From Mizuhopecten yessoensis (lineage: Eukaryota), in NCBI RefSeq assembly GCF_002113885.1, contig NW_018406643.1, positions 66,378 to 130,377 of the forward strand: 64,000 nucleotides of DNA. Reading direction: 5' to 3'. The translations under genes and the position numbers were made by a program. Under the pieces are notes generated by a model. That model did not search any database. It was not told where the DNA came from and was given only the letters and a program-made list of their open reading frames with translations. Below are positions 1-64,000 of the stretch, one piece after another (positions within the stretch are counted from its first letter, which is position 1; the number at the start of each line of letters is the position of its first letter).

Positions 1-360
1 AGTGTACATGAAGTAACCCCTTTACAATTGTATTTTCTCGTACCTATAACAGAGTTATCCCACGTCATAACCCATGCTAGATTGTTCTATCTCGTCCGAT
101 CTGTCTGATACCTTTACATAATATATCTTACACTACGATGTATTCATCTGCACGGTAACGGCTTGAACTTCTCATTCTGCATCATAAATATTCTGTTTTG
201 TCGTTATATGATGAAGTTGTTGGATATTTGATGTTGTAGATAAAATATATTCTACACTGTGAAATACGTTGTCTTCTTTGTGAGGACGGACTAGCTTATT
301 GTCTTTTGCAAAATTTAATAGATTTTTTTCTAACTAAAAGGTGCGCGAAAAAAAGATACC

Positions 361-497
361 TGTAACTGAGCAAGATCGGGTTATCGCAGTCCCGGGCTAA
401 GAATATGTAACATTCCAACCTCGGCTTGCGTCTCGGTTCGGATTATGTTACAGAGTCTTAACCCTCGACTGCGATAACCCGATCTCGCTCATTTACA
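361..497. mobile_element. Palindromic (hairpin) MITE-like element
   Basis: Left arm tgtaactgagcaagatcgggttatcgcagtc is nearly the reverse complement of right arm gactgcgataacccgatctcgctcatttaca; inner arms also pair around a cctcggcttgcgtctcgg centre. Confidence 0.7.
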
Positions 498-584
498 AGT
501 AAAATATTTTATTAATCTCTTTTTAGATATAATTGTAACAAAAGAGAGCTAAGGTGTAAGAGGTAAGCCGCGCTTCTTAGTTTG

Positions 585-981
585 ATAGGATGTCAGGGGT
601 TATAGCGACTGATGATAGGAAGTAGTTCAGGGGTCATAGTGACTGGTGCTTGGATGTCAGCGGTTATAGCGACTGATGATAGGAAGTAGTTCAGGGGTCA
701 TAGTGACTGGTGCTTGGATGTCAGCGGTTATAGCGACTGATGATAGGAAGTAGTTCAGGGGTCATAGTGACTGGTGCTTGGATGTCAGCGGTTATAGCGA
801 CTGATGATAGGAAGTAGTTCAGGGGTCATAGTGACTGGTGCTTGGATGTCAGCGGTTATAGCGACTGATGATAGGAAGTAGTTCAGGGGTCATAGTGACT
901 GGTGCTTGGATGTCAGCGGTTATAGCGACTGATGATAGGAAGTAGTTCAGGGGTCATAGTGACTGGTGCTTGGAGGTCAGC
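585..981. repeat. 64-bp minisatellite, ~6 near-identical copies
   Basis: Unit cggttatagcgactgatgataggaagtagttcaggggtcatagtgactggtgcttggatgtcag recurs at 661, 725, 789...; built from two related ~32-bp halves. Confidence 0.95.
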
Positions 982-991
982 GAACTTTGAA

Positions 992-1950
992 TTTGACATA
1001 TTCTCTGATAATATGTCATGGAAAAAAATAAGCCCCGATCAAGATCTACCAGAAGTATGAAGCGGTCAAGCAATACACCGAAATTTTTCGAAGTGATGGT
1101 CGTTCAAAAAAATACGTTTAAAAAACTCTATTTATAGATCTGTAACCTTGACCTTTGACATTATGATCATGAATTTGTTCGCATACCATGTGTTCGTTGT
1201 CCTCTAATACAAACTGAAATATGAACGTTATATCTTTATTCGTTCTTGAGATAGAGTGTCCACAAGATCATTTGACCCCTGTGGTCTTGAATGTAGGTCA
1301 AGGTTAATGATATCCGATAACTTTTGTAGGCAAGGCTACATACTATGGATGTTCCAAATATCAACTCTGTATGTGTCTTGATGATGGAGAAGAAGAGATT
1401 TTAGTACATTTTTGGAAATTTTGAATTTTGGCGGGAAAACGAAATTTTCAAAGTGGCATATTTTCGTCATTTTTGATGCTATGATCTTGAAACTTTGGAA
1501 ATACCTTCATTAGAACATTTTCTTTGCGATGTGATAAATTAAACTTATTATTATTTTTTCATTTTTGACCTATATTTGACCCCATAGCGTGGCTTTTAAC
1601 TTGAGATATTCTCTGAAAACATGTCATGGGGTAAAAGTTAGCCCCGACCAAGGTCTACCTGAAGTATAAGGCGTTAATGCAGTACAACGAACGGTTTTAA
1701 AGTTATAGACGTTCGAAAAAGGTTCAATAATTCTCTATTTATATATCTGTGACCTTGACCTTTGGTGTTACGATCGTGATTTTGTTCGGGTATCGTGAGA
1801 TCGTTGTCCTTTATCATGTACTGAAATATGAACGTAATATCGTTGTTCGTTCTTGAGATAAAGTGTTTACAAGATATGTGGAAATAATCGTAAGAAAAAA
1901 CAGAATAATATCAATAGATATTTCCATTCGAAATGGAAATCCCTAATTAT
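992..1950. mobile_element. Decayed non-autonomous Helentron-type (HINE) element with a duplicated ~280-bp core
   Basis: 992-1269 and 1601-1875 are diverged direct copies, both with ccttgacctttg and ctgaaatatgaacg; terminal stem-loop atttccatt-cga-aatggaaat (1920-1940) followed by ccctaat. Family assignment is inferred from architecture. Confidence 0.5.
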
Positions 1951-2000
1951 TTCAAAAACAGAAAACGTTAAAAGCCAAAATATTTTGAATGGTTGTGTTA

Positions 2001-2895
2001 CAGATGTACTCTTCTATTGTTTAAATAACGCTCAAGTTCAAATTATGATCAATTTTAAAAGCAAACACGCATCTGAAAAATATGTCAAAACCTAAATGTC
2101 TGTTGTTTGTAGAATAGTTTTATAATAATTTGAAAAAATGACGAATTCGTTGGCATTCTTGAAAATGCGATTTTCTTATGTTTCACAAAAGGCCATAATG
2201 ACACCTTTTTTGGCACTTAAACCTGAAATGTAGCAAGTTCATTTTTTTCTGTACAACTTTATAATGTTCAATATGATAAAAATAATATGCAACAAAGTGG
2301 AAAATTATACATTATTGGTGTTATTGTTTTACGTATTTAGTGTAACTAAAGCACTTTTGAGTTTTACCCCGAAAAATGTGAAAAATAACAAAATAATAAT
2401 GGGACAAAACAGAAGCACACTTTCCCCCATTTTTGCGCCTGTTTTAGAAAGAGAAACGCAATTTCTTTTGATCTATTTAATATTTTTCTTATCAAAGCGT
2501 TAAATCTGCGAAAAATAATGAAAAAAATAGTGTTTTTATAAAAAAAAAAAATGCGGGGTACGGGTAACTGAAATCGCTTTTCTGTGTAAAAAGAATAAAT
2601 TTAAGATATTATGCTTCATGATTTAAAAGAAAATACTAGTTTTATCAATTCTGCAAACATTTATATATCTGATAAGATTGTATGAATTTGTTCTGCAAAT
2701 CGTCAAAACCAAAAATATCACCTAAAAACATATATCATGTTAAATTGGTATCTTTGACTGATCGTAGCACAAAACGAACACACGGACATGGATCTTTTTC
2801 ATTTTCTACTTTGCCATTTACTCCTTCTTTCAAACATGCATGTAAGAAAAATGTTTAATACACAAATTATTTTACTTCCCAGAGGAGTACACCTG
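2001..2895. mobile_element. Non-autonomous TIR DNA transposon, TA-flanked (Tc1/mariner-type MITE)
   Basis: TA|cagatgtactcttct ... agaggagtacacctg|TA: 15-bp imperfect TIRs with TA on both sides; AT-rich non-coding interior. Confidence 0.55.
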
Positions 2896-3421
2896 TAACA
2901 ACAATGGACACATTTCTTAGCAAATTTTGAAGAAGATGAAACTGGCAGAGAAAATAAGAAAAAAAGACTTGAGTATAATTATCATAACGAAAAGAAAAAA
3001 AGTCGAATATCTGAAATGAAAAATAACTGCAAGTAAAACAAACATAGGAAATTAGAAAAAAACCTCAGTAAAATATCCATAGCGAAAAGTAGAAAAGTCG
3101 AATTGCTATTGTGAAAAAATAAAAAAGTAAAACAGTCATAAAAAATAAGAAACAACCCCGAGTGGAACAGCCATTGCGAAAACAAAGCCCCAAAAGTACT
3201 ACGAAAATAACCGAGATTAACAGCTACAGAGTAAAAAGACTAATAAACAAAACTGGGAAAATACCAATATGAACAATAACAGAAATAAACCGAATAAAAT
3301 ATCCATAGGGGTGAAAAACCCGAGTTATATTAAATTTTCTTATACGGGTGAGCTCATCATTTCGATCAGTTGATAAAAGCCAGTGTTACAGTGAAATTAC
3401 GTGGAGTTTGTGTCTCGACTT

Positions 3422-3720
3422 ATTTTTACTCTAACACATACCAAACGCTGATCTAAATGTGTTTTTTTACTCTAACATATACTAAACGCTGATCTTAATG
3501 TGTTTTTTAATCTAACATATACCAAACGCTGATCTAAATGTGTTTTTTTACTCTAACATATACTAAACGCTGATCTAAATGTGTTGTTTGTTTACTCTAA
3601 AATATACTAAACGCTGATCTAAATGTGTTTTTTTACTCTAACATATAATAAACGCTGATCTAAATGTGTTTTTTTTACTCTAACACACATATATACTAAA
3701 CGCTGACCTAAAGTGTTTTT
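3422..3720. repeat. ~41-bp minisatellite, ~7 copies
   Basis: Unit actctaacatatactaaacgctgatctaaatgtgttttttt with variable T-run. Confidence 0.9.
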
Positions 3721-3736
3721 TTCAGAATGCTAACAC

Positions 3737-5190
3737 TGTGTGTACGCAGTGTGACATTGTTTTTTTCAGTGTTTGACAACAATGTGTGTTCGCAGTGTGA
3801 CATTGGTGTTCAGTGTTTGACAACAATGTGTGTACGCAGTGTGACATTGGTGTTCAGTGTTTGACAACAATGTGTGTTCGCTGTGTGACATTGGTGTTCA
3901 GTGTTTGACAACAATGTGTGTTCGCAGTGTGACATTGTTGTTCACTGTTTCACAACAATGTGTGTTCGCTGTGTGACATTGGTGTTCAGTGTTTGACAAC
4001 AATGTGTGTTCGCAGTGTGACATTGTTTTTTCAGTGTTTGACAACAATTTGTGTTCGCAGTGTGACATTGTTTTTTCAGTGTTTGACAACAATGTGTGTT
4101 CGCAGTGTGACATTGTTGTTCAATATTTGACAACAATGTGTGTTAGCAGTGTGACATTGTTTTTCAGTGTTTGACAACAATATGTGTTCGCTGTGTCACA
4201 TTGGTGTTCAGTGTTTCACAACAATGTGTGTACGCCGTGTGACATTGTTTTTCAGTGTTTGACAACAATTTGTGTTCGCAGTTTGACATTGTTTTTTCAG
4301 TGTTTGACAATAATGTGTGTTCGCAGTGTGACATTGTTTTTCAGTGTTTCACAACAATGTGTGTTCGCAGTGTGACATTGGTGTTCAGTGTTAAACAACA
4401 ATATGTGTTCGCTGTGTGACATTGGTGTTCAGTGTTTCACAACAATGTGTGTACGCAGTGTGACATTGTTTTTCAGTGTTTGACAACAATGTGTGTTCGC
4501 AGTGTGACATTGTTTTTCAGTGTTTGACAACAATGTGTGTTTGCAGTGTGACATTGTTTTTCAGTGTTTGACAACAATGTGTGTTTGCAGTGTGACATTG
4601 TTTTTCAGTGTTTGACAACAATGTGTGTTTGCAGTGTGACATTGTTTTTCAGTGTTTGACAACAATGTGTGTTTGCAGTGTGACATTGTTTTTCAGTGTT
4701 TGACAACAATGTGTGTTTGCAGTGTGACATTGTTTTTCAGTGTTTGACAACAATGTGTGTTTGCAGTGTGACATTGTTTTTCAGTGTTTGACAACAATGT
4801 GTGTTTGCAGTGTGACATTGTTTTTCAGTGTTTGACAACAATGTGTGTTTGCAGTGTGACATTGTTTTTCAGTGTTTGACAACAATGTGTGTTTGCAGTG
4901 TGACATTGTTTTTCAGTGTTTCACAACAATGTGTGTTTGCAGTGTGACATTGTTTTTCAGTGTTTGACAACAATGTGTGTTCGCAGTGTGACATTGTTGT
5001 TCAGTGTTTGACAACAATGTTTGTTTGCAGTGTGACATTGTTTTTCAGTGTTTGACAACAATGTGTGTTCGCAGTGTGACATTGTTGTTCAATGTTTGAC
5101 AACAATATGTGTTCGCTGTTTGACATTGGTGTTCAGTGTGTGACAACAATGTGTGTTCGCAGTGTGACATTGTTTTTCAGTTTTTGACAA
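3737..5190. repeat. 44-bp minisatellite, ~33 copies
   Basis: Unit cagtgtttgacaacaatgtgtgttYgcagtgtgacattgttttt (e.g. 4562, 4606); a homogeneous block lies at ~4520-4960. Confidence 0.97.
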
Positions 5191-5319
5191 GAAACAGTCG
5201 AAAATCGTTACTATCTTCACCTTATAACGAACGTTATGATAAAAACGTTTTCCGCATCTCGTTTATCTGTCGCATAAAATTTAAAATATTTATTTTTTAA
5301 TTTTTTCTTTTAATTTCAG

Positions 5320-5460
5320 GGAAAAAATCTAACCAAAGACAGTTTCTTGGACTCCGGAATCCATCAGAATGCTATGATGCCTTTAACTCATTCATCCCTG
5401 AAGACACATTTGAACACTTCTAATTCAAAGGTTGGAATAGTTCATTATGAAATTACAGAG
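5320..5460 (+). CDS. Probable internal (stem-region) exon of the carbohydrate sulfotransferase
   Basis: Strong acceptor ttttttcttttaatttcag, 141-nt open phase 0-0 exon (GKNLTKDSFLDSG...VHYEITE), donor gag|gtaaat; joins in frame to the exon at 7086. Confidence 0.6.
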
Positions 5461-6581
5461 GTAAATGACCTTTTAGAAAACAATGTTATAGTTCAATGAT
5501 AGTTCGCTTCTACTGTAATAGTAAGGCACATACATTGAGATAGGTCAGTTTACTGCAGTTGTATTTTATCCTAGTATATATGTTTATGTAAATATATACA
5601 TCACCGTTTCCTCACATCTCTATCAACAAATACCCATATATGAAGTAGTACAACATGTTTGCAAATGTGCTAATTAACATTATAAAATAATAACGACATA
5701 CAACATTTATATAGCGCCATTTATAATTTGTAAAATTACTCTAAGACGCTTTACAACACATGAATAACAGTATATTCCTACAGTGACGGTTAAGATAGAA
5801 CGGCTTTTACATGCTATTTCAGAATTGAGATGTCATACTTACCATGCTAACTGAACTCATCATATTTTGCAGACAGATTCTCGTTATTCTTCGCTTCTAC
5901 AAGTAGTTTTTTCATTTTACTATGTAAAATATATAGAGGAAACTATTTACGTAGACAATTGTATATCCTTCATTAAAGCTAAAGCAAACATTCGGTATCC
6001 GATGTCGCCTCACGGTATCTAATTACTAGACAATCTTGTAGTGTGAAGGTTTTGCAAAGTATTTTGATTTTAATGTATACATCTGTTTTACCATATTTTT
6101 CTTGCTCATCTCTTGCATCCTTTCCTTTTAAATTCCATCAGCAAAATAAGTGTTTGTGGTGTTGGCATCATCATTACCCGGATAATTTGTCATACCTAAA
6201 ACACAGTGGTTAACGGCGTTATCTACCCTGGCGTGCTGAATCTGTTTCCAAACATTAAGGGTGTCGTTCCATGTATGTGTATTAGGTTCATCTTGAAATA
6301 AATGTAAAAAGGTTCATCTTTTAAGATACAAGGTGGTAGACTCTGATCTGCTGATGGACTTCTTAGTCTCCGAAGTTTCCCGAACTTTGATGGCCTCAAT
6401 TATCTCAGTTGAGTAGTGGCACGGATCTGAGCATGCACAATATACTCGTTAGTTATTAATATGCAATGAGCCAGTGCTCCTCTAATATTTTAAATTCGTG
6501 TTATAAAGGGGTTTTGCACATCTCCCCTTCTGTTTCAACAATAGTTAAGATTAATTTGGAGTTCCAACGTTTCGGCTCCTA

Positions 6582-6625
6582 GCATCACCGATGAGTCCTA
6601 GAAGGACGAAATAGATGTATGGTGC
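6582..6625 (+). ncRNA. Degenerate minimal type I hammerhead ribozyme motif in a dispersed repeat (Penelope/retrozyme-like relic)
   Basis: GCATCA-CCGATGA-GTCC(tagaa)GGAC-GAAA-tagat-GTA-TGGTGC: stem I, core with U4>C change, stem II, GAAA, GUA triplet. Flanking sequence 6528-6680 has a more decayed copy at ~16512-16652. Confidence 0.55.
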
Positions 6626-7085
6626 AGAGTAAATACTTTTGGTGTGCTGTATCTATTATCAAATCATAAAGGTGCAATTCAATGCGTGTATCTTGGGTTC
6701 ATCTTTCATATCTAAGTTTTAACACTATCATAATTCATTTCTCCAGATGTTGATATCATGAGAGCTCTTTTCTCCAGATATTTACATCATATAAGCTATG
6801 TTCTACAGGTGTTCAGTGTGTTAATCTCTTTTAAAATGTTTGACAATATCAGTTATATTTTTTTTTATTTTATTTTTTTGATATATTGACAAAATCATAG
6901 CATTTTTTCACTGTGTTGGCAATATCATATTTTCTTTTGCACCGTGTTGACAATGTCATATTTTCTTCTTATGTGTTGTAAATATCATAATTTTGAATCT
7001 AAATGCCCTATAGCATATCGCCAATACATCTTTAGAGTGTTTAGTTTAATACAATAAACAGTGTATCTTTTGTTTATTTAAACAG

Positions 7086-8147
7086 GAAGATGAGGATAGT
7101 TTTGAAAAAAGGCGGGACCATCTACTTGAAGTCTGCAACTCTAGTTTCGTTGATAAATCGGGTCAAACATTTCCGAATGTGAAAAGCAAGTACCTCTTGT
7201 ACGATTCTAAACATAACTTTGTCTTCTGTATGGTACAGAAAGTAGGCTGCACATTCTGGCGACGAGTATTCTATTCACTAAAACACAAGGAAATTTCAAA
7301 TATATATTCCATTAATAATCATAAAGTCCATGATAAACATATTCCTACCTTAGGGCAGTTCGATGTCATTGAAGCCAAACGTGTTTTAAGATCAGCAACA
7401 ACGGCAATGTTTGTTAGAGAACCTTACGAACGTGCTTTTTCTGGATACTTAGATAAGCTTCACACAATAAATCCTAATTACATGAAAAATCTTGGGAGGC
7501 CTATCATAAAAATGATGAGGAAAAATGCAACAACTAAAAGTTTAAACTGTGGTCATGATGTGACATTCACAGAACTGATACGATATTTAGTGGAACAGAA
7601 AAGAAATGGTCAGCTACTAAACATCGATCACCATTTCTCACCTATATACACTCACTGCTTACCTTGCGATATCAAATACGATTTTATAGGTAAAATGGAA
7701 TCTTTTGACGAAGATACGTCATATGTGATGAGTAAAACCAACATGTTTCAGAATAAATCAATTTCAATGTCAAAAAATGCCTCTATAATAGATGACCTAT
7801 ACACTAAGATGATAGATGCGTTTAACGCTCAGAAAACAATGTCAGATTGTATGACCTTGAGAGAGATGTATGGTCGTGTTTGGAGGACACTCCAACTTCG
7901 TGGCTTAGTGAACCCGGATGTACCGATGCCCGATTCTCAAAACGTTACCTTGGATATGATGCTCCGCGAGGCGGTCAAGGTCAGTGACCCATCACGTGTG
8001 TCCGAGTACAAACACGAAGGGTTTGTTAAGATGTATAAAACTGTGGACAGACAGCTACTGCTAGAGTTTAGGGAGTACGTTCTGAAAGACTGTAAACTAT
8101 TCGGATATGACGATAAACCTCCAGATCTATTTTCATGGCAACGATAA
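7086..8147 (+). CDS. Carbohydrate sulfotransferase, Sulfotransfer_2 family (CHST11/CHST8/HNK-1ST-like), terminal catalytic exon
   Basis: Acceptor ttttgtttatttaaacag|GAA in frame with ORF 7179-8147. Motifs: RRDHLLEVC; 5'-PSB FCMVQKVGCTFWRR; 3'-PB FVREPYERAFSGYLDK; HFSPIYTHCLPCDIKYDFIGKMESF; C-terminal DCKLFGY. The N-terminal TM exon was not found in the window. Confidence 0.93.
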   Translation, partial: EDEDSFEKRRDHLLEVCNSSFVDKSGQTFPNVKSKYLLYDSKHNFVFCMVQKVGCTFWRRVFYSLKHKEISNIYSINNHKVHDKHIPTLGQFDVIEAKRVLRSATTAMFVREPYERAFSGYLDKLHTINPNYMKNLGRPIIKMMRKNATTKSLNCGHDVTFTELIRYLVEQKRNGQLLNIDHHFSPIYTHCLPCDIKYDFIGKMESFDEDTSYVMSKTNMFQNKSISMSKNASIIDDLYTKMIDAFNAQKTMSDCMTLREMYGRVWRTLQLRGLVNPDVPMPDSQNVTLDMMLREAVKVSDPSRVSEYKHEGFVKMYKTVDRQLLLEFREYVLKDCKLFGYDDKPPDLFSWQR

Positions 8148-10196
8148 GATATGTGTGTGTTCGATATCTGTTATGGTATTGTGAGAAAACAGGTAATACT
8201 AACCTAAATGTTTTTATGCTCTCCTTGTATATCCCTTTATTGCCAACTTAGTATTATATCGGCGTATGTAGCAGCTATCACTGGTGTAGGGTATTTGCTT
8301 AGTCGGATGTTTGCTTTTGAGACGACCGGATTTCGCCGGAAATTGGAATGCACAGAGATCGACAACAAAGCCAGCCATACAAGGAGGGACATTATTCCTA
8401 CACAAGCGCCGACCATCAGTGCTGCCCATGTACTGAAATCAGCACAACCATGTTAGGGAACGTTATGATAGACTTAAGGGTGTTGTTAGCTCAGGGGGGA
8501 GGGGTTGGGTATCATTGATGCACGTATCATTTATCATGTTTTAACGACGAACTTAGCCGTGGTTTATCAAATAAACATCAGTTAACTTTGGACAAGGTGT
8601 TGATTCTTTGGAATAACCGCGGGTCAGTTTGTTGGTAGGTTTGGAAAAAAACCTAAATATAATACGATTCCTTTCATCTGGATAGGCTCTCCGCTCGGAG
8701 GTCCTATTCCCATTGCTTCAATATACTAAGGATTTGATACATATACTAAAACACAGTTTTCATTATATTAAGCAAGCAATTTGTGTAATCTGTGATTGTA
8801 TGTAGATAATTGGCAAAAATCACGGCGACATTAATAACAAATCTGACTATTAATAACTAAGCGAGGTTCCATGGAGAAAATTTAAAATTATTCATTTAAG
8901 ATACTGAAAGAACAGAACAATTACCTAGATGTATTCAATATTTTCCGACAATCTCGTCGGAGTCCATTCCCACAAGACATTGTATGATGCGAGTAAACAT
9001 CTAAGAAAGATGCAAAAAGAAGCCCCTGAAACTTGTCATGGTCTTCAAGGCGTGAAACAAATGATCGTAATTCTTGTAAATACTTTTCGAAAAGTTTCGA
9101 AATGTGTTTCAAATCCTCGAATAATCATGATTTTATGTATTATCTTTAAAATAACAGTAAAGATGATGATAGTTAGTAGAACTACAAAATTTAAGACAAA
9201 ATCAAACAGGAAACGCAGAAATGCAAGCGAAACTCATTGGAACGTTAGGCAACAACGTAACCGGAGAAGATCATACAGATGTGTGACCGCACACCGCACC
9301 AAAAATAGCGTGCGCACATCGTGCATACATCGTGCACACCGTCCACACATCGTCCGCACATGGTGCGCACAACTGTGTGATTTCACAATCGTTCGCTCCT
9401 TTTTGCGCTTCTCTCCGCACAACTGTGCGAATTGGTACAATTTGTTGATCAATATTACGAATTGAAAACATACGGAAGGCTCGTATGCAATAATGTACAC
9501 TGTATATAGGAATTTCTCATCACAACAATTGAGATTGTGTACAGTTGTACAATGCGTGTTACACAATATTACAAAGATCGTTAGACTGTCAGAAATGGGT
9601 TTGGCTACAGGTAAATAACAATTTGCTGAGTCCCCGGAGTTTTACCTAGCCTGTGCCTGACACAGGTAGCTGATATATGATACCGTATGACTGTTATGAA
9701 AACAAAACTGGACGTTTAGTTGTTAGATGCATTCGGTTTGGTCTATAGCTCCCCTTCATCTGGATTAGTGCCCCGGGTAAGGAAAACTTCGGTCCAGGTA
9801 CGTACCTGTACAAAGTGGCTATGTTTACCTGTATATGGGACCAACTCCATATTTGTTGTAATTTTACATGTGTCGATTTAGGTCGATTAAAAAACACCGA
9901 AGCACCATTTCTAAATTTAAGAAAGTATAGATAGAAAGATAAGCTTAAAGATGAAGCTAGAATATAGAAACAAACTTACAAATTCAAGTTTATATGTTTA
10001 AACACGAAACCGTATATATTGTAAAGCCATTCCTCAATTTACACCAACCACGATAGTTATCGCACTACGATTGTCCACCGTCCTCACAAATGTGCGCAGG
10101 CAATGATCGTCCAGATTTGTATCGTTCGCACATCGTGCACACATCGTTCACACACCGTGCACACACCGTGCACACATCGTGCGCAGACAGCACATT

Positions 10197-11620
10197 GACA
10201 TCGAACAAAACAAACAGTAAATACATATAGTATAGCTAGTATATAGTGGGAGACATCGAACAAAACAAACAGTAAATGCATATAGTATAGCTAGTACATA
10301 GTGGGAGACATCTAATAAAACAAACAGTAAATACATAAAGTATAGCTAATACATAGCGGGAGACATCGAACAAAACAAACAGTTAATACATGAAGTATAG
10401 CTAATACATAGTGGGAGACATCGAAAAAAACCAACAGTAAATACATAAAGTATAGCTAATACATAGTGGGAGACATCGAACAAAACAAACAGTAAATACA
10501 TAAAGTATAGCTAATTCATAGCGGGAGACATCGAACAAAACAAACAGTAAATACATATAGTATAGCTAGTATATAGTGGGAAACATCGAACAAAACAAAC
10601 AGTAGATACATATAGTATAACTAATACATAGTGGGAGACATCGAACAAAACAAACAATAAATACATAGAGTATAGCTAATATATAGTGGGAGACATCGAA
10701 CAAAACAAACAGTAAATACATAGAGTATAGCTAATATATAGTGGGAGACATCGAACAAAACAATCAGTAAAACATATAGTAAAGCTTGTATATAGTGGGA
10801 GAAATCGAACAAAACAATCAGTAAATACATATAGTATAGCTAATACATAGTGGGTGACATCGAACAAAACAAACAGTAAATACATAAAATATGGCTAATA
10901 CATAGTGGGAGACATCGAACAAAACAATCAGTAAATACAAATATTAAAGCTAGTATATAGTGGGAGACATCGAACAAAACAAACAGTTACCACATATAGT
11001 ATAACTAATACATAGTGGGAGACATCGAACAAAACAAACAGTAAATACATTTTACATAGTGGGAGACATCGAACATAAACAATCAGTTACAATGTAATAC
11101 ATATAGTATAGCTAATACATAATGGGAGACGTCAAACAAAACAGACAGTAAATACATAGAGAGAGACATCGAACAAAACAAACAGTAAATACATAGAGTA
11201 AAGCTAATATATAGTGAGAGACATCGAACAAAACAAACAGTAAATACATAGAGTAAAGCTAATACATAGTGGGAGACATCGAACAAAACAAACAATAAAT
11301 ACATAGAGTATAGCTAATACATATTGGGAGACATCGAACAAAACAAACAGTAGACACTTAGAGTATAGCTAATACATAGTGGGAGACGTCGAACAAAACA
11401 AATAGTAAATACATAGAGTATAGCTAATACATAGTGGGAGACATCGAACAAAACAAACAGTAAATACATAGTGGGAGACGTCGAACAAAACAATCAGTTA
11501 CAATGTAATACATATAGTATAGCTAGTATATAGTGGGAGACATCGAACAAAACAAACAGTAAATACATAGTGAGAGACATCGAACAAAACAAAGGGTAAA
11601 TACAAATAGTATAACTAATT
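10197..11620. repeat. 55-bp minisatellite, ~26 copies
   Basis: Unit gacatcgaacaaaacaaacagtaaatacatatagtatagctaatacatagtggga (10197, 10252...); several truncated units toward the 3' end. Confidence 0.97.
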
Positions 11621-11624
11621 ACAA

Positions 11625-14600
11625 TTACAAAAAGCTTTCAGTAACAGTTACCAAAGCTTTCCGTTACAAAAGTGTTCAGTAACAGCTACCATAGCTTTCC
11701 GTTACAAAAGCGTTCAGTAACAGTTACCAAAGCTTTCCGTTACAAAACCGTTCATTAACAGTTACCAAAGCTTTCCGTTACAAAACCGTTCAGTAACAGT
11801 TACCATAGCTTTTAGTAACAAAAACGTTCAGAAACAGTAACCATAGAGTGCCGTAACAAAAGTGTTCAGTAACAGTTATCTTAGCTTTCAGTAACAAAAG
11901 TGTTCAGAAACAGTAACCATAGAGTGCAATAACAAAAGTGTTCAGTAACAGTTCTCTTAGCTTTAAGTAACAAAAGCGTTCAGTAACAGTTATCATAGCT
12001 TTCAGTTACAAAAGCGTTCAGTAACAGTTATCATAGCTTTCAGTAACAAAAGCGTTCAGAAACAGTAACCATAGAGTGCCGTAACAAAAGTTTTCAGTAA
12101 CAGTTATCTTAGCTTTCAGTAACAAAAGTGTTCAGAAACAGTAACCATAGAGTGCAATAACAAAAGTGTTCAGTAACAGTTCTCTTAGCTTTAAGTAACA
12201 AAAGCGTTCAGTAACAGTTATCATAGCTTTCAGTTACAAAAGCGTTCAGTAACAGTTATCATAGCTTTCAGTAACAAAAGCGTTCAGAAACAGTAACCAT
12301 AGAGTGCCGTAACAAAAGTTTTCAGTAACAGTTATCTTAGCTTTCAGTAACAAAAGTGTTCAGAAACAGTAACCATAGAGTGCAATAACAAAAGTGTTCA
12401 GTAACAGTTATCTTAGCTTTAAGTAACAAAAGCGTTCAGTAACAGTTATCATAGCTTTCAGTTACAAACGCGTTCAGTAACAGTTATCATAGCTTTCATT
12501 TACAAAAGTGTTCAGTAACAGTTCTCTTAGCTTTCAGTAACAAAAGCGTTCAGTAACAGTTATCTTAGCTTTAAGTAACAAAAGCGTTCAGAAACAGTTA
12601 TCTTAGCTTTAAGTAACAAAAGCGTTCAGTAACAGTTATCATAGCTTTCAGTTACAAAAGCGTTCAGTAACAGTTATTATAGCTTTCATTTACAAAAGTG
12701 TTCAGTAACAGTTCTCTGAGCTTTCAGTAACAAAAGCGTTCAGTAACAGTTATCTTAGCTTTCAGTAACAAAAGTGTTCAGTAACAGTTATCTTAGCTTT
12801 CATTTACAAAAGCGTTCAGTAACAGTTAACATAGCTTTCATTTACAAAAGTGTTCAGTAACAGCTATCATAGCTTTCATTTACAAAAGTGTTCAGTAACA
12901 GTTATCTTAGCTTTCATTTACAAAAGCGTTCAGTAACAGTTAACATAGCTTTCATTTACAAAAGTGTTCAGTAACAGCTATCATAGCTTTCATTTACAAA
13001 AGTGTTCAGTAACAGTTATCTTAGCTTTCAGTTACAAAAGCGTTCAGTAACAGTTATCATAGCTTTCATTTACAAAAGTGTTCAGTAACAGTTCTCTTAG
13101 CTTTCAGTAACAAACGTGTTCAGAAACAGTAACCATAGCTTTAAGTAACAAAAGTGTTCAGTAACAGTTATCATAGCTTTCATTTACAAAAGCGTTCAGT
13201 AACAGTTATCATAGCTTTCATTTACAAAAGTGTTCAGTAACAGTTATCTTAGCTTTCAGTAACAAACGTGTTCAGAAACAGTAACCATAGCTTTAAGTAA
13301 CAAAAGTGTTCAGTAACAGTTACCATATCTTTCATTTACAAAAGCGTTCAGTAACAGTTATCATAGCTTTCATTTACAAAAGTGTTCAGTAATAGTTATC
13401 TTAGCTTTCAGTAACAAAAGCGTTCAGTAACAGTTATCATAGCTTTCAGTTACAAAAGTGTTCAGTAACAGTTATCTTAGTATTCAGTAACAAAAGCGTT
13501 CAGTAACAGTTATATTAGCTTTCAATAACAGTTGTCTTAGCTTTCAGTAACAAAAGCGTTCAGTAACAAAAGTGTTCAGTAACAGTTATCATAGCTTTCA
13601 TTTACAAAAGTATTCAGTAAGAGTTATCCTAGCTTTCAGTAACAAAAGCGTTCAGTAACAGTAACCATAGCTTTCAGTAACAAAAGCGTTCAGTAACAAA
13701 AGTGTTCCGTAACATTTATCTTAGCTTTCAGTAACAAAAGTGTTCAGTAACAGTAACCATAGAGTGCGATAACAAAAGTGTTCAGTAACAGTTATCTTAG
13801 CTTTAAGTTACAAAAGTGTTCAGTAACAGTTATCATAGCTTTCAGTTACAAAAGCGTTCAGTAACAGTTATCATAGCTTTCATTTACAAAAGTGTTCAGT
13901 AACAGTTATCTTAGCTTTCAGTAACAAACGTGTTCAGAAACAGTAACCATAGCTTTAAGTAACAAAAGTGTTCAGTAACAGTTACCATATCTTTCATTTA
14001 CAAAAGCGTTCAGTAACAGTTATCATAGCTTTCATTTACAAAAGTGTTCAGTAATAGTTATCTTAGCTTTCAGTAACAAAAGCGTTCAGTAACAGTTATC
14101 ATAGCTTTCAGTTACAAAAGTGTTCAGTAACAGTTATCTTAGTATTCAGTAACAAAAGCGTTCAGTAACAGTTATATTAGCTTTCAATAACAGTTGTCTT
14201 AGCTTTCAGTAACAAAAGCGTTCAGTAACAGTTATCATAGCTTTCATTTACAAAAGTATTCAGTAAGAGTTATCCTAGCTTTCAGTAACAAAAGCGTTCA
14301 GTAACAGTAACCATAGCTTTCAGTAACAAAAGCGTTCAGTAACAAAAGTGTTCCGTAACATTTATCTTAGCTTTCAGTAACAAAAGCGTTCAATAACAGT
14401 AACCATAGCTTTCCGTTACAAACGTGTTCAGTAACAGTTACCATAGCTTTCCGTTACAAAAGCGTTCATTAACAGTTACCATAGCTTTCATTTACAAAAG
14501 CGTTCAGTAACAGTTATCTTAGCTTTCATTTACAAAAGCGTTCAGTAACAGTTACCATAGAGTGCCGTAACAAGTTGTCATAGCTTTTAGTGTATTTTAC

Positions 14601-14680
14601 CATAGTGTTCAGTAACAGTTACCATAGAGTGCCGTAACAAGTTGGCATAGCTTTTAGTGTATTTTACCATAGCGTTTAGT
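11625..14680. repeat. 38-bp satellite, ~80 copies, with higher-order structure
   Basis: Unit agctttcagtaacaaaagcgttcagtaacagttatcat; the variant gaaacagtaaccatagagtgccg recurs at 11831, 12059, 12287 (228 = 6x38). Confidence 0.97.
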
Positions 14681-14742
14681 AAGTATTACTAAATGTATAC
14701 CCCTCTACTAAACTAAATGTATGACTGCTGGATAGTACTACC

Positions 14743-14862
14743 CAATCTGATTTAAACCAGATCTTTGGTTCCACTCCCGAACTCTACGTTTCAGTCAAAG
14801 GATCTTTGACTGGAACGTAGAGCATCGGGAGTGGAATCAAAGATCTGGTTTAAATCAGATTG
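14743..14862. mobile_element. Hairpin MITE with CAATC...GATTG ends
   Basis: ~120-bp near-perfect palindrome caatctgatttaaaccagatctttg...caaagatctggtttaaatcagattg; flanks gtactacc / gtacctacc resemble a 9-bp TSD. Confidence 0.8.
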
Positions 14863-15840
14863 GTACCTACCTAATTAATTAATACTTTTCCGATAAACGT
14901 TTTCGTTGTACCCATTTTTAAATAAATCACTAATGATATGAATGCGTAAAGGAATACTAGAATACTTGTTTTCATTAAAGGAGTCAATAAACCAAGGCAA
15001 TGTATTGCATGCAATCTATAGTTCTTTTCCATCATGGCTACTACAATTTCAAACTAACTACAGTATAAAAACTGCTCAAAGGGACATAACTCTTTCCTAT
15101 GTAGTTAGACACAAGACTTGTTTCCAGTAGGTGACACACAAAGCCTCAACGTTTTGGGAAGTAATCACATACAAAGTCTAGTGATTGTTGGTGACAGTGT
15201 ATATAATATAGGGAATGGGATGCACAAAAGAACTGACATATATAGACAGCGTGGAAAACCTTTTGTCCGAGAGACTCCCATGGGTAAGTTAGTTAGAGAC
15301 CAATTATCTCTGTTAAAACATTTAATTTGAGCAACTACAAATGTAAGTTATTTGTCTATTTAGTTTATTTGTAAGGCAAAGTTTGACTCATAGACAGTCA
15401 TCATGAAAATCCCTACATTATTATTATCTATTTGCTAGACCAAGTTGTCTAGGAAGTTATATCCTTTGCTGTGTGTTATTCAATGATAAATATAATAGTG
15501 AGCTTAAGTGACCAAATTTTCTGTTTTATAAGAATGGTAGCTACACGTACGAAATGTATATAGGTGACTCACCAATATGTAACTAATCTACCTTTAATTC
15601 TGATTATATCAAAGCCAACTAGCATTAAGCCATACCCTCAACTTATACAAAAAAAAAGAGTCAAATATCACGAGTTACTTCCCTTACACCATTTATACTT
15701 TCATGTTAGGTTACCAGGTAAGAATTAACATCGCTATCTTAATTTTAGGCGATGCAGATTGTTACGGACTTGATCTAATTTCCTGTGGAGCAAACCGTCT
15801 CTACAAGCACAACGAATGATACGTGGTTAGACCACAGGGG

Positions 15841-16164
15841 CATCCTCAATATCCAGGGGTTACGCTCACTTTCCCTCTCTACACCCCTTGAATATGTCAT
15901 AGCATAATTGAAGGCACAAATATAGTTGTCTCAGGTAAAAAAAACTGACCAATCGCTAGGCCGATACCTGTCTTTTGAAGATTTTGAAGACAACCGACTT
16001 CAAAGCCTGTCATTTTTTTCCGTTACGTGACCGCGAAATTCTTTTGATGGATGTGCATCAAAAGAATTTAAAGGATCGAACTAGTTTGAGCCTTCAGTTT
16101 TGCTATGACATATTCCAGGGGTGCAGAAAGCGAAAGTGAGCGTAACCCCTGGATATCGAGGATG
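15841..16164. mobile_element. MITE with ~80-bp TIRs, followed by a partial direct copy (16165-16331)
   Basis: catcctcaatatccaggggttacgctcacttt...gaaggcacaaa is inverted at 16085-16164 (...aaagtgagcgtaacccctggatatcgaggatg); the left part repeats directly from 16165. Confidence 0.75.
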
Positions 16165-17401
16165 GGGGTTACGCTCACTTTCACTCTCTACACCCCTGGA
16201 ATATGACATAGCAAAATTGAAGGCACAAAGATAGCTGTCTGATTGGTCTCAGGTAAAAAAAAAACCTGACCAATCGCTAGGCCGATACCTGTCCTTTGAA
16301 GATTACATTTTTTACCGTTACATGACCGCGAGATATACCGCTATATATATAACCTATAAGTAATGCACGGAGCCGACAAGCTACTTGGAATATGTAACTA
16401 TAGATCTAATTGCATGGTTCATAATATACACACTTAACTAATTAACTTATAATCAGCCAGTACTCTAAAAGTTTAGAATTGTCAACAGAGTGATTTAATG
16501 CACCTCACTGCCTGTTTCAACAGTAGTTTAGACCTGTTTGAATTTCCAATGTTTCGGTCCCTAGTCTCACCGATACGTAATACAGCTGTATGTCGCAGTG
16601 TAATTCATTTTTGACATACTGTATCTATTACTAAATTTTTAAGGTGCAGTCCCCTGTTTGTGATACGTTATACTTATTACATGATTTATTTATATAATCA
16701 ATACACAAGAGGCCCATAGGGTGTGTACCACTCACTTAAAAATATACCCATGACTTACGTACGGTAACAGGGTTGGATCCTCAGTTGTTTCCATGTTGTA
16801 ATGTTGTAGTCTTAAGCTGGGATAATTAAGATGATTAAAACTCCCAGGTGCTATACATTTGTAGATGTTCCCTATGCTTTTCCATTGTAGAATACAGTAT
16901 TAGATAAATAATTATATATTTTCAGCTCCACCTAAAAAATCCCCTAGCAGGAAAATTCTTTTGTTGAAATTAGTTAATGCTAAATTAAATTACTTAATTA
17001 AGTTAGTTTGGTGATCTACTGGGAAAAGAAGGTGACTGGAATATCTGTAGGAAAGGTGTAGGGACTAAGTCAGCAGGTGTCGGAATCGACCTGGTAACAA
17101 TTCTGGTAGCATACTTTCTCTGCATGCCTAGCAATTGTATGTATAAACAATTACACTACCATAATTGGCTGTAGGGCGAGAATCTCTACCGTATAGATAT
17201 TATGAGCCAGCGGCTAAGCCGGAAGCAAGTACATACTTCATAGTTCTAGACTCCTGTCTTTTTTAACTCATGCCTTGACCAGCATTTATATATCTGCCAA
17301 CAACAACACAAATCTCTGACGTAACGCAGAAACCGGAAGTTATCTTAAGCACTCAAACCTTAAAATTAAAGCGAATTGTCTTTAAATATAAACTTTATGT
17401 A

Positions 17402-17622
17402 TTTCACAACAATCATAAAACAAGTTAGTGCAACTTATACTAATCATTTTTGTAAGCCCGGATGTTAGCACGCGGAGGGTTTAAATGTAGGAGGAAGTAA
17501 CCCGAGAAAACCCACGTGGTCGGGCAGGTGACCCCAATACCTTTTCATGTTCGATCGGGGAATCGAAATCCGGTCGCATTGGCGAAAGGCGAGTGCGCTA
17601 TCCACTGCACCACCCGACAACC
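17402..17622 (-). mobile_element. tRNA-derived SINE with V-domain-like core, copy 1
   Basis: Minus strand reads ggttgtcgggtggtgcagtggatagcg (A box)...tttcgattccccgatc (B box)...ccacgtgggttttctcggg; alignable to copies at 45099 and 51850. Confidence 0.75.
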
Positions 17623-18332
17623 GGTCTTTAGACAAAATATTTAAATGATGTTTATTTCATTTGGATTTTAAATAGATAATTCATATAAATTTAAGGCTAT
17701 AGTACATTTATACATACACAGGTTGGGCAAATCAATTCAGCCCGAGTTTAAAAGGACGATTTTTTTTATCTCGCACAAATCCAACCACGCTGTATAATTA
17801 ACAACTGCATGGAATGTGTTTGAACGACACTTCACACTATCAACAAGCTCATTTGATTTAAAAAATAAAGCTTATTATCCAATCTTATTTGGACTAGTAA
17901 CTCTGTGTTATCGTATGAAGGCCAACTCGACTATTTTACATTTTCAAAAAAATAAACGTTCTTAAAAATCCATTTAAACATCGATTATTATTCATCTGTC
18001 GTGTCGAGTATTTGAAGAACTGGCAAAACCAGGTATTCGTATTGATCATTTATCAGTACATTCTTATGCAAATAACAGTCATTGCACGGCAGGAACCATT
18101 GACAGGCGTATTAGCCTTAGACAATCTTTCAAGCAATACCCTTTACTGTTTAATTTCAAAAGACGTATAAAGATTTGGAACAATGGATCGCGTGTTAGAT
18201 TATATCTCCCCACACCGTAGTCAGTAGTTGGTGTGTACACAGTGTCGGGGTAAACCACTGCGACAAACCTCGATGGAAGAAACATGGATGTTAAACTCTA
18301 GATATACTGGTTAAAAGGCATACATATATAAA

Positions 18333-19655
18333 ATGATCTACTGTTTCGACGACTTTCAGCTAAAGCATCTTTGTGATGTGATTGAGGCTGAGAGACGCGT
18401 CCGTGAAAGGCTTTACAACGAGTTAACATGGACAAACGCTTGGTCACCAGGGGGGATGACCAGGGGCCGGAGACCCAGGTCAGGGAAGAGTCAGAAGCAG
18501 ACACTGAAAAAACGACCTTCATCTGCCAGGAAATACGATGAAAGGTACGAGTCAGACACGTCACGTGACGAAGGAACGCTCGTGAAAGATCGGCCAAGTT
18601 CCGCTCGACTTCCACGTGAGAAAATAAAAGAAGTTTCAAAGAGAAAGCCTAAATCGCACGCTTTAGAATATGGATCTGAAGCTTCATACGAAGAAAGTCT
18701 ACGCCTCAAAAAACGACCTCAATCCGCGCGAGAGGCGCGTGAAAAGGTGAAGGAGGATGTGAGGAGAAAACCTAGAACACTCGCGTTCGAGATTGGGTCT
18801 GAGTCAAAATCTGTAGCTGTGAAATGGGGAACGGATCCTCGGAATCTCTCGGTGACTATGGGAGATGGGTATGGGAGAAAAGCACGCCAACAAAGAAAAC
18901 CGGAACCGGAACATGACAGGTTTGTTATCAGTAACTTTGGTAAGGGGAGCTCATTCCAAGTAAATACAGGAAGAACCACAAAGGACCCTACTAACATAAC
19001 AATTGACAATGTACGGAGGGGCACATCCGGTCCCAAAGAAACCCTTCGCGTGACGGGAGGGGGAACGAACGTCGTAATTCATAATCCAAAAAGAACGGGA
19101 TTACCTAATAAAGGATCGAACACCATTCATGTGGCTAGTGGAGATACTGACGTCGTTGTTCACAAACCACAAAACGAGGACAGTGATTCTAGTCAAAGTA
19201 ATATAATTCGAAAAGAGCGCAAACCAAAGAAGTCACAAAAAAGGATCAAGGATACAAGTAGAAATGCTTTTGAGAATAACAATGCTATTACATTTTCTGA
19301 GGAAACAGGCACCCAGACGGCCTGGATGGATACAGATCCAGACCCAGCGCCTACTTCCGGTTCTTGTCCGCCGTCCCGGCGTATCAAGTTCATGGGCGAG
19401 GACCGAACGCACCGGGAGTATAAGACCGCCTTCATCGACGACCAAAAGCTCGTTCGGCCAATGACAGACGATGATATCCCACTCGTGGTTGAAGTCGTTC
19501 AACCGGATGAAGACGACGAGGAATATGTGGATGAAAAATCCGTGCAAGAAAATGACCGTCGACCGGAAGTGATACACTATATAGACAAAACAGTACCTGC
19601 TCGCGCCATAGAACCGTTCGAGCCAGTATTTGTTATGCCACATCCGGCATGGGAG
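18333..19655 (+). CDS. Cluster gene A exon 1 (441 codons); uncharacterised basic/disordered protein, ~513 aa spliced
   Basis: Long GC-elevated ORF from ATG; ends EVIHYID...EPFEPVFVMPHPAWE at consensus donor GAG|gtaagt, phase 0. Confidence 0.85.
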
Positions 19656-20151
19656 GTAAGTCTAGTATTTCCTAAATAAACTGGTTTCCGATAAGTGGCG
19701 CCCATAATATACAAATGCGTAAAAATGTTGGTTTCAACCTTTTCACCTTTTACCGATTTTAGATACAATGTATAAGAACTGTACTAAGAGGTAATTTAAG
19801 ATAAAATGTTATTTTCCTTGCCTTATCTTTATAAGAAATATAATCTGAAGCTATAGTCATCATTTGTTTAATGTTTATGTTTATTCATAGATTAAATTTC
19901 CCATGATTGAATATGTAAATGTTATTTTTAAACACAAAGGAAGTCTGTAACTATATCTACAACCTATGATCAGAATGGTTAAGTAAAGTATTAAGTATAT
20001 GTTTAGGATATTATTTTTCATTGAACTTAAATATATATAAATCACCACCCTCTCAGAATCCTAAAGAATTGTGAGATACGTGACGGATTTGTTTCTGTAA
20101 CCATGTTTCAACTACATGATCTTACAAAAATGTGACAACCTGTTATTGCAG

Positions 20152-20370
20152 CCGGAATCCCGAGACAAACGCCCCCACACCCCAGGGAGAGTAAAATCCC
20201 GGCCTCCCCTTCCCCCGCGCCAGTACCGCCCCCTAGATGTGTATGACCGCAGGAGTGCCGATACCAACGACCGTTTCCTTGTTGTCAAGACTCGAGCCCC
20301 GCCCCGGAAACCACCACGCCCAACAATCAACTACCACCAACATGATGACGCAGTTTTTTCCGTGTACTGA
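20152..20370 (+). CDS. Cluster gene A exon 2 (terminal)
   Basis: Acceptor tgttattgcag|CCG, phase 0; PESRDKRPHTP...RPLDVYDRRSADTNDRFLVVKTR...stop, homologous to terminal exons of B, E, F and G. Confidence 0.8.
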   Translation, partial: PESRDKRPHTPGRVKSRPPLPPRQYRPLDVYDRRSADTNDRFLVVKTRAPPRKPPRPTINYHQHDDAVFSVY

Positions 20371-23300
20371 AGACTATTTAAATGGACACTGAAATCAAAT
20401 TGGATGATTGACATAGGTTCAATGATACAAACATGTTAAGTGGTTTACTACAGGTTCTCACAGTTTCTGAAGATAAACACGATTTAAGTTGTACCAAAAT
20501 TTTAGTTTTTTATCTAGAATATTTCTTATTATGGTGTAGGGAAGTTGAACCATGTTTTGTCCTCTACTGATGCAGCAATGAAACCTGTCTTATTTGACAT
20601 CCTGTGGAACACATCACATTGGTCAGATTAGACAGGAACTGTGAATGCACATGTTGTATTTGACAATTTTCATAAGAATGAAAGGCTGACATATTTTTGT
20701 TGGATTATTACATTTAAGACTCTGTAAATTTCAATTCAATTTTTCTCTATGTTAAGGGGGTAAACGCACAAACGTTGGTTTCAGGATCGGCGAAGACTCG
20801 GTGACCGTCGCCACTTTCGGAAACGTCGTAAACGAGTTTCTCGTTGACGGAAAATGCCGACAGATTCCGTTTGGAGAACAAGATGAATTCCACACAATCT
20901 AAGTATATCAAAAGCTAGTTCATAATGAAAACAAAGTTTAGAAATGTACCGTTACATGTAGTTATTGAACTGAGGCGAAGCGTTGACCACTTTTACACTG
21001 TGTATGATATAACAGACTATTACATTTCATCATACTGTATACAGCTTTCTATTATAAGCAAATGAATGCAAGTCCGTGGTAGGAAACCTTAATTAACTGT
21101 GGTGTTGGGTACTCTACAAATGTACTGAGACAAGAGACACCCTATTATAGCCTATATTTAAGGGCTGTACATGGGTTTCCTCTGATTTCCGGAACTAGTT
21201 TATATTACCGTTATTTTTTCCAGTATCATAGAGGTTCTGAAGTTTCCATAATTACAATCAATAAAATAAAATTAAAATGTAAAGTGTCAAAAAAGAAATG
21301 AGAAGTAGCTGTATTTTTCTTACATCTATCATCTTTCTTCCTTAATATCTGGCTCATTCGATTTTCAGGAAAGGTACAATGAAGGGTTTTTGATGTGTAT
21401 ATTGAATATTCACATCCAGCGAAGGTTAAAACTGAGAAACCCTTTAAAATTGAAAATAGACCCGTCCTATATAAGACAATGCTACTTAGCTTACAGATCG
21501 GCAGGGAAGGGGTTTGAAACGTGCCAAAACGCAATAATACTTTCACCCGAATGTATATATAATATTAACCGTATTTGTGATTTATTTGGATATTATCATT
21601 TTCAAGGAAAACAATATCATCTAAAATACTTATTAGGTTTTTCTCCTTTGAAATAATGTTATTAAATGTGTAACTTGTATTTATTCAAGAAATGTCATAC
21701 TCGGAGTAATTGTGTTATTATCATTATGGTACAGTAGACTGTTGTTCTAAGACAGGGACAACACTGGGTTGAAGTTGTAAAGCATCATCGCCCGAGGAAA
21801 GTGACGTCACCGAATCGGTAAATTCCGCTAGTGATCGGTACTTTCCGATGTTTGTGAAAAGAACGTGTGATTGGAATCTATATAACCAAAATTCGGGAAA
21901 TGTGTTGCTAAGGACGCATGCCATTTTCAATATAAATATTTTGTGCCTTTAGTAAATTAACGAAGTCTAAAAGTAGATCCAATGCAGATATTAAAGGCTC
22001 CTATAAGTGTGCCGCAACTCTTTTAGAAAGATTATAAATGTTACATAGCATACATCCTTAATCAGACATTTTATTATTTTTTATTATGATACCAGGAAAA
22101 CAGTTGAAACCTGACATACAACTTTTCTCCCACAAAGAGTGTTAATAAATGGGACGTTGCAAAGAATTGTATTTGCTTGATAAGAATTATATTGGGTCAC
22201 ATGACAGGGGTTTTGACACTCTATTGAGTGTATTTGTTCAGTTCTATTCTCGGCACGTTCGTTTCATTTCATCCAAACGAAGTGAGCCAACTCACAGGGA
22301 CCGGAGAATTTGTTACAGCTATATTTTGACCTAAGCTACATTCTCAGGTCCCTGTGAACCAACTCTATTACAGTAAAAAAAGAATGCAAAGTAATTCTGG
22401 GTAATTGATTTAGCCTTGAGGAGAATTGGTTAAGTCGTGTAGGTAAACAACAGTGTGCCGAATCACTCGGCAGACGACCCACCTGGTTAATCAATGATGT
22501 TGATAAAGTACACTTGGATAGATAAATAAAAGCGATTCGTTCTTTTAATTGGTATCATTATTTTGCAAACAGTTTCATTGGCAAATAAAATATTGTCATT
22601 TGAGTATAGTTCTATAGCTCTATAATGATAGCTCTAATGGTTGCTAGTTAATGTCGACAATAACATTGTCAGGAACTATTGATGTATTCGTGATTAGAAC
22701 TCAATGCCAAACAGTTACTGCGAGTGTAAACCAAGACTCAAACGCTAACTAATTCGTGTTAAGGATCCCGCAGCACTGCCAAAAACCGTAACAAGCTTAA
22801 GCTTTAGGAAACGGGTTTTTTCCTTAATCATTTCTGAAAAGAAAAACAGGAGAGAAAAAAATAGCAATCGAGTTTGGTCAAGTGTCAGAAAGGGACGCGA
22901 AGATACATGTAGGCATAATGTGGCCCTTCTTTTCGCTCCCCAACGAGTGGTGGTGTATAATCTAACCCGAGCTAGTTAAGTTTACCGAGTGTCTTTCACA
23001 ATTGTAAGTATGATAATATATACCATCACGAGTCTGGGGACCCTTTTCTCCATAATGATCAGATAGTACACCTATAGAGCACCATCTGTCTCTCACGGAA
23101 ATACATTATTCCTGTTCCCTATGGGGAAGCAACGATGACCTCAAAATGAAAGATGGCGTCGCAAATAATTGTTACTTGACGTCATAGTTCGAAGATTGAC
23201 CAATGAAATCACGTCCACGATGTTACCCACTAGTGGGTTACCAAACAATGGTTAACCAACTCCTAGCAGGTGTATCCAATGAGTTGGGATTAAAGAAACC

Positions 23301-25649
23301 CATAGTGGTTGTAGAAGAAATGTACTTATGCAATCATTTATTAATGTACGTAATCCTATATACAAAGATGTTGATTTGATTTTTGTAATAAATATATTAT
23401 GTAACAATGGAATTGTCATCGCTTTGCTTTTTTAATACATTGAGTGAGGAAAATTATAGCAAAAATTGAAGTCATTGAGCTGACGGGGTTTTTTTCCTCG
23501 TGGAAACGACGAACCTCAATCCTACAGGTACCCCAATCAACAATCGCCATTTATAAACATACAGTGGTCCCTTTTTGCCACAAACACACAGGGATAATCA
23601 CATGAAGTTTAGCTCTCGGTATACTAGCAACACAATGTGTGGTATATGTGTTAATCAATAACAATCGAAAAACTTCAGCACTGAAATGATTTATGGACAT
23701 TGTTCAAATGGAAATATGCATGTGCCGTCTCTGGGGGCCAATATTACTTCACACGTCATTCAACAAGGGAGTAATTTAAAATCTATATTCTTGTTTACTG
23801 AAACACACTACAAAAACTATCACCAAAATCAATATGAACGATCAGTGGAATTGAGTGGCACCCGTGATGAATGGTAGATGGCATTTACCAGTCACGTGCA
23901 GGTACGGTCACGTGATAACAAGATACACGTCAGATAAGCCAACTACACATGGTTACACCGAGCTTGCGAATGTTTACAATGACGAATTAGTGTTGCTTCA
24001 AATATCATGACAGAAAATATGAATTCCGGTTAATGTTTTAAAAGATTGTACCCTCGTAAGGTCAGAACTCTTCAAGTTGGAACTCTATGAAGTATACCAT
24101 GAAAATAGAGAAAGATGTTTCATCAGAGTTTGTTAAGTCAGACCTTGAATATTGGAAATGGAAAAGAGTCGCCTCCTTCTGGCGTTTACACTTTGATAGC
24201 TCCCATTGTGACGTCAAAATATCCCTGAGAAATGCAGTAATTTTCTCTGAACGAATTTTCATACGTTCCATCTTGTTTAATGTTGATATGAATATCATAA
24301 TTTCATATCAAATATAACCAACAAATTCATTTTGCTGACTATGTGGTTATATCGACTCAAACAGTGATATAGACCCGAATTCATCTCGGTTAATATACTT
24401 TCACAGGTTCATATAACCACATATTCACCTCAATAAAAGACCATAATTGACATTATCTCAAAGTGACTACGGCGTCTTTGGCAAATCGAGTCAAGGAAAT
24501 GCGAACTTTATTTAATATAAGACAGCATATTTTATGAGATGAGATATATATATGTGTATATATGGGGTAATAACCTTATGAAACATCAGTGTTTTAATCT
24601 GATCGACCCGCTGACATGCTCTTTCAAAATAATATAGTGGTAGGGATACACTGCTTTAAAATCATGACTGACATGTACATGTATATATATGTATATGTAT
24701 GTATCTGCATAGAACTGTACTGTGCTACATCTGTACGCTAGCATGATATGGGGAGTGGAAGAGGGGTAGATGAGTTTAAAAACTCCCTAGATAAGACGAT
24801 ATGTCGGTATGTTAAGGACAAATACACAATATGTGCCTTCAACGATACAGTTAAGTCGTTTCGTCGCACCGGATCGTGACGGAAGCATTGTTTTACAGCG
24901 CTTAAAGCCCCAACACCCGTGTACATTGTATATAAGTGGGCCTATCGTTAACGGTTTATATTACCAAACCGTCTTGACTTCCCTGATAAGGTTCCAATAA
25001 AAAAGATTACAATTGTTTGCGTTAGATTTCTTACCAGGGGAAATAAGTCCCCCGAATTACATGTACGCACGTACCAACAGCGATATCATTTATGGAAAAA
25101 ATATATGTATATAACAGGATTTCAAGCACCACGAAAAATTGATTTTCCGTCGTCGTAGTGTTGGTGGCGTTGGAGGTGGCTTTATGTATTTTTATAATGG
25201 GACTCAAAGAGATATTTCAATGTAAGGTAGATTGTTTACCTGTGTATAAGTAGTAGAGGGTTATTATTCAATTACGGTAGAGGTGAAGGGTACAGGCAGG
25301 TGCTCGTATCGTAATAACCGTTGCAGTGTAAGAGACATTTACAGGTTCTCCATGCTACATGCCATATGAGTCATTAGTGGAATACATTACACACGTGTGT
25401 CTGGTTAACATTTTTGTAAAGACTCCTATATAGGTGGTTTAAAATCCCGGGAACGATATAGTATCCTTGAGCAACGAGACATTATATCTGGACGATAGGT
25501 GTGATATATATGCACACCTGGATATTTTACCTGGTCGCTTTCAGGTGAATGTATAAAGGTTTTCAACGCCAGTCCGTAAAGATAACTACTACACGGGACG
25601 GGGTATCGGATGTATATGTCATAAGGGACGTCCCCTTTCTAGAAACAAC

Positions 25650-26408
25650 ATGGCGCAAGGAAACAGTTCGTCTAAACAAATTGTGGTGACAAATCGGCGA
25701 AAGAATCCCTCTCAACAGGCCGAATTAGAGGCAATAACATCACCGCGACAAACACTTGGTAAGAAACCACACCCCTCTCGATTCGAAGGAGGCGTGCAGA
25801 TTTCGTTGGAAACGTCGGAAACGCTGATATCTGCTAAGAAATCTAGCAAGAAAAAATCCAAAAATTCTAAGAAAGGTGAAAATTCCAAAGCAAAGGATAG
25901 AGAGACATTAAAGAATGTGAAAGATTCCAGTGCAAATGAAAATGTTATTCCGAAGGATAAATTTAGTAGTCCGGTTAAACTTATTCCTAGACCTGGATCC
26001 GAGGATAGCGTTAGTTCGTCGATGAGACAGGAAAGGGAACGATTGTCTTCCCGGAAAGAAAGTTCGTTCTCCACCTACATTGAGATTACCCATAATGCAT
26101 CTCAGGACCTTATAGTGGTAGAAAACGCCGATTCGGATTGGTCTGACTCTGTTGAGCTTATTCCGGAAGTTGAAAATGTGGAACCCCTAAAAACTGCAAA
26201 ACCGGAAGTTGATAAATTAACTGGAGAAAATGAAGCAAAACCAAGGACGAAAAAAAGGCGCGATGAAAAGGGACGACTAAGGTCAAACTCTGCCAATGAC
26301 AAGGACGAGCTTGAGGATCGAGCGAAACACGTGATTTTGATAGATTTGGAGACGATTACACAGGAAGTGCATGCTGAACCGATTTATGTCCCTTACGACA
26401 TATGGGAG
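25650..26408 (+). CDS. Cluster gene B exon 1 (253 codons); ~337 aa spliced
   Basis: ATG in good context (acaacATGG); ends HVILIDL...EPIYVPYDIWE at donor GAG|gtttgt, the same position as in gene A. Confidence 0.82.
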
Positions 26409-26519
26409 GTTTGTCAAACTTCTAAACTATGCATGTGTTAATAGCACTTAACAGGTTAACCCATATAATAGGGGGGTTTACCGTAAACTGTGAACTCGGT
26501 CTTATGCAGTGGCAGGTGT

Positions 26520-26598
26520 CAATCTCTACCTAGAGTTGCCGTTCCTGACACTCACTGTGTTAGCGAGTGTCAGGAACGACAACTCTGGGTAAAGATTG
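26520..26598. mobile_element. Hairpin MITE with CAATC...GATTG ends (intron of gene B)
   Basis: caatctctacctagagttgccgttcctgacactc...gagtgtcaggaacgacaactctgggtaaagattg; flanks tggcaggtgt / tggcaagtgc form an imperfect 10-bp TSD. Confidence 0.75.
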
Positions 26599-27068
26599 TG
26601 GCAAGTGCAGTTGCCCGGTCATTTTTTTAAAACACCTATTATTTTATGAGAGGCATAAAATGTTTCCACTATTCCTCCCTTCCTGTCCTATCCTTGCTCA
26701 AGATATATAATTTATTTTGATCGAACTTTATACAAATGTCAAGTGTGAGAGTAGTTCAAATGAGTTCGTATTTCAGGGGTTCAAGGTCAAGGACACATTA
26801 ACTATTCATATATATATTTTTCAACCAATTCAGTGACTGGATTCTAGCAACTTCATTTCTTAAGAGAGTTTGATCAAAACTTAAGCTAAGGTAAAGTAGT
26901 ATACCTCCAATGAGTGTGTAATTTGTTTAAGTAACCCCAGTGCTAGCTATTATATGCAAACATTATTTATTTATTTATTAATTAATTAACTTCATTATTA
27001 GCATTTTTTTCAGAATTTTCATTAATTCACAGGACTTTACAAAAATCGTACGTTTATCTCTTCCTTAG

Positions 27069-27323
27069 CCCAAACGACGCACGCGCAAGAAGGGCAAGCA
27101 GACGATGGTGCGCGTGGGGGGAGGCTTCATGGACTTGCCATACTATCTCCACTACCACGTGCCAATAAAGGTCTACCAGCTTAAACCGTACGCCCAGCTC
27201 TTCAACAAACATATGCTCATGATCAAGTCTAAACGGCCGGAATCGGCCACAGACCACAAACAATATGACCGGCCGAGCTGGACAACCATGAACAAAGGTT
27301 TCAAAGCCTTTGCACGTATATGA
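27069..27323 (+). CDS. Cluster gene B exon 2; partial GAS2-related (GAR) motif
   Basis: Acceptor tttatctcttccttag|CCC, phase 0; PKRRTRKKGKQTMVRVGGGFMDLPYYLHYHVPIKVY...MLMIKSKRPESA...PSWT. Confidence 0.85.
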   Translation, partial: PKRRTRKKGKQTMVRVGGGFMDLPYYLHYHVPIKVYQLKPYAQLFNKHMLMIKSKRPESATDHKQYDRPSWTTMNKGFKAFARI

Positions 27324-29560
27324 AACATCTGAGGGACCACGAACAGATTCCTAAAATTGACGATTGCTACCGAACATTTACGAATCTAAATCGGAAATAG
27401 ACGATTGAGATTCAACATTTCCAAACAAAGATGGTGGCAGAAAGTCCCGTACATGGAAGATATATTCAAAGTGTTACTTCATACAGAAAATATAGAGATG
27501 TGTTAAATAATTGATTTAAGATGGGAGAAAATCAATATCTGTGAAAGAAATTGCCTCTAATGTACTGTGATACCTATAAGAAATGTGTCATACATGATAT
27601 TTGTCTATATATTTGTTCTGTGGTAACATAGGCTTTGTTTAAGGAGATGAGATTGGAAACCACAGGGGCCAAACACATCGTTGTATTGGTCTTAAAAGCA
27701 GCATCATCCATATTCTCAAATAACGTTTTTCATTGATAGCATGTGTCTAGCCCCTGTGATATCAGTACTGCCGAGGTTGTTACCGTAATTCCTCGGTATG
27801 ATATATTACGTATGCTATTGCGTGTTAATTTGTGTGTTAGTGTACGGAAACCGTATAGCTCAACGGCCCGATATGTATTACTTCAAAAATCAAAAAAGAA
27901 ATCTATCGGACTTTTTAAAGCTACGATTTCTGCAGCTAGTGTGTTGTGCGAACGCGACTGGACATACTGTCATATTTTTTTTAATTAATAGCCTTTATTT
28001 ACCATGATTCATATTGACATTGGATTTCAGTATCAATATATGTAACACCTTATAAATATGTCTTTAATTAATTGATTAATCAGTTAAAAATCAACATTAT
28101 ATTTTTAAATATTTTATGTATTTTTTGGTGTAGAACTCTTTTGTGGAGATTTATGTCATTGTCACGTAGCATATTCCCTTAATAGTCGCCGTTATAGAAC
28201 TCGACCTCCGGACTTGTTCGGCACACTGCTATCCGAGTCGCTAGTTCACCAACCTTACACATTTATTAAAGATACTATTTTTCAAGCGTCCCGTAGTACA
28301 GACTTGTTTGTGAGAGTAAGGTTAAGACTAAGAAATTGAGCGTCTGTGAAACAGAGATATACTGTAAATGTAGATATTTTAGCGGTATTCTCATTTTAGC
28401 TCTTTTCGCACTTGAATTATTGCTCCAAATCATGAATGCGCCAAATAAAGTTTTTGCATGATGTTCTCGATAAAATATTTTTGGGATGCGCCAATACATC
28501 AACGCGCTAATCTATTAAAAATCTATAATGCGCTAAAATCAGAGAACGCTAAAATAACTGATTATGTTGTTTTGGGGTATTTTTACGAAGACGAACCGAA
28601 GATTACAAGTAGCCTTACAAGTATTTTACCGGAAATAACAAGCGGCCCACCAACACGGTAAAAACAGTTTTCATTTGTATTGTATGTCATGCTAAAAATT
28701 TATTAAATATAACATGTATGCTATATTATATAGTGTAAATTTTATAAATCATACATATATAAAGTTTTGTCATCACAATTATGATATTAAAAGTTTCATC
28801 CAGTGTATGTGTCATACATTAAGTTGTTATTACAGATATCTATGTATCATGACAGGGGCTACACATATCCTACTTATTCAATTAAACGTTATTTATTTTA
28901 AAATAATTATGAAATATTTTTTATCAAATGGAGGACAACACCAAACTCGTCTTTTCAGAAAAGAAAATCCACGAGAACGATGTAAAAAACCTATAATACA
29001 AAGTCATTATAACATAGCATATCTTAAATATGATTTTTTCGTTATATTCACGGCCTTGTTCGTCCGGTACCATCCTTCACACACTAACTCCGTGTTTACA
29101 GTGATGGTCGTGGGCAAAGGGGGAATAACTCTTTGCCTGGACCATGCAGATAGTTCTTTAAATTGCATTGGTGACTCTTAGTATATCATCCGAGGTATCA
29201 CACAGCTTGATTACAAGACATGTTCCGCGTGGACCCTATTCACCAAATGTACAGTGTAACATGCCGTTACATATATGGGTGAATTGTGACGCACACTAAA
29301 ACATTGCTACAGTGACCTACAGTTTCACATCACAGTGGAAATAAATGAAATGAATGAGGGATGTAGATTTTTTTATACACCACTGAAACTAGGTATCGAT
29401 GACTGATATAAACATCAAATACGATTCGACTTTCGACATTTTACACACTTTTAACCAAAATAAATAGGTCATTTTATATCACTCGGTTATCGTCACATCT
29501 CTTTTATCAATAGCTTACATTATGGATCGAAATATGCCTCAAAGGGAAAAGTATTAATGA

Positions 29561-29642
29561 GAGGGCCGCAGTGGCCAAGTGGTTAAGGCATCTGACCGTC
29601 TACGACTACTAGTCCTCCGCCATTTGGTCACAGGTTTGACGT
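29561..29642 (+). mobile_element. Truncated tRNA-derived SINE head (second family)
   Basis: gggccgcagtggccaagtggttaaggc (A-box-like) and degenerate B box ggtttgac; no full cloverleaf. Confidence 0.5.
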
Positions 29643-32106
29643 GAATCGCCGATAAAGACGCAGGTCGGTGGTTGCTGTAACTGGACATAAGCAAGTCTAG
29701 AAATGTATACATTGTACCTGTGTTAAATGATTTACATGTTATAATCATATATGTATACATTGTAGATGAGATGGAGGCGATTTAAATATCGTATATCTGT
29801 ATTGTAGATCGATAGGTGTGATGGGGAGATAACCCCCTACGATACAAGTACACATGCGAAGCTTTACTGTACGAGCAAAATTTAAATACTGTGATATTCT
29901 AACCGGAACGAAACCGATATTAGTCAATATACGTAAAACGTGTTATGTGTGGAGCCTTGTCAGCTTCATATGTCGTAAACTTTAGTTGAAAAATCAACCG
30001 GACAGGTATTTTTGATACTTAACGTCTCGTAAATTCAGGTAAAAATATACAATGCACAGATAGTTTTAATCTCCTTCACATCATATAGTCATCGGTCACC
30101 GTACATATTGAGTTTACATTCTGAAATTTGACATTTTAAAATAACGTTAAAATGAATTTTTGTTTATGATGTTTTCCAACAAAGCTAATTCGGTAAGATA
30201 TGACAGATTAACATACAGGATTCCAAAAAATTAAATGCAATGCCTTGCATGCATATGGTTTTGAAGATTTATCTTTAACCTTTAATGAGAACACGGGGCT
30301 ATTAAGTATATGAATACTGTCAAAAATCTTCACCAACATTACTGCTATGCAAGAACTTTTCTTTTGGCGGTAGCAAATACAGTAATTATTAACCTTATTT
30401 ACTAATAGAAATTTCGAGGATGGGTCCTTTTAGATTAACTGATACCATATCTATGAATTGTTCAACTCGGAGTTTGTTTTTAAGTCGACTTGTGACCAGT
30501 AATACTTATACATAGAAGATGAAGCAACAAAAAGAAAACGTTTTGTCAGTGTAAACCATCTCTCGATGGTCAATGTATTTTGTAATCGTAAACACCTGTA
30601 AATTGGGTTCCCATTTCGATGTTATGCAGGTAAAGCGTAGAATGGCAGTGTAAAAGTCCTTAGTTCTTCCCCTGCATTCGGGGTTTCTTTAATAAATCTA
30701 TTAAACCATCGTTATATGTGATTGTATGGAATATTTAAATTGACTTTTCTTAAAAGTGGAAAGAGCAATAATATATATCAACTTGCTGGTACTTTTTACC
30801 GTAAATACGAAACTTTTTTTCATATTAGCGATACTTCTTTTAAAATTTAAACTTCAATATAGAACTAATCTTTGGTATCAAATCAGTCATGGGATTTAAT
30901 GTAAAATCGCAATACGGCCTGAGAAAGACTGAGATCCCGATTACGTACCGCTGATAGCATGTATTGTCTGTGGAAAATGAATCCACTGAAGCGACAAACC
31001 AGGGTCCCACGTTCAACGGCCCGGGGCCGATAACAATGGAGCTGTGACCAGGACAAATCGCACGAGGCGAAGCGACGTCATAGGGCACAATGGAGGTCTC
31101 CAATATCTTGAAACAATGACGGTGAATTCGATCTCCGGATATCTCCATACAGGTGACGATAGACTCCAATTTGGCAGGGAAATGTCGTCTGTCACATATC
31201 TCAAGGTATTTCTTACATAGAAAGGCTTGACTTAAAACAGATCGGAAAATGGCATCCTAACACACAGCATAGATTCTTTCTGTGTGGTACTATCAAAATC
31301 GCAATTAAGAATTGCTTAGTGTTAAAAGAATTCCGGTTTGCCTTTTTTTCGACTTACATTAGAAGATTCGAGTTTGTGGATTTGGGTTGTGATTAAGACC
31401 TGACTTGTGTAGATGAATGATTGATGAAGGAATTAAGATAGCACATCTTGATATAATAACAGGACGACAGGATGGACACTCGTCTGACATCCAAGTCATT
31501 TTGTTGATTCGCTGAGTGCTGGAGTACTCGTGTGTTTCATATTTACAAATCGGACCGTAACAACTTAAAGTGTGAACGAATTAATCAATCGAAAATGGAG
31601 CTGTATACCATAGTGTTCAAGTTGATCTATTACATAATATATAAGGACGTGTCTAGGATATCAGAATCCCGTCGTCTAAACTGGACAACCTGACAATTTA
31701 CCATCGGAATTCATCCAGAAATATTGACGCTTTAATCCCTCGTGTTTTGAACGAGGACGGTAGTTCCCGAGATTGAGACGAAGCGACTCTTTAGTGCCGT
31801 TATACATATTAAGTGGTAGATCGCGTATCTTCTGTAAATCGCGGCACTGATGACCGTGAACTATGACGGTATAATCCGTGAGAATAATCAGATGGAATAT
31901 TATACATATGTATACATTTATATTGATTTTTGGTTAACGGTCGCGTATATTTTTATCCAGGTATACGTTTAAACTGGAATAATGTATCAGTGTGAAAATT
32001 CATAAGGCAGAAATGTTCCAAAGATCTCTGCCTGTTCCACGTATCTCGAAAATTTCAGTGTGAAACAAATATTTAATGTGAAAGAAATCCTGACGATTAA
32101 TCCGAA

Positions 32107-32706
32107 ATGGCGAGTGAGTTTTTTGCAAGGAAGTTAAACCTGGAGCTGGCCTTGAACCCGCTGTTCCATGGTCCGCACGAGGAGCTTATGGAGGAAACAC
32201 CCCCGGAAAAGGAGGTCAAGGCCCCGAAAAGAAGAGAACATACACATAGTGCTTCGCGAATTCATGGCGGCCATAACACCGGAAGTCAATCAAAATTCAC
32301 CACCGGAAGTCATATAAACAGTTTTGAGTTTAAAAATCGCAATCCGAAAGGTGTATATGACTTTCTTAAAGTTAAAATGGACCGTGAGATTGCTAGAACT
32401 AAAACGACTAAAATTCGAAAATTCTCTGGCAAAATAAAAAAGGTGGATGAGACAGAATCCGGAAATAGTGATAAAACAGAAAGGGTAGAAGTAATTGTCG
32501 AAGTGGAAGCGGATACGAAAAATACGGAAAGAACTAGTGATACATCGGAACCTAACAGCTATCAACAGACAGTAAAATGTGTGGTTCCAAAAACCGGAAG
32601 TGAAAAGACAGGCATGGTACCGGAAATACTACATTATTCGGACGATTTTTCAGAGGGTCCTTTGGAGGTGTATGAGCCGGTATTCGTGAGGTTTCCGGTG
32701 TGGAAG
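32107..32706 (+). CDS. Cluster gene C exon 1 (200 codons)
   Basis: ATG context gaaATGG; ends PEILHYSDD...EVYEPVFVRFPVWK at donor AAG|gtataa, phase 0, homologous to the exon-1 ends of A and D. Confidence 0.8.
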
Positions 32707-32956
32707 GTATAAACATGTGTTTTGAAAATGTTTCGTCTTAAAAATTCATGAATCACAGAATGTTGAATTATTAATATGAAATACTGAGTACAATCTGGCG
32801 TTTGGCTTACAGCACTCGTTTTATGGAACGGTCATTTTCACATTCTGCTAGTAAAGACTGACCGTTTATTAGGTACAGAATGTACATCGTCATATGTATG
32901 CCTAAAATGTCACGCTAAAGTTTTTAACAAATCATTTTATTTATTTTATATTGCAG

Positions 32957-33038
32957 CCAGCCAAACTCAACCACAGCTAAAGGAAATGAGAAACCTACTC
33001 TCGCAGTGTCCAGTACTGGGCGACATGTTGGATCATAG
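32957..33038 (+). CDS. Possible short terminal exon of gene C (tandem acceptors)
   Basis: ttttatattgcag|ccag|: the first AG gives PAKLNHS*, the second (32961) gives PNSTTAKGNEKPTLAVSSTGRHVGS*. No family motif in either. Confidence 0.35.
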
Positions 33039-33182
33039 CTAAAGGAATTTACGGAGAGCGTTCGGGCAGTTTCAAGACATTAAGCATGATCTCGGAGAAA
33101 AATAATAATCTATGAAAATTAAGTAAATACAGTCTAGATTATTTCCTTCTTGATTAGAAGCCACAATATTGAAAGATGATTG

Positions 33183-33718
33183 ATGTTTCCCATTAGCGCG
33201 AATGTTTCTCATTATAATGTATGTTTCCTATAAGAGCGTATGTTTCCCATTAGAGTTCGTATTTCCCATTTGAGCGCATGTTTTCTGTTTGTGTGTGTTT
33301 CCCGTTAGAGTGATGTTTCCCATAAACGCGATTGGTTCCCATTAAAGTGTACGTTTCCTATTAGACTGTACATTTCCCGTTAGTTATGTTTCCCATTTGA
33401 GTGTATGTTTCTTGTTAATTCATGTTTCCCGTTAGTGTAGGGTTCCTATTAGAATGAATGTTTTCCCGTCTTTATGTTTCCCATTAGGGTGTATGTTTCC
33501 CACTAGGGTGTATGTTTCCCATTAGGGTGTATGTTTCCCATTAGGTTTATGTTTCCCATTAGGGTGTATGTTTCCCATTAGGTTGTATGTTTTTTATTAG
33601 TTATTGATACTTATATTTATTNTTTTCCTCTTAGCGTATGTTTCCTATTAGAGTGAATGTTTCCCGTTAGTTATGTTTCCCATTAGAGTGTATTTTTCTT
33701 ATTAGTTAATGTTTCCCG
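33183..33718. repeat. Degenerate 19-bp minisatellite, ~28 copies
   Basis: Unit ccattagggtgtatgtttc, best conserved at 33475-33590. Confidence 0.88.
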
Positions 33719-34845
33719 AAAGTTTAAGTTTTCGATTAGAATGAATGTGTCCCGTATAGGTGCATATTTTTTTCTAGCACAGTACATATAAGTTTGTTTC
33801 CCATTGGAATGTATGTTTCAATGTGCCGTTTAAAGCGGTGTTTATTTATCCATGGGATTGATTTAAAAACTGATTCGTTTACGTTGATGAATGCTATATT
33901 AGATATTGCTAGACTGATCCAGCTGTCATTGCCGGGGAATGTTTTTGTTTTGTTTTGCTCCAGTGTTACGTTGAGACTGTGTTTCATTGATACCTATATT
34001 TTGGTTATAATTTCCATTGTGACGGTCGACTGTCTCATTTTGTACGATCGTGGTGCTTTGTTAGGTCTTTGTTAATATATATGAGAGGAGACAGTACGGT
34101 GACGATCAACCATACTGTGGCCCGAATCGAATGAGTTTTGTACAATGTTAATTAAAAACGGAATATAACGAAGCAGTGATTAATAATATGAGCGGACGTC
34201 TGTTTCAAAATTTTGCGCAGAATTATCCTTGGATACCCATTTTTATGAAAAAAAGGTCGATATACCTATTTATTTATGAATTTTTGTTAAATACTGTCCT
34301 CATGAATCATTTAACGATAAATCTAGCATTTTTCATACATGGCCATTCAGATCACTATACATGGTGTGCCGTCGTCTTTTGATCTTAGTACGATTACCGA
34401 GTCAGATTGATGGATAACTGTTCTGGTATACGTGTATACATATCTGGAGATGATGCGGTCACAGTGATTAAAAATATTTCAAAAGAGAGGGACAATGATT
34501 AAACATTCACGTGTCTATACCATAGTTTACTGTTTACTTATTATGACCATTTGATTGTATCCTTAACATAATTCTATATCACTGAAATTTACATATTAAA
34601 TAAAGTGATATCACCAATTTGAACATTGCGATATCACTAATTTGAACGAGCAAAATATAACGAATGTTTGTAAACATTTGTAAGAATAAAAACATTTTGT
34701 AAATACATCTTTCACATAAACCAATATAACATTTTTTTATAAGATACTTGTTTCTCAGCAAAACATTTTACGTTTCGTTTGATTTTCAAGATTATTGAAT
34801 TTATGTTGGTCGTGAACCAGCATTTTCCCAATAAATGCTCATAGT

Positions 34846-34919
34846 CAATCGGGAACCGTCGGTACTTTCCGTAAACGCAAAAATACTCATTAACGGAAAG
34901 TGCCGATAGTTCCCGATTG
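34846..34919. mobile_element. Hairpin MITE with CAATC...GATTG ends; decayed relative at ~20803-20872
   Basis: caatcgggaaccgtcggtactttccgt...acggaaagtgccgatagttcccgattg; flanks tgctcatagt / tgttcatagt form a 10-bp TSD with 1 mismatch. Confidence 0.8.
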
Positions 34920-36121
34920 TGTTCATAGTTTGAAACATCTCACACTACTTTCGGTTATCTCAGGGCAATCTGATTATCTGTTAGTTCTTTGACAAATCGA
35001 TAAGATGTTTGAGAATATCGTCCAATCCAGATAACAAATGTGTTATGCTATTTTGGTTTATGTATTTATAGAATGCTTTTATTTTTTCAAATGATTACAA
35101 ATACTCGTTATATTTTATTGAATTCGAACGTCTATTTTATAGATGATGCGTGCTGATCTTATGGCCTCGACACAGATTTCGTTACAAGTACCCAGTGGGT
35201 CCTTATTTAGACATAAATTAAGTCAGATAAAAGCAACATTATTATTGTTTGGTGTTTTTTTCAAGACGATGCAAAATGTATAGTACCTTTAAAAAATGGG
35301 GAGGGGGATGTCGTTATTTTGATGTACTGACGAATTTAATGGAATAATTGCGCTATGGAAAATACATCATAATAGCACTACTTAGGACTAATTATCAGGT
35401 ATGCCATTATAAATGCCCCTTCCTATGAAACTTTCAAAAATAGTCTTAAGCACCCTGAATGCTTATAAGGGCTTCCCCGTTACAACGAAGTTCTTGATTG
35501 AATATCGAATGCAATTTTGACCAGACTTACACATAAATGTAGATCGCTAAATCCAGATTGCTTTTGCTGTGACTTAAGTGGTTCACCCTCATGTTGGTGC
35601 AGTCATCCCCAGCAAAAACAAAACAAAACAAAACTATGTTCTTTCATGCAACAAACATAATAAGATCAGAAATGATCAGATGAACAAATTCACCATTATC
35701 AACCAATCTCTCTTAAACTGCTCTTATCGGATGAGTGTAACTATACGGTATGAAGAAAACGCTTTTATTTTCACTTCCGTCCAATGGTTCGTTTCATATT
35801 CTCGACTTTTCTCCAAGTTACATATCTCTTGAAATGTACGTTGTTCAGAGAATCTGAAGTTATGGACTAGACAATGGATTTGACCTTTTGCCTGCAGACC
35901 GAATCCTGAAGCTTGACGCAACGCTTTGCCATCCCACATCTTTCACTTAAATTGCAATAAGTCATGTTAAGGCGTTTTGACCTTTGATCTAAATGTGATC
36001 TTGACCTTTGGTGTGCAGGCGCAACAGTGGTGAGCATACGGACAAAATATTGGTACGCGACACATAGTCTTGCAATCCTTCACATATCCCTTAAATGTCA
36101 TTCAGCTATCTCCAGCGAGTC

Positions 36122-36210
36122 TAGTCTCGTTCAACCAGACTCTTTTTGTCTGCACAAGCTATGCCCAACAGAGTATTACTAGTGAACAAGCGTCTGGTTG
36201 ATCGAGACTA
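36122..36210. mobile_element. Hairpin MITE with TAGTCTCG...CGAGACTA ends and a perfect 9-bp TSD
   Basis: tagtctcgttcaaccagac...gtctggttgatcgagacta flanked on both sides by cagcgagtc (36113-36121, 36211-36219). Confidence 0.88.
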
Positions 36211-37800
36211 CAGCGAGTCAGAAGTTGTGGCCAAAACATGTCGGACGGATGGACAAAGTGGCGACTTTATGTATCCCGATTTTTTTCTAGGAGCATAACA
36301 ACAACATGGGGACCACAAGTTCCGGACGGTTATAGAAGCTTTTTGTTCTCATTTCTGAGGGCAATAAATGTAGTTCACTGACGTAACGCACTCGCGCTTT
36401 TTGGAAAGATACTAGGCAATCAATTCCAAGTCAAAAATATATCGAATAATATGGAATTCCTCTTCGTTAGAGATAAAAAAAAACAAAAAAAAAAACATAG
36501 CAATGGGACATTCCACCTGGTCTTTTTGCGAGGGAACGCAATAGTATCGTTACTGCAGAGCCAGGATTTTGTAAACATTAAAAAAAACGAAATGATTATA
36601 ATATAGTATAAATAAACGCTGCACAAAACTGGAACTCTTCATTGGAGATAATTCACAGATCGCTGGAACACTCCACCTTAACGTAACAGTTAATGTAGTC
36701 ATTCCAATACTAGCGTGGTTTATAAATGTCACATCCTGAGACACGGTCTGGTTTCTCGTCGTTTATAATGGCATTCCACCCTTGTTGGAAATTGATTTTA
36801 TATCGTTCCCGAACATTAAAACACTCGTAAATAATTGGTGTCCCCAGATCGATAATGGCGTTGTGTATTTAAACGACATGAAGGCGGATATTGTTCGTGT
36901 GTCTATGGCTGGTCTGCTCAATACACAGGTGCAAAAAAATAATACATTGGTGGCCTTTCTTTTTGTTTATCAAACCGTAAACCCGTTTCACTAAATTCTC
37001 CGTTGTAAGTAAGGTAGTGTGGCTAAATGTGAACACGCTTGTATACAATCAGAACATGGCCTGTTTGGCACAACGTTCGGGACTAAATGTGAAATTATTT
37101 TATTTTATTACCCATTTTACAAACTGATTGTATATAGCTTATGACTGTATAGCTTTCCAAGTCATTGTAATATTTGTTTTTTTACGCCAATTGTATATGA
37201 TGGAGGCCGTATCGAGTATCGATATATAGGCGTGCTTTTAAAAAATCTAAAGATTCAATATTTTATTTATGTTTATGCTTATTAGTTATTTTATGAATGG
37301 GGCTTTGTATAATAATCTGAATGTTGGCATTCCAACGTGTTAATAAACAGTGTTTATTTGTATGTATACCTTCCCATGTACGCCGCCTTACCTGTTGTAT
37401 AGATATCTCATTGTGACGTGTTATCATAAGGACAGGTAAGACACCTGGATACATTCCCCCGTGGCGTTCATCGCTATCGGATCTAGAACAATTTTATTAT
37501 GAACCCTCGCTGTAGTTAGCTTTCAAGTATTCAGGACTTTAAACGACATTTTTGTACCTTAGTATATAAACGCGGCCAGTTACTCACGTACCTGGATCAA
37601 TCAACGCCGAGATACGTTTGTGTTTTATATCCCGTTCGATAGGATTGAGAAAAGTGTGATTGACTAGGCCACTTGGTGTTGGTCAGTGTGGTCAACACGT
37701 ATGTGTATTCCATGTGCCATAATCGCCTTGTATTCAGCCAGGCTGTCCTAAACCACAATCGCCATCACTGGGGCGCTCTACTTTCATTTCGTGAACAACA

Positions 37801-38547
37801 ATGGCCACCATCGAGTGCTGGCAACCATATACGCCTCTGGACCAATTACTTTCCTCCACCCTAGTGCTGACGGACGGAGAGGGGGATGTCGAGCACGTGA
37901 AGAAGGAACTCCCAAGGTCAACCCGACGGGCCATCAAGTTCATACGGAACCAAAAACTCCGACCGAGACCCGGTTTCCAACGACGGGAGACTTGGATGGA
38001 AAACCAGCTTCGGTTATCAGGAGACGCTGTTTACCTCGACCTGGTCAAGACAAACAATCACTCGACTTTACGGCGTGAATCGTCCCAGTCAAAAAACTCC
38101 TCGACAGAAAACAAAAGACGATGGATTCATTTAGATTTATTAATGGATCCAAGTATTAAGGAATCTTCCAAACGCCTCGTCAGGACCCGTCCATCACAGA
38201 ATGTCGTATACAGAAGGGAAAATGTGGATAGAGCTGTATATTCATTAAAAGAACCTTTTGAGCCTATCCCGGTATACGAACAGCAGATACAGAGGATGGA
38301 AAAGCGTTCAAGTAGAAGCCCTAGACATACCAACAGGATTAAGCGTCTCGGTGATTCTGACAGGAGTAAGAGTTTGGAAGACATCGATAGAAGTGAAACT
38401 CCGCGTGATGGTTCAAAAGGAAACAACACAGGGGTCGTCTCAAAACCAAAAAACTACACCGAGATTCTTCATTACGTCGACGACGCAAAATCCATGGGTG
38501 CAATTGATTCGTTCGAACCTATCTACGTCATCAACAGGAAATCAAAG
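37801..38547 (+). CDS. Cluster gene D exon 1 (249 codons)
   Basis: ATG context acaATGG; ends TEILHYVDD...DSFEPIYVINRKSK at donor AAG|gtatgt, phase 0. Confidence 0.82.
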
Positions 38548-39010
38548 GTATGTAGGATGAATATTAGCGCCATGGAACTAAAATAGTTTTTCCATCATTT
38601 CTAATTCAAATTATTTTCATTTTTAAGTAGTATACAATAGTGTCAGCTAAGTTTATGCAATATCATTTGAAGATTGGGGCATTATATATTTCATTTCCAC
38701 AATAACACCGAATTTCAAATATGTGTATAACTCCTGTTTTTTTTTAAATGTATTGAATTTTCTTATCTGATTTTCCGATGTATTTTGAACGGTTTTTAAA
38801 ATGCAGTTATTTTCAGTCTCCTTTTATCCTTTTATAACTGCAGTGTAGTTTATTTATCATGCATCTTATAGCTTTGGTATGTTTTGATAGATAAGTCAAA
38901 GTGCACGTGCATGCAGGGTTTTGTTTGGTTTGATGCTGTTTTCGATTTGATATGATTAAATAGATGAGATTTGTGACGTTGTCTTGGCGGCCATTTTTAT
39001 TTTTTATTAG

Positions 39011-39091
39011 GAGGTCAGAGAATGCTCCTCTGATATAGAATCGTTAGGACTCGATTCTGACCAAAGTGACGTCACCAGTCAGGGTTACTGA
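39011..39091 (+). CDS. Possible short acidic terminal exon of gene D
   Basis: Acceptor ccatttttattttttattag|GAG, phase 0; EVRECSSDIESLGLDSDQSDVTSQGY*; the 463-bp intron is similar in size to those of paralogues. No family motif. Confidence 0.4.
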   Translation, partial: EVRECSSDIESLGLDSDQSDVTSQGY

Positions 39092-42002
39092 AGACGGTAA
39101 AATTCACCAGATCTTAGTTTTAGATTATATTCATCTATTTATTTTTATATCATTATATAGTTAGCAAGTCTCGATATGTCGAAGTCATTTGAACTAAACA
39201 ATTTTTAAACTTCGGGATAGGTTCGGTGTAGTACTACACCAAAAATGCACTAAAATTAATATAAAACAAACAGGAACACATGTGCCAGGTTCCTGTATAT
39301 CAAAACATAAATTTGTATTAATAGGAAAACTCGAACTAATCGACTTCGAAATAGCGAGGTTTTGCTATTAACAATACCGTACTAACTTTACCAAACATAT
39401 TATACAGTCGTACAAGACACAGTTTATGGAAGGTACCGTCGAGAGAATAACTAGAACATAATGAATTTACCACCATAAATCGTGTCGTCGGCTTGTGGTA
39501 TAGCTAGGCCAGACAAAACAATTGTTATTTCCGCTTTCGACCTTCAGCCTTCAAAAACCATGATAAACTGACTATTGTTTTTATTTGGCAAACTATTTCA
39601 ACAAATATCGCATATCGGGACAGCTTTTCTGACTTAAAAGGTGCTTGTTTGGAATCAATTGGGTGTTGTTTAGTTAAAGGCGTTAAACCTAGGGTAGGCT
39701 GAAAAAGTGGACACATAAACATTTCTGGCAAAATGTAGAAAATTATTAATACATTTTCTATCATTCGTAATTATACAGTGTAGCCATCCCGCTAGTAACA
39801 AAAGGTATGTTGTGGGTCAGGGTTTTGTTTGCGTTTGCATGAACCATGTATAGAGCTCTTTCTTATCCAGCTTCGTCTTGCTTTCGCTGTTTGCTTGTTC
39901 CTTTGTCTGCTGTGATTGAGCTCTAAATAAAGGGTTTACATGTCTGTTTTTTCGCTGTACACCTTGACGAGTTCTTTGATCTTGTATGTTGCATTGTTTA
40001 CGTTAATTGCATGAGTTGATAATTAGTACGCAACCGCTTTTAACTCATTCACCCCTGATATTTCATATTGAACTATTCCAACCTTTGAATTGGAAGAGTT
40101 CAAATGTGTCTTCAGGGTTGAAAGAGTTAATGAGTTTTTTTTACACAGACAATGCATATCACATATAAACAGAACTCCATTGGTATGTATTATCATCATA
40201 AAGAAACATACCGACTCCAAGACAGCTATTGTATTTGTTGATTTCTTCTCTTCTTCCATTTTAAACGTCGCGCTACATGTTGTCCATTATGACGTCACAC
40301 TCAGGTAAAAACCGGCCTGGCCACAGTGTCCCGATAATTTGTTACATTTGGTATTTTTGTACCTTTCCTTGTGTGTAGAGAGTAATATTAGACGTTTTAA
40401 GGGTTTGAATCAAATCGTCGGGTCCCTGTGGTTCTGATCAATAATGAAGTTTATCGAAGTGTAATTATAAATTGAAAATGTTGGTTACGTGTTGTTTTAT
40501 AAAAATGTAGTCAATAAGAATGTGGCTTCTGATAATAGTTCTGCTTTAGTAGCATGCTAGTCATCTATGATATGTCGCACACTATAACAGATTTGCGTTA
40601 ATACGCAACTACGTGTTCGATATTCTTTTAATTGCATGATGCTTGGGTCGGCAAAATAGCATCTAATTGCATAACATGACATCGGTGTTATATTGATAAC
40701 ATATTAGGATAGTCAAGAACAACTCTCCAAGCTTCCGGTTTCTTATCGGGTACTTCAACCTGCATTGTTTATTGATAGGTAAATATTTACATCACCGTTG
40801 GTTACAACAGGGTATCGTGCAGATGAAACCGAGTACAACACTTCAGATATCATATACAACATATTCGGTTTTGGCTATGACTAATAGCACGGTGACGCAG
40901 TGCATTTATAGTTTTTAATAGTTAAAGTCTCCGTGCATTTAAAATGTCAGGGACAGATTTTATCGTAAAATACTTGAACACTTACAGGTATCTTATTTTT
41001 TAATTTGAAAAGTTGGGTATATGCATATGATTTAACTTGTTAGGCAAATTTGGTTATTTTTTGTTAAAAATGGTTTAAAATTAAGGAAATATCTTTGTTG
41101 ATACAAGTGCTATCATATAATATAAGTGATCACATTAAGTAGAATTCGGCTATAAAATACTTACATGTGATATGTTTACCTGCGAGTTTGTCAAATCACA
41201 TTTTGTCAATCCGTAATTATGTTAAAAAAAACACCTTTCTATAAACTTAATTTATTTTATAACAATTATGATACAAGTTACTCATTTGGAAGGAAACAAG
41301 GAGGGGGGGGGNATATTTATTGAGCGGTCAGACCGTTCGAATCTGGTCTACTACAGTATATACATGTATCGTATTTCATATAAAACAATCGCCACAGTAT
41401 ATTTAACTAACTAGGTATTAGATTACAGAGGTTTGGTAGATGTGACGTACACACGTGTGTTGTTGTTGTACTGTGGACACGTGTGTTATTGGAAATGTCC
41501 ATTGTAACTGGGGGTCCAGTTACGTTTAAATTATCGTGACCTTCTCGGCGAGGCTCGGTGAGCAATAACGTTCCTAACAAATCTTTTAACTATCAAACTC
41601 AATAGCTTAAATGTATAGTAGATAATTATTGTCTGGGTCGAGTACATGTTTGTAACAAGTCGGTCCTTCAAAATCCTGTCCCGTATTATGTACCCAGCCT
41701 TGGAATCGTAAGTGGCCTAATTTGGCAAATTACGTATTCTATAGATGATCGCGTGAATTTTGATCTGAAATTGACATCTATTACGATATATAACATTCTT
41801 ACAAACACGGGGTCTTCCACTATGGATTATTCAAATGTGTTGACGGTTTCTAAGTACGCGATTACCAACGTTGGATTATTTCACACCCTTTCCGAAAGTG
41901 ATAGCCGCAAGCACGTTAACACGAGCTACTCTGACATTTTCACGTTAGTATCCAGTATATACTGTCAAAGTGGACGAATTCAAGGCCGTTGACGCTCTCA
42001 GG

Positions 42003-42731
42003 ATGAAGTTGTGTGAAGAACTAAAACAATGGAAACTTTTCCTACCAAATCAACCTCTTATGTTACCTTTTGCACCGAGCATGCCTAGACGGAAATCCCG
42101 ATCTCGGCCTCGCCGGAAACGGAAACCACCAGACCCACCGGAGAAAGTTACCATCACAGTGAATGACACAGGTGGACGAACAGTTGCCGTGGAGCGCGTA
42201 GTCCCCAAACGAGAAAAACAAGTCTTGCGGAGGCTGAGCAGAGAGGAAGCAGGCGAAAATGAGGCTGCAAATAGTCGATCTCAAAATATATCAACACAAA
42301 CTACTCTACAGGACCTTGAATTTCTCATCACGGACCCCCGAATTCAGGAGACCAGGGGGCCGAGGAGGGCGTGGCTGCCCGAGGAGGTGGTCTACACGCG
42401 CCAGACCACTGCCCACCGGACTTACCACACGGGCGACACCACCTTGAACGTGGAACATAGGTCCACAGATAATATTGTTGTCCAAATCGACAAACACGGC
42501 TCCGCCCGAGTGGACAATGAAAAGGGACAAGAGGACAAGGAGAACGGACGCAGGGAAAACGAACATGGACAAAGGGTAGAAGGGGGAGATACGAGGGACA
42601 AAGAAGAAACAAACAGAAAGTTTACAAATAATGGCAAACGAATTACATTTTCAGACGAAACTGATAAGACAATGGCACAGACCGACAAGGAAAAAACGGA
42701 CGGAACGACAAGTGTTCGTGCCCCAAGCAAG
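42003..42731 (+). CDS. Cluster gene E exon 1 (start uncertain; frame open from 41949); ~331 aa spliced
   Basis: First in-frame ATG at 42003; ends ...KRITFSDETDKTMAQT...VRAPSK at donor AAG|gtaagg, phase 0. Confidence 0.78.
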
Positions 42732-43404
42732 GTAAGGAGCAAATTACAACAAGTCGAATCTCATACAGCTAGTATTCGCTACACCTACTCGGAGATTAAT
42801 TGTGGATTAAATTTCAAAGTATAAAATACCAATCAAGTCGGTTGACGAACCAGATCTGTAAATAATGAATCGGAATTATATTTGATATGTTCTAAATTGA
42901 GGCTACACACGGCGACCCCGTGTATATTGTTTACATGGTATTCGATATATTCGTGAGATATGGCTACACAGGGGACGATGTGTCCGATTGAATTACAATG
43001 TTATGTTTTGATCGGGTGAATTCTTTTACAATAATTTATTTTATTTAGTAAAATGTTTTGTAACTATATTAAGACAATGGCTTTCTGGTTGCCTTCGTAA
43101 CTCTTGGTTATAGTTTCTGGCGAGACTTACTGAACGGCTTTGCCTCATCTCCCGAGAAAATATAAATAATTCCAGATCAAAAATACAAGTCTCTGCTGTA
43201 TTTCATTATGTAAAACATTTTACTTTTTACCTTGGTTACATGTTACTGTGTTACCTATGACCTTTTTAATAGTTGAAGTCTCCATGCATTTGAAATGTCA
43301 GGGAAAGATTTTATCGTAAAATACTTAAACACTTACAGGTATCTTTTTTTAAATTTGAAAAGTTGGGTATATGTATATGATTTAACTTGTAACTATTATT
43401 ACAG

Positions 43405-43671
43405 GTGGCTAAAGCTTGCGGTCATAAGCTACCAATGGTTCGTGTTGGAGGGGGGTGGATGGAAGTGCCAGATTATCTCCGTTCTCACGTACCGATGCAC
43501 GTGCATGTCGAGAATACAAAAGACGGACAAGAAGGGAACTTGATAATCAGGTCACAGCGACCTAGATCACAAATGTTCTCGAAAAAGGGAGAAAGTCCGA
43601 GCTGGACGGCAACACTGAGCAGGGGTACCAAAGGGAGCGCTTCAACGACAATGAGACAAAGACTTGTGTAG
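43405..43671 (+). CDS. Cluster gene E exon 2; partial GAR motif
   Basis: Acceptor ctattattacag|GTG, phase 0; VAKACGHKLPMVRVGGGWMEVPDYLRSHVPMHVH...NLIIRSQRPRS...PSWT. Confidence 0.85.
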   Translation: MAKACGHKLPMVRVGGGWMEVPDYLRSHVPMHVHVENTKDGQEGNLIIRSQRPRSQMFSKKGESPSWTATLSRGTKGSASTTMRQRLV

Positions 43672-44153
43672 AAAGAGAAACTTTAGAGGAAAGGTGACGG
43701 GAATAGGTCAATTTGGCAAATGTCCGAGAAATGTAGGTCACTTTGACCTCTGTGTGAGAAGAATAGGCTGCAATGACCTTTTATGTGAGGGATGTAGATT
43801 AACTTGACCCCTGCTGAATCAGATTTTGGGTAATTATTTTGAATATGTTGGTGCGAGATTATGACTCAAATATCGATACTCGAATAGGCAAGCTCGACGT
43901 CATAACGGTGTCATTCGATGTTTTGGCAGAGTTATTCAGCATCACGTCATGGGGATAATCACTTTAGAATCTGAAAATTTAATGTACTGAAACCTTTATT
44001 TTCTGCTCATGATGCGTCTCATACTCTTGTGTTGCCATATCTCACCGCGAACATCGTTATAGGAGACTGTAGTGCCATCGGAAGAAACTATGAATACAGT
44101 ACCATTATTCATTTTCTTTGTTGAATTACATATATATATACTAGTATATATAT

Positions 44154-44442
44154 GGGGCAAAGAAGTAATTCCAACAGTGTGGACAAGTTTAGGTTGTCAA
44201 ATTTTCGGAGCGATCCGCTCCTTTTTCAAGACACAGTGAAACAGAACAGTTACATGTACATATACATCATATTACAAGAAGATAGAATCGATATACTATA
44301 ATTGAAAATATAGCTATTATAAAAAAACCAATAGTACCCTCGGCTAAAGACAGCCGAAGGCAGCAACTAAGCATCGCGGACAAGGAACGCTGATGTAGAG
44401 GACCTATTCTTGCGCAAGATGCACTATCATATAAAGTGAGTT
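44154..44442 (-). mobile_element. Penelope-like LTR/retrozyme-type insertion containing a minimal hammerhead motif (44195-44233)
   Basis: 289 bp flanked by the 15-bp direct repeat tactagtatatatat (44139-44153, 44443-44457); minus strand contains TGTC-TTGAAAA-A-GGAGCG(gat)CGCTCC-GAAA-ATTT-GACA. Confidence 0.6.
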
Positions 44443-45098
44443 TACTAGTATATATATATGTACTCAGAAGTTCAATTACGACATTACCTGCCGAAAGGTC
44501 ACTGAGTACACCAAAGTGAAAATCCCACTCGCTTGTTACTGGTGCACTTGTGTCCTACTTTATTGGTTATAATGTTTTACATTTTAATAATATTTTATTT
44601 TTCATAACTTTTAATATTTGTATATTTGTGTGCCTTTTCTTTGTTGTCAATCATTAATAAATCTATCTATTTTACTAGTTTTGTTTCAAGGTTATTTTGT
44701 ACACAATTGAAAACAGATTTTTTTGGTAAAAAAACAACAACAACATAATGCTGCGCTACTGGATATCTTTGAACCTGATAATATATATTGTTTTGATTGA
44801 TATGTGTTTTCAGTTTAACATCAATAACAACTTTGACTTAGGTTGGCAAACATTGAGGTAAGGGAGATAATCCCTATGTATTAAGCGAAAAAAATCATAT
44901 CCAATGAAAGATATTTTTTTAAATGATGTGAAAAATAATCAAACTACGATATACGAACGTGTTGTTTCCCCAAGGGTCAATATACATCTAAATTATCAAT
45001 ACCAGGTATTTGTTTTGAAACGGTCGACCAATCGGAAACTTTTAGAGAACGAAATGTCATAATTAAGATACAATCACGATTATTAGAAGGATATGCAA

Positions 45099-45290
45099 TG
45101 GTTGGTCAAGTGGCGCATTGGATAGCGAGCTCGCCTGTCATCAAGGCGGCCGGGGTCAATTGCCCGACTACGCGGGTTTTCTCCGGATGTTCCGGTTTCC
45201 TCACACATTAAGACCCCAGGCGCTGTCATCCGGGTCAACAAGAGAGATGAATAAAAGTTGATAAAATTTGATTGACAATTGTTGTAAAAG
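45099..45290 (+). mobile_element. tRNA-derived SINE with V-domain-like core, copy 2 (internally deleted)
   Basis: ggttggtcaagtggcgcattggatagcg...gcgggttttctccggatgttccggtttcctcacaca; homologous to the 17402 and 51850 copies. Confidence 0.7.
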
Positions 45291-46424
45291 AACTTTAAAA
45301 TTTACAATGGGACATCGATCACTCGGAACCCTCGGAAATCAATCTTACCTATTGCTATAACTAACTTTTATGAAACCTTCCAAATAAAACATTTATATTT
45401 CATTATATGAAAATTGATTAATATGTTGTGTCCCACAGTTTGTTGGATAGACAGGTTAATCTTTCGGATCTGCCTTTTCTCTCAATGTATCACGGTAGAC
45501 GAATAAATGATACCAATATGGAGTATCCCAAAATGTGTCGAATTAAACAGTGTCCAACGTAAGTTAATTTGATTGTTATGCAGTATTCCACAAAGTGTCG
45601 AACTACACAGGTTTTCCTGTGGATTTGATATATAAATCAAACTAATCTACTCTTGATATTAATTCACTCCATTAATTATCATTTACTGTAAATAATCAAT
45701 GTATATCTAAAAGAACACCTGCTGATTCATGCAAATAAATCCCTATCCAGATAGTTCAATATGGACGTTTCAAAACAAAAACCTTTCTTCCACGTGTAAT
45801 ATGATTTATCAAGATAAAAAAAAAATAAAAAAATGTTTAATTAAAATATGAAAATATCAACGTATGGGAAAGTTAAATGCATGATATATCAGGTAATTTG
45901 TTTAAAGTATTGGTGATGCGTTCCTAAAAAAATCACATATCCGGGAGTTTATTTTAAGGTAATGTATCGTACCGTTGAACAGCAATGTCTTCATTTTTAA
46001 ACTCGCTACAGTCCCATTCAGAAATAATATGTTAGACTCATTTCACGAGTTGTCTATGGTGTGAACTTTAATACCGTTATTACATATGTATATATATTTA
46101 CCTGTATCAGGCGTACTTTTTATGTAACTTATAATTCGGTAACCTGTTTGAAAACCTCGTCAAATATCGCCTTCAGATATAAATGTATACACTTATATGA
46201 ACCGTCATAGGTACAAACATTCAATATAATTGTATAAGTACACCGTATTGTTCACTTTAGAATAACATAACATGTATTCATCTGATACACAGGTAGCTTG
46301 ACACTGGGGTCGTTCGTACGCCTACTCATATAAGAACAGTATTTAAATTTAGTTAGTCAAGTATACCTTAAACATTTTGTACGTGTCCCACAACGATCAA
46401 AGATATCTTTTTAATAGCAGCAAT

Positions 46425-46990
46425 CTCTATAAAACGACCTTCTGTATCTAGAAACTACCTTAATAAAGTGAACACATGTCTGTAGTAGCCACCTCTATAA
46501 AGCGCCCCCTGCCAAAAAATATATCTTTATAAAGCGATCGTTTTTACCTTGAAATGCGCTCTACAAATCGCATGCGTGTACCAGAATGTAAAAATCATAT
46601 GGATAGCAACAAAGTGTGTAGTTGTCACCTCTAGAAAACGACTACGTATCTAAGGTAGTCACCTCTATAAAGCGACCACATGTGTGTAGGAACACTCTCT
46701 ATAAAGCGCCCTCTGCCAACCTTTATAAAGCGACCGTTTTATCTTCAAATATCCTCTATAGATTTTCTACATGTACCAGTATGCAAAATCCATATACATA
46801 GCAACATTTACGTATTAGCAACCTCTGTAAAACTACTACGTATCTGTGGAAGCAACCTCTGTAAAGCCACCTATATCTATTGTAGTCACCTCTACAAAGC
46901 TACGATATATCTGCCGTAGTAACCTCTTTAAAGCGACCACATGTGTGTAGAAATAATCTCTTTAATGCGACCATATATTTGCGACCACGT
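46425..46990. repeat. Degenerate repeat cluster (cacctctataaagcgacc motif) with an internal ~190-bp duplication
   Basis: About 10 variants of acctctataaagcgacc; segments ~46425-46620 and ~46625-46820 align. Possibly a decayed MITE interior. Confidence 0.6.
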
Positions 46991-47597
46991 GTCTATAGAC
47001 AAAATTTACAGTGTGTATTGCGGTTGCTATGCACATGTTCCTCGATTACTTTAACATATATATCGTAATTAGCACGATACATGTGTGTGACGGCTAATGT
47101 CAATAACGTTAACGCCACCCATGTATTAACCATCACCACAAAGGCGATCGGTCAATATTAATTTAAAAACTGAACAGAAGAAAATCGTCCGACCGATCAG
47201 CGAAAGTTTTCAGTCCAAGGTTTTAAACATGTGTATACTTGAAATCGAGCAGACCCGACATAACGGTAAGACACCTCTATACGTATGTAAATTATGTATT
47301 TATACAGGTACATGTAAGTGACACGCGGTGTGTGTCGTCGCTAAGCCGTCAGGGTTTGACAATCAATGACTGTCACTAGTAATAGAACCCGACAGGTGAA
47401 TTGTGTCTGTAGGAACGTGGACTAAGGGACCCGGTATCACAGCCACTCATTCACTGGCAATGTCTGTATTCGACTACGGTCGTGTGTTGTGAAATGACAA
47501 ACAAGATATGTAGGGATGTTTGTTACTGACAGCTGAAAAATATATATATTTATGAAAGGTCACGTTGCTCTAACGAAATAGACACCGGATATTAGAA

Positions 47598-48509
47598 ATG
47601 TCTCACAGAGAACATCGGACATCCTCGTCAAGGCGATCCCGGAGACGTGAAAAGCGGAGCGTGTCGGATGATTCCGATGATGGCGGCCGGATTGTTGAAG
47701 TGAGGCGACGTCCGGCGTCGGCAAGCGACCTCCGACTTCCCGAATATCGTCATAACACCAGTGACGAGAAGGGACAGAAAAAGGCACACCGGAAGGAGAA
47801 AAAAATCACGCGGAACACCAGAGAGGAACGTACTCTCGAATATGTAACAAATAGTGGACATCACGAGCAGCGCCGACCCGTAACGAGGGCGGCGTATCAG
47901 AGTGACGGCGAGGAGATTAATGACAGTGATACCGGAAGTGATAGTACCGTCCGGCGCATGAAGGAACATATGCGCTACTACGCAACACAAAATACCCAGG
48001 CTGCGTCGGAAACAGGCGAGCGACGCATTGTGTACTATAATGCGCGTAACAATGGCCGTCCAATGTCGGACGTCGGCACACAGCTCGTGCAGCATGTCCG
48101 ACAGGACAGTATGCGAGAAAACCGACGTGTCAGCAGACCTCGGTCGGCATTCAGTGAACAGATCTTACATACACGAGATGGCGACCGTCTTGTTGAGCTG
48201 GAGAAACGGGAGGAGGGCAACAAAGTATATTACAACTACCGCCTGAAGGAAGAGGCCAAGCCGCCTCCAGTCCCAGTCAGACGCATGCGTAACGTGGGGG
48301 TACAAATGACCACTAAATACGTTGTTGATCAACCACCTCCGGTCAAAACCAAGAGCGCCGGTACCCAGACTCCGGCACCACCGCCCAAACCTCGCCCAAG
48401 GACACCTCCAAGACTGATTAGAGTAGTTCGCCCAGAGACACCTCCTCTTAGAGTAGTTCGCCCAGAGACACCCCCTCCCGTGGAGGTTATGGAGCCCGTA
48501 CCCGCAGTG
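47598..48509 (+). CDS. Cluster gene F exon 1 (304 codons); ~377 aa spliced
   Basis: Arg/Ser-rich then Pro-rich ORF; ends EVMEPVPAV at consensus donor GTG|gtaagt, phase 0; clearly similar to gene G exon 1. Confidence 0.87.
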
Positions 48510-49301
48510 GTAAGTAGACAAGCAATTATTTGCTATTTGTACAATTATGGTTTAATCATTTAGAGCAGATGGAAAGTTTAGCAAATTAAGTGTTCAATTA
48601 CTTTAAAAACGAAAATCAACAGCTGATGGGAAATGGGGGGAACATAACTTATAATCGTTATAGTCGTAGCAATAGTGGTAAGAATGGCACAACAAGAAAC
48701 ACTGACCTCTACGATCCGTAATAACCAACTGAACATTATTGTTTCCTTAGTCACATGTTACAAGTACAACGGAATCTTATTAATCCGGACACCATAATCA
48801 TCGTTTTCCGGACATTTGTATTCGAGAAACAAAGTTACCCATGTCTCAACATTCCTGTTAATTCAGATTAGTCGAAAACTTGAGGGTCTGGTTTAATGTA
48901 AAGGGGGCGTAGAAGATTTCCACATCAGCCTTACACTTTTTATAAATGAAGATATACAAGGAAGATTTGTGACTTTGATTTTTACCTCCCTGGTCAAAGT
49001 AGTCATATATTTCATTTTGATGCGGTGAATTTATATTTCCTCAATAGCAACATAGAATTAAAAGTTGATGGGTCCCAATTTTTGACCCTAGAATAGATTT
49101 GAAATATTCCTAGTTTGAAAAACTACTATAATTATTGGTAAAGTGAAAAACAGGTGTGATTTGTTTAGAGCAATTCTCCAGAAAATGACTTTAAAAGTAT
49201 TTCATAATATTGATAATATCTTTGATAATTTTAACTTCAGTTTTGGGAAACTTCTGTCCTACCTGTCGTCGCATGAACCTGTAACTTTCTCACTCTTTCA
49301 G

Positions 49302-49523
49302 ATTCCAAAGGCCAAGTCAGTGATGGTGCGCGTGGGAGGAGGCTGGATGAAGGTCGAGCATCATCGCAATCATCACATACCTGTCAAAGTATACGAACAT
49401 AAGCGACGTGCTAGCGCTGACGATAACAAGTTCCTTTTCATTAAGTCCCGGTTCGCACGGAAGAAGAAACAAGTACCAATAGCTTATAAAATGTATAGAG
49501 AGAAACTGGCACAGGCCAACTAG
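49302..49523 (+). CDS. Cluster gene F exon 2; partial GAR motif
   Basis: Acceptor ctttctcactctttcag|ATT, phase 0; IPKAKSVMVRVGGGWMKVEHHRNHHIPVKVYE...KFLFIKSR...VPIAYKMYREK. Confidence 0.87.
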   Translation: MPKAKSVMVRVGGGWMKVEHHRNHHIPVKVYEHKRRASADDNKFLFIKSRFARKKKQVPIAYKMYREKLAQAN

Positions 49524-50008
49524 TGCATTTCTACATAAGACGATATGAGGCCAAACAAACATTATTTTGTGTTTCCGGTAACCATACCGACCGTTATGTT
49601 TCTGCCTTCCCTTTACTCCCTCGTGTAGTTTTTGATTTAATGTTTTATTTACCTTCCAACCCTCTTTTTTTTTCAAAATATTTCAGGTAACACATCGATA
49701 TCTTTGTTTGGCCTTATTTATATAACTCTTAATTTAGCTGCCTATGGTCCTAACTAACATTTGATATTTAATTATAGAACAGACGAGATGAAAATCTTAT
49801 GAAAATCTTGAATAGATGTCTTTAATCAAAATACTTTCCCTAAGATATATATTTTTAGTCCTGGGATTTAGTTCAGTACTTAGCAATGTATATTTCTCAA
49901 CTGTTATTATGCCCACAGGGACGAAATTTCCTTAGATAAAAATATATTGTAAATTGGGATATCTATTAATTGGTGATTATTGACAATTTTTTCTCTTATT
50001 CATTGTGT

Positions 50009-50195
50009 CAGGTCCCGGTGGATATATTGCCTTATAAATATTGTTACAGGTCCCTGTGGGGTTATTACCTCATAACAAGTGTTACAGGTCCCTGTGGGGT
50101 TATTACCTCATAACTAGTGTTACGGGTCCCTGTGGAATAACTAATGCCACAGGTCCCTGTGGGATTACAATACCTCATAACATGCCCCTGTGATA
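50009..50195. repeat. 38-bp minisatellite, ~4-5 degenerate copies
   Basis: Unit caggtccctgtggggttattacctcataacaagtgtta. Confidence 0.75.
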
Positions 50196-51849
50196 ATGAT
50201 ACCTCGTACTGTAGCTGATATGTTGGGTCAATGTGAAAATATCATAAAAAAACACGTACGATCCCTGTGATGTACCCTAGATGTAAGCTTGGCGCTGCTC
50301 ACCATATTAATTGATATTGTTTATTTCAGATTTAGTTTTTATTTAATTACTCTCTAGTCAGCTTAATGTCCCTTCTCAGACTACGATGTACCTCGTTTAA
50401 TACGTTATGATATTAACCGGAACTCTATTATCCGGCTCCCTTTTATCCGTAATCAAAATATCCGGAAAATCGGGGTTATATAAGAATTGATTTTCTCTCG
50501 AGTCATTTTGTACATCTTCATCGCAGTGAAGATATAAGATTCCAAAATAACGAGGTACCGTTGTATATGAGGCATTGCTTAACTTATACATCCATCACTC
50601 AGACAGACTTGTTACAGTTTACTAGATAGAAATCTAATTGTTAATATATACATTAAACTAGTTTAACATGTAAATACCTTAATTATGGACAAACAATCAA
50701 CCATGCCGTGAAAAACAGGGTAAGATGTATATAACAAAATGAATCGTGTAGCGCTAGTCTCGTTCACTTTTAAGTTCTCGTTGGCGCCGCGAGACTAAGT
50801 TCGACAAGTTAGCTGAACAAGATAATTTATTGCAATGTGATTTGAAAATACGTATATAGATGGTATATACTAATGTTTCTGTTGTATTATATATATTGAT
50901 ATGTTGTCAATTCAGTTAATTATTAATTAAAATATTTGACAATCATTTTGTTTTCTTATGCTCATTAATAAGTACTTATATTCTGCAAGCTTCATCCCTG
51001 CTTTTGCTTTAAAACATGTCTCATTTTTTTAGGTGTTTTTTTTAAACTTATTTCCCCTCACCGTCACAAACAAGTTCAGTAAAAACACTTAAAGCGATGT
51101 GATTTCTTGAACGGCATTTCCTCTGCTAGGACATCATCAAAAAATGATAAACAGAATATTACACAGGTTTGGTAATATGATGTAGTTTGATAGCAAACGT
51201 TGAAAGTTCCTCAGATGGCATCTACCTGGAATCCAAAAGTCGTTGCCTCAAGCTGCTTATCAATCTCTCTCCAGATGACTGCTCTTGGTCGTCTCGGCGA
51301 TTATAATATTCAATAACAGGGGTCTTTAAAATGCTTGAATAAGAAAATTAAAAGTACTGTCAGAGTTACCCCGCCCTTTGTTCAGGCCAATGCTGCTCTG
51401 AGTATCCAGAGAATACATGCTGCCAAAATAAATATATAAAAAAACATAAATGATTAATTGATTAATTTAATATATAAATAAATTATCTATGCGTTAAAGT
51501 TTTTCTTAATTTAGTTTTAAGTAATTTTATTTTCGAATTTGTATTACTATCCCTCCGGTGGCAAGGTGGTTTTCCCCCGTGGGATTACCTGCAACACGAA
51601 AACACCATTTGTTCCCTTAGCGGCGTCGTAATAAAAGCTCTACATAGCTTATGTTTGTTGTTGACAATGTACACGACGTTAAATAAAGATTCTTTAGTTA
51701 TTTTTGTCTCTGGTTGACACGTTTATAGAATCATTTGTCTAGGTGGCGCGCCGTGATACAGTATCATGGTCATGACATTTCAGTGAGATAACACTTTAAA
51801 GTGATACTAGACATACGTTAACTTCATTTGATTGACAACAATAATGAAA

Positions 51850-52050
51850 CAAATTGTTTCAAGTTTTAACTTGTATAAATCAATTTTATTGGCCCGGATT
51901 TTAGTGCACAGGGGATCTTAAAGTGGGAGGAAACCGGGGTACCCGGAGAAAACCCACGTACCGCCTACCTTTTCACGTCCGATCGGGGAATCGAACCCCA
52001 GTCGCCTTGGTGAAAGGCAAGTGCGCTATCCACTGCGCCACCAGACCACC
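51850..52050 (-). mobile_element. tRNA-derived SINE with V-domain-like core, copy 3
   Basis: Minus strand ggtggtctggtggcgcagtggatagcg (A box), gggttcgattcccc (B box), cgtgggttttctccgggtaccccggtttcctcccac core. Confidence 0.82.
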
Positions 52051-53730
52051 CGAAAAATTAAATTATCCTATCATCAAAAGACATAGTCATCATGACCGTA
52101 GCTCTTGCCAAATACAAAAACTCTTACTTGAAGATTAAAACAGGCAAATCAAATCTTCTCTCAACCTCGCCGCTATGGAATCACGATCGACTTTCGCCTT
52201 AAATAATACATGGGTGCTTCAGAAATATGAACCGCTCATTTGGGTTATATGTAGAATAACCATGCATTCTTACAGATGATCGATAAGTTCGCGTGGTATT
52301 GATATTTTACAATTGATGTAACACTACGATTATTAATGGGTCTCTGGTGTTTATACTTTATCAAATTTTTAATAAATTTAGTTTCAAGTTAGATATTTTG
52401 TATTCGGTATTATGATAATCCTAATGTAACAATGAAAGCAATGTTGAACCTAAAATCGAACTTGTATTCTGTGATGTCAATATAAGTATCACACTCTAGA
52501 ACAATCTTTCTTCAAAGTAACATCAGCTTTGAACTAGCATTGTGAACCATTTATTTGGAGATTCCGGCAACACTGAAAATCGATCTGATGTTCTCGGTAT
52601 ATTTCGGAATTGGAAGACGTGCTTGCCGGAAAGGCCCGAAAATATCCGATTGTACTGAATTACCTTCGTGTTTGCTGATTGGATTATAAGTTTGAGTACC
52701 CTCACAGATCAATATCGGCTAATAACTTCTAAATGTATTCGTTATGAGTTATGTAAAACAAAATCCGCCGTTGTGTACATGTCCTGGTACAAACATGCTG
52801 ATCCAAGAGATCGCGTTGTACGCTTGCGCTGGATGAATGTTGTCATGGCGACAGGACAATGCTTAGTGTTTCATTTCAATATATTTGCTACCGAAAAGAA
52901 ATGTGTTGCTCAAAGGAGATTTAAAATCTTGTAAACACTGTAAACATACCCTTTATCATTACCAAAAAAATCTTTAATCGTATTATGAATTGATAGCTTT
53001 CATCAACAATATGGCTTTCCGAGGTAGAACGATTTGAAAAGAGAGACGTGTTGACAATGTTCAAATATTAATGATGGCTGTTCCTGCGAGGGATACATCA
53101 AACACGATATTGCGGGGTGAGAAATGTAAAGGGTATAGAATATCGCCGTACCGTTATGTAGTATGACAGGTTGGGATTGTAGATGATATTTGACCCGCCT
53201 ACATCTTAACTCCCCACATACACATACAATATAAATAGCAATTGTATGGTACTTACTATTTAACTATCCGTATACATTTACAACAATAGACACTTTCGGA
53301 TTGGCTTGGCTGTTTCCCTTGACATTAATCCAAATTTAGCTTTAAGTCGTTATGGAATGGTAAGACTTGGAATTAGAAGTACACAGTGGCCGGACAGTGT
53401 TATATATACACGAAGCCTCGTAGATCGATGTATATGACGGGTGGCAGGCAAACAAGGCATTAGAGAAGGCCTGGAAAACACTTAACCAAATATTGAACAT
53501 TTCTCGGTTGGAATACGTACGTCAACACCAGTGGTAGGCCTCGTGACGACCAGGTTTGATGACAGCTTATCAAACTTTAATTTACGTTTCGGTGTGAGGA
53601 CCGACAAGATATTTCACGGATTACGCTGAACACGTGAGGTGTGTCAGGAAAAAAGAGATGATGCATCTTATAAAGTGAATTTCTTCAAAAGTGCTTGGAT
53701 TTACTAATTGTTAAAGCAAAATTTGACAAA

Positions 53731-54318
53731 ATGTCGCGCAACGGATACACGCGTACGTCCAGACAGAACAGTGTCCGTTCACAAAATCGGAATCACTATC
53801 TTTCGGACGGATATACGGACGACGATCGTCGTTACGTCATCCGTGATGACGTCATGACGGACAAGGAGGCGTGGGTAGAGGATTACGTGTACGGCCGGTC
53901 CAGAGGGAGCACGCGCCGACCCCAGTCCGCGGTGGTGGCTTCAACGGGACGATATCGGCCTCGGTCCCCGGGACTCGTCGAGGTGGGGCGATATGAAAAG
54001 GATGGGAAAGTTTACTGTGATTACCGGATGTCGGACGAAAATTACTCAGAACCTGTCGTTATAAGACGTAAGCCCGCCCCTCCACCCAAGCCTAAAGTAC
54101 GCCATGTCGGGGTACAGATGACAACGAATTACACTGCCCCTCCCCCTAAGAAGGTCTCAACCCGGAATGCATACACTCAGACCAGAGTAGCCACGCGCCA
54201 AGCTTACACGCAAAGTAGGCCCCCGAAGACCCCTAAAAGCAAGGAACCTGTCCCCATTGTGGTGATTCCGGCCCCTTCACCACCACGGACTCCATCACCC
54301 CCTCCCCCCAAAATAGCG
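53731..54318 (+). CDS. Cluster gene G exon 1 (196 codons); ~289 aa spliced
   Basis: ATG context caaaATGT; shares LVE.....[DG].KVY..YR and R[NH]VGVQMTT with gene F; ends PPPPKIA at donor GCG|gtaagt, phase 0. Confidence 0.85.
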
Positions 54319-55218
54319 GTAAGTTGACCCCATTAACCTCAAAAACCGTTAACGTAAAAATAGTCGAATCAATCCGCGTACGTTTGATAAATAGTTACAT
54401 TTGTATGTTATCTTTTAACAGCTCATCTTTGTAATAATCAACCAGCTTCTGGGAATGTGTTTTGCTGTGAACGGGCGAGGACGGAAATAAATTCAAATAT
54501 CATTTTTGCTGTTTTTTGTTTGGGAGGGTGTACATATGGAATACTTTAGTACATGGACGTATATACAGATCTTCTTCGCTCAGTATCACTCAAGTTAGGC
54601 ACTATTTCCGGAAAAAAGGAATGTTTGTTGTATTCGTATTTGATAGATAGTGTGTCGCAGAAAAGTGGTGGCGAAACTGCACACAATAATTATAATTTGT
54701 TTATTATTGGAAGCATGTGTTTATTGATTAAGGGATGAATCGCGTTGCCAGACTGACATGATACCTGTATCCATGTGTACTTAATCAGTGATCCGTATCG
54801 TCACGCCTGTATGCGTATATACCTATATCGATCCGCTAATATTAAAGCCGGGTTACTGAGGCTGATACGGAACGGTGTTCACAAGCATCTGTCAACACGC
54901 CAGATCGCCAATCAATACAGCTACATCCGTATTGAAATTAGCAACTTGTAACGGGATAGATATTGCTTACACCTGTTATTAAGGCATGGAATGTGTGACG
55001 ATTCGCTCGAAACGGCTTAAGGGTATATGCTATCTAACAATGATATGTATCGCCTTCACACAAGAGTTAAACATACAAAATAATATTTTGGAACATATTT
55101 CCTGTAGTTTCTACTTGCAATGTGTATATCGAGACAAGTATTTGTAGAATATCCTAATGTGGTTGGGTCTAGAATCACTGGACGTGTTTTGTGATGATTC
55201 TGCTTTGTTGCATCCCAC

Positions 55219-55772
55219 GACATGTCGTAGTAGGCGACTTACGTGGGGTCCTCACTACATGTCGTGGGAAGCGACTTACGTGGGGTCCTCACTACATGTC
55301 GTAGGAGGCGACTTACGTGGGGTCCTCACTACATGTCGTGGGAGGCGACTTACGTGGGGTCACCGCTACATGTCGTAGTAGGCGACTTACGTGGGGTCAC
55401 CACTACATGTCGTGGGAGGCGACTTACGTGGGGTCCTCACTACATGTCGTGGGAAGCGACTTACGTGGGGTCACCGCTACATGTCGTAGTAGGCGACTTA
55501 CGTGGGGTCACCACTACATGTCGTGGGAGGCGACTTACGTGGGGATCACCACTACATGTCGTAGGAGGCGACTTACGTGGGGGTCACCACTACATGTCGT
55601 AGGAGGCGACTTACGTGGGGTCCTCACTACATGTCGTAGGAGGCGACTTACGTGGGGTCGTCACTACATGTCGTAGGAGGCGACTTACGTGGGGTCCTCA
55701 CTAAATGTCGTAGGAGGCGACTTACGTGGGGTCCTCACTACATGTCGTAGGAGGCGACTTACGTGGGGTCAC
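55219..55772. repeat. 37-bp GC-rich minisatellite, ~15 copies (intron of gene G)
   Basis: Unit acatgtcgtaggaggcgacttacgtggggtcctcact, head-to-tail with no spacers. Confidence 0.96.
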
Positions 55773-55997
55773 CTGCGGAACTGGGGGTTTACTTTTATGT
55801 CTTCTGTTAGGGGAACATTGAATAAACAAAAACATTATCCACTGCCCCCATCGCAACATTTTGAATCTTTCTTTCTTTTTCTCTCACTTCCCTACCGAGT
55901 AATCTTTCATTTTGGAGGTGTCTCCCTAAGTACCCTTCTTCGTATGACCTTGGCTGTTTCAAGGACGTTTAACCTCAAACAAACAAAAAACAATTAT

Positions 55998-56475
55998 TTT
56001 GACCAACCGCTAGATTCTGCATGAGTTGACCAACCGCTAGATTCTGAATGAGTTGGCCAACCGCTAGATTCTGCTTTGAGCTGATCAACCGCTAGATTCT
56101 GAATGAGTTGGCCAACCGCTAGATTCTGCATGAGTTGACCAACCGCTAAATTCTCCTTGAGTTGACCAACCGCTAGATTCTCCATGAGTTGGCCAACCGC
56201 TAGATTCTGCTTTGAGCTGACCAACCGCTGGCTTTTGTTTTGATTTGACCACCAACTGAAAAATTCTGCTTTGAGTTGACCAACGACTTACTTCTGTTTT
56301 GAGTTCACCAACTGCAAATTCTGCTGCGAGTTGACCATTCGCTAGCTTCAGCTTTGACCTACAGCTACATTTTCTGCTTTTCACAAACAGCAAGCTTTTC
56401 CTTTTGACCGATTGCTAGTCATTGCTTCTGGTCAATTGCTAGTTTCTGCTTTAGACCAACTGCTAGCTTCAGCTT
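55998..56475. repeat. 27-bp minisatellite decaying 5' to 3'
   Basis: Unit gttgaccaaccgctagattctgcatga; ~9 well-conserved copies, then degenerate. Confidence 0.9.
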
Positions 56476-59400
56476 TTTACCTTAAATGTCATCTAAACAA
56501 TGTTACAGTCAACGATTTGTAGTTCTATATATTAAGTACGTGAGATTTTTTTGTGCCGAAAGGTTAAAGTGTACCTCTGGCTCGGACGGAATTTTCCTCG
56601 TCAAACATTCTGATTGGTTGAAATATAGGTGGCGAAGAAATGACCTAATAAGGGGATTAATATTAATACGGACAAGAGCCAAGTTGACGTATTGTAAATT
56701 AGTTGTTGGCTAGATGCTATCAGAAAGCTACTTACATTATCGAATGTATACCCGTTATATCCACTTTAACCAGAAACCTACCATACAATCTCTGTTTCAA
56801 ATTGATATGCAAATTATAGAATGTAACTATGGAAGTGAACTCTCCAAACTTAACAAAATTATCGATATTAATCTGCTGATTTGTATATATAAGCATGTTT
56901 CTTTTTATCTTTTATTATAATCTATCTCTATCATTCTGGAACAGAAAAGTGAAGACCAGAAAATATGTGGAGATGGTCTTGAACATATTTTGCGTGAAAT
57001 GACATCAATATTTGCCGTTAAAACTTTGTTGTCTGTTCGTCTTAATACATTGTGTTTTGATCGGCATTGCTAAAATAATCATCAATAAAGCTTGTCACCA
57101 CAAAAAATACATACATCTCGAATAAACACACAAATAAAATCCCATTCTGTAGAACAGAACGCCCTAGCATGACTTCTGATGTAGGAGAACAACATTTAAA
57201 AGCTGTTCTGTAACTGGCTAGCTTCACGACATTTCAACACAAAATGTCTATATGGAATATTTCTTGTCAAATAAAATACCGCACTTCAAAATAAAAATTG
57301 ATATTGAAGCACAGCTTTCCTAAGACTAAAACTAATGTTTACGTGTATCTGTTAATGCATGTTTTGAAAATTATTTTGATATGAAACTAAGAAGGCTTTG
57401 AAGAATTAAAAAAAAAAACCGGTTTATTTTTTCAATAAATTTTGGAGATCGAGTTCGGCTACAATTTTACAATTTACAATGCAACATGCGAAACAACATT
57501 TATTAGATAACGCCGTTTACCAAACAATCTCATTGGTTGAAACATCATCACGTGCAGGTCGGTGATTTGTGATATTAACTCGGTGTTTATTTTTTTGGAA
57601 ACATCAGGTAGTTATTCTCTTATGATGTCACTTCAATAATAACGTTACGTTGTTCTCAGCAGTACTTTTCTTTTGACAATTTTCTAACGCTTCACCTTAA
57701 AATAAATCTTAATTTCATATCTGATATAACAATTAAGGACCAGTAAATATGTGGTTAAACGGATCTGAAAAAGTTATATTAACCTCGAACTTAGTCTCGG
57801 TTAACATCGCTTTCTCATGTTTATATAACCATATATTCACCTCAATAACAGTCCGTAGTTGATCAACACAATTAAAATACATACTATTTGATGGGGTTGG
57901 AGAGTCAGTAATTGGGCCCTTCTAGCATAAGGTTAATGTTTTACAAATTATATTTGGAACTTTAAAGAGCAATTATTTTACAAAAAAATGTAGGCTAGCC
58001 ACGGACTCCATGTGAAGAACCTATTAGGTTTCAGTCAGAGAGAATCATTTCGATTTATTTATTGAAAACTTTCTTGAGTCCATGACGTTACCTGTATTGG
58101 GTTTGAACTTCACAGGGACTAGGCGCATATATACCACATAGTATAACACTGTCTTATGCACGAAATGTATTTATATAAGCAATGTGTCGGGTCCCTATGG
58201 TTGTCGTGAATTCCTAAGTGCTTGTGGGTGGATCTGAAGTGTTGAAATATGAAATCAATATGTTTGCAGTAACAACGTGTAAAATCAAAGATAGCCGAAA
58301 AGGTCCTTTAAATGACATACGACCGTAGAATTCGATTATTTGTTTTTAGTCATGGTGTTTAAAAAGTTGTAATTTCAAATATTGTCTGTGTGAGCAATTC
58401 ACATTTGGAACCCGATCGTAGCCGATATTTAAATTCCTTATTATTTTACAGTGTTACAGTTAAACTTCGTGGGTTTCACACGGTTCCTTTGTTTTACATC
58501 GAGTCGAGACATGTTTAAATCGGTTTACAATGTTCCTTGTTTCTCTGTATTGATTTTTCTTTCCCCCTTTTTTGTTTGATAATGATTTTGGTTTTTACAA
58601 TTGATATTTTAAGGCCGATCTTTTAAACTTACAAATGTTCATTTGTAAGATATAGCTTTGATACTATATTTAATCAATGCTGTCTGTTTTATGTCAATTT
58701 GATCATTTACAAAAAAACAAAAAGAAATCCAATTAATTACTTTTTGGATACAGTCAGGCTGTTTCAATCTATTAAAAAAAAATCAACTAAATAAATTAAC
58801 TTTTTCAATATTCATGGTGGTATTTCTTATTGGTTCAGAAGTAAAACGATTTCGGGGGGAAATGATTTAAGATGGTGCAATTTCAATCCGCTTTATCTGG
58901 ATTTTATTACTATTCAACCTCATGGAATTCTTGAGAAAATCACCGACACGGTTAATATCTAGAAATAAATCAAAGCTAACTAGCCGCAGTATAGGACGTT
59001 CGACAAAGTTGCACCCCAGTGCTCTATTGCACATCTTGTGGGATATCTAAACAAGTTTTTGAAAGAATTGTATAGATATTGAATGTTTCGGGGCACCCCG
59101 AGGTAAAAGTATTGATTTTCCTCGTCAAATTCAGTTTTATTTGTTTGTATGTGAAATAAAAATTAATAAAAAGAAATTGGCAAGCCGCCACTGTTCAACC
59201 AAAAAATGCATCTGCACTAAGAACGGTTAGAACATAAAAGCCAGAATGACAGAGGTCCGCGTACCTGTACTTTTTACCTATATATATATATGTATTTACA
59301 GTTCAAACATCACAGATGTTAACACGAAAAAGGTTAGTCGATTTTCTTTCAAAATCGAAATCTACATCCTAAGTCTGTTACGTACGATGAGCTCAGAATT

Positions 59401-60062
59401 CCCCGATACGGAGTGTTCTGCATAGAAAATATTGCATCTTATGTTTCAGAGTTAAAAATATAATCTACTTACCGAATGTAGACCTAGACCAATTTTTCAA
59501 AAAGAATGGTTAGCTTAATGAGGAAACATATAAATGATTTATTTCTCTATTGTCCTCGAGTATACATATTCATGGATTATGTTTTCTAATGACTTGAAAT
59601 GTTCTTTTTTACGCTTTTGGAAATATCATTGATGTCAATTAATTGTCCATTTGTCATTTAGAAACCAAGAAGGGCAACAACTATGCACTGTCGTTGAGTA
59701 AAAGTTAACAATACAATTTTATTTAAAGTGTTCGCGATCCTCACCGGTGAGATATGTACATGTACCATTAAGCTAATATAGATTAGAAATTTGTGTAATG
59801 GAAAATGTACGCATGATTGACAGTTTACAAAGTGTATTGGATTATGATTGAACTACATAGATACATACAAACAGTTGTTATGGGTATGTATATACAAGTA
59901 ATTACACCTGGAATTACTGATCCTGTTAAGGATGTGTGCTACCTAAAGTTCAAATCGTGCACGAGCTATCTCCCTTGATATATTTAACGTTTACCATTCA
60001 GAATTGTAATCGCGATGGACTAGTTCAGAAAGTCTCGTTGGACTGGATATTCAATCACGTTA

Positions 60063-60971
60063 GTGTGGTGGCTGATTTCGGCCATCTCGGGTTGTCGCAT
60101 TAGCGGGGGCGACAACGCGACAATGCGACAGACAAAAGATACCACGCCAACGCGACAAAATTAAGGCGACAACGCTAAAGAAAAAATCTGCCGCCTTGTT
60201 GGTGGTGGGGTACACTGCCGCCTTGTTGGTGGTGGGGTACACTGCCGCCTTGTTGGTGGTGGGGTACACTGCCGCCTTGTTGGTGGTGGGGTACACTGCC
60301 GCCTTGTTGGTGGTGGGGTACACTGCCGCCTTGTTGGTGGTGGGGTACACTGCCGCCTTGTTGGTGGTGGGGTACACTGCCGCCTTGTTGGTGGTGGGGT
60401 ACACTGCCGCCTTGTTGGTGGTGGGGTACACTGCCGCCTTGTTGGTGGTGGGGTACACTGCCGCCTTGTTGGTGGTGGGGTACACTGCCGCCTTGTTGGT
60501 GGTGGGGTACACTGCCGCCTTGTTGGTGGTGGGGTACACTGCCGCCTTGTTGGTGGTGGGGTACACTGCCGCCTTGTTGGTGGTGGGGTACACTGCCGCC
60601 TTGTTGGTGGTGGGGTACACTGCCGCCTTGTTGGTGGTGGGGTACACTGCCGCCTTGTTGGTGGTGGGGTACACTGCCGCCTTGTTGGTGGTGGGGTACA
60701 CTGCCGCCTTGTTGGTGGTGGGGTACACTGCCGCCTTGTTGGTGGTGGGGTACACTGCCGCCTTGTTGGTGGTGGGGTACACTGCCGCCTTGTTGGTGGT
60801 TGGGTACACTGCCGCCTTGTTGGTGGTGGGGTACACTGCCGCCTTGTTGGTGGGGTACACTGCCGCCTTGTTGGTAGTGGGGTACAGTGTCGCATTGACG
60901 CGTTCATTTTGTTGCCTTGTTGCGTTGGCGGGAAGGCGACAACGCGCGATGGCCGAAATCAGCCACCATAC
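60063..60971. mobile_element. Non-autonomous TIR element carrying an internal 27-bp minisatellite
   Basis: ~36-bp TIRs gtgtggtggctgatttcggccatctcgggttgtcgc / gcgacaacgcgcgatggccgaaatcagccaccatac; gtta on both sides (4-bp TSD). Confidence 0.85.
60188..60886. repeat. 27-bp minisatellite, ~26 almost perfect copies
   Basis: Unit cactgccgccttgttggtggtggggta. Confidence 0.98.
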
Positions 60972-61203
60972 GTTAAAGTGGATATTTTTCTTTGTATACA
61001 TTTGACCTGTATCTCGTTGTCTCCGCGAGCAGCTCAATATTTTGTAATCCAAAAGACACAGAGATTAGAAACTTAGCCTACCTGCCCTTGTATTCTAGAT
61101 TCTCCACCTGATAATTCTTCACAATACAGAAGCTTAGTGGGGATTAGACGCATTAAATGATGTCCATATCTCACGATCCTAAATATTGACTTTTCTATTG
61201 CAG

Positions 61204-61485
61204 GAACCACAGTACATATACGTGCCCAAGACCCGTCCAAAGCCGGTTGTCGTACATACCGAACACACCGGACGCGCAGGGTACTTGGTGTCCCAAAGGA
61301 GAAAGTCCTTGACGAGTTCCATGCCACTCAGGGTCATTGAGTACGATAACAACAGGAGTCTTAGGGACAAATATATTTACGTCCGGCCAAGGAGTGCAGT
61401 CGGACGCAGCAAACGGTCATTTGTACCTATGGGATACGAAATGTACATGGAGCGACCATACACAATACCTGATTATCCAAGATGA
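61204..61485 (+). CDS. Cluster gene G exon 2 (terminal)
   Basis: Acceptor gacttttctattgcag|GAA, phase 0; EPQYIYVPK...SMPLRVIEYDNNRSLRDKYIYVRPRSA...VPMGYEMYMER matches F exon 2 (IPVKVYE...KFLFIKSR...VPIAYKMYREK); AATAAA at 61600-61605. Confidence 0.8.
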   Translation, partial: EPQYIYVPKTRPKPVVVHTEHTGRAGYLVSQRRKSLTSSMPLRVIEYDNNRSLRDKYIYVRPRSAVGRSKRSFVPMGYEMYMERPYTIPDYPR

Positions 61486-63076
61486 ATGTTTTAATAGTCT
61501 AGAGTTACCCTCTTCGCTGCTTTTCTCTCCGCTATGTGGTGTAGTGTAAAGGAGACACCTAGCGATGTATGCAATTAAGTATCTGCCTCAAAAACTATCA
61601 ATAAACCTTTCGCTTAAGCATTCGATCTTTGGACGTCACATGGTATTGTAAACCGTGCGCATGATCGGGAATTGTGTTAAAACTTAGTCACGTGATCATT
61701 AGTTACGCATATATGATCATTAAAACGTAGATCTGCATGTAGAACATATTTAATAACCTAACAATTTTAAAGCTGGTGAATTTCATTGAATCATGGGAAA
61801 TATTTGTGACATACGTATATAGATAGTGGGATAGAATGTTTTGTTTTGTATGACTGTGATTTATCTTTGCATGGCCTTCACAAACATTTAACTAATCTGA
61901 GTTGTGAAACTATAGAAATGAGAAAATTGTGGTAAAATTAGTGCCTTGCACATTGCCTCTTGGCCAAGCTAAACAGCTGTGATATCTTCTTATGTAAACC
62001 AAGCAACAAAGCGGAGAATCTCGACAGAATCGGTACACGCGGAGGAATAACACCTGTACAGAATAGAACATTAATTGCAATTTGCAACAGAATCTCGTTA
62101 TTTAGGACAAATCTGCTTCCGGTACAATAAAAGTCAGGACGATGAATTATCTTGGTGATTGACTTTAATTGATACCCATTTCCAGAAGTGGCTGTTCAAA
62201 ATATAAGAACTAGGAAGCTGATTTTCTTTTATATTACTAAAGTTCGTATTAACGAAAATCCGATTTACAGTTCTTTACTGTCATCGATTACATTTTTTCG
62301 CTTTAATTTCTTAGGCGAGCAAATAAAAACTTGTTCACGTCGGTTTTATTACTGTTCTGATTCAGATTTCGTGAAAACATGGATTCGCAAAATTGGAAAC
62401 AATATGATTTATCATACATAGAAGCAACCATTTTAAAACAAGTTTCTTTGTCGAGCTCAACTAAGCTTAATGCTAGAAAGATGTTAGATATATAGTCTGT
62501 GCTATTAATCAGTATTATATTATATGTGTATAGCATGTTTGATTTTTGTTTATATATTTGTATATCAAAAGAAATACATTTCTCATTGAAATCCGTCTCA
62601 ATTTTGTATGTAAAAGGAGGGAAGGAGGGAAGGAGGGAGAGGTGTTTTGCAGATAACCGCTTGGACGGATAGAACAAAGCAGAAAGCATTTTTTATTTAT
62701 CGGATAACCTCAAAACTTGCGTTAAATGATCTTAATCCTAGCGGGCCTCATCTTGGGGGCAATCACAATCACCAGCAAAACAAAAAGCTTCGCTGTTCGT
62801 ACGACAGGATATCATTCCTAGGGCTGTCACAATATATCGAAAAACAGGTATATCGCAATACACGGGTATATTGTATTGTACCACAATACAGAGATAAAAT
62901 ATTGCTGTTTCACAATATTTAAAAAAAAGCAAGCTGATTTTTATGTATCTCATTCTGCTTGGTAATTTAACTTTGCAAGTTACTACAAATTCTAACAGAT
63001 ATGCCAATAAGCATGAAACAGGCTTTAAATAGTGGTGGGAATTAGTTCAAATTTTGTAATTGATGGTTGGTTTGAC

Positions 63077-64000
63077 AACAAGAGATCCCAGAGGGATCTT
63101 GGCGCCCACCTTTGTACCATTTTCATTAGTTCTTTGTCAGTTCGATCTTTTCTCTTCTTTCCTCTAATCTGTTTGATCTAGTCATGTTAACAGTAAATGC
63201 ACCTTGAGGTAACTTTTGATCTAAACCTAATACTGATGTGTATGAAAGCCAACCTTCAAAGTGAGTTTGTCATTTCACATATTTACTAGTACAGTACTTA
63301 AATTAAGTGAAAGAAATAGAATCGATCATTGCAATAGGAGAAAAATCTGTTTAGTTCTTCTTTTAATCCATTTTGTTTTTATGATCAGTCTCAAAATATA
63401 ACATGCACAACGAGAGATCAAGGGGAACCTACATATAAAATTTGAGAAAGATCCCTCCCGTACTTCCCGAGAAATAGCGATAACAAACTTTCACAATCAA
63501 AATCCAAGACGGCTGCCTGTCGGCAATGTTGTTTATCGGATCAGTCTCAAAAACTGCACTGCACAGCTAAGGACCAAGGGGAACCTACATATAAAATTTG
63601 AGAAAGATCCCTCTAGTACTTCTTGAGAAATAGCGAAAACAAATTTTAACTATCAAAATCCAAGATGGCTGCCTGTCGGCCATGTTGTTTATCCGATCAG
63701 TCTCAAAAGTTACCCTGCACAGCTAAGGACCAAGGGGAACCTACATATAAAATTTGAGAAAGGTCCCTCTGGTACTTCTTGAGAAATAGCGATAACAAAC
63801 TTTCACTATCAAAAACCAAGATGGCTGCCTGTCGGCCATGTTGTTTATCCGATCAGTCTCAAAAATTTCCCTGTACAGCTAAGGACCAAGGGGAACCTAC
63901 ATATAAAATTTGAGAAAGGTCCCTCTAGTACTTCTTGAGAAATAGCGATAACAAACTTTCACTATCAAAATCCAAGATGGCTGCCTGTCGGCCATGTTGT
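63077..64000 (-). mobile_element. Helentron-type non-autonomous element (HINE) with a 156-bp tandem core, running off the window
   Basis: Terminus aacaag-agatccc-aga-gggatct hairpin; gggaacctacatataaaatttgagaaag recurs at 63423, 63579, 63735, 63891 (period 156). Confidence 0.75.

What the first reader, a model, noticed from the sequence alone, without database searches (positions are those of the whole stretch)
18333..61485. Tandem array of seven diverged two-exon genes encoding an unrecognised family of disordered proteins with a GAR-like tail
Seen: seven GC-elevated + strand ORFs start every 4-7 kb (18333, 25650, 32107, 37801, 42003, 47598, 53731). Each ends in a phase-0 GT donor followed by a short phase-0 terminal exon. 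Overall similarity is too low to see, but overlapping motifs chain all seven: exon-1-end motif in A,B,C,D; MVRVGGG in B,E,F; PxxVY...[IV][KR] in A,B,E,F,G; PSWT in B,E; ITFS[ED]ET in A,E; VGVQMTT and VPxxYxMY in F,G. I recognise no named family with this architecture. Inference: an old lineage-specific expansion of microtubule/cilium/sperm-associated scaffold proteins.
Basis: partly seen in the sequence, partly recalled or inferred. Interest (0 to 1): 0.9.

Follow-up and report, generated by a model that had tools for sequence, protein, structure and literature searches.

The report
Scallop gene cluster with half-GAR tails
Seven neighbouring scallop genes encode basic, probably disordered proteins; several end in the microtubule-touching half of a GAS2/GAR domain that lacks the zinc-binding part, so this looks like a bivalve-specific offshoot of a known cytoskeletal family rather than a wholly unknown one.

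Summary
The window is Mizuhopecten yessoensis. The seven + strand ORFs are real, conserved, selected genes. All seven end exon 1 at a phase-0 GT. A, B, E, F and G have the predicted short last exon, matched by NCBI models (B) or scallop orthologues (A, E, F, G). dN/dS against Pecten maximus is 0.03-0.31.

Two points differ from the finding:
- C ends in a conserved 7-residue exon (32957-32977).
- D has no tail exon nearby. In Pecten it is annotated as spliced about 22 kb downstream to G's last exon, and F has isoforms that do the same.

The tail is not an unknown fold. B2, E2 and F2 match Pfam GAS2 (PF02187) positions 44-68 only, and solved GAS2 and MACF1 GAR domains. That part is strands beta4-beta5 with the glycine hairpin, plus helix alpha2. 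The zinc cysteines and the first half of the domain are missing. The intron sits where the scallop's own GAS2-like gene has one, in the same phase. A2 and G2 keep only the stretch after the hairpin.

A search of 1.84 billion proteins found 24 clusters. All named ones are molluscs, and two are already auto-labelled "GAR domain-containing".

Microtubule binding is inferred, not shown. RNA depth was too low for junction reads. Other first-stage notes on this same window reached similar readings.

The parts
18333..19655 (+). Gene A exon 1 (441 aa, basic and hydrophilic). It ends in the EVIHYxD...EPVFV motif and a phase-0 GTAAGT donor.
   Evidence: Orthologue P0016 is 83% identical.
20152..20370 (+). 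Gene A last exon (72 aa plus stop). The glycine hairpin is lost. The post-hairpin stretch (PLDVY...DRFLVVKTR) is kept.
   Evidence: hhalign against the tail family gives E 2.6e-5. The P0016 tail is 84% identical.
25650..26408 (+). Gene B exon 1 (253 aa), ending EPIYVPYDIWE then GT.
   Evidence: The NCBI protein P0009 equals B1 plus B2. dN/dS 0.31.
27069..27323 (+). Gene B last exon (84 aa plus stop): half-GAR (MVRVGGGF) plus tail with PSWT.
   Evidence: Pfam GAS2 positions 44-68, 22.3 bits. 90% identical to Pecten, dN/dS 0.10.
32107..32706 (+). Gene C exon 1 (200 aa), ending EILHYSD...YEPVFVRFPVWK then GT.
   Evidence: dN/dS 0.18.
32957..32980 (+). Gene C last exon: 7 residues (PAKLNHS) plus stop. 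It is not GAR-like.
   Evidence: The NCBI model P0048 and orthologues P0049-51 keep it. Mapped with a CAG acceptor.
37801..38547 (+). Gene D exon 1 (249 aa), ending EILHYVDD...FEPIYVINRKSK then GT. It has no tail exon of its own.
   Evidence: RNA depth lies on the exon only. The Pecten D gene runs on to G's last exon.
42003..42731 (+). Gene E exon 1 (243 aa).
   Evidence: Pecten orthologue P0014 is 65% identical. RNA depth 0.3-2.6x.
43405..43671 (+). Gene E last exon (88 aa plus stop): half-GAR (MVRVGGGW) plus tail with PSWT.
   Evidence: Pfam GAS2 positions 47-68, 25.2 bits. 92% identical to Pecten, dN/dS 0.03.
47598..48509 (+). Gene F exon 1 (304 aa, net charge +22) with VGVQMTT and TQT motifs.
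49302..49523 (+). Gene F last exon (73 aa plus stop): half-GAR plus the KFLFIKSRF...VPIAYKMYRE tail. Two internal phase-0 GT donors are used by NCBI isoforms that run on to G2.
   Evidence: Pfam GAS2 positions 44-68, 25.8 bits. 88% identical to Pecten, dN/dS 0.03. Isoforms P0001/P0002.
53731..54318 (+). Gene G exon 1 (196 aa, net charge +19), paralogous to F1 (VGVQMTT, TQT).
   Evidence: (F1-G1 E 1e-10 to 1e-12). dN/dS 0.08.
61204..61485 (+). G last exon (93 aa plus stop): degenerate hairpin, tail kept. It is also the annotated last exon of F isoforms here and of D in Pecten and Argopecten.
   Evidence: hhalign against the tail family gives E 2.2e-3. dN/dS 0.15.

Best explanation
This is a bivalve-specific cluster of real protein-coding genes. 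Each has one long exon encoding a basic, hydrophilic, probably disordered chain.

In B, E and F that exon is spliced in phase 0 to a short last exon derived from the last part of a GAS2-type gene. The last exon encodes strands beta4-beta5 with the glycine hairpin (VRVGGGW), helix alpha2, and a conserved stretch of 35-45 residues after it. It lacks the first half of the GAR domain and all zinc-binding cysteines.

A and G keep only the post-hairpin stretch. C has replaced the tail with 7 residues. D borrows G's last exon.

Inferred mechanism: the half-GAR tail is a small docking piece for the tubulin lattice. It is helped by the strongly basic disordered chain, and possibly by self-association or LC8 binding. 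These proteins would then act as microtubule-associated scaffolds.

Shown: gene structure, conservation, selection, homology of the tail to GAR, the shared intron position, and the restricted distribution.
Inferred: microtubule binding, dimerisation, and any tissue role.
For: Gene structure and conservation:
- The models match the NCBI protein for B and scallop orthologues for A, E, F and G.
- The order B-C-D-E-F-G is kept in Pecten maximus.
- dN/dS is 0.03-0.31. The tails B2, E2 and F2 are the most constrained at 0.03-0.10.

Homology of the tail to GAR:
- All 20 tail sequences hit Pfam GAS2, but only positions about 37/43-68 of 69.
- The tail profile hits the GAS2 and MACF1 GAR structures 1v5r, 9kbw, 5ve9 and 5x57 at E 3e-8 to 1e-5.
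- The GAS2 cryo-EM paper places microtubule contacts in beta3-beta4-beta5-alpha2. R252E, G255A/E, W257E and K266E weaken binding (PMC12084551).
- The R, the GGG and the H267 position are kept in B2, E2 and F2. W is kept in E2 and F2 (F in B2). The K266 position is changed in all three.

Origin:
- The scallop GAS2-like gene has a phase-0 intron between ...LVFVR and [14 protein letters not shown]. This is the same place and phase as the family's intron.
- A member at C3316:540559 combines a canonical WDTLEHYL with the family tail.

Protein character:
- Chains are basic and hydrophilic (GRAVY -0.9 to -1.4, net charge up to +22). The AlphaFold model of orthologue P0003 is mostly below pLDDT 50.
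- In GAS2 the region just after the GAR domain is needed for dimerisation and bundling.
Against: - No experiment or prediction here shows microtubule binding.
- The zinc site is reported to hold the GAR fold together, and it is absent. So is the first half of the domain. The piece may therefore not fold like a GAR.
- The AlphaFold model of the tail is only moderately confident (pLDDT 64.5). It has no significant structural match.
- The homodimer prediction gave no verdict.
- A2 and G2 are conserved without the hairpin, so the hairpin cannot be the whole function.
- RNA runs gave only 0-4x depth and no listed junctions.
- Homology of the post-hairpin stretch to the GAS2 C-terminal region could not be tested with a tool-supplied GAS2 sequence.
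Confidence: 0.6

Rival explanations
1. The tail no longer binds microtubules. It is a relic of a GAR exon reused as a different short interaction or self-association module. Its functional core would be the post-hairpin stretch (P-x-x-V-Y/I-E ... K/R-F/Y-L-x-I/V-K/R), the part shared by A, B, E, F and G.
For: - A2 and G2 lack the hairpin yet are 84% identical to their orthologues, with G2 dN/dS 0.15.
- The zinc ligands and the first half of the GAR are missing.
- Zinc is reported as needed for GAR integrity.
- The model predicts the post-hairpin stretch as two strands, at moderate confidence.
Against: - R, GGG and W, the residues whose mutation weakens GAS2 binding, stay invariant or nearly so across 20 tails from at least four bivalve orders. 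That is hard to explain without the original contact.
- The tail exons carry a net charge of +8 to +15.
Confidence: 0.25
2. The array is not seven independent genes. It is, at least from D to G, one complex transcription unit in which alternative large first exons are spliced to shared downstream last exons.
For: - NCBI isoforms of F leave F2 at internal phase-0 donors and join G2.
- The Pecten maximus D gene spans E and F. Its 327-aa product equals D1 (241 aa) plus G2 (86 aa).
- The D isoform tails of Pecten and Argopecten map to G2 in another frame.
- There is no RNA depth for 1.4 kb after the D donor.
- Mytilus isoforms P0012 and P0013 share their first and last exons, and P0013 has an extra middle part.
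Against: - A, B, C, E and F each have their own conserved last exon and stop codon.
- The long-range joins are automatic annotations that I could not check with reads. The only reads call covered 6 kb and depth was too low.
- Read-through chimeras are common in tandem arrays.
Confidence: 0.3
3. The ORFs are pseudogenes, chance ORFs or annotation artefacts.
For: - There is no Pfam hit for any exon 1.
- RNA depth is very low.
Against: - Orthologues with intact frames occur in Pecten, Ylistrum and Argopecten.
- dN/dS is 0.03-0.31 with dS of 0.4-1.7.
- Splice sites and gene order are conserved.
Confidence: 0.02

Closest known systems
GAS2 and GAS2-like proteins (CH domain + GAR domain + C-terminal region)
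   Same: - The last exon aligns to GAR beta4-beta5-alpha2, including VRVGGGW.
- The intron place and phase match the scallop's own GAS2-like gene.
- One family member still reads WDTLEHYL, as that gene does.
- A conserved region follows the GAR part. In GAS2 that region drives dimerisation.
   Different: - There is no CH domain.
- The first half of the GAR (alpha1, beta1, beta2, most of beta3) is absent.
- No zinc cysteines remain: DPC has become I/V-P-hydrophobic.
- The N-terminal part is a long, fast-evolving disordered exon.
- The genes are tandemly multiplied.
- Some members (A, G) have lost the hairpin, and others (C, D) have lost the whole tail.
Spectraplakin GAR domains (MACF1/ACF7, dystonin, Shot)
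   Same: The G-hairpin and alpha2 are shared. PDB 5ve9 and 5x57 are hit at about 1e-5.
   Different: - The two spectraplakin-type genes of the scallop split the GAR at another place, GKYR|FGDSQ.
- They read WVALDEFL or WVTLDEFL.
- The family is therefore closer to the GAS2-like lineage than to spectraplakins.
Clustered loci with variable first exons and shared last exons (protocadherin or UGT1A type)
   Same: Large alternative first exons lie in tandem on one strand. Annotation joins D1, F and G1 to the same last exon, G2.
   Different: Most units here keep a private last exon and stop. The sharing rests on automatic models only and was not verified with reads.

Membership tests
GAR / GAS2-related domain (Pfam PF02187) | Sequence match above the curated cut-off (21.3 bits) | tested here: met
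   B2 scores 22.3, E2 25.2 and F2 25.8 bits. All 20 aligned tails match at E <= 0.01. A2 and G2 do not match Pfam.
GAR / GAS2-related domain (Pfam PF02187) | Whole domain of about 70 residues (alpha1-beta1-beta2-beta3-beta4-beta5-alpha2) | tested here: not met
   Matches cover model positions 43/44-68 only, or 37-67 in Pinctada P0021. The candidate hairpin in F1/G1 shows no similarity to canonical first-half exons (hhalign E 0.16).
GAR / GAS2-related domain (Pfam PF02187) | Zinc site formed by conserved cysteines (CxC near the start, DPCxC at the end) | tested here: not met
   DPC is replaced by H-I/V-P-V/I/M-K/H in the tails. The exon with CxC is absent. The scallop's canonical genes do have CTCP and DPCRC.
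GAR / GAS2-related domain (Pfam PF02187) | Glycine hairpin and contact residues (GAS2 R252, G254-256, W257, K266/H267) | tested here: met
   R and GGG are invariant and W nearly so in the 20 tails. H267 is kept, and K266 is changed to H, Y or S. The hairpin is lost in A2 and G2. Residue roles are taken from PMC12084551.
GAR / GAS2-related domain (Pfam PF02187) | Binds the microtubule lattice | not testable with these tools
   No complete tubulin gene without introns could be referenced for a complex prediction. This needs a co-sedimentation or localisation assay.
GAS2 proper / GAS2-like gene lineage | Calponin-homology domain upstream of the GAR | tested here: not met
   No Pfam family reaches its cut-off in any exon 1.
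GAS2 proper / GAS2-like gene lineage | Shared intron position and phase inside the GAR | tested here: met
   The GAS2-like gene on C3723 reads ...LVFVR|gtaagt and cag|[10 protein letters not shown], phase 0. The family exons start 9 residues before the R, also in phase 0.
GAS2 proper / GAS2-like gene lineage | C-terminal region that dimerises | tested here: inconclusive
   The homodimer prediction of the tail gave no verdict (score 0.00). No tool-supplied GAS2 C-terminal sequence was available for an alignment.
Variable-first-exon / shared-last-exon cluster | Several first exons spliced to one common downstream exon | tested here: inconclusive
   Annotation supports this for D (Pecten, Argopecten) and for F isoforms. 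No junction reads were obtained.

The most novel reading that the evidence does not exclude
A bivalve-specific family of disordered microtubule-associated proteins arose when the last exon of a GAS2-type gene was captured behind new, fast-evolving first exons. That exon encodes only the tubulin-contacting hairpin, one helix and a self-association tail. If so, it would be a natural minimal, zinc-free GAR module that still docks on microtubules. It would sit in a locus where several first exons can also share one last exon.
Probability: 0.35. Interest if true: 0.6.

Novelty: new variant of a known kind. Interest (0 to 1): 0.45.

Why it matters
The GAR domain is described as a zinc-stabilised fold of about 70 residues. 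Here a third of it has been kept for hundreds of millions of years without the zinc site. The kept third is the part reported to touch tubulin. It sits at the end of otherwise unalignable disordered proteins and is under strong purifying selection.

If it still binds microtubules, it defines the minimal working piece of a GAR. It would also give bivalves a private set of microtubule scaffolds, which could be tested in cilia, sperm or muscle.

The locus is also a clear example of two things:
- A domain fragment spreading by exon capture at a conserved intron.
- Tandem paralogues that lose the domain stepwise (F/E/B, then A/G, then C/D).

Tried and rejected
- First half of the GAR hidden in exon 1. 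AlphaFold predicts a beta-hairpin in F1/G1 (LVEVE..EGNK.YYNY) that resembles GEGKYKIG by eye. Pfam finds nothing there, and hhalign against the scallop's canonical first-half exons gives E 0.16 over one column. Rejected.
- Fold searches. The full-length P0003 model (pLDDT 46) and the tail model (pLDDT 64.5) gave no significant Foldseek hit. 5x57 and 9kbw appear only at E 7-10 over 20-21 columns. VIA-align found nothing at Z >= 2.
- Homodimer prediction of the tail. No verdict, so it counts neither for nor against.
- Tubulin complex. Not attempted, because the genome's tubulin genes are split and no complete reading frame could be referenced.
- Tail-like exon downstream of the scallop GAS2-like GAR exon. 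None was found in the 1.5 kb held.
- First exon of the intermediate member at C3316:540559. No long ORF lies within 9 kb upstream.
- Junction reads. Four RNA runs gave 0-4x exon depth and no listed joints.
- Literature. No paper on these genes was found.
- Spliced models. I used each exon by reference, or the stored natural proteins that tools returned.
- The Ns at 33622 and 41312 were left as they are.
Full report
**Identity of the window.** Protein searches with exon 1 of F, D and C return 100% identical NCBI proteins of Mizuhopecten yessoensis. The window is contig C3316:66378-130377 of that assembly.

**The observation.**
- Seven + strand ORFs of 200-448 aa start at the stated places. Their GC is 0.43-0.56 against a background of about 0.33-0.38.
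- Each ORF contains a phase-0 GT donor a few codons before its stop: A 19655, B 26408, C 32706, D 38547, E 42731, F 48509, G 54318.
- Phase-0 acceptors with pyrimidine tracts open short last exons for A (20152), B (27069), E (43405), F (49302) and G (61204). The introns are 496, 660, 673, 792 and 6885 nt long.
- Public proteins use exactly these models: P0009 for B in this species, and P0003-5 (F), P0014 (E), P0016 (A) and P0022 (G) in other scallops.
- C is different. Its NCBI model and three orthologues end in a 7-residue exon, mapped at 32957-32977.
- D has no tail nearby. An older model uses an exon at 39011, but no RNA read lay there.

- The exon-1-end motif (E-I/V-L/I-H-Y-x-D ... E-P-I/V-F/Y-V) links C-D (E 4.7e-5), C-A (1.4e-4) and D-A (3.5e-5). 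In each case it sits at the very end of exon 1.
- F1 and G1 are clear paralogues (E 1e-10 to 1e-12).
- The A2 tail matches the tail family at 2.6e-5.
- G2 matches more weakly, at 2.2e-3.
- The chain therefore holds, with G2 as the weakest link.

**Are they genes?**
- The order B-C-D-E-F-G is kept in Pecten maximus.
- Nei-Gojobori dN/dS against Pecten is 0.18-0.31 for exons B1, C1, D1, E1 and F1, and 0.08 for G1. For the tails it is 0.10, 0.03, 0.03 and 0.15 for B2, E2, F2 and G2. dS ranges from 0.4 to 1.7.
- The tails are 84-92% identical to Pecten, while most first exons are 54-70%.
- Four RNA runs of the species gave only 0-4x depth. That depth lay on D1, E1 and E2, with none in the introns. 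No joint reached the reporting threshold. This fits the models but is not junction evidence.

**What the tail is.**
- B2, E2 and F2 contain MVRVGGG[WF].
- They pass the Pfam GAS2 (PF02187) cut-off, but only over model positions 44-68 of 69.
- All 20 tails collected from the family behave the same way.
- A profile of them hits the solved GAR domains of GAS2 (1v5r, 9kbw) and MACF1 (5ve9, 5x57) at E 3e-8 to 1e-5.
- Against the GAS2-microtubule cryo-EM study (PMC12084551), the kept part is beta4, the glycine hairpin that enters the tubulin intradimer groove, beta5 and helix alpha2.
- That study reports that R252E, G255A/E, W257E and K266E weaken binding.
- In the family, R and GGG are invariant and W is nearly so. 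The H267 position is kept. K266 is changed.
- Missing are the first half of the domain and all zinc cysteines. DPC reads I/V-P-hydrophobic. The same paper says zinc maintains the fold.

**Where the tail came from.**
- The genome has three canonical GAR genes.
- Two are spectraplakin-like and split the domain at GKYR|FGDSQ.
- The third is GAS2-like, on C3723. It has a phase-0 intron between ...LVFVR and [29 protein letters not shown].
- The family's last exons begin 9 residues before the R, in phase 0. Allowing for one residue of loop length, that is the same place.
- A further member on the same scaffold, at C3316:540559, reads [22 protein letters not shown] and then continues with the family-type tail. 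It looks like an intermediate form.
- I infer that the last GAR exon of a GAS2-type gene was captured behind new first exons.
- Whether the EPxFV motif at the exon-1 end is the remnant of strand beta3 (LVFVR) is only a visual resemblance. In Pinctada P0021 the Pfam match does extend back to position 37.

**Distribution.**
- A HMMER search of 1.84 billion representative proteins with the tail profile found only 24 proteins at E <= 0.001.
- Those with names come from Mizuhopecten, Mytilus californianus, Tegillarca granosa, Pinctada imbricata and the gastropod Nucella lapillus. Two are auto-named "GAR domain-containing protein" by UniProt.
- The F-type tail is 69% identical between a scallop and Mytilus, while the rest of the protein is unalignable.
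- In the scallop genome, all family-type tails detected lie on this one scaffold. Three are in the window and three lie 410-440 kb downstream.

**Protein character.**
- The first exons are hydrophilic (GRAVY -0.9 to -1.4), with about 70% disorder-promoting residues and a net charge of 0 to +22. The tails carry +8 to +15.
- AlphaFold on the F orthologue gives a mean pLDDT of 46, with 257 of 365 residues under 50.
- The tail alone, with 20 sequences, gives pLDDT 64.5. The model shows the hairpin, a helix and two further strands formed by the post-hairpin stretch.
- Neither model has a significant structural match.

**Locus complexity.**
- NCBI isoforms X2 and X3 of F leave F2 at internal phase-0 donors (after WMK and after HIPVK) and join G2.
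- In Pecten maximus the D gene spans E and F. Its 327-aa product equals D1 (241 aa) plus G2 (86 aa).
- The tails of another D isoform in Pecten and Argopecten map to G2 in a shifted frame.
- G2 may therefore serve as a shared last exon. I could not check this with reads.

**Mechanism.**
- My best reading is that B, E and F are disordered basic proteins docked on microtubules through the half-GAR hairpin.
- In GAS2 the region directly after the GAR domain is required for dimerisation, bundling and nucleation.
- The family's post-hairpin stretch sits in the same position and survives in A2 and G2 without the hairpin. It may be a self-association piece.
- From memory only, the end of vertebrate GAS2 resembles the KFLFIKSRF part. 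This was not verified with any tool.
- The homodimer prediction gave no verdict.
- F and G also carry conserved VGVQMTT and TQT motifs that fit LC8-type sites. This was not tested.

**Verdict.**
- The family is not unrecognised at the level of the tail.
- C and D do not fit the two-exon-with-tail model.
- The function remains inferred.
- I class it as a new variant of a known kind, of moderate interest.

Noticed in passing
window 7179-8147 (+): A single-exon ORF of 322 aa matches Pfam Sulfotransfer_2 (E 6e-41). It is a carbohydrate sulfotransferase gene upstream of the array and unrelated to it.
   Followed up: partly
window 40039-40130: An element of about 90 nt has RNA depth of 150-250x in all four RNA runs. 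Reads continue into many different flanks, so it is a dispersed repeat inside the D-E spacer, not part of either gene.
   Followed up: no
window 55216-56357 and 60188-60897: Tandem repeats of 37, 27 and 27 nt (15, 13 and 26 copies) lie inside the 6.9-kb intron of gene G. The last one produces the long spurious ORFs on both strands at 60060-61052.
   Followed up: partly
window 48294-48370 and 54106-54190; also P0012, P0020, P0021: F1 and G1 share R-x-VGVQMTT-x-Y followed about 20 residues later by a TQT. This is kept in Pecten, Pinctada, Mytilus and (weaker) Tegillarca. A1 has TGTQT and E1 has STQT. These are candidate LC8 light-chain sites.
   Followed up: partly
G000:C3316:540559-540747, 557899-558111, 563528-567417: Three more family members lie 410-440 kb downstream on the same scaffold. 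One has a canonical-like WDTLEHYL, and one (P0019, 548 aa) is a two-exon gene that UniProt names GAR domain-containing protein.
   Followed up: partly
P0012 and P0013 (Mytilus californianus): Two isoforms share the first exon and the GAR-like last exon. The longer one has an extra middle part that resembles the end of scallop B1 (PE-x-ENVEPLK). This hints that F-like and B-like exons can belong to one gene.
   Followed up: partly
window 18333-19655 (A1): Exon 1 of A has internal repeats: twice RP-S/Q-SAR...REK-I/V-KE...RKP...GSE, and three short V-x-x-G-x-x-x-V-V-I/V-H-x-P units.
   Followed up: no
window 33622 and 41312: Single N letters in the C-D and D-E spacers. They were left as they are.
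   Followed up: no

Follow-up and report, generated by a model that had tools for sequence, protein, structure and literature searches.

The GAS2 family (GAS2 and GAS2L1-3) combines a CH domain with a GAR domain, and the need for the region behind the GAR domain was demonstrated only in 2025, when residues 271-314 of mouse GAS2 were found to be required for dimerization and for the bundling of both actin and microtubules (PMC12084551). Once residues 277-314 are removed, mouse GAS2 is a monomer and cannot bundle (PMC12084551). By SEC, the GAS2-GAR construct 198-314 is a dimer whereas 198-276 is a monomer (PMC12084551), and the CH domain is therefore not needed. Residues 277-314 were deleted as a block, and the contacts were not mapped by these experiments (PMC12084551). 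The tail is flexible on microtubules and invisible in cryo-EM maps, and published predictions disagree, with AF2 giving a helical form and AF3 a hairpin dimer for 271-314 (PMC12084551). No solved structure and no domain model covers it, and the known GAR structures stop where the tail starts. [quoted passage not shown]

We analyzed a 64,000-nucleotide stretch (the window) of contig NW_018406643.1 of the scallop Mizuhopecten yessoensis, which carries seven tandem genes (A-G). A sequence-only reading had pointed to a motif of two hydrophobic strands in the terminal exons of A, B, E, F and G. Our interpretation, to which we assign a probability of roughly 0.7 with its proposed mechanism included, is that what was noticed is the C-terminal tail of GAS2 in its scallop form, inherited with the last exon.

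Terminal exons of the tandem genes

All five motif peptides were found in the window sequence exactly where the first reading had placed them, on the + strand. Each lies in the terminal exon of a two-exon gene behind a good acceptor, all introns are in phase 0, and all reading frames and splice sites are intact. The features are as follows.

18333-19655, + strand: gene A exon 1; 441 aa, low complexity, no Pfam domain; donor AWE/GTAAGT
20152-20370, + strand: gene A terminal exon; 72 aa and stop; acceptor CAG/CCG, phase 0; motif 20227-20295; VRVGGGW absent, with a proline-rich linker in its place
25650-26408, + strand: gene B exon 1; 253 aa; donor IWE/GTTTGT; splice agrees with P0001
27069-27323, + strand: gene B terminal exon; GAR remnant (MVRVGGGF and helix) 27105-27158; motif 27159-27233
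42003-42731, + strand: gene E exon 1; donor APSK/GTAAGG inferred from Pecten orthologue P0003; start codon approximate
43405-43671, + strand: gene E terminal exon; GAR remnant 43435-43488; motif 43489-43557; PF02187 positions 47-68
47598-48509, + strand: gene F exon 1; 304 aa, Pro/Arg/Ser-rich; donor PAV/GTAAGT; splice confirmed by Ylistrum orthologue P0004
49302-49523, + strand: gene F terminal exon; GAR remnant (MVRVGGGW and His-rich helix) 49323-49376; motif 49377-49451
49470-49502, + strand: gene F distal helix motif VPIAYKMYREK
53731-54318, + strand: gene G exon 1; 196 aa; donor KIA/GTAAGT; orthologues P0045 and P0046
61204-61485, + strand: gene G terminal exon; decayed GAR signature (VVVHTEHTGRAGY) at about 61246-61284; motif 61321-61392
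61423-61455, + strand: gene G distal motif VPMGYEMYMER

VRVGGG is restricted to B (27108), E (43438) and F (49326). Pfam matched the terminal exon of B to PF02187 at positions 44-68 only and that of F at positions 43-68, and gave no match for A or G. Exons were searched one by one, and full-length comparisons used two database proteins of M. yessoensis: P0048 (LOC110452338, 513 aa), which equals gene A exon 1 plus its terminal exon, and P0001 (XP_021356502.1, 337 aa), which corresponds to gene B and has a C-terminus identical to the B terminal exon. In four RNA-seq runs, depth did not exceed about 3, too low to test D-to-E or E splicing, and no junction reads were listed. For gene E, depth was 1-2.7 over 42117-42647 in exon 1 and 0.5-2.2 in the terminal exon, and zero over most of the intron (42825-43355).

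Low RNA depth would suit a view of the tandem genes as decaying duplicates, in which conservation of the terminal exons is residual and not functional. The same view draws on the absence of G among annotated Mizuhopecten proteins and on genes C and D, which lack a last exon of their own in the window: a tblastn search with 50 queries from the family returned only the five known loci (the next-best match was a Lys/Glu-rich stretch at 2917-3021, E 0.032). We regard it as barely credible, given the intact frames and splice sites and the conservation in other bivalves. Intact orthologues of A, E, F and G, 80-92% identical, occur in Pecten, Ylistrum or Argopecten, with gene E at 92% to Pecten P0003. 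The motif is kept in orthologues: in A, 23/23 positions are invariant across four scallop genera (Pecten, Ylistrum and Argopecten orthologues; 72% invariant columns overall), as are about 21 of 24 in G. F-type genes are conserved in scallop, mussel, ark clam and pearl oyster. The family as a whole occurs in scallops, Mytilus, Pinctada and Tegillarca, where annotation of its members does not go beyond 'uncharacterized', 'titin-like' or 'GAR domain-containing'. It occupies one side of a tree branch with support of 94/85, on 77 columns and with long-branch joins flagged.

Homology of the five copies

By sequence comparison, B, E and F are clearly homologous: blastp between their stop-to-stop ORFs gave E values of 5e-14 to 6e-8, and Smith-Waterman scores against shuffles reached z values of 14-25. 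The case of A and G is less direct, and their resemblance might be put down to chance or convergence among short pairs of amphipathic strands in proteins that are basic and of low complexity, with only B, E and F carrying true tails. A small B/E/F tail-only HMM recovered neither, ranking A tenth (E 2.3) and leaving G outside the 12 best rows, and tail-only HMMs built from 33 tails or from the 18 tails of canonical GAS2-type proteins and fragments gave A and G only 2-5 bits. The pairs A-B, A-G and B-G were no different from shuffles in Smith-Waterman comparison. Small tail-only HMMs were uninformative for these two copies and were replaced by profile-profile comparison and empirical-null tests.

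The comparisons that follow, together with gene context, lead us to consider chance resemblance very unlikely. Using hhalign, the A orthologues aligned in the correct register with a 42-sequence last-exon alignment (P 7.4e-5), as did the G orthologues (P 2.4e-3, and 9e-4 against the F subfamily; the hhalign probability for G was only 12-23%). Scored as the mean of the 10 best scores against 42 tail-only sequences, A reached 49.3 and G 56.6, whereas 167 control ORFs averaged 24.9 +/- 2.7 with a maximum of 33.8; neither value was equaled by any control ORF (0/167) or by any of 1000 shuffles. Pairwise, A-F gave a z of 6.1 (p 5e-4) and F-G a z of 9.2. Seven different family queries matched A only at 20221-20292, and tblastn of Ylistrum F against G gave E 9.5e-6 over 61321-61455. 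Both motifs also stand in the same terminal-exon place as the others, follow a phase-0 intron, and belong to one tandem array with them. A carries the exon-1-end motif EILHY.D...EP[IV][FY]V..WE in common with B, C and D, and G shares with F both an exon-1 block, VGVQMTT.Y (E 1e-9), and the distal motif VP..Y.MY.E. The claim that A and G keep the motif in the absence of VRVGGG is borne out by these statistics and by orthologue conservation.

Descent from the GAS2 last exon

A profile of the B/E/F last exons had 37 matches in 1.84 billion proteins, among them proteins from Littorina, spiders and Tubulanus that are GAS2 or GAS2-like and bear the same tail. A search with the nemertean GAS2 P0033 added GAS2 proteins from nemertean to mammal, all of which have the HDPC-strand, a loop and [FY]L..YK. 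Scallop and canonical tails all fit one 42-row alignment, in which the tail consists of two elements: xP-h-x-V-x-E-x-x-R, a loop of 8-35 residues, and [DN]-x-[FY]-L-h-h-K-S-K-Y-K. A looser form of this pattern (xP-h-x-h-x-E-x-x-R, loop, [DN]-x-[FY]-L-h-h-x-x-x-[YF]) was found directly behind the GAR helix. An HMM made solely of tails from canonical GAS2-type proteins and fragments matched the F tail among 2109 window ORFs (E 1e-8) and missed the B and E tails. In canonical GAS2, the tail directly follows the GAR domain in nemerteans, annelids, brachiopods, molluscs, spiders, hemichordates, amphioxus and vertebrates. Among the proteins compared, it was seen only in those named GAS2 or GAS2-like.

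The intron agrees as well. In the GAS2 of the limpet Patella, a phase-0 intron lies at FIR/LLQGKHLMVRV, and scallop F reads CAG/IPKAKSVMVRV, its acceptor falling 7 residues before MVRV at the same position and in the same phase. Seven fragmentary invertebrate proteins read '..q/LL.GKH' at the exon border, and the mammalian border at residue 241/242 agrees with the c.723+1 donor (PMC12084551). Because the last exon starts at the same place and phase as in limpet GAS2, the scallop family looks like a GAS2 last exon joined to new first exons. In our interpretation, the terminal exon of this pteriomorph-bivalve family is a copy of the last coding exon of GAS2, encoding beta4, the GGG hairpin, the beta5 Trp, helix alpha2 and the tail, and spliced in phase 0 to new, low-complexity and apparently disordered first exons.

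As in the GAS2 tail (mouse residues 271-314), both conserved elements stand, in unchanged order, immediately behind the HDP end of alpha2; the last exon that encodes them is the same, and so are the position and phase of its intron. A beta-hairpin is predicted for scallop F by AF2 and for mouse GAS2 by AF3 (PMC12084551). VRVGGGW with helix alpha2 ending in H-x-P is found in B (as GGGF), E and F, which retain beta4, the G-hairpin and alpha2 of the GAR domain. These genes also keep the beta5 aromatic (Trp in E and F, Phe in B) and most microtubule contacts mapped by cryo-EM; the segment VMVRVGGGWM-L-EFL is shared with the spectraplakin GAR domain (MACF1/ACF7, PDB 5x57 and 5ve9). In A and G only vestiges of the signature are present (GRVKS and GRAGY), so that, unlike in GAS2, the tail stands without it. 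The scallop loop has 8-12 residues versus about 25 in vertebrate GAS2 and lacks the SRVD caspase site, and V, I, L or M stands where GAS2 has the Cys of HDPC. In B/E-type genes RP.S takes the place of GAS2's closing YK, and the F/G subfamily gains a helix. An RPxS suffix had been described as usual for the motif; it holds for the B/E subfamily, is shifted by two residues in G, and is absent from A, F and canonical GAS2.

In contrast to the GAS2 family, the scallop genes lack the CH domain and GAR positions 1-42 (alpha1, beta1-beta3 and the cysteines), and instead have 200-450 residues of low-complexity sequence with no Pfam matches. Pfam found no CH domain (PF00307) in the complete family members P0001, P0004, P0008, P0015, P0046 or P0048, nor in the scanned exon-1 ORFs of A, C, D, F and G in the window, and found one in P0062 and P0033. 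A complete GAR domain (PF02187 1-69, with its N-terminal cysteines) is lacking in B, E and F, and also in P0004, P0008 and P0015, these three matching 43/44-68 only. The N-terminal GAR half was also sought in the exon-1-end motif of A-D, which found no support, as the hhalign comparison with full-length GAS2 (P 0.13) placed the motif elsewhere. An origin of the tail by internal duplication or circular permutation of GAR, with the hairpin copying beta1-beta3, was rejected (hhalign of the tail to the N-terminal GAR half, 9 columns only, P 0.016).

The motif had been called a module matching no recognized domain. It is not specific to this family but is the canonical GAS2 tail found across bilaterians. 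It went unrecognized because PF02187 ends at HDPC(R) and the tail lies outside every model; the xP that opens the motif is the DP of HDPC, where the GAR domain ends. 'True family hallmark' was also too strong a designation, given that VRVGGGW and the tail are equally conserved across the wider bivalve family; what marks the family is the inherited GAS2 last exon as a whole. The tail element itself was known and the architecture around it is new, and the novelty of the motif had been overstated.

Predicted fold and proposed function

AF2 modeling makes a beta-hairpin plausible for the tail. The monomer models have two strands at pLDDT 63-85: in the F last exon (m5cbe306f7c3e), strands 25-34 and 43-51 are followed by a helix at 57-72 (mean pLDDT 79), and Tubulanus GAS2 has strands at 298-303 and 307-312 (block pLDDT 63-74). 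Foldseek with the F last-exon model found nothing in the PDB at E <= 0.001, the sole family match being 21 residues of 9kbw, and a wide VIA structure search returned a best Z of 3.5 to a generic hairpin plus helix. The hairpin suggested by the earlier reading therefore agrees with the models, and the interaction role it proposed gains plausibility from the need for the homologous GAS2 region in dimerization; its status as an unrecognized module does not stand.

The data show the homology, the exon origin and the conservation; the hairpin fold, at moderate AF2 confidence, and any dimerization or microtubule contact are inferences. By analogy with mouse GAS2, the scallop tail would fold as a beta-hairpin and mediate homo- or hetero-dimerization. 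The microtubule-contact residues R252, G254-256, W257, K266 and H267 (GAS2 numbering) fall within the retained piece, and B, E and F, which keep equivalents of the main tubulin-contacting elements (R252, G254-256, W257 and H267), may still touch microtubules, although a half-GAR without its Zn-binding core may fail to fold or to bind tubulin. A and G, which lack these elements, might act as dimerization-only partners or decoys. A bolder version, which we hold to be unlikely, would make the GAS2 last exon an autonomous, portable module (a tubulin-groove G-hairpin plus a dimerizing beta-hairpin, without the zinc core) that pteriomorphs spread onto disordered scaffolds, with the tail-only, separation-of-function variants A and G heterodimerizing with GAS2 or with family members and thereby tuning microtubule-actin cross-linking.

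A tail homologous to that of GAS2 could also serve as an intramolecular latch on the GAR or CH domain, as an element of regulated cleavage or degradation, or as a strand that binds filaments directly. Caspase cleavage at D279 (SRVD/G, in the vertebrate loop) occurs just past strand 1, and both the flexibility of the tail on microtubules, where it is unseen, and its removal as a block (277-314) without mapping of contacts would accommodate such roles (PMC12084551). At the corresponding position, gene A retains the acidic sequences DVYD and SAD. SRVD is, however, confined to vertebrates, and the loop is constant neither in length nor in sequence; in A and G the tail persists with no recognizable GAR signature to latch onto; and the dimer of 198-314 versus the monomer of 198-276 by SEC (PMC12084551) shows that the CH domain is not needed. 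We consider these other roles quite unlikely, and dimerization by the tail the better reading.

A known element was thus flagged in these genes and had been missed since annotation ends at the Pfam domain border, and an uncharacterized, tandemly expanded gene family of scallops is now defined as GAS2-derived. The alignment narrows the GAS2 C-terminal region to two short conserved elements and a free loop across Bilateria, which indicates residues to mutate. The scallop genes are natural experiments, with the tail joined to half a GAR domain in some and standing without a GAR signature in others, which argues that the tail works alone.

Motif loci and gene models

The window has a G+C content of 37% and contains eukaryotic genes. 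A sequence-only reading had quoted a two-element motif from the terminal exons of five of its seven tandem genes (A to G), and all five peptides were found where they had been placed:

20227-20295, forward strand, motif of gene A, quoted peptide matched exactly
27159-27233, forward strand, motif of gene B, quoted peptide matched exactly
43489-43557, forward strand, motif of gene E, quoted peptide matched exactly
49377-49451, forward strand, motif of gene F, quoted peptide matched exactly
61321-61392, forward strand, motif of gene G, quoted peptide matched exactly

Each motif-bearing ORF is short and starts at a good acceptor, and upstream of each lies a large ORF closing at a GT donor, with phase 0 introns throughout. 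Database proteins confirm the gene models and the species: the C-terminus of P0001 (XP_021356502.1, Mizuhopecten yessoensis, 337 aa) is the B last exon, with the junction (slash) at YDIWE/PKRR, and P0048 (LOC110452338, 513 aa) comprises exon 1 and the last exon of A. In four scallop RNA-seq runs, the E exons were covered at low depth (0.5-2.7), depth was zero across most of the E intron (42825-43355), and no E junction reads were listed at this low coverage.

The first exons of genes C and D (32101-32706 and 37795-38547) are of the family type and end in good phase-0 donors; tblastn of the window with 50 family queries detected no terminal exons of their own, and they may splice to the last exon of E, where RNA depth was low. 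P0015 (Mizuhopecten LOC110452332, 548 aa), an F-type member, is encoded beyond the window on this scaffold (705,815 bp), and the family thus exceeds the seven genes seen here.

Several repeats lie among the genes. A ~90 bp segment (40039-40130) reached an RNA-seq depth of 170-285 in four of four runs, with fixed differences relative to the window and loose ends on either side; it resembles an interspersed repeat that is multi-copy and expressed, not part of a local gene. A long tandem array (60076-61002, G+C 49%) with a 27 bp unit, translated AALLVVGYT, occupies the 6.9-kb intron of G just upstream of the terminal exon. Further tandem arrays occur at ~600-1040, 3700-5300, 13800-14600, 55150-56400 and 63330-64000. 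A short interspersed element is present in three copies (17440-17660, 45060-45300 and 51870-52135), recognised by the similarity among their ORFs, which lie on both strands (E down to 4e-14).

Homology and conservation of the five motifs

B, E and F are, as judged by sequence, unambiguously homologous, with mutual ORF blastp E values of 5e-14 to 6e-8 and Smith-Waterman z scores of 14-25 against shuffles. VRVGGG, from the signature of the GAS2-related microtubule-binding (GAR) domain, is confined to sites 51 nt upstream of their three motifs. For A and G, the outcome depended on the test. HMMs made from the tail (the motif segment) alone missed both, but pairwise Smith-Waterman scores exceeded shuffled controls for A-F (z 6.1, 1/2000 shuffles) and F-G (z 9.2). 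In profile-profile comparisons with a 42-row last-exon alignment, A orthologues matched in exact register (P 7.4e-5), as did G less strongly (P 2.4e-3); G matched the F subfamily at P 9e-4, with a second, distal motif also inside the aligned region. Scored locally against 42 tail-only sequences, A averaged 49.3 and G 56.6 over its ten best scores, vs 24.9 +/- 2.7 (maximum 33.8) for 167 window ORFs of comparable length serving as controls, and 0/1000 shuffles matched either score. The only significant window matches of the 50 tblastn queries were the five terminal exons, and seven different non-A queries all matched gene A at 20221-20292. Membership of A and G is backed by independent exon-1 links: an exon-1-end motif of A is common to B, C and D, and an exon-1 block of G is common to F (E 1e-9). 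These several tests support A and G as probable carriers of the motif, in line with the earlier remark that both lack VRVGGG yet keep it.

Conservation in orthologues, which that reading had proposed as a refutation test, was observed. The A motif is invariant at 23/23 positions in Pecten maximus, Ylistrum balloti and Argopecten irradians and lies inside the second-longest invariant run of protein A, 72% of whose columns are invariant; the G motif differs at 3/24 positions. The longest invariant run, in four scallop genera, is residues 1-28 of protein A (18333-18416), a hint that the N-terminus holds a second functional element.

The motif as the GAS2 C-terminal tail

In Pfam, the last exons of B, E and F match the GAS2/GAR model (PF02187, 69 positions) over positions 43-68 only, and a PDB sequence search aligned these exons to GAS2 (1v5r, 9kbw) and MACF1 (5ve9, 5x57). 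The 'H-V/I-P' opening the motif coincides with the HDP in HDPC, where GAR ends. A B/E/F last-exon profile gave 37 matches among 1.84 billion representative proteins: family members in scallops, Mytilus ('titin-like'), Pinctada and Tegillarca, and canonical GAS2 or GAS2-like proteins of a gastropod, spiders and a nemertean, in which the motif follows the GAR domain. A search with the nemertean (Tubulanus) GAS2, P0033, retrieved GAS2 of Lineus, Owenia, Lingula, Patella, hemichordates, amphioxus, shark, amphibians, birds and mammals, all with HDPC-h-h-x-h-x-R, an 8-35-residue loop and [DN]-x-[FY]-L-h-h-x-x-x-Y-K near the C-terminus (in mammalian GAS2, ...HDPCRMLQISRVDG...PDNYLVVSASYKAK). Conversely, an HMM trained on nothing but tails of canonical GAS2-type proteins and fragments recovered the F tail at E 1e-8 among 2109 window ORFs. 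On this sequence evidence we identify the motif as the GAS2 tail, replacing the earlier view of an unrecognised domain. The Pfam GAR model ends at residue 271 of mammalian GAS2, Pfam has no model over the tail, and all solved GAR structures terminate at its start, which accounts for the failure to place it.

The last intron of Patella caerulea (limpet) GAS2 is phase 0, at ...VVFIR/LLQGKHLMVRVGGGW, and the same acceptor is read through in seven fragmentary invertebrate proteins ('..fq/LL.GKH'). In mammalian GAS2 (313 residues), the 241/242 boundary is FIR/MLHNKH, consistent with the c.723+1 donor that PMC12084551 discusses. The F last exon shares this start and phase with Patella (CAG/IPKAKSV-MVRV); the E and B exons open 10 and 12 residues ahead of MVRV. 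From the shared intron position and phase, we conclude that the family terminal exon was copied from the GAS2 last coding exon, comprising GAR beta4, the GGG hairpin, beta5, alpha2 and the tail. The hallmark of the family is this inherited exon and not the motif as such. It is spliced to unrelated first exons in which Pfam finds no domain, and specifically neither a calponin-homology domain nor the N-terminal half of GAR. A last-exon tree, with few columns and flagged long branches, separates 14/14 bivalve-family rows from the rest at one branch (94/85) and resolves an F-type (98/90) and a B/E-type (100/98) subclade.

Predicted fold and putative function

Full-length mouse GAS2 and GAR(198-314) are dimers, and 1-276 and 198-276 are monomers unable to bundle actin or microtubules (PMC12084551). 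The tail is unseen in cryo-EM maps, and residues 271-314 are predicted as a beta-hairpin dimer by AF3 and as helices by AF2 (PMC12084551). Our AF2 monomers predicted two strands in the Tubulanus GAS2 tail (298-303 and 307-312; block pLDDT 63-74) and in the F last exon (25-34 and 43-51, then a helix at 57-72; mean pLDDT 79). The hairpin interaction module that had been proposed is thus reasonable, and we read the motif as a putative dimerising hairpin.

Other elements flank the tail. Past the tail, the F/G subfamily alone has a second conserved element, VP[IM].Y.[KM]Y.E[KR] (49470-49502 and 61423-61455), which is kept in F-type proteins of Mytilus, Tegillarca and Pinctada and corresponds to the AF2-predicted alpha-helix of the F last exon. 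The B/E subfamily has [RS]PSW[TS] ~20 residues past the tail (~27270-27290 and ~43615-43635), also present in fragments P0005 and P0006. The F-type GAR alpha2 helix is His-rich (VEHHRNHH; 49347-49376) across bivalves; that it is a replacement metal site, the GAR zinc ligands being gone, is pure speculation.

Mouse GAS2 contacts microtubules through R242, K237 (beta3), R252 (beta4), G254-256, W257 (beta5), and K266 and H267 (alpha2), G254-256 forming a 'G-hairpin' that inserts in the intradimer groove (PMC12084551). B, E and F retain equivalents of R252, GGG, W257 (Phe in B) and H267, and may still touch tubulin despite missing the zinc-binding GAR core. In A and G, a Pro-rich or decayed segment replaces the G-hairpin piece and the tail alone is kept. 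New here are the family architecture, a GAS2 last exon on unrelated first exons, and genes that have naturally lost the G-hairpin but kept the tail; with that piece gone and the tail retained, A and G would act as tail-only partners.

What the first reader, a model, noticed from the sequence alone, without database searches (positions are those of the whole stretch)
27105..49400. Half a GAS2/GAR domain: MVRVGGG[WF] without the Zn-binding ligands, in three paralogues
Seen: B MVRVGGGFMDLPYYLHYHVP, E MVRVGGGWMEVPDYLRSHVP, F VMVRVGGGWMKVEHHRNHHIP. Established: VMVRVGGGWxxLxx[FY]LxxxDPC is the C-terminal signature of the microtubule-binding GAR domain (Pfam GAS2) of GAS2/GAS2L and spectraplakins, where Zn is held by an N-terminal CxC plus the D and C of DPC. 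Here the spacing to the Pro is kept, but DPC becomes [VI]P[IMV]. No CxC/KYRFG half and no CH domain precede it; the exon starts only 7-12 residues upstream. Inference: a captured GAR fragment refolded with new downstream strands into a Zn-free or His-liganded mini-domain.
Basis: partly seen in the sequence, partly recalled or inferred. Interest (0 to 1): 0.82.

Follow-up and report, generated by a model that had tools for sequence, protein, structure and literature searches.

The report
Scallop genes reusing GAS2's last exon
A tandem family of scallop genes joins a long disordered first exon to a copy of the last exon of a GAS2-like cytoskeletal gene. The proteins therefore carry only the microtubule-contacting half of the GAR domain plus GAS2's own dimerisation tail, with no zinc site.

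Summary
MVRVGGG[WF] lies at 27105, 43435 and 49323 in three + strand terminal exons, and Pfam GAS2 matches only profile positions 43-68. The genome is Mizuhopecten yessoensis.

The piece is a captured GAR fragment, but it is the whole last exon of a GAS2-like gene:
- The intron sits at the same place and phase (R|[ILF]L..H.MVRV) as in canonical GAS2 genes.
- A full-length CH+GAR parent gene lies on the same scaffold.
- The "new downstream strands" are not new. A profile-profile comparison (99.2%, E 1.8e-19) runs from the intron to GAS2's C-terminal [FY]LxIKSKYKS tail, which is the region shown in 2025 to dimerise GAS2.

RNA-seq shows gene F is a plain two-exon transcript with no hidden exon for the N-terminal half. 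The exon-1 end motif shows no similarity to that half.

The family occurs in scallops, mussels, pearl oysters and ark clams, and it is under purifying selection. It keeps the tubulin-contact residues R252, the GGG hairpin, W257 and H267, and lacks all four zinc ligands. The parent gene has already lost the D and C of DPC.

A likely role is zinc-free microtubule binding and bundling, which is untested. Structure prediction gave only moderate confidence and no match to a known fold.

This is a new variant of a known kind, of moderate interest.

The parts
25650..26408 (+). Gene B exon 1: disordered coding exon with no Pfam domain, donor GAG|GTTTGT in phase 0
   Evidence: It equals residues 1-253 of P0001 = XP_021356502.1.
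27069..27323 (+). Gene B terminal exon: half-GAR (MVRVGGGF at 27105-27128) plus a GAS2-type tail (MLMIKSKR) and the stop
41970..42731 (+). Gene E exon 1: disordered, donor AAG|GTAAGG in phase 0
   Evidence: The join matches the Pecten maximus orthologue P0007.
43405..43671 (+). Gene E terminal exon: half-GAR (MVRVGGGW at 43435-43458) plus the tail (NLIIRSQR)
   Evidence: It is 92% identical to the Pecten orthologue, against 63% for exon 1.
47598..48509 (+). Gene F exon 1 coding part. The transcript starts near 47330-47380. Disordered, donor GTG|GTAAGT in phase 0.
   Evidence: RNA-seq depth is 40-90 and contigs start at 47327/47382.
49302..49523 (+). Gene F terminal exon coding part: half-GAR (MVRVGGGW at 49323-49346), the tail (KFLFIKSRF) and a C-terminal helix (VPIAYKMYRE). 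The 3' UTR runs to about 49790.
   Evidence: The splice joint 48508/9 to 49301/2 (GT..AG) is seen in 75 RNA-seq reads and 2 contigs.
18333..19655 (+). Gene A exon 1: disordered, ends in the EPVFV motif, donor GAG|GTAAGT in phase 0
20152..20370 (+). Gene A probable terminal exon: keeps the tail (PLDVYDRR ... RFLVVKTR), but the MVRVGGGW part is replaced by a Pro-rich stretch
   Evidence: HMM hit at E 0.005, sequence. The splice is inferred and has not been seen in RNA.
53695..54318 (+). Gene G exon 1: disordered, F-type, carries the VGVQMTT and TQT motifs
61204..61485 (+). Gene G probable terminal exon: tail kept (KYIYVRPR, VPMGYEMY), G-hairpin degenerate (VVVHTEHTGRAGY)
   Evidence: C3316:127596-127859, E 1e-22. 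The splice is inferred.

Best explanation
These are members of a family of two-exon genes specific to pteriomorph bivalves.

Origin. The family most likely began when the last exon of a mollusc GAS2-like (CH + GAR) gene was duplicated without its upstream exons and came to be spliced to a new, long exon that encodes disordered protein. That last exon starts at the ancient phase-0 intron inside the GAR domain. It encodes strands beta4-beta5 (the 'G-hairpin' MVRVGGGW), helix alpha2, and the whole post-GAR C-terminal tail.

What the protein carries. It has half a GAR domain followed by GAS2's own tail. The zinc knuckle is gone: the CxC lies in the missing exon, and D and C of DPC are replaced by hydrophobic residues.

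Inferred mechanism. The module is a zinc-free, low-affinity microtubule-lattice contact. R252, the GGG hairpin, W257 and H267 are kept. A K/R-rich linker stands where beta3 K237 and R242 were. The contact would be made effective by dimerisation through the inherited tail. The disordered exon would supply other partners, for example the conserved TQT-type motifs.

Shown here: homology, exon origin, gene structure, expression of gene F, selective constraint, and loss of the zinc ligands. Inferred: microtubule binding, dimerisation, and independent folding of the module.
For: - Partial Pfam hit only (positions 43-68), in the exons and in the full proteins.
- hhalign of the family against full GAS2 GAR+tail: Prob 99.2%, E 1.8e-19. 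The 52 aligned columns begin exactly at the intron and end at GAS2's C-terminal KYKS.
- The best PDB sequence match is GAS2 itself (1V5R, 9KBW), ahead of MACF1.
- Same intron position and phase in the parent gene (QIR|GTAAGT ... cag|FLQNRHLMVRV), in the DPC-type GAS2-like gene on C3723, and in many database fragments.
- A full-length parent gene (CH exons, N-half exon, last exon) lies at C3316:520014-540735 on the same scaffold. Two family genes lie 8-27 kb downstream of it, and all copies in the genome are on this scaffold.
- RNA-seq shows gene F expressed, with a single GT..AG joint (75 reads) and no other exon.
- Family members are found in Mizuhopecten, Ylistrum, Pecten, Mytilus, Pinctada and Tegillarca. 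In the tree the family sits on one side of a branch (16 of 18 rows at 97/87, all 18 at 86/61).
- Constraint: pN is 0.15-0.50 while pS is saturated (>=0.77). The MVRVGGG codons differ only synonymously. The terminal exon is 92% identical between orthologues, against 63-74% for exon 1.
- An et al. 2025 (PMC12084551) place the microtubule contacts on beta3-beta4-beta5-alpha2, namely R252, G254-256, W257, K266 and H267. R252E and W257E raise Kd 40-70-fold. Residues 277-314 are required for dimerisation and bundling.
- The columns nearly invariant across the family and GAS2 are M, V, R, V, G, G, G, W, H, P and L.
Against: - No biochemical data exist for any member.
- AF2 confidence is only moderate (pLDDT 77-80, pTM 0.44-0.49), and the model resembles no solved fold, GAR included. 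The half may therefore not fold alone.
- The zinc site is reported as important for the integrity of the GAR fold (Lane 2017, as cited in PMC12084551). Half a domain without it may not present the hairpin correctly.
- The beta3 contacts K237 and R242 are missing.
- Genes A and G have lost the hairpin but kept the tail. The tail, not tubulin contact, may therefore be the core function.
- B has F in place of W257.
- The order of events (partial duplication, or loss of the 5' exons from a full copy) cannot be told from these data.
Confidence: 0.8

Rival explanations
1. The family keeps a complete but highly diverged GAR domain. The conserved motif at the end of exon 1 (EILHY.D ... FEP[IV][FY]V) would be the degenerate N-terminal half, so this is an ordinary, zinc-less GAR domain and not a half.
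For: - A conserved motif is pinned to the exon-1 donor in genes A-D.
- In Pinctada P0013 the Pfam match reaches back to position 37 (YIFVKK), with beta3-like spacing.
- Gene G has YIYV at the same spacing.
Against: - hhalign of the exon-1 motif against the full GAR+tail profile gives Prob 0.09% with 1 aligned column.
- The family-versus-GAS2 alignment stops at the intron.
- AF2 predicts no secondary structure upstream of MVRV in the F type.
- The motif is absent from E and from the Mytilus and Tegillarca proteins.
- There is no CxC anywhere nearby.
Confidence: 0.07
2. The conserved, functional part is only the inherited GAS2 C-terminal tail, acting as a dimerisation or other interaction module. 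The half-GAR hairpin would be a hitch-hiking remnant with no microtubule role.
For: - Genes A and G retain the tail but have lost MVRVGGGW.
- The GAS2 tail alone decides dimerisation and bundling (PMC12084551).
- B has W replaced by F.
Against: - MVRVGGG is invariant in six scallop copies although synonymous sites are saturated.
- It is also kept in mussel, pearl oyster and ark clam proteins.
- The conserved positions are exactly the experimentally important tubulin contacts.
Confidence: 0.2
3. The exons are decaying relics or annotation artefacts, such as pseudo-exons left by segmental duplication of the GAS2-like gene, and have no function.
For: - The genes form a tandem array in repeat-rich DNA.
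- C and D show no recognisable last exon.
- A and G are degenerate.
Against: - Gene F is transcribed and precisely spliced.
- All frames are open.
- Orthologues exist in several bivalve orders.
- pN is far below pS.
- The terminal exon is more conserved than exon 1.
Confidence: 0.03

Closest known systems
GAS2 proper (vertebrate GAS2; mollusc GAS2-like such as Littorina XP_070190906.1; the scallop gene at C3316:520014-540735)
   Same: The whole terminal exon is homologous: the G-hairpin MVRVGGGW, helix alpha2 with H267 and the Pro, and the C-terminal tail [FY]LxIKSxY. The intron position and phase are the same. The mollusc full-length genes already read HHDP[VI] or HHNPV instead of KHDPC.
   Different: The family has no CH domain, no N-terminal GAR half (alpha1, CxC, beta1-beta3) and no zinc ligands. 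A 250-750-residue disordered exon stands in their place. F-type members add a C-terminal VPIAY.KYRE helix.
GAR domain of spectraplakins (MACF1/ACF7, PDB 5X57 and 5VE9; Pfam PF02187)
   Same: It shares the VMVRVGGGW...P signature over profile positions 43-68.
   Different: The match is weaker than to GAS2. Spectraplakin GAR has the zinc-binding CxC/DxC core and is followed by GSR and SxIP regions, not the GAS2 tail. The whole fold is present there.
CH + acidic linker + last-exon module proteins (cluster of P0030, transcript contig from SRR24189501, organism not identified)
   Same: Only Pfam positions 41-68 of GAR are present, followed by the GAS2 tail. This is a second architecture that uses the last-exon module without the N-terminal half.
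   Different: These proteins keep the CH domain. They may be a splice form or a separate lineage. No relation to the bivalve family has been shown.

Membership tests
Pfam GAS2 / GAR domain (PF02187) | Match across the whole 69-position profile (alpha1, CxC, beta1-beta3, G-hairpin, alpha2) | tested here: not met
   Only positions 43/47-68 match in the exons and in the full proteins P0001, P0003, P0005-7, P0015 and P0064. P0013 reaches position 37. Controls P0022 and P0008 match 1-68 and 5-68.
Pfam GAS2 / GAR domain (PF02187) | Four zinc ligands: N-terminal CxC plus D and C of DPC. This is established knowledge (Lane 2017, Dobyns 2018); the papers I could read state only that a zinc-binding motif exists. 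| tested here: not met
   There is no CxC within 50 residues upstream. DPC reads VPI, VPM or IPV in the window genes.
Pfam GAS2 / GAR domain (PF02187) | G-hairpin MVRVGGGW with R252 and W257, plus H267 in alpha2 (tubulin contacts, PMC12084551) | tested here: met
   M, V, R, V, G, G, G, W, H and P are invariant or nearly invariant in A6. B has F in place of W.
Pfam GAS2 / GAR domain (PF02187) | Binds the microtubule lattice | not testable with these tools
   This needs co-sedimentation or imaging.
GAS2 proper (CH3 + GAR + C-terminal dimerisation region) | N-terminal type-3 CH domain | tested here: not met
   No Pfam family is found in any exon 1 or in the full proteins.
GAS2 proper (CH3 + GAR + C-terminal dimerisation region) | Conserved C-terminal tail after DPC, ending in [FY]LxIKSKYK | tested here: met
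   The hhalign alignment runs through the tail at Prob 99.2%.
GAS2 proper (CH3 + GAR + C-terminal dimerisation region) | Phase-0 intron between beta3 (..R) and [ILF]L..H.MVRV | tested here: met
GAS2 proper (CH3 + GAR + C-terminal dimerisation region) | Homodimerisation through the tail | tested here: inconclusive
   The complex prediction returned no verdict. It counts neither for nor against.
Bivalve 'IDR + GAS2 last exon' family (LOC110452355-like, uncharacterised) | Two-exon gene: a disordered exon 1 joined in phase 0 to a last exon homologous to that of GAS2 | tested here: met

The most novel reading that the evidence does not exclude
The last exon of GAS2 encodes a self-sufficient, zinc-independent microtubule-binding and dimerising unit (G-hairpin + alpha2 + beta-hairpin tail). 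Bivalves have used it for over 400 million years as the anchor of a family of disordered MAP-like proteins that carry conserved LC8-type motifs. This would show that the zinc knuckle and the N-terminal half of GAR are dispensable for tubulin contact.
Probability: 0.3. Interest if true: 0.6.

Novelty: new variant of a known kind. Interest (0 to 1): 0.5.

Why it matters
- The family is a natural deletion experiment on the GAR domain. Evolution has kept exactly the strands and residues that the 2025 cryo-EM work identified as tubulin contacts, together with the tail that dimerises GAS2. It has discarded the zinc-binding core, whose mutation causes lissencephaly in MACF1.
- If the module still binds microtubules, it defines a minimal GAR and shows that the zinc site is structural rather than functional. 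If it does not, the family shows how a domain fragment can be re-used for another purpose.
- It is a clean, datable case of a new gene family born from a single exon of a neighbouring parent gene.
- It corrects database labels such as 'titin-like', 'asparagine-rich protein-like' and 'GAR domain-containing'.

Tried and rejected
- Homodimer prediction of the 73-residue F module gave no verdict (score 0.00, fold uncertain, my alignment was not used). It is not evidence either way.
- Structure searches with both AF2 models found nothing. Foldseek against PDB gave nothing at E <= 0.001. VIA-align wide gave no hit at Z >= 2 for the 121-residue model and a best Z of 2.1 for the 73-residue model. I therefore cannot say how the strands pack.
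- My own idea that the exon-1 end motif (ILHY.D ... EPIYV) is a degenerate N-terminal GAR half was rejected by hhalign (Prob 0.09%).
- Family-type last exons for genes C and D were not found. Only weak, unconvincing candidates turned up at 36382-36603 and 39260-39307, without good acceptors.
- dN/dS could not be given as a ratio because synonymous sites are saturated.
- The look-up of encoding contigs did not return the window's own gene calls.
- Dobyns 2018 (PMC6288423) is not held, so the identity of the four zinc ligands rests on established knowledge.
- A joined (spliced) model was never typed or searched. Exons were searched by reference, and full-length proteins were taken from the database.
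Full report
**What is there.** The window is AT-rich animal DNA (37% GC). It belongs to Mizuhopecten yessoensis scaffold C3316 (705,815 bp). The protein of gene B is XP_021356502.1 / OWF48988.1. On the + strand lies a tandem array of seven similarly built genes, A to G. Each has a long first coding exon without any Pfam domain that ends at a phase-0 GT donor. In A, B, E, F and G this is followed by a short terminal exon behind a phase-0 acceptor. Pfam GAS2 (PF02187) matches each terminal exon above its gathering score, but only over profile positions 43/47-68 of 69. The same holds for the full-length database proteins.

**It is the whole last exon of a GAS2-like gene, not a bare half-domain with new strands.** An exhaustive profile search with the six scallop terminal exons found 349 proteins. 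The top hits are bivalve proteins with the same build: a disordered N-terminus with the module at the very C-terminus. The next group is ordinary CH + GAR proteins of the GAS2-proper type. In that group the match runs past DPC into a conserved C-terminal tail ending in [FY]LxIKSKYKS.

- A profile-profile comparison of the family with full GAR+tail sequences gives Prob 99.2% and E 1.8e-19. The 52 aligned columns begin exactly at LLKGRH|MVRV and end at the GAS2 C-terminus.
- The best solved relatives by sequence are GAS2 (1V5R, 9KBW), ahead of MACF1.
KFLFIKSR) are therefore inherited.

**Exon origin.** Canonical GAS2-type genes of this genome split the GAR domain by a phase-0 intron after the beta3 Arg. 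Examples are ..VFVR|gtaagt ... ttccag|ILRNHVMIRVGGGW on C3723, and ..VVQIR|GTAAGT ... cag|FLQNRHLMVRVGGGW on C3316. Many gene fragments from other animals start at the same point. The family's acceptors sit at that position and phase, 7-12 residues before the Met.

A complete GAS2-like gene lies at C3316:520014-540735. It has four CH-region exons, the N-half exon 537729-537860 with CKC and GEGKY, and the last exon (partial model P0008). Two further family genes follow it, with terminal exons at 557.9 and 567.2 kb. The window array lies about 400 kb upstream on the same scaffold. Homologues of the terminal exon occur nowhere else in the genome. The parent's last exon already reads HHNPV in place of KHDPC. 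Gastropod full-length orthologues read HHDP[IV]. Erosion of the zinc site therefore began in complete GAR domains.

**No hidden N-terminal half.** Four lines of evidence agree:

- RNA-seq raw reads (run X21) cover F exon 1 (depth 40-90) and the terminal exon (about 50), with zero depth in the intron.
- The only joint in 44000-49900 is 48508/9 to 49301/2, GT..AG, seen in 75 reads. The same join is in contigs of two other runs. Transcript contigs begin at 47327/47382.
- Gene models for B (NCBI) and for the E and F orthologues in Pecten and Ylistrum make the same joins.
- The conserved motif at the end of exon 1 in A-D has no similarity to the GAR profile (Prob 0.09%). AF2 predicts no secondary structure upstream of MVRV.

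**Age and constraint.** Named members come from Pectinidae, Mytilidae, Pteriidae and Arcidae. In a tree of last-exon sequences, 16 of 18 family rows form a starred group (97/87). All 18 lie on one side of a branch (86/61), with the full-length genes on the other side. The alignment is short and the tree unrooted, so a single origin is favoured but not proven.

- Between scallop paralogues, synonymous sites are saturated (pS 0.77-0.98) while pN is 0.15-0.50.
- The MVRVGGG codons differ only synonymously among six copies.
- Between species, the terminal exon is 92% identical against 63-74% for exon 1.

**How it probably works.** An et al. 2025 (PMC12084551) solved GAS2-GAR on microtubules.

- Contacts come from beta3 (K237, R242), beta4 (R252), the G254-G256 hairpin that enters the intradimer groove, W257, and alpha2 (K266, H267). 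R252E and W257E raise Kd from 0.69 to 47 and 27 uM.
- Residues 277-314, the tail, are required for dimerisation, bundling and nucleation.
- Mapping by the 1V5R alignment, the family keeps R252, GGG, W257 (F in B), H267 and the Pro, plus the tail. These are also the nearly invariant columns.
- The family lacks K237 and R242, which are encoded by the missing exon. The 7-12 residues before the Met are consistently K/R-rich.
- All four zinc ligands are absent, and no four-His site is conserved. B and E have few His residues, so a His-liganded metal site is unlikely as a family feature.

I infer a zinc-free, dimeric, low-affinity microtubule-binding module at the end of a disordered protein. This is not shown.

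- AF2 gives beta-beta-alpha-beta-beta-alpha at pLDDT 77-80 and pTM 0.44-0.49, with no similar solved fold.
- The dimer prediction gave no verdict.
- Genes A and G have lost the hairpin but kept the tail. This keeps alive the rival that the tail is the essential part.

**Comparison and novelty.** The family fails membership of the GAR domain family as defined, because it lacks the full profile and the zinc ligands. It also fails membership of GAS2 proper, because it has no CH domain. It is nonetheless demonstrably derived from GAS2's last exon. Databases label members 'uncharacterized', 'titin-like', 'asparagine-rich protein-like' or, automatically, 'GAR domain-containing'. Two literature searches found nothing on bivalve or partial GAR proteins. 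I rate it a new variant of a known kind, of moderate interest.

Noticed in passing
window 48060-48330 (F) and 54080-54230 (G); also P0003, P0006, P0013, P0015: F-type first exons share a bipartite motif, R[HND]VG[VC]QM[TN]T.Y followed 10-25 residues later by [KR]N..[TIC]QT. It is conserved from scallop to mussel, pearl oyster and ark clam (seen in the sequences). The second part resembles LC8/DYNLL TQT-anchored motifs. LC8 binding would fit a dimeric microtubule-associated protein.
   Followed up: partly
window 19560-19655, 26340-26408, 32620-32706, 38460-38547: A conserved motif, E[IV][IL]HY.D ... [FY]EP[IV][FY]V, ends 6 residues before the exon-1 donor in genes A-D. It is not related to the GAR N-terminal half. 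Its function is unknown.
   Followed up: partly
window 32107-32706 (C) and 37801-38547 (D): Genes C and D have family-type first exons with good phase-0 donors, but no recognisable family-type terminal exon downstream. They may be truncated, may splice to a diverged exon, or may be pseudogenes.
   Followed up: partly
L025 (Logan contig SRR24189501_158317), proteins P0030 and P0175-P0179: These transcript-length contigs encode a CH domain, a long acidic linker and only Pfam positions 41-68 of GAR plus the GAS2 tail. This is a second, CH-containing architecture that lacks the N-terminal GAR half. The organism was not identified.
   Followed up: partly
proteins P0042, P0051, P0057, P0022, P0035, P0038, P0008: Several complete invertebrate GAS2-type GAR domains lack the fourth zinc ligand or more: DPH, DPK, DP[IV], NPV, and FPQ with WHC in place of CxC. 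Zinc binding may therefore not be universal in GAS2-proper.
   Followed up: no
P0039 (Batillaria attramentaria KAK7479167.1): This protein model joins a prominin fragment to two tandem GAR-like domains, and the second is followed by the GAS2 tail. It may be a chimeric gene model.
   Followed up: no
window 7179-8147 (+): An intronless 322-residue ORF matches Pfam Sulfotransfer_2 (PF03567, E 6e-41), so it is a carbohydrate sulfotransferase-like gene.
   Followed up: no
window 44000-44450: RNA runs show very high contig and read depth here, with many loose ends and variants. This looks like a dispersed repeat or a highly expressed element just downstream of gene E.
   Followed up: no
window 3700-5300, 10200-14600, 55240-56400, 60060-61060, 63430-64000: There are several long tandem-repeat arrays, some of which create long spurious ORFs in several frames. 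The 60060-61060 array lies inside the presumed last intron of gene G.
   Followed up: no
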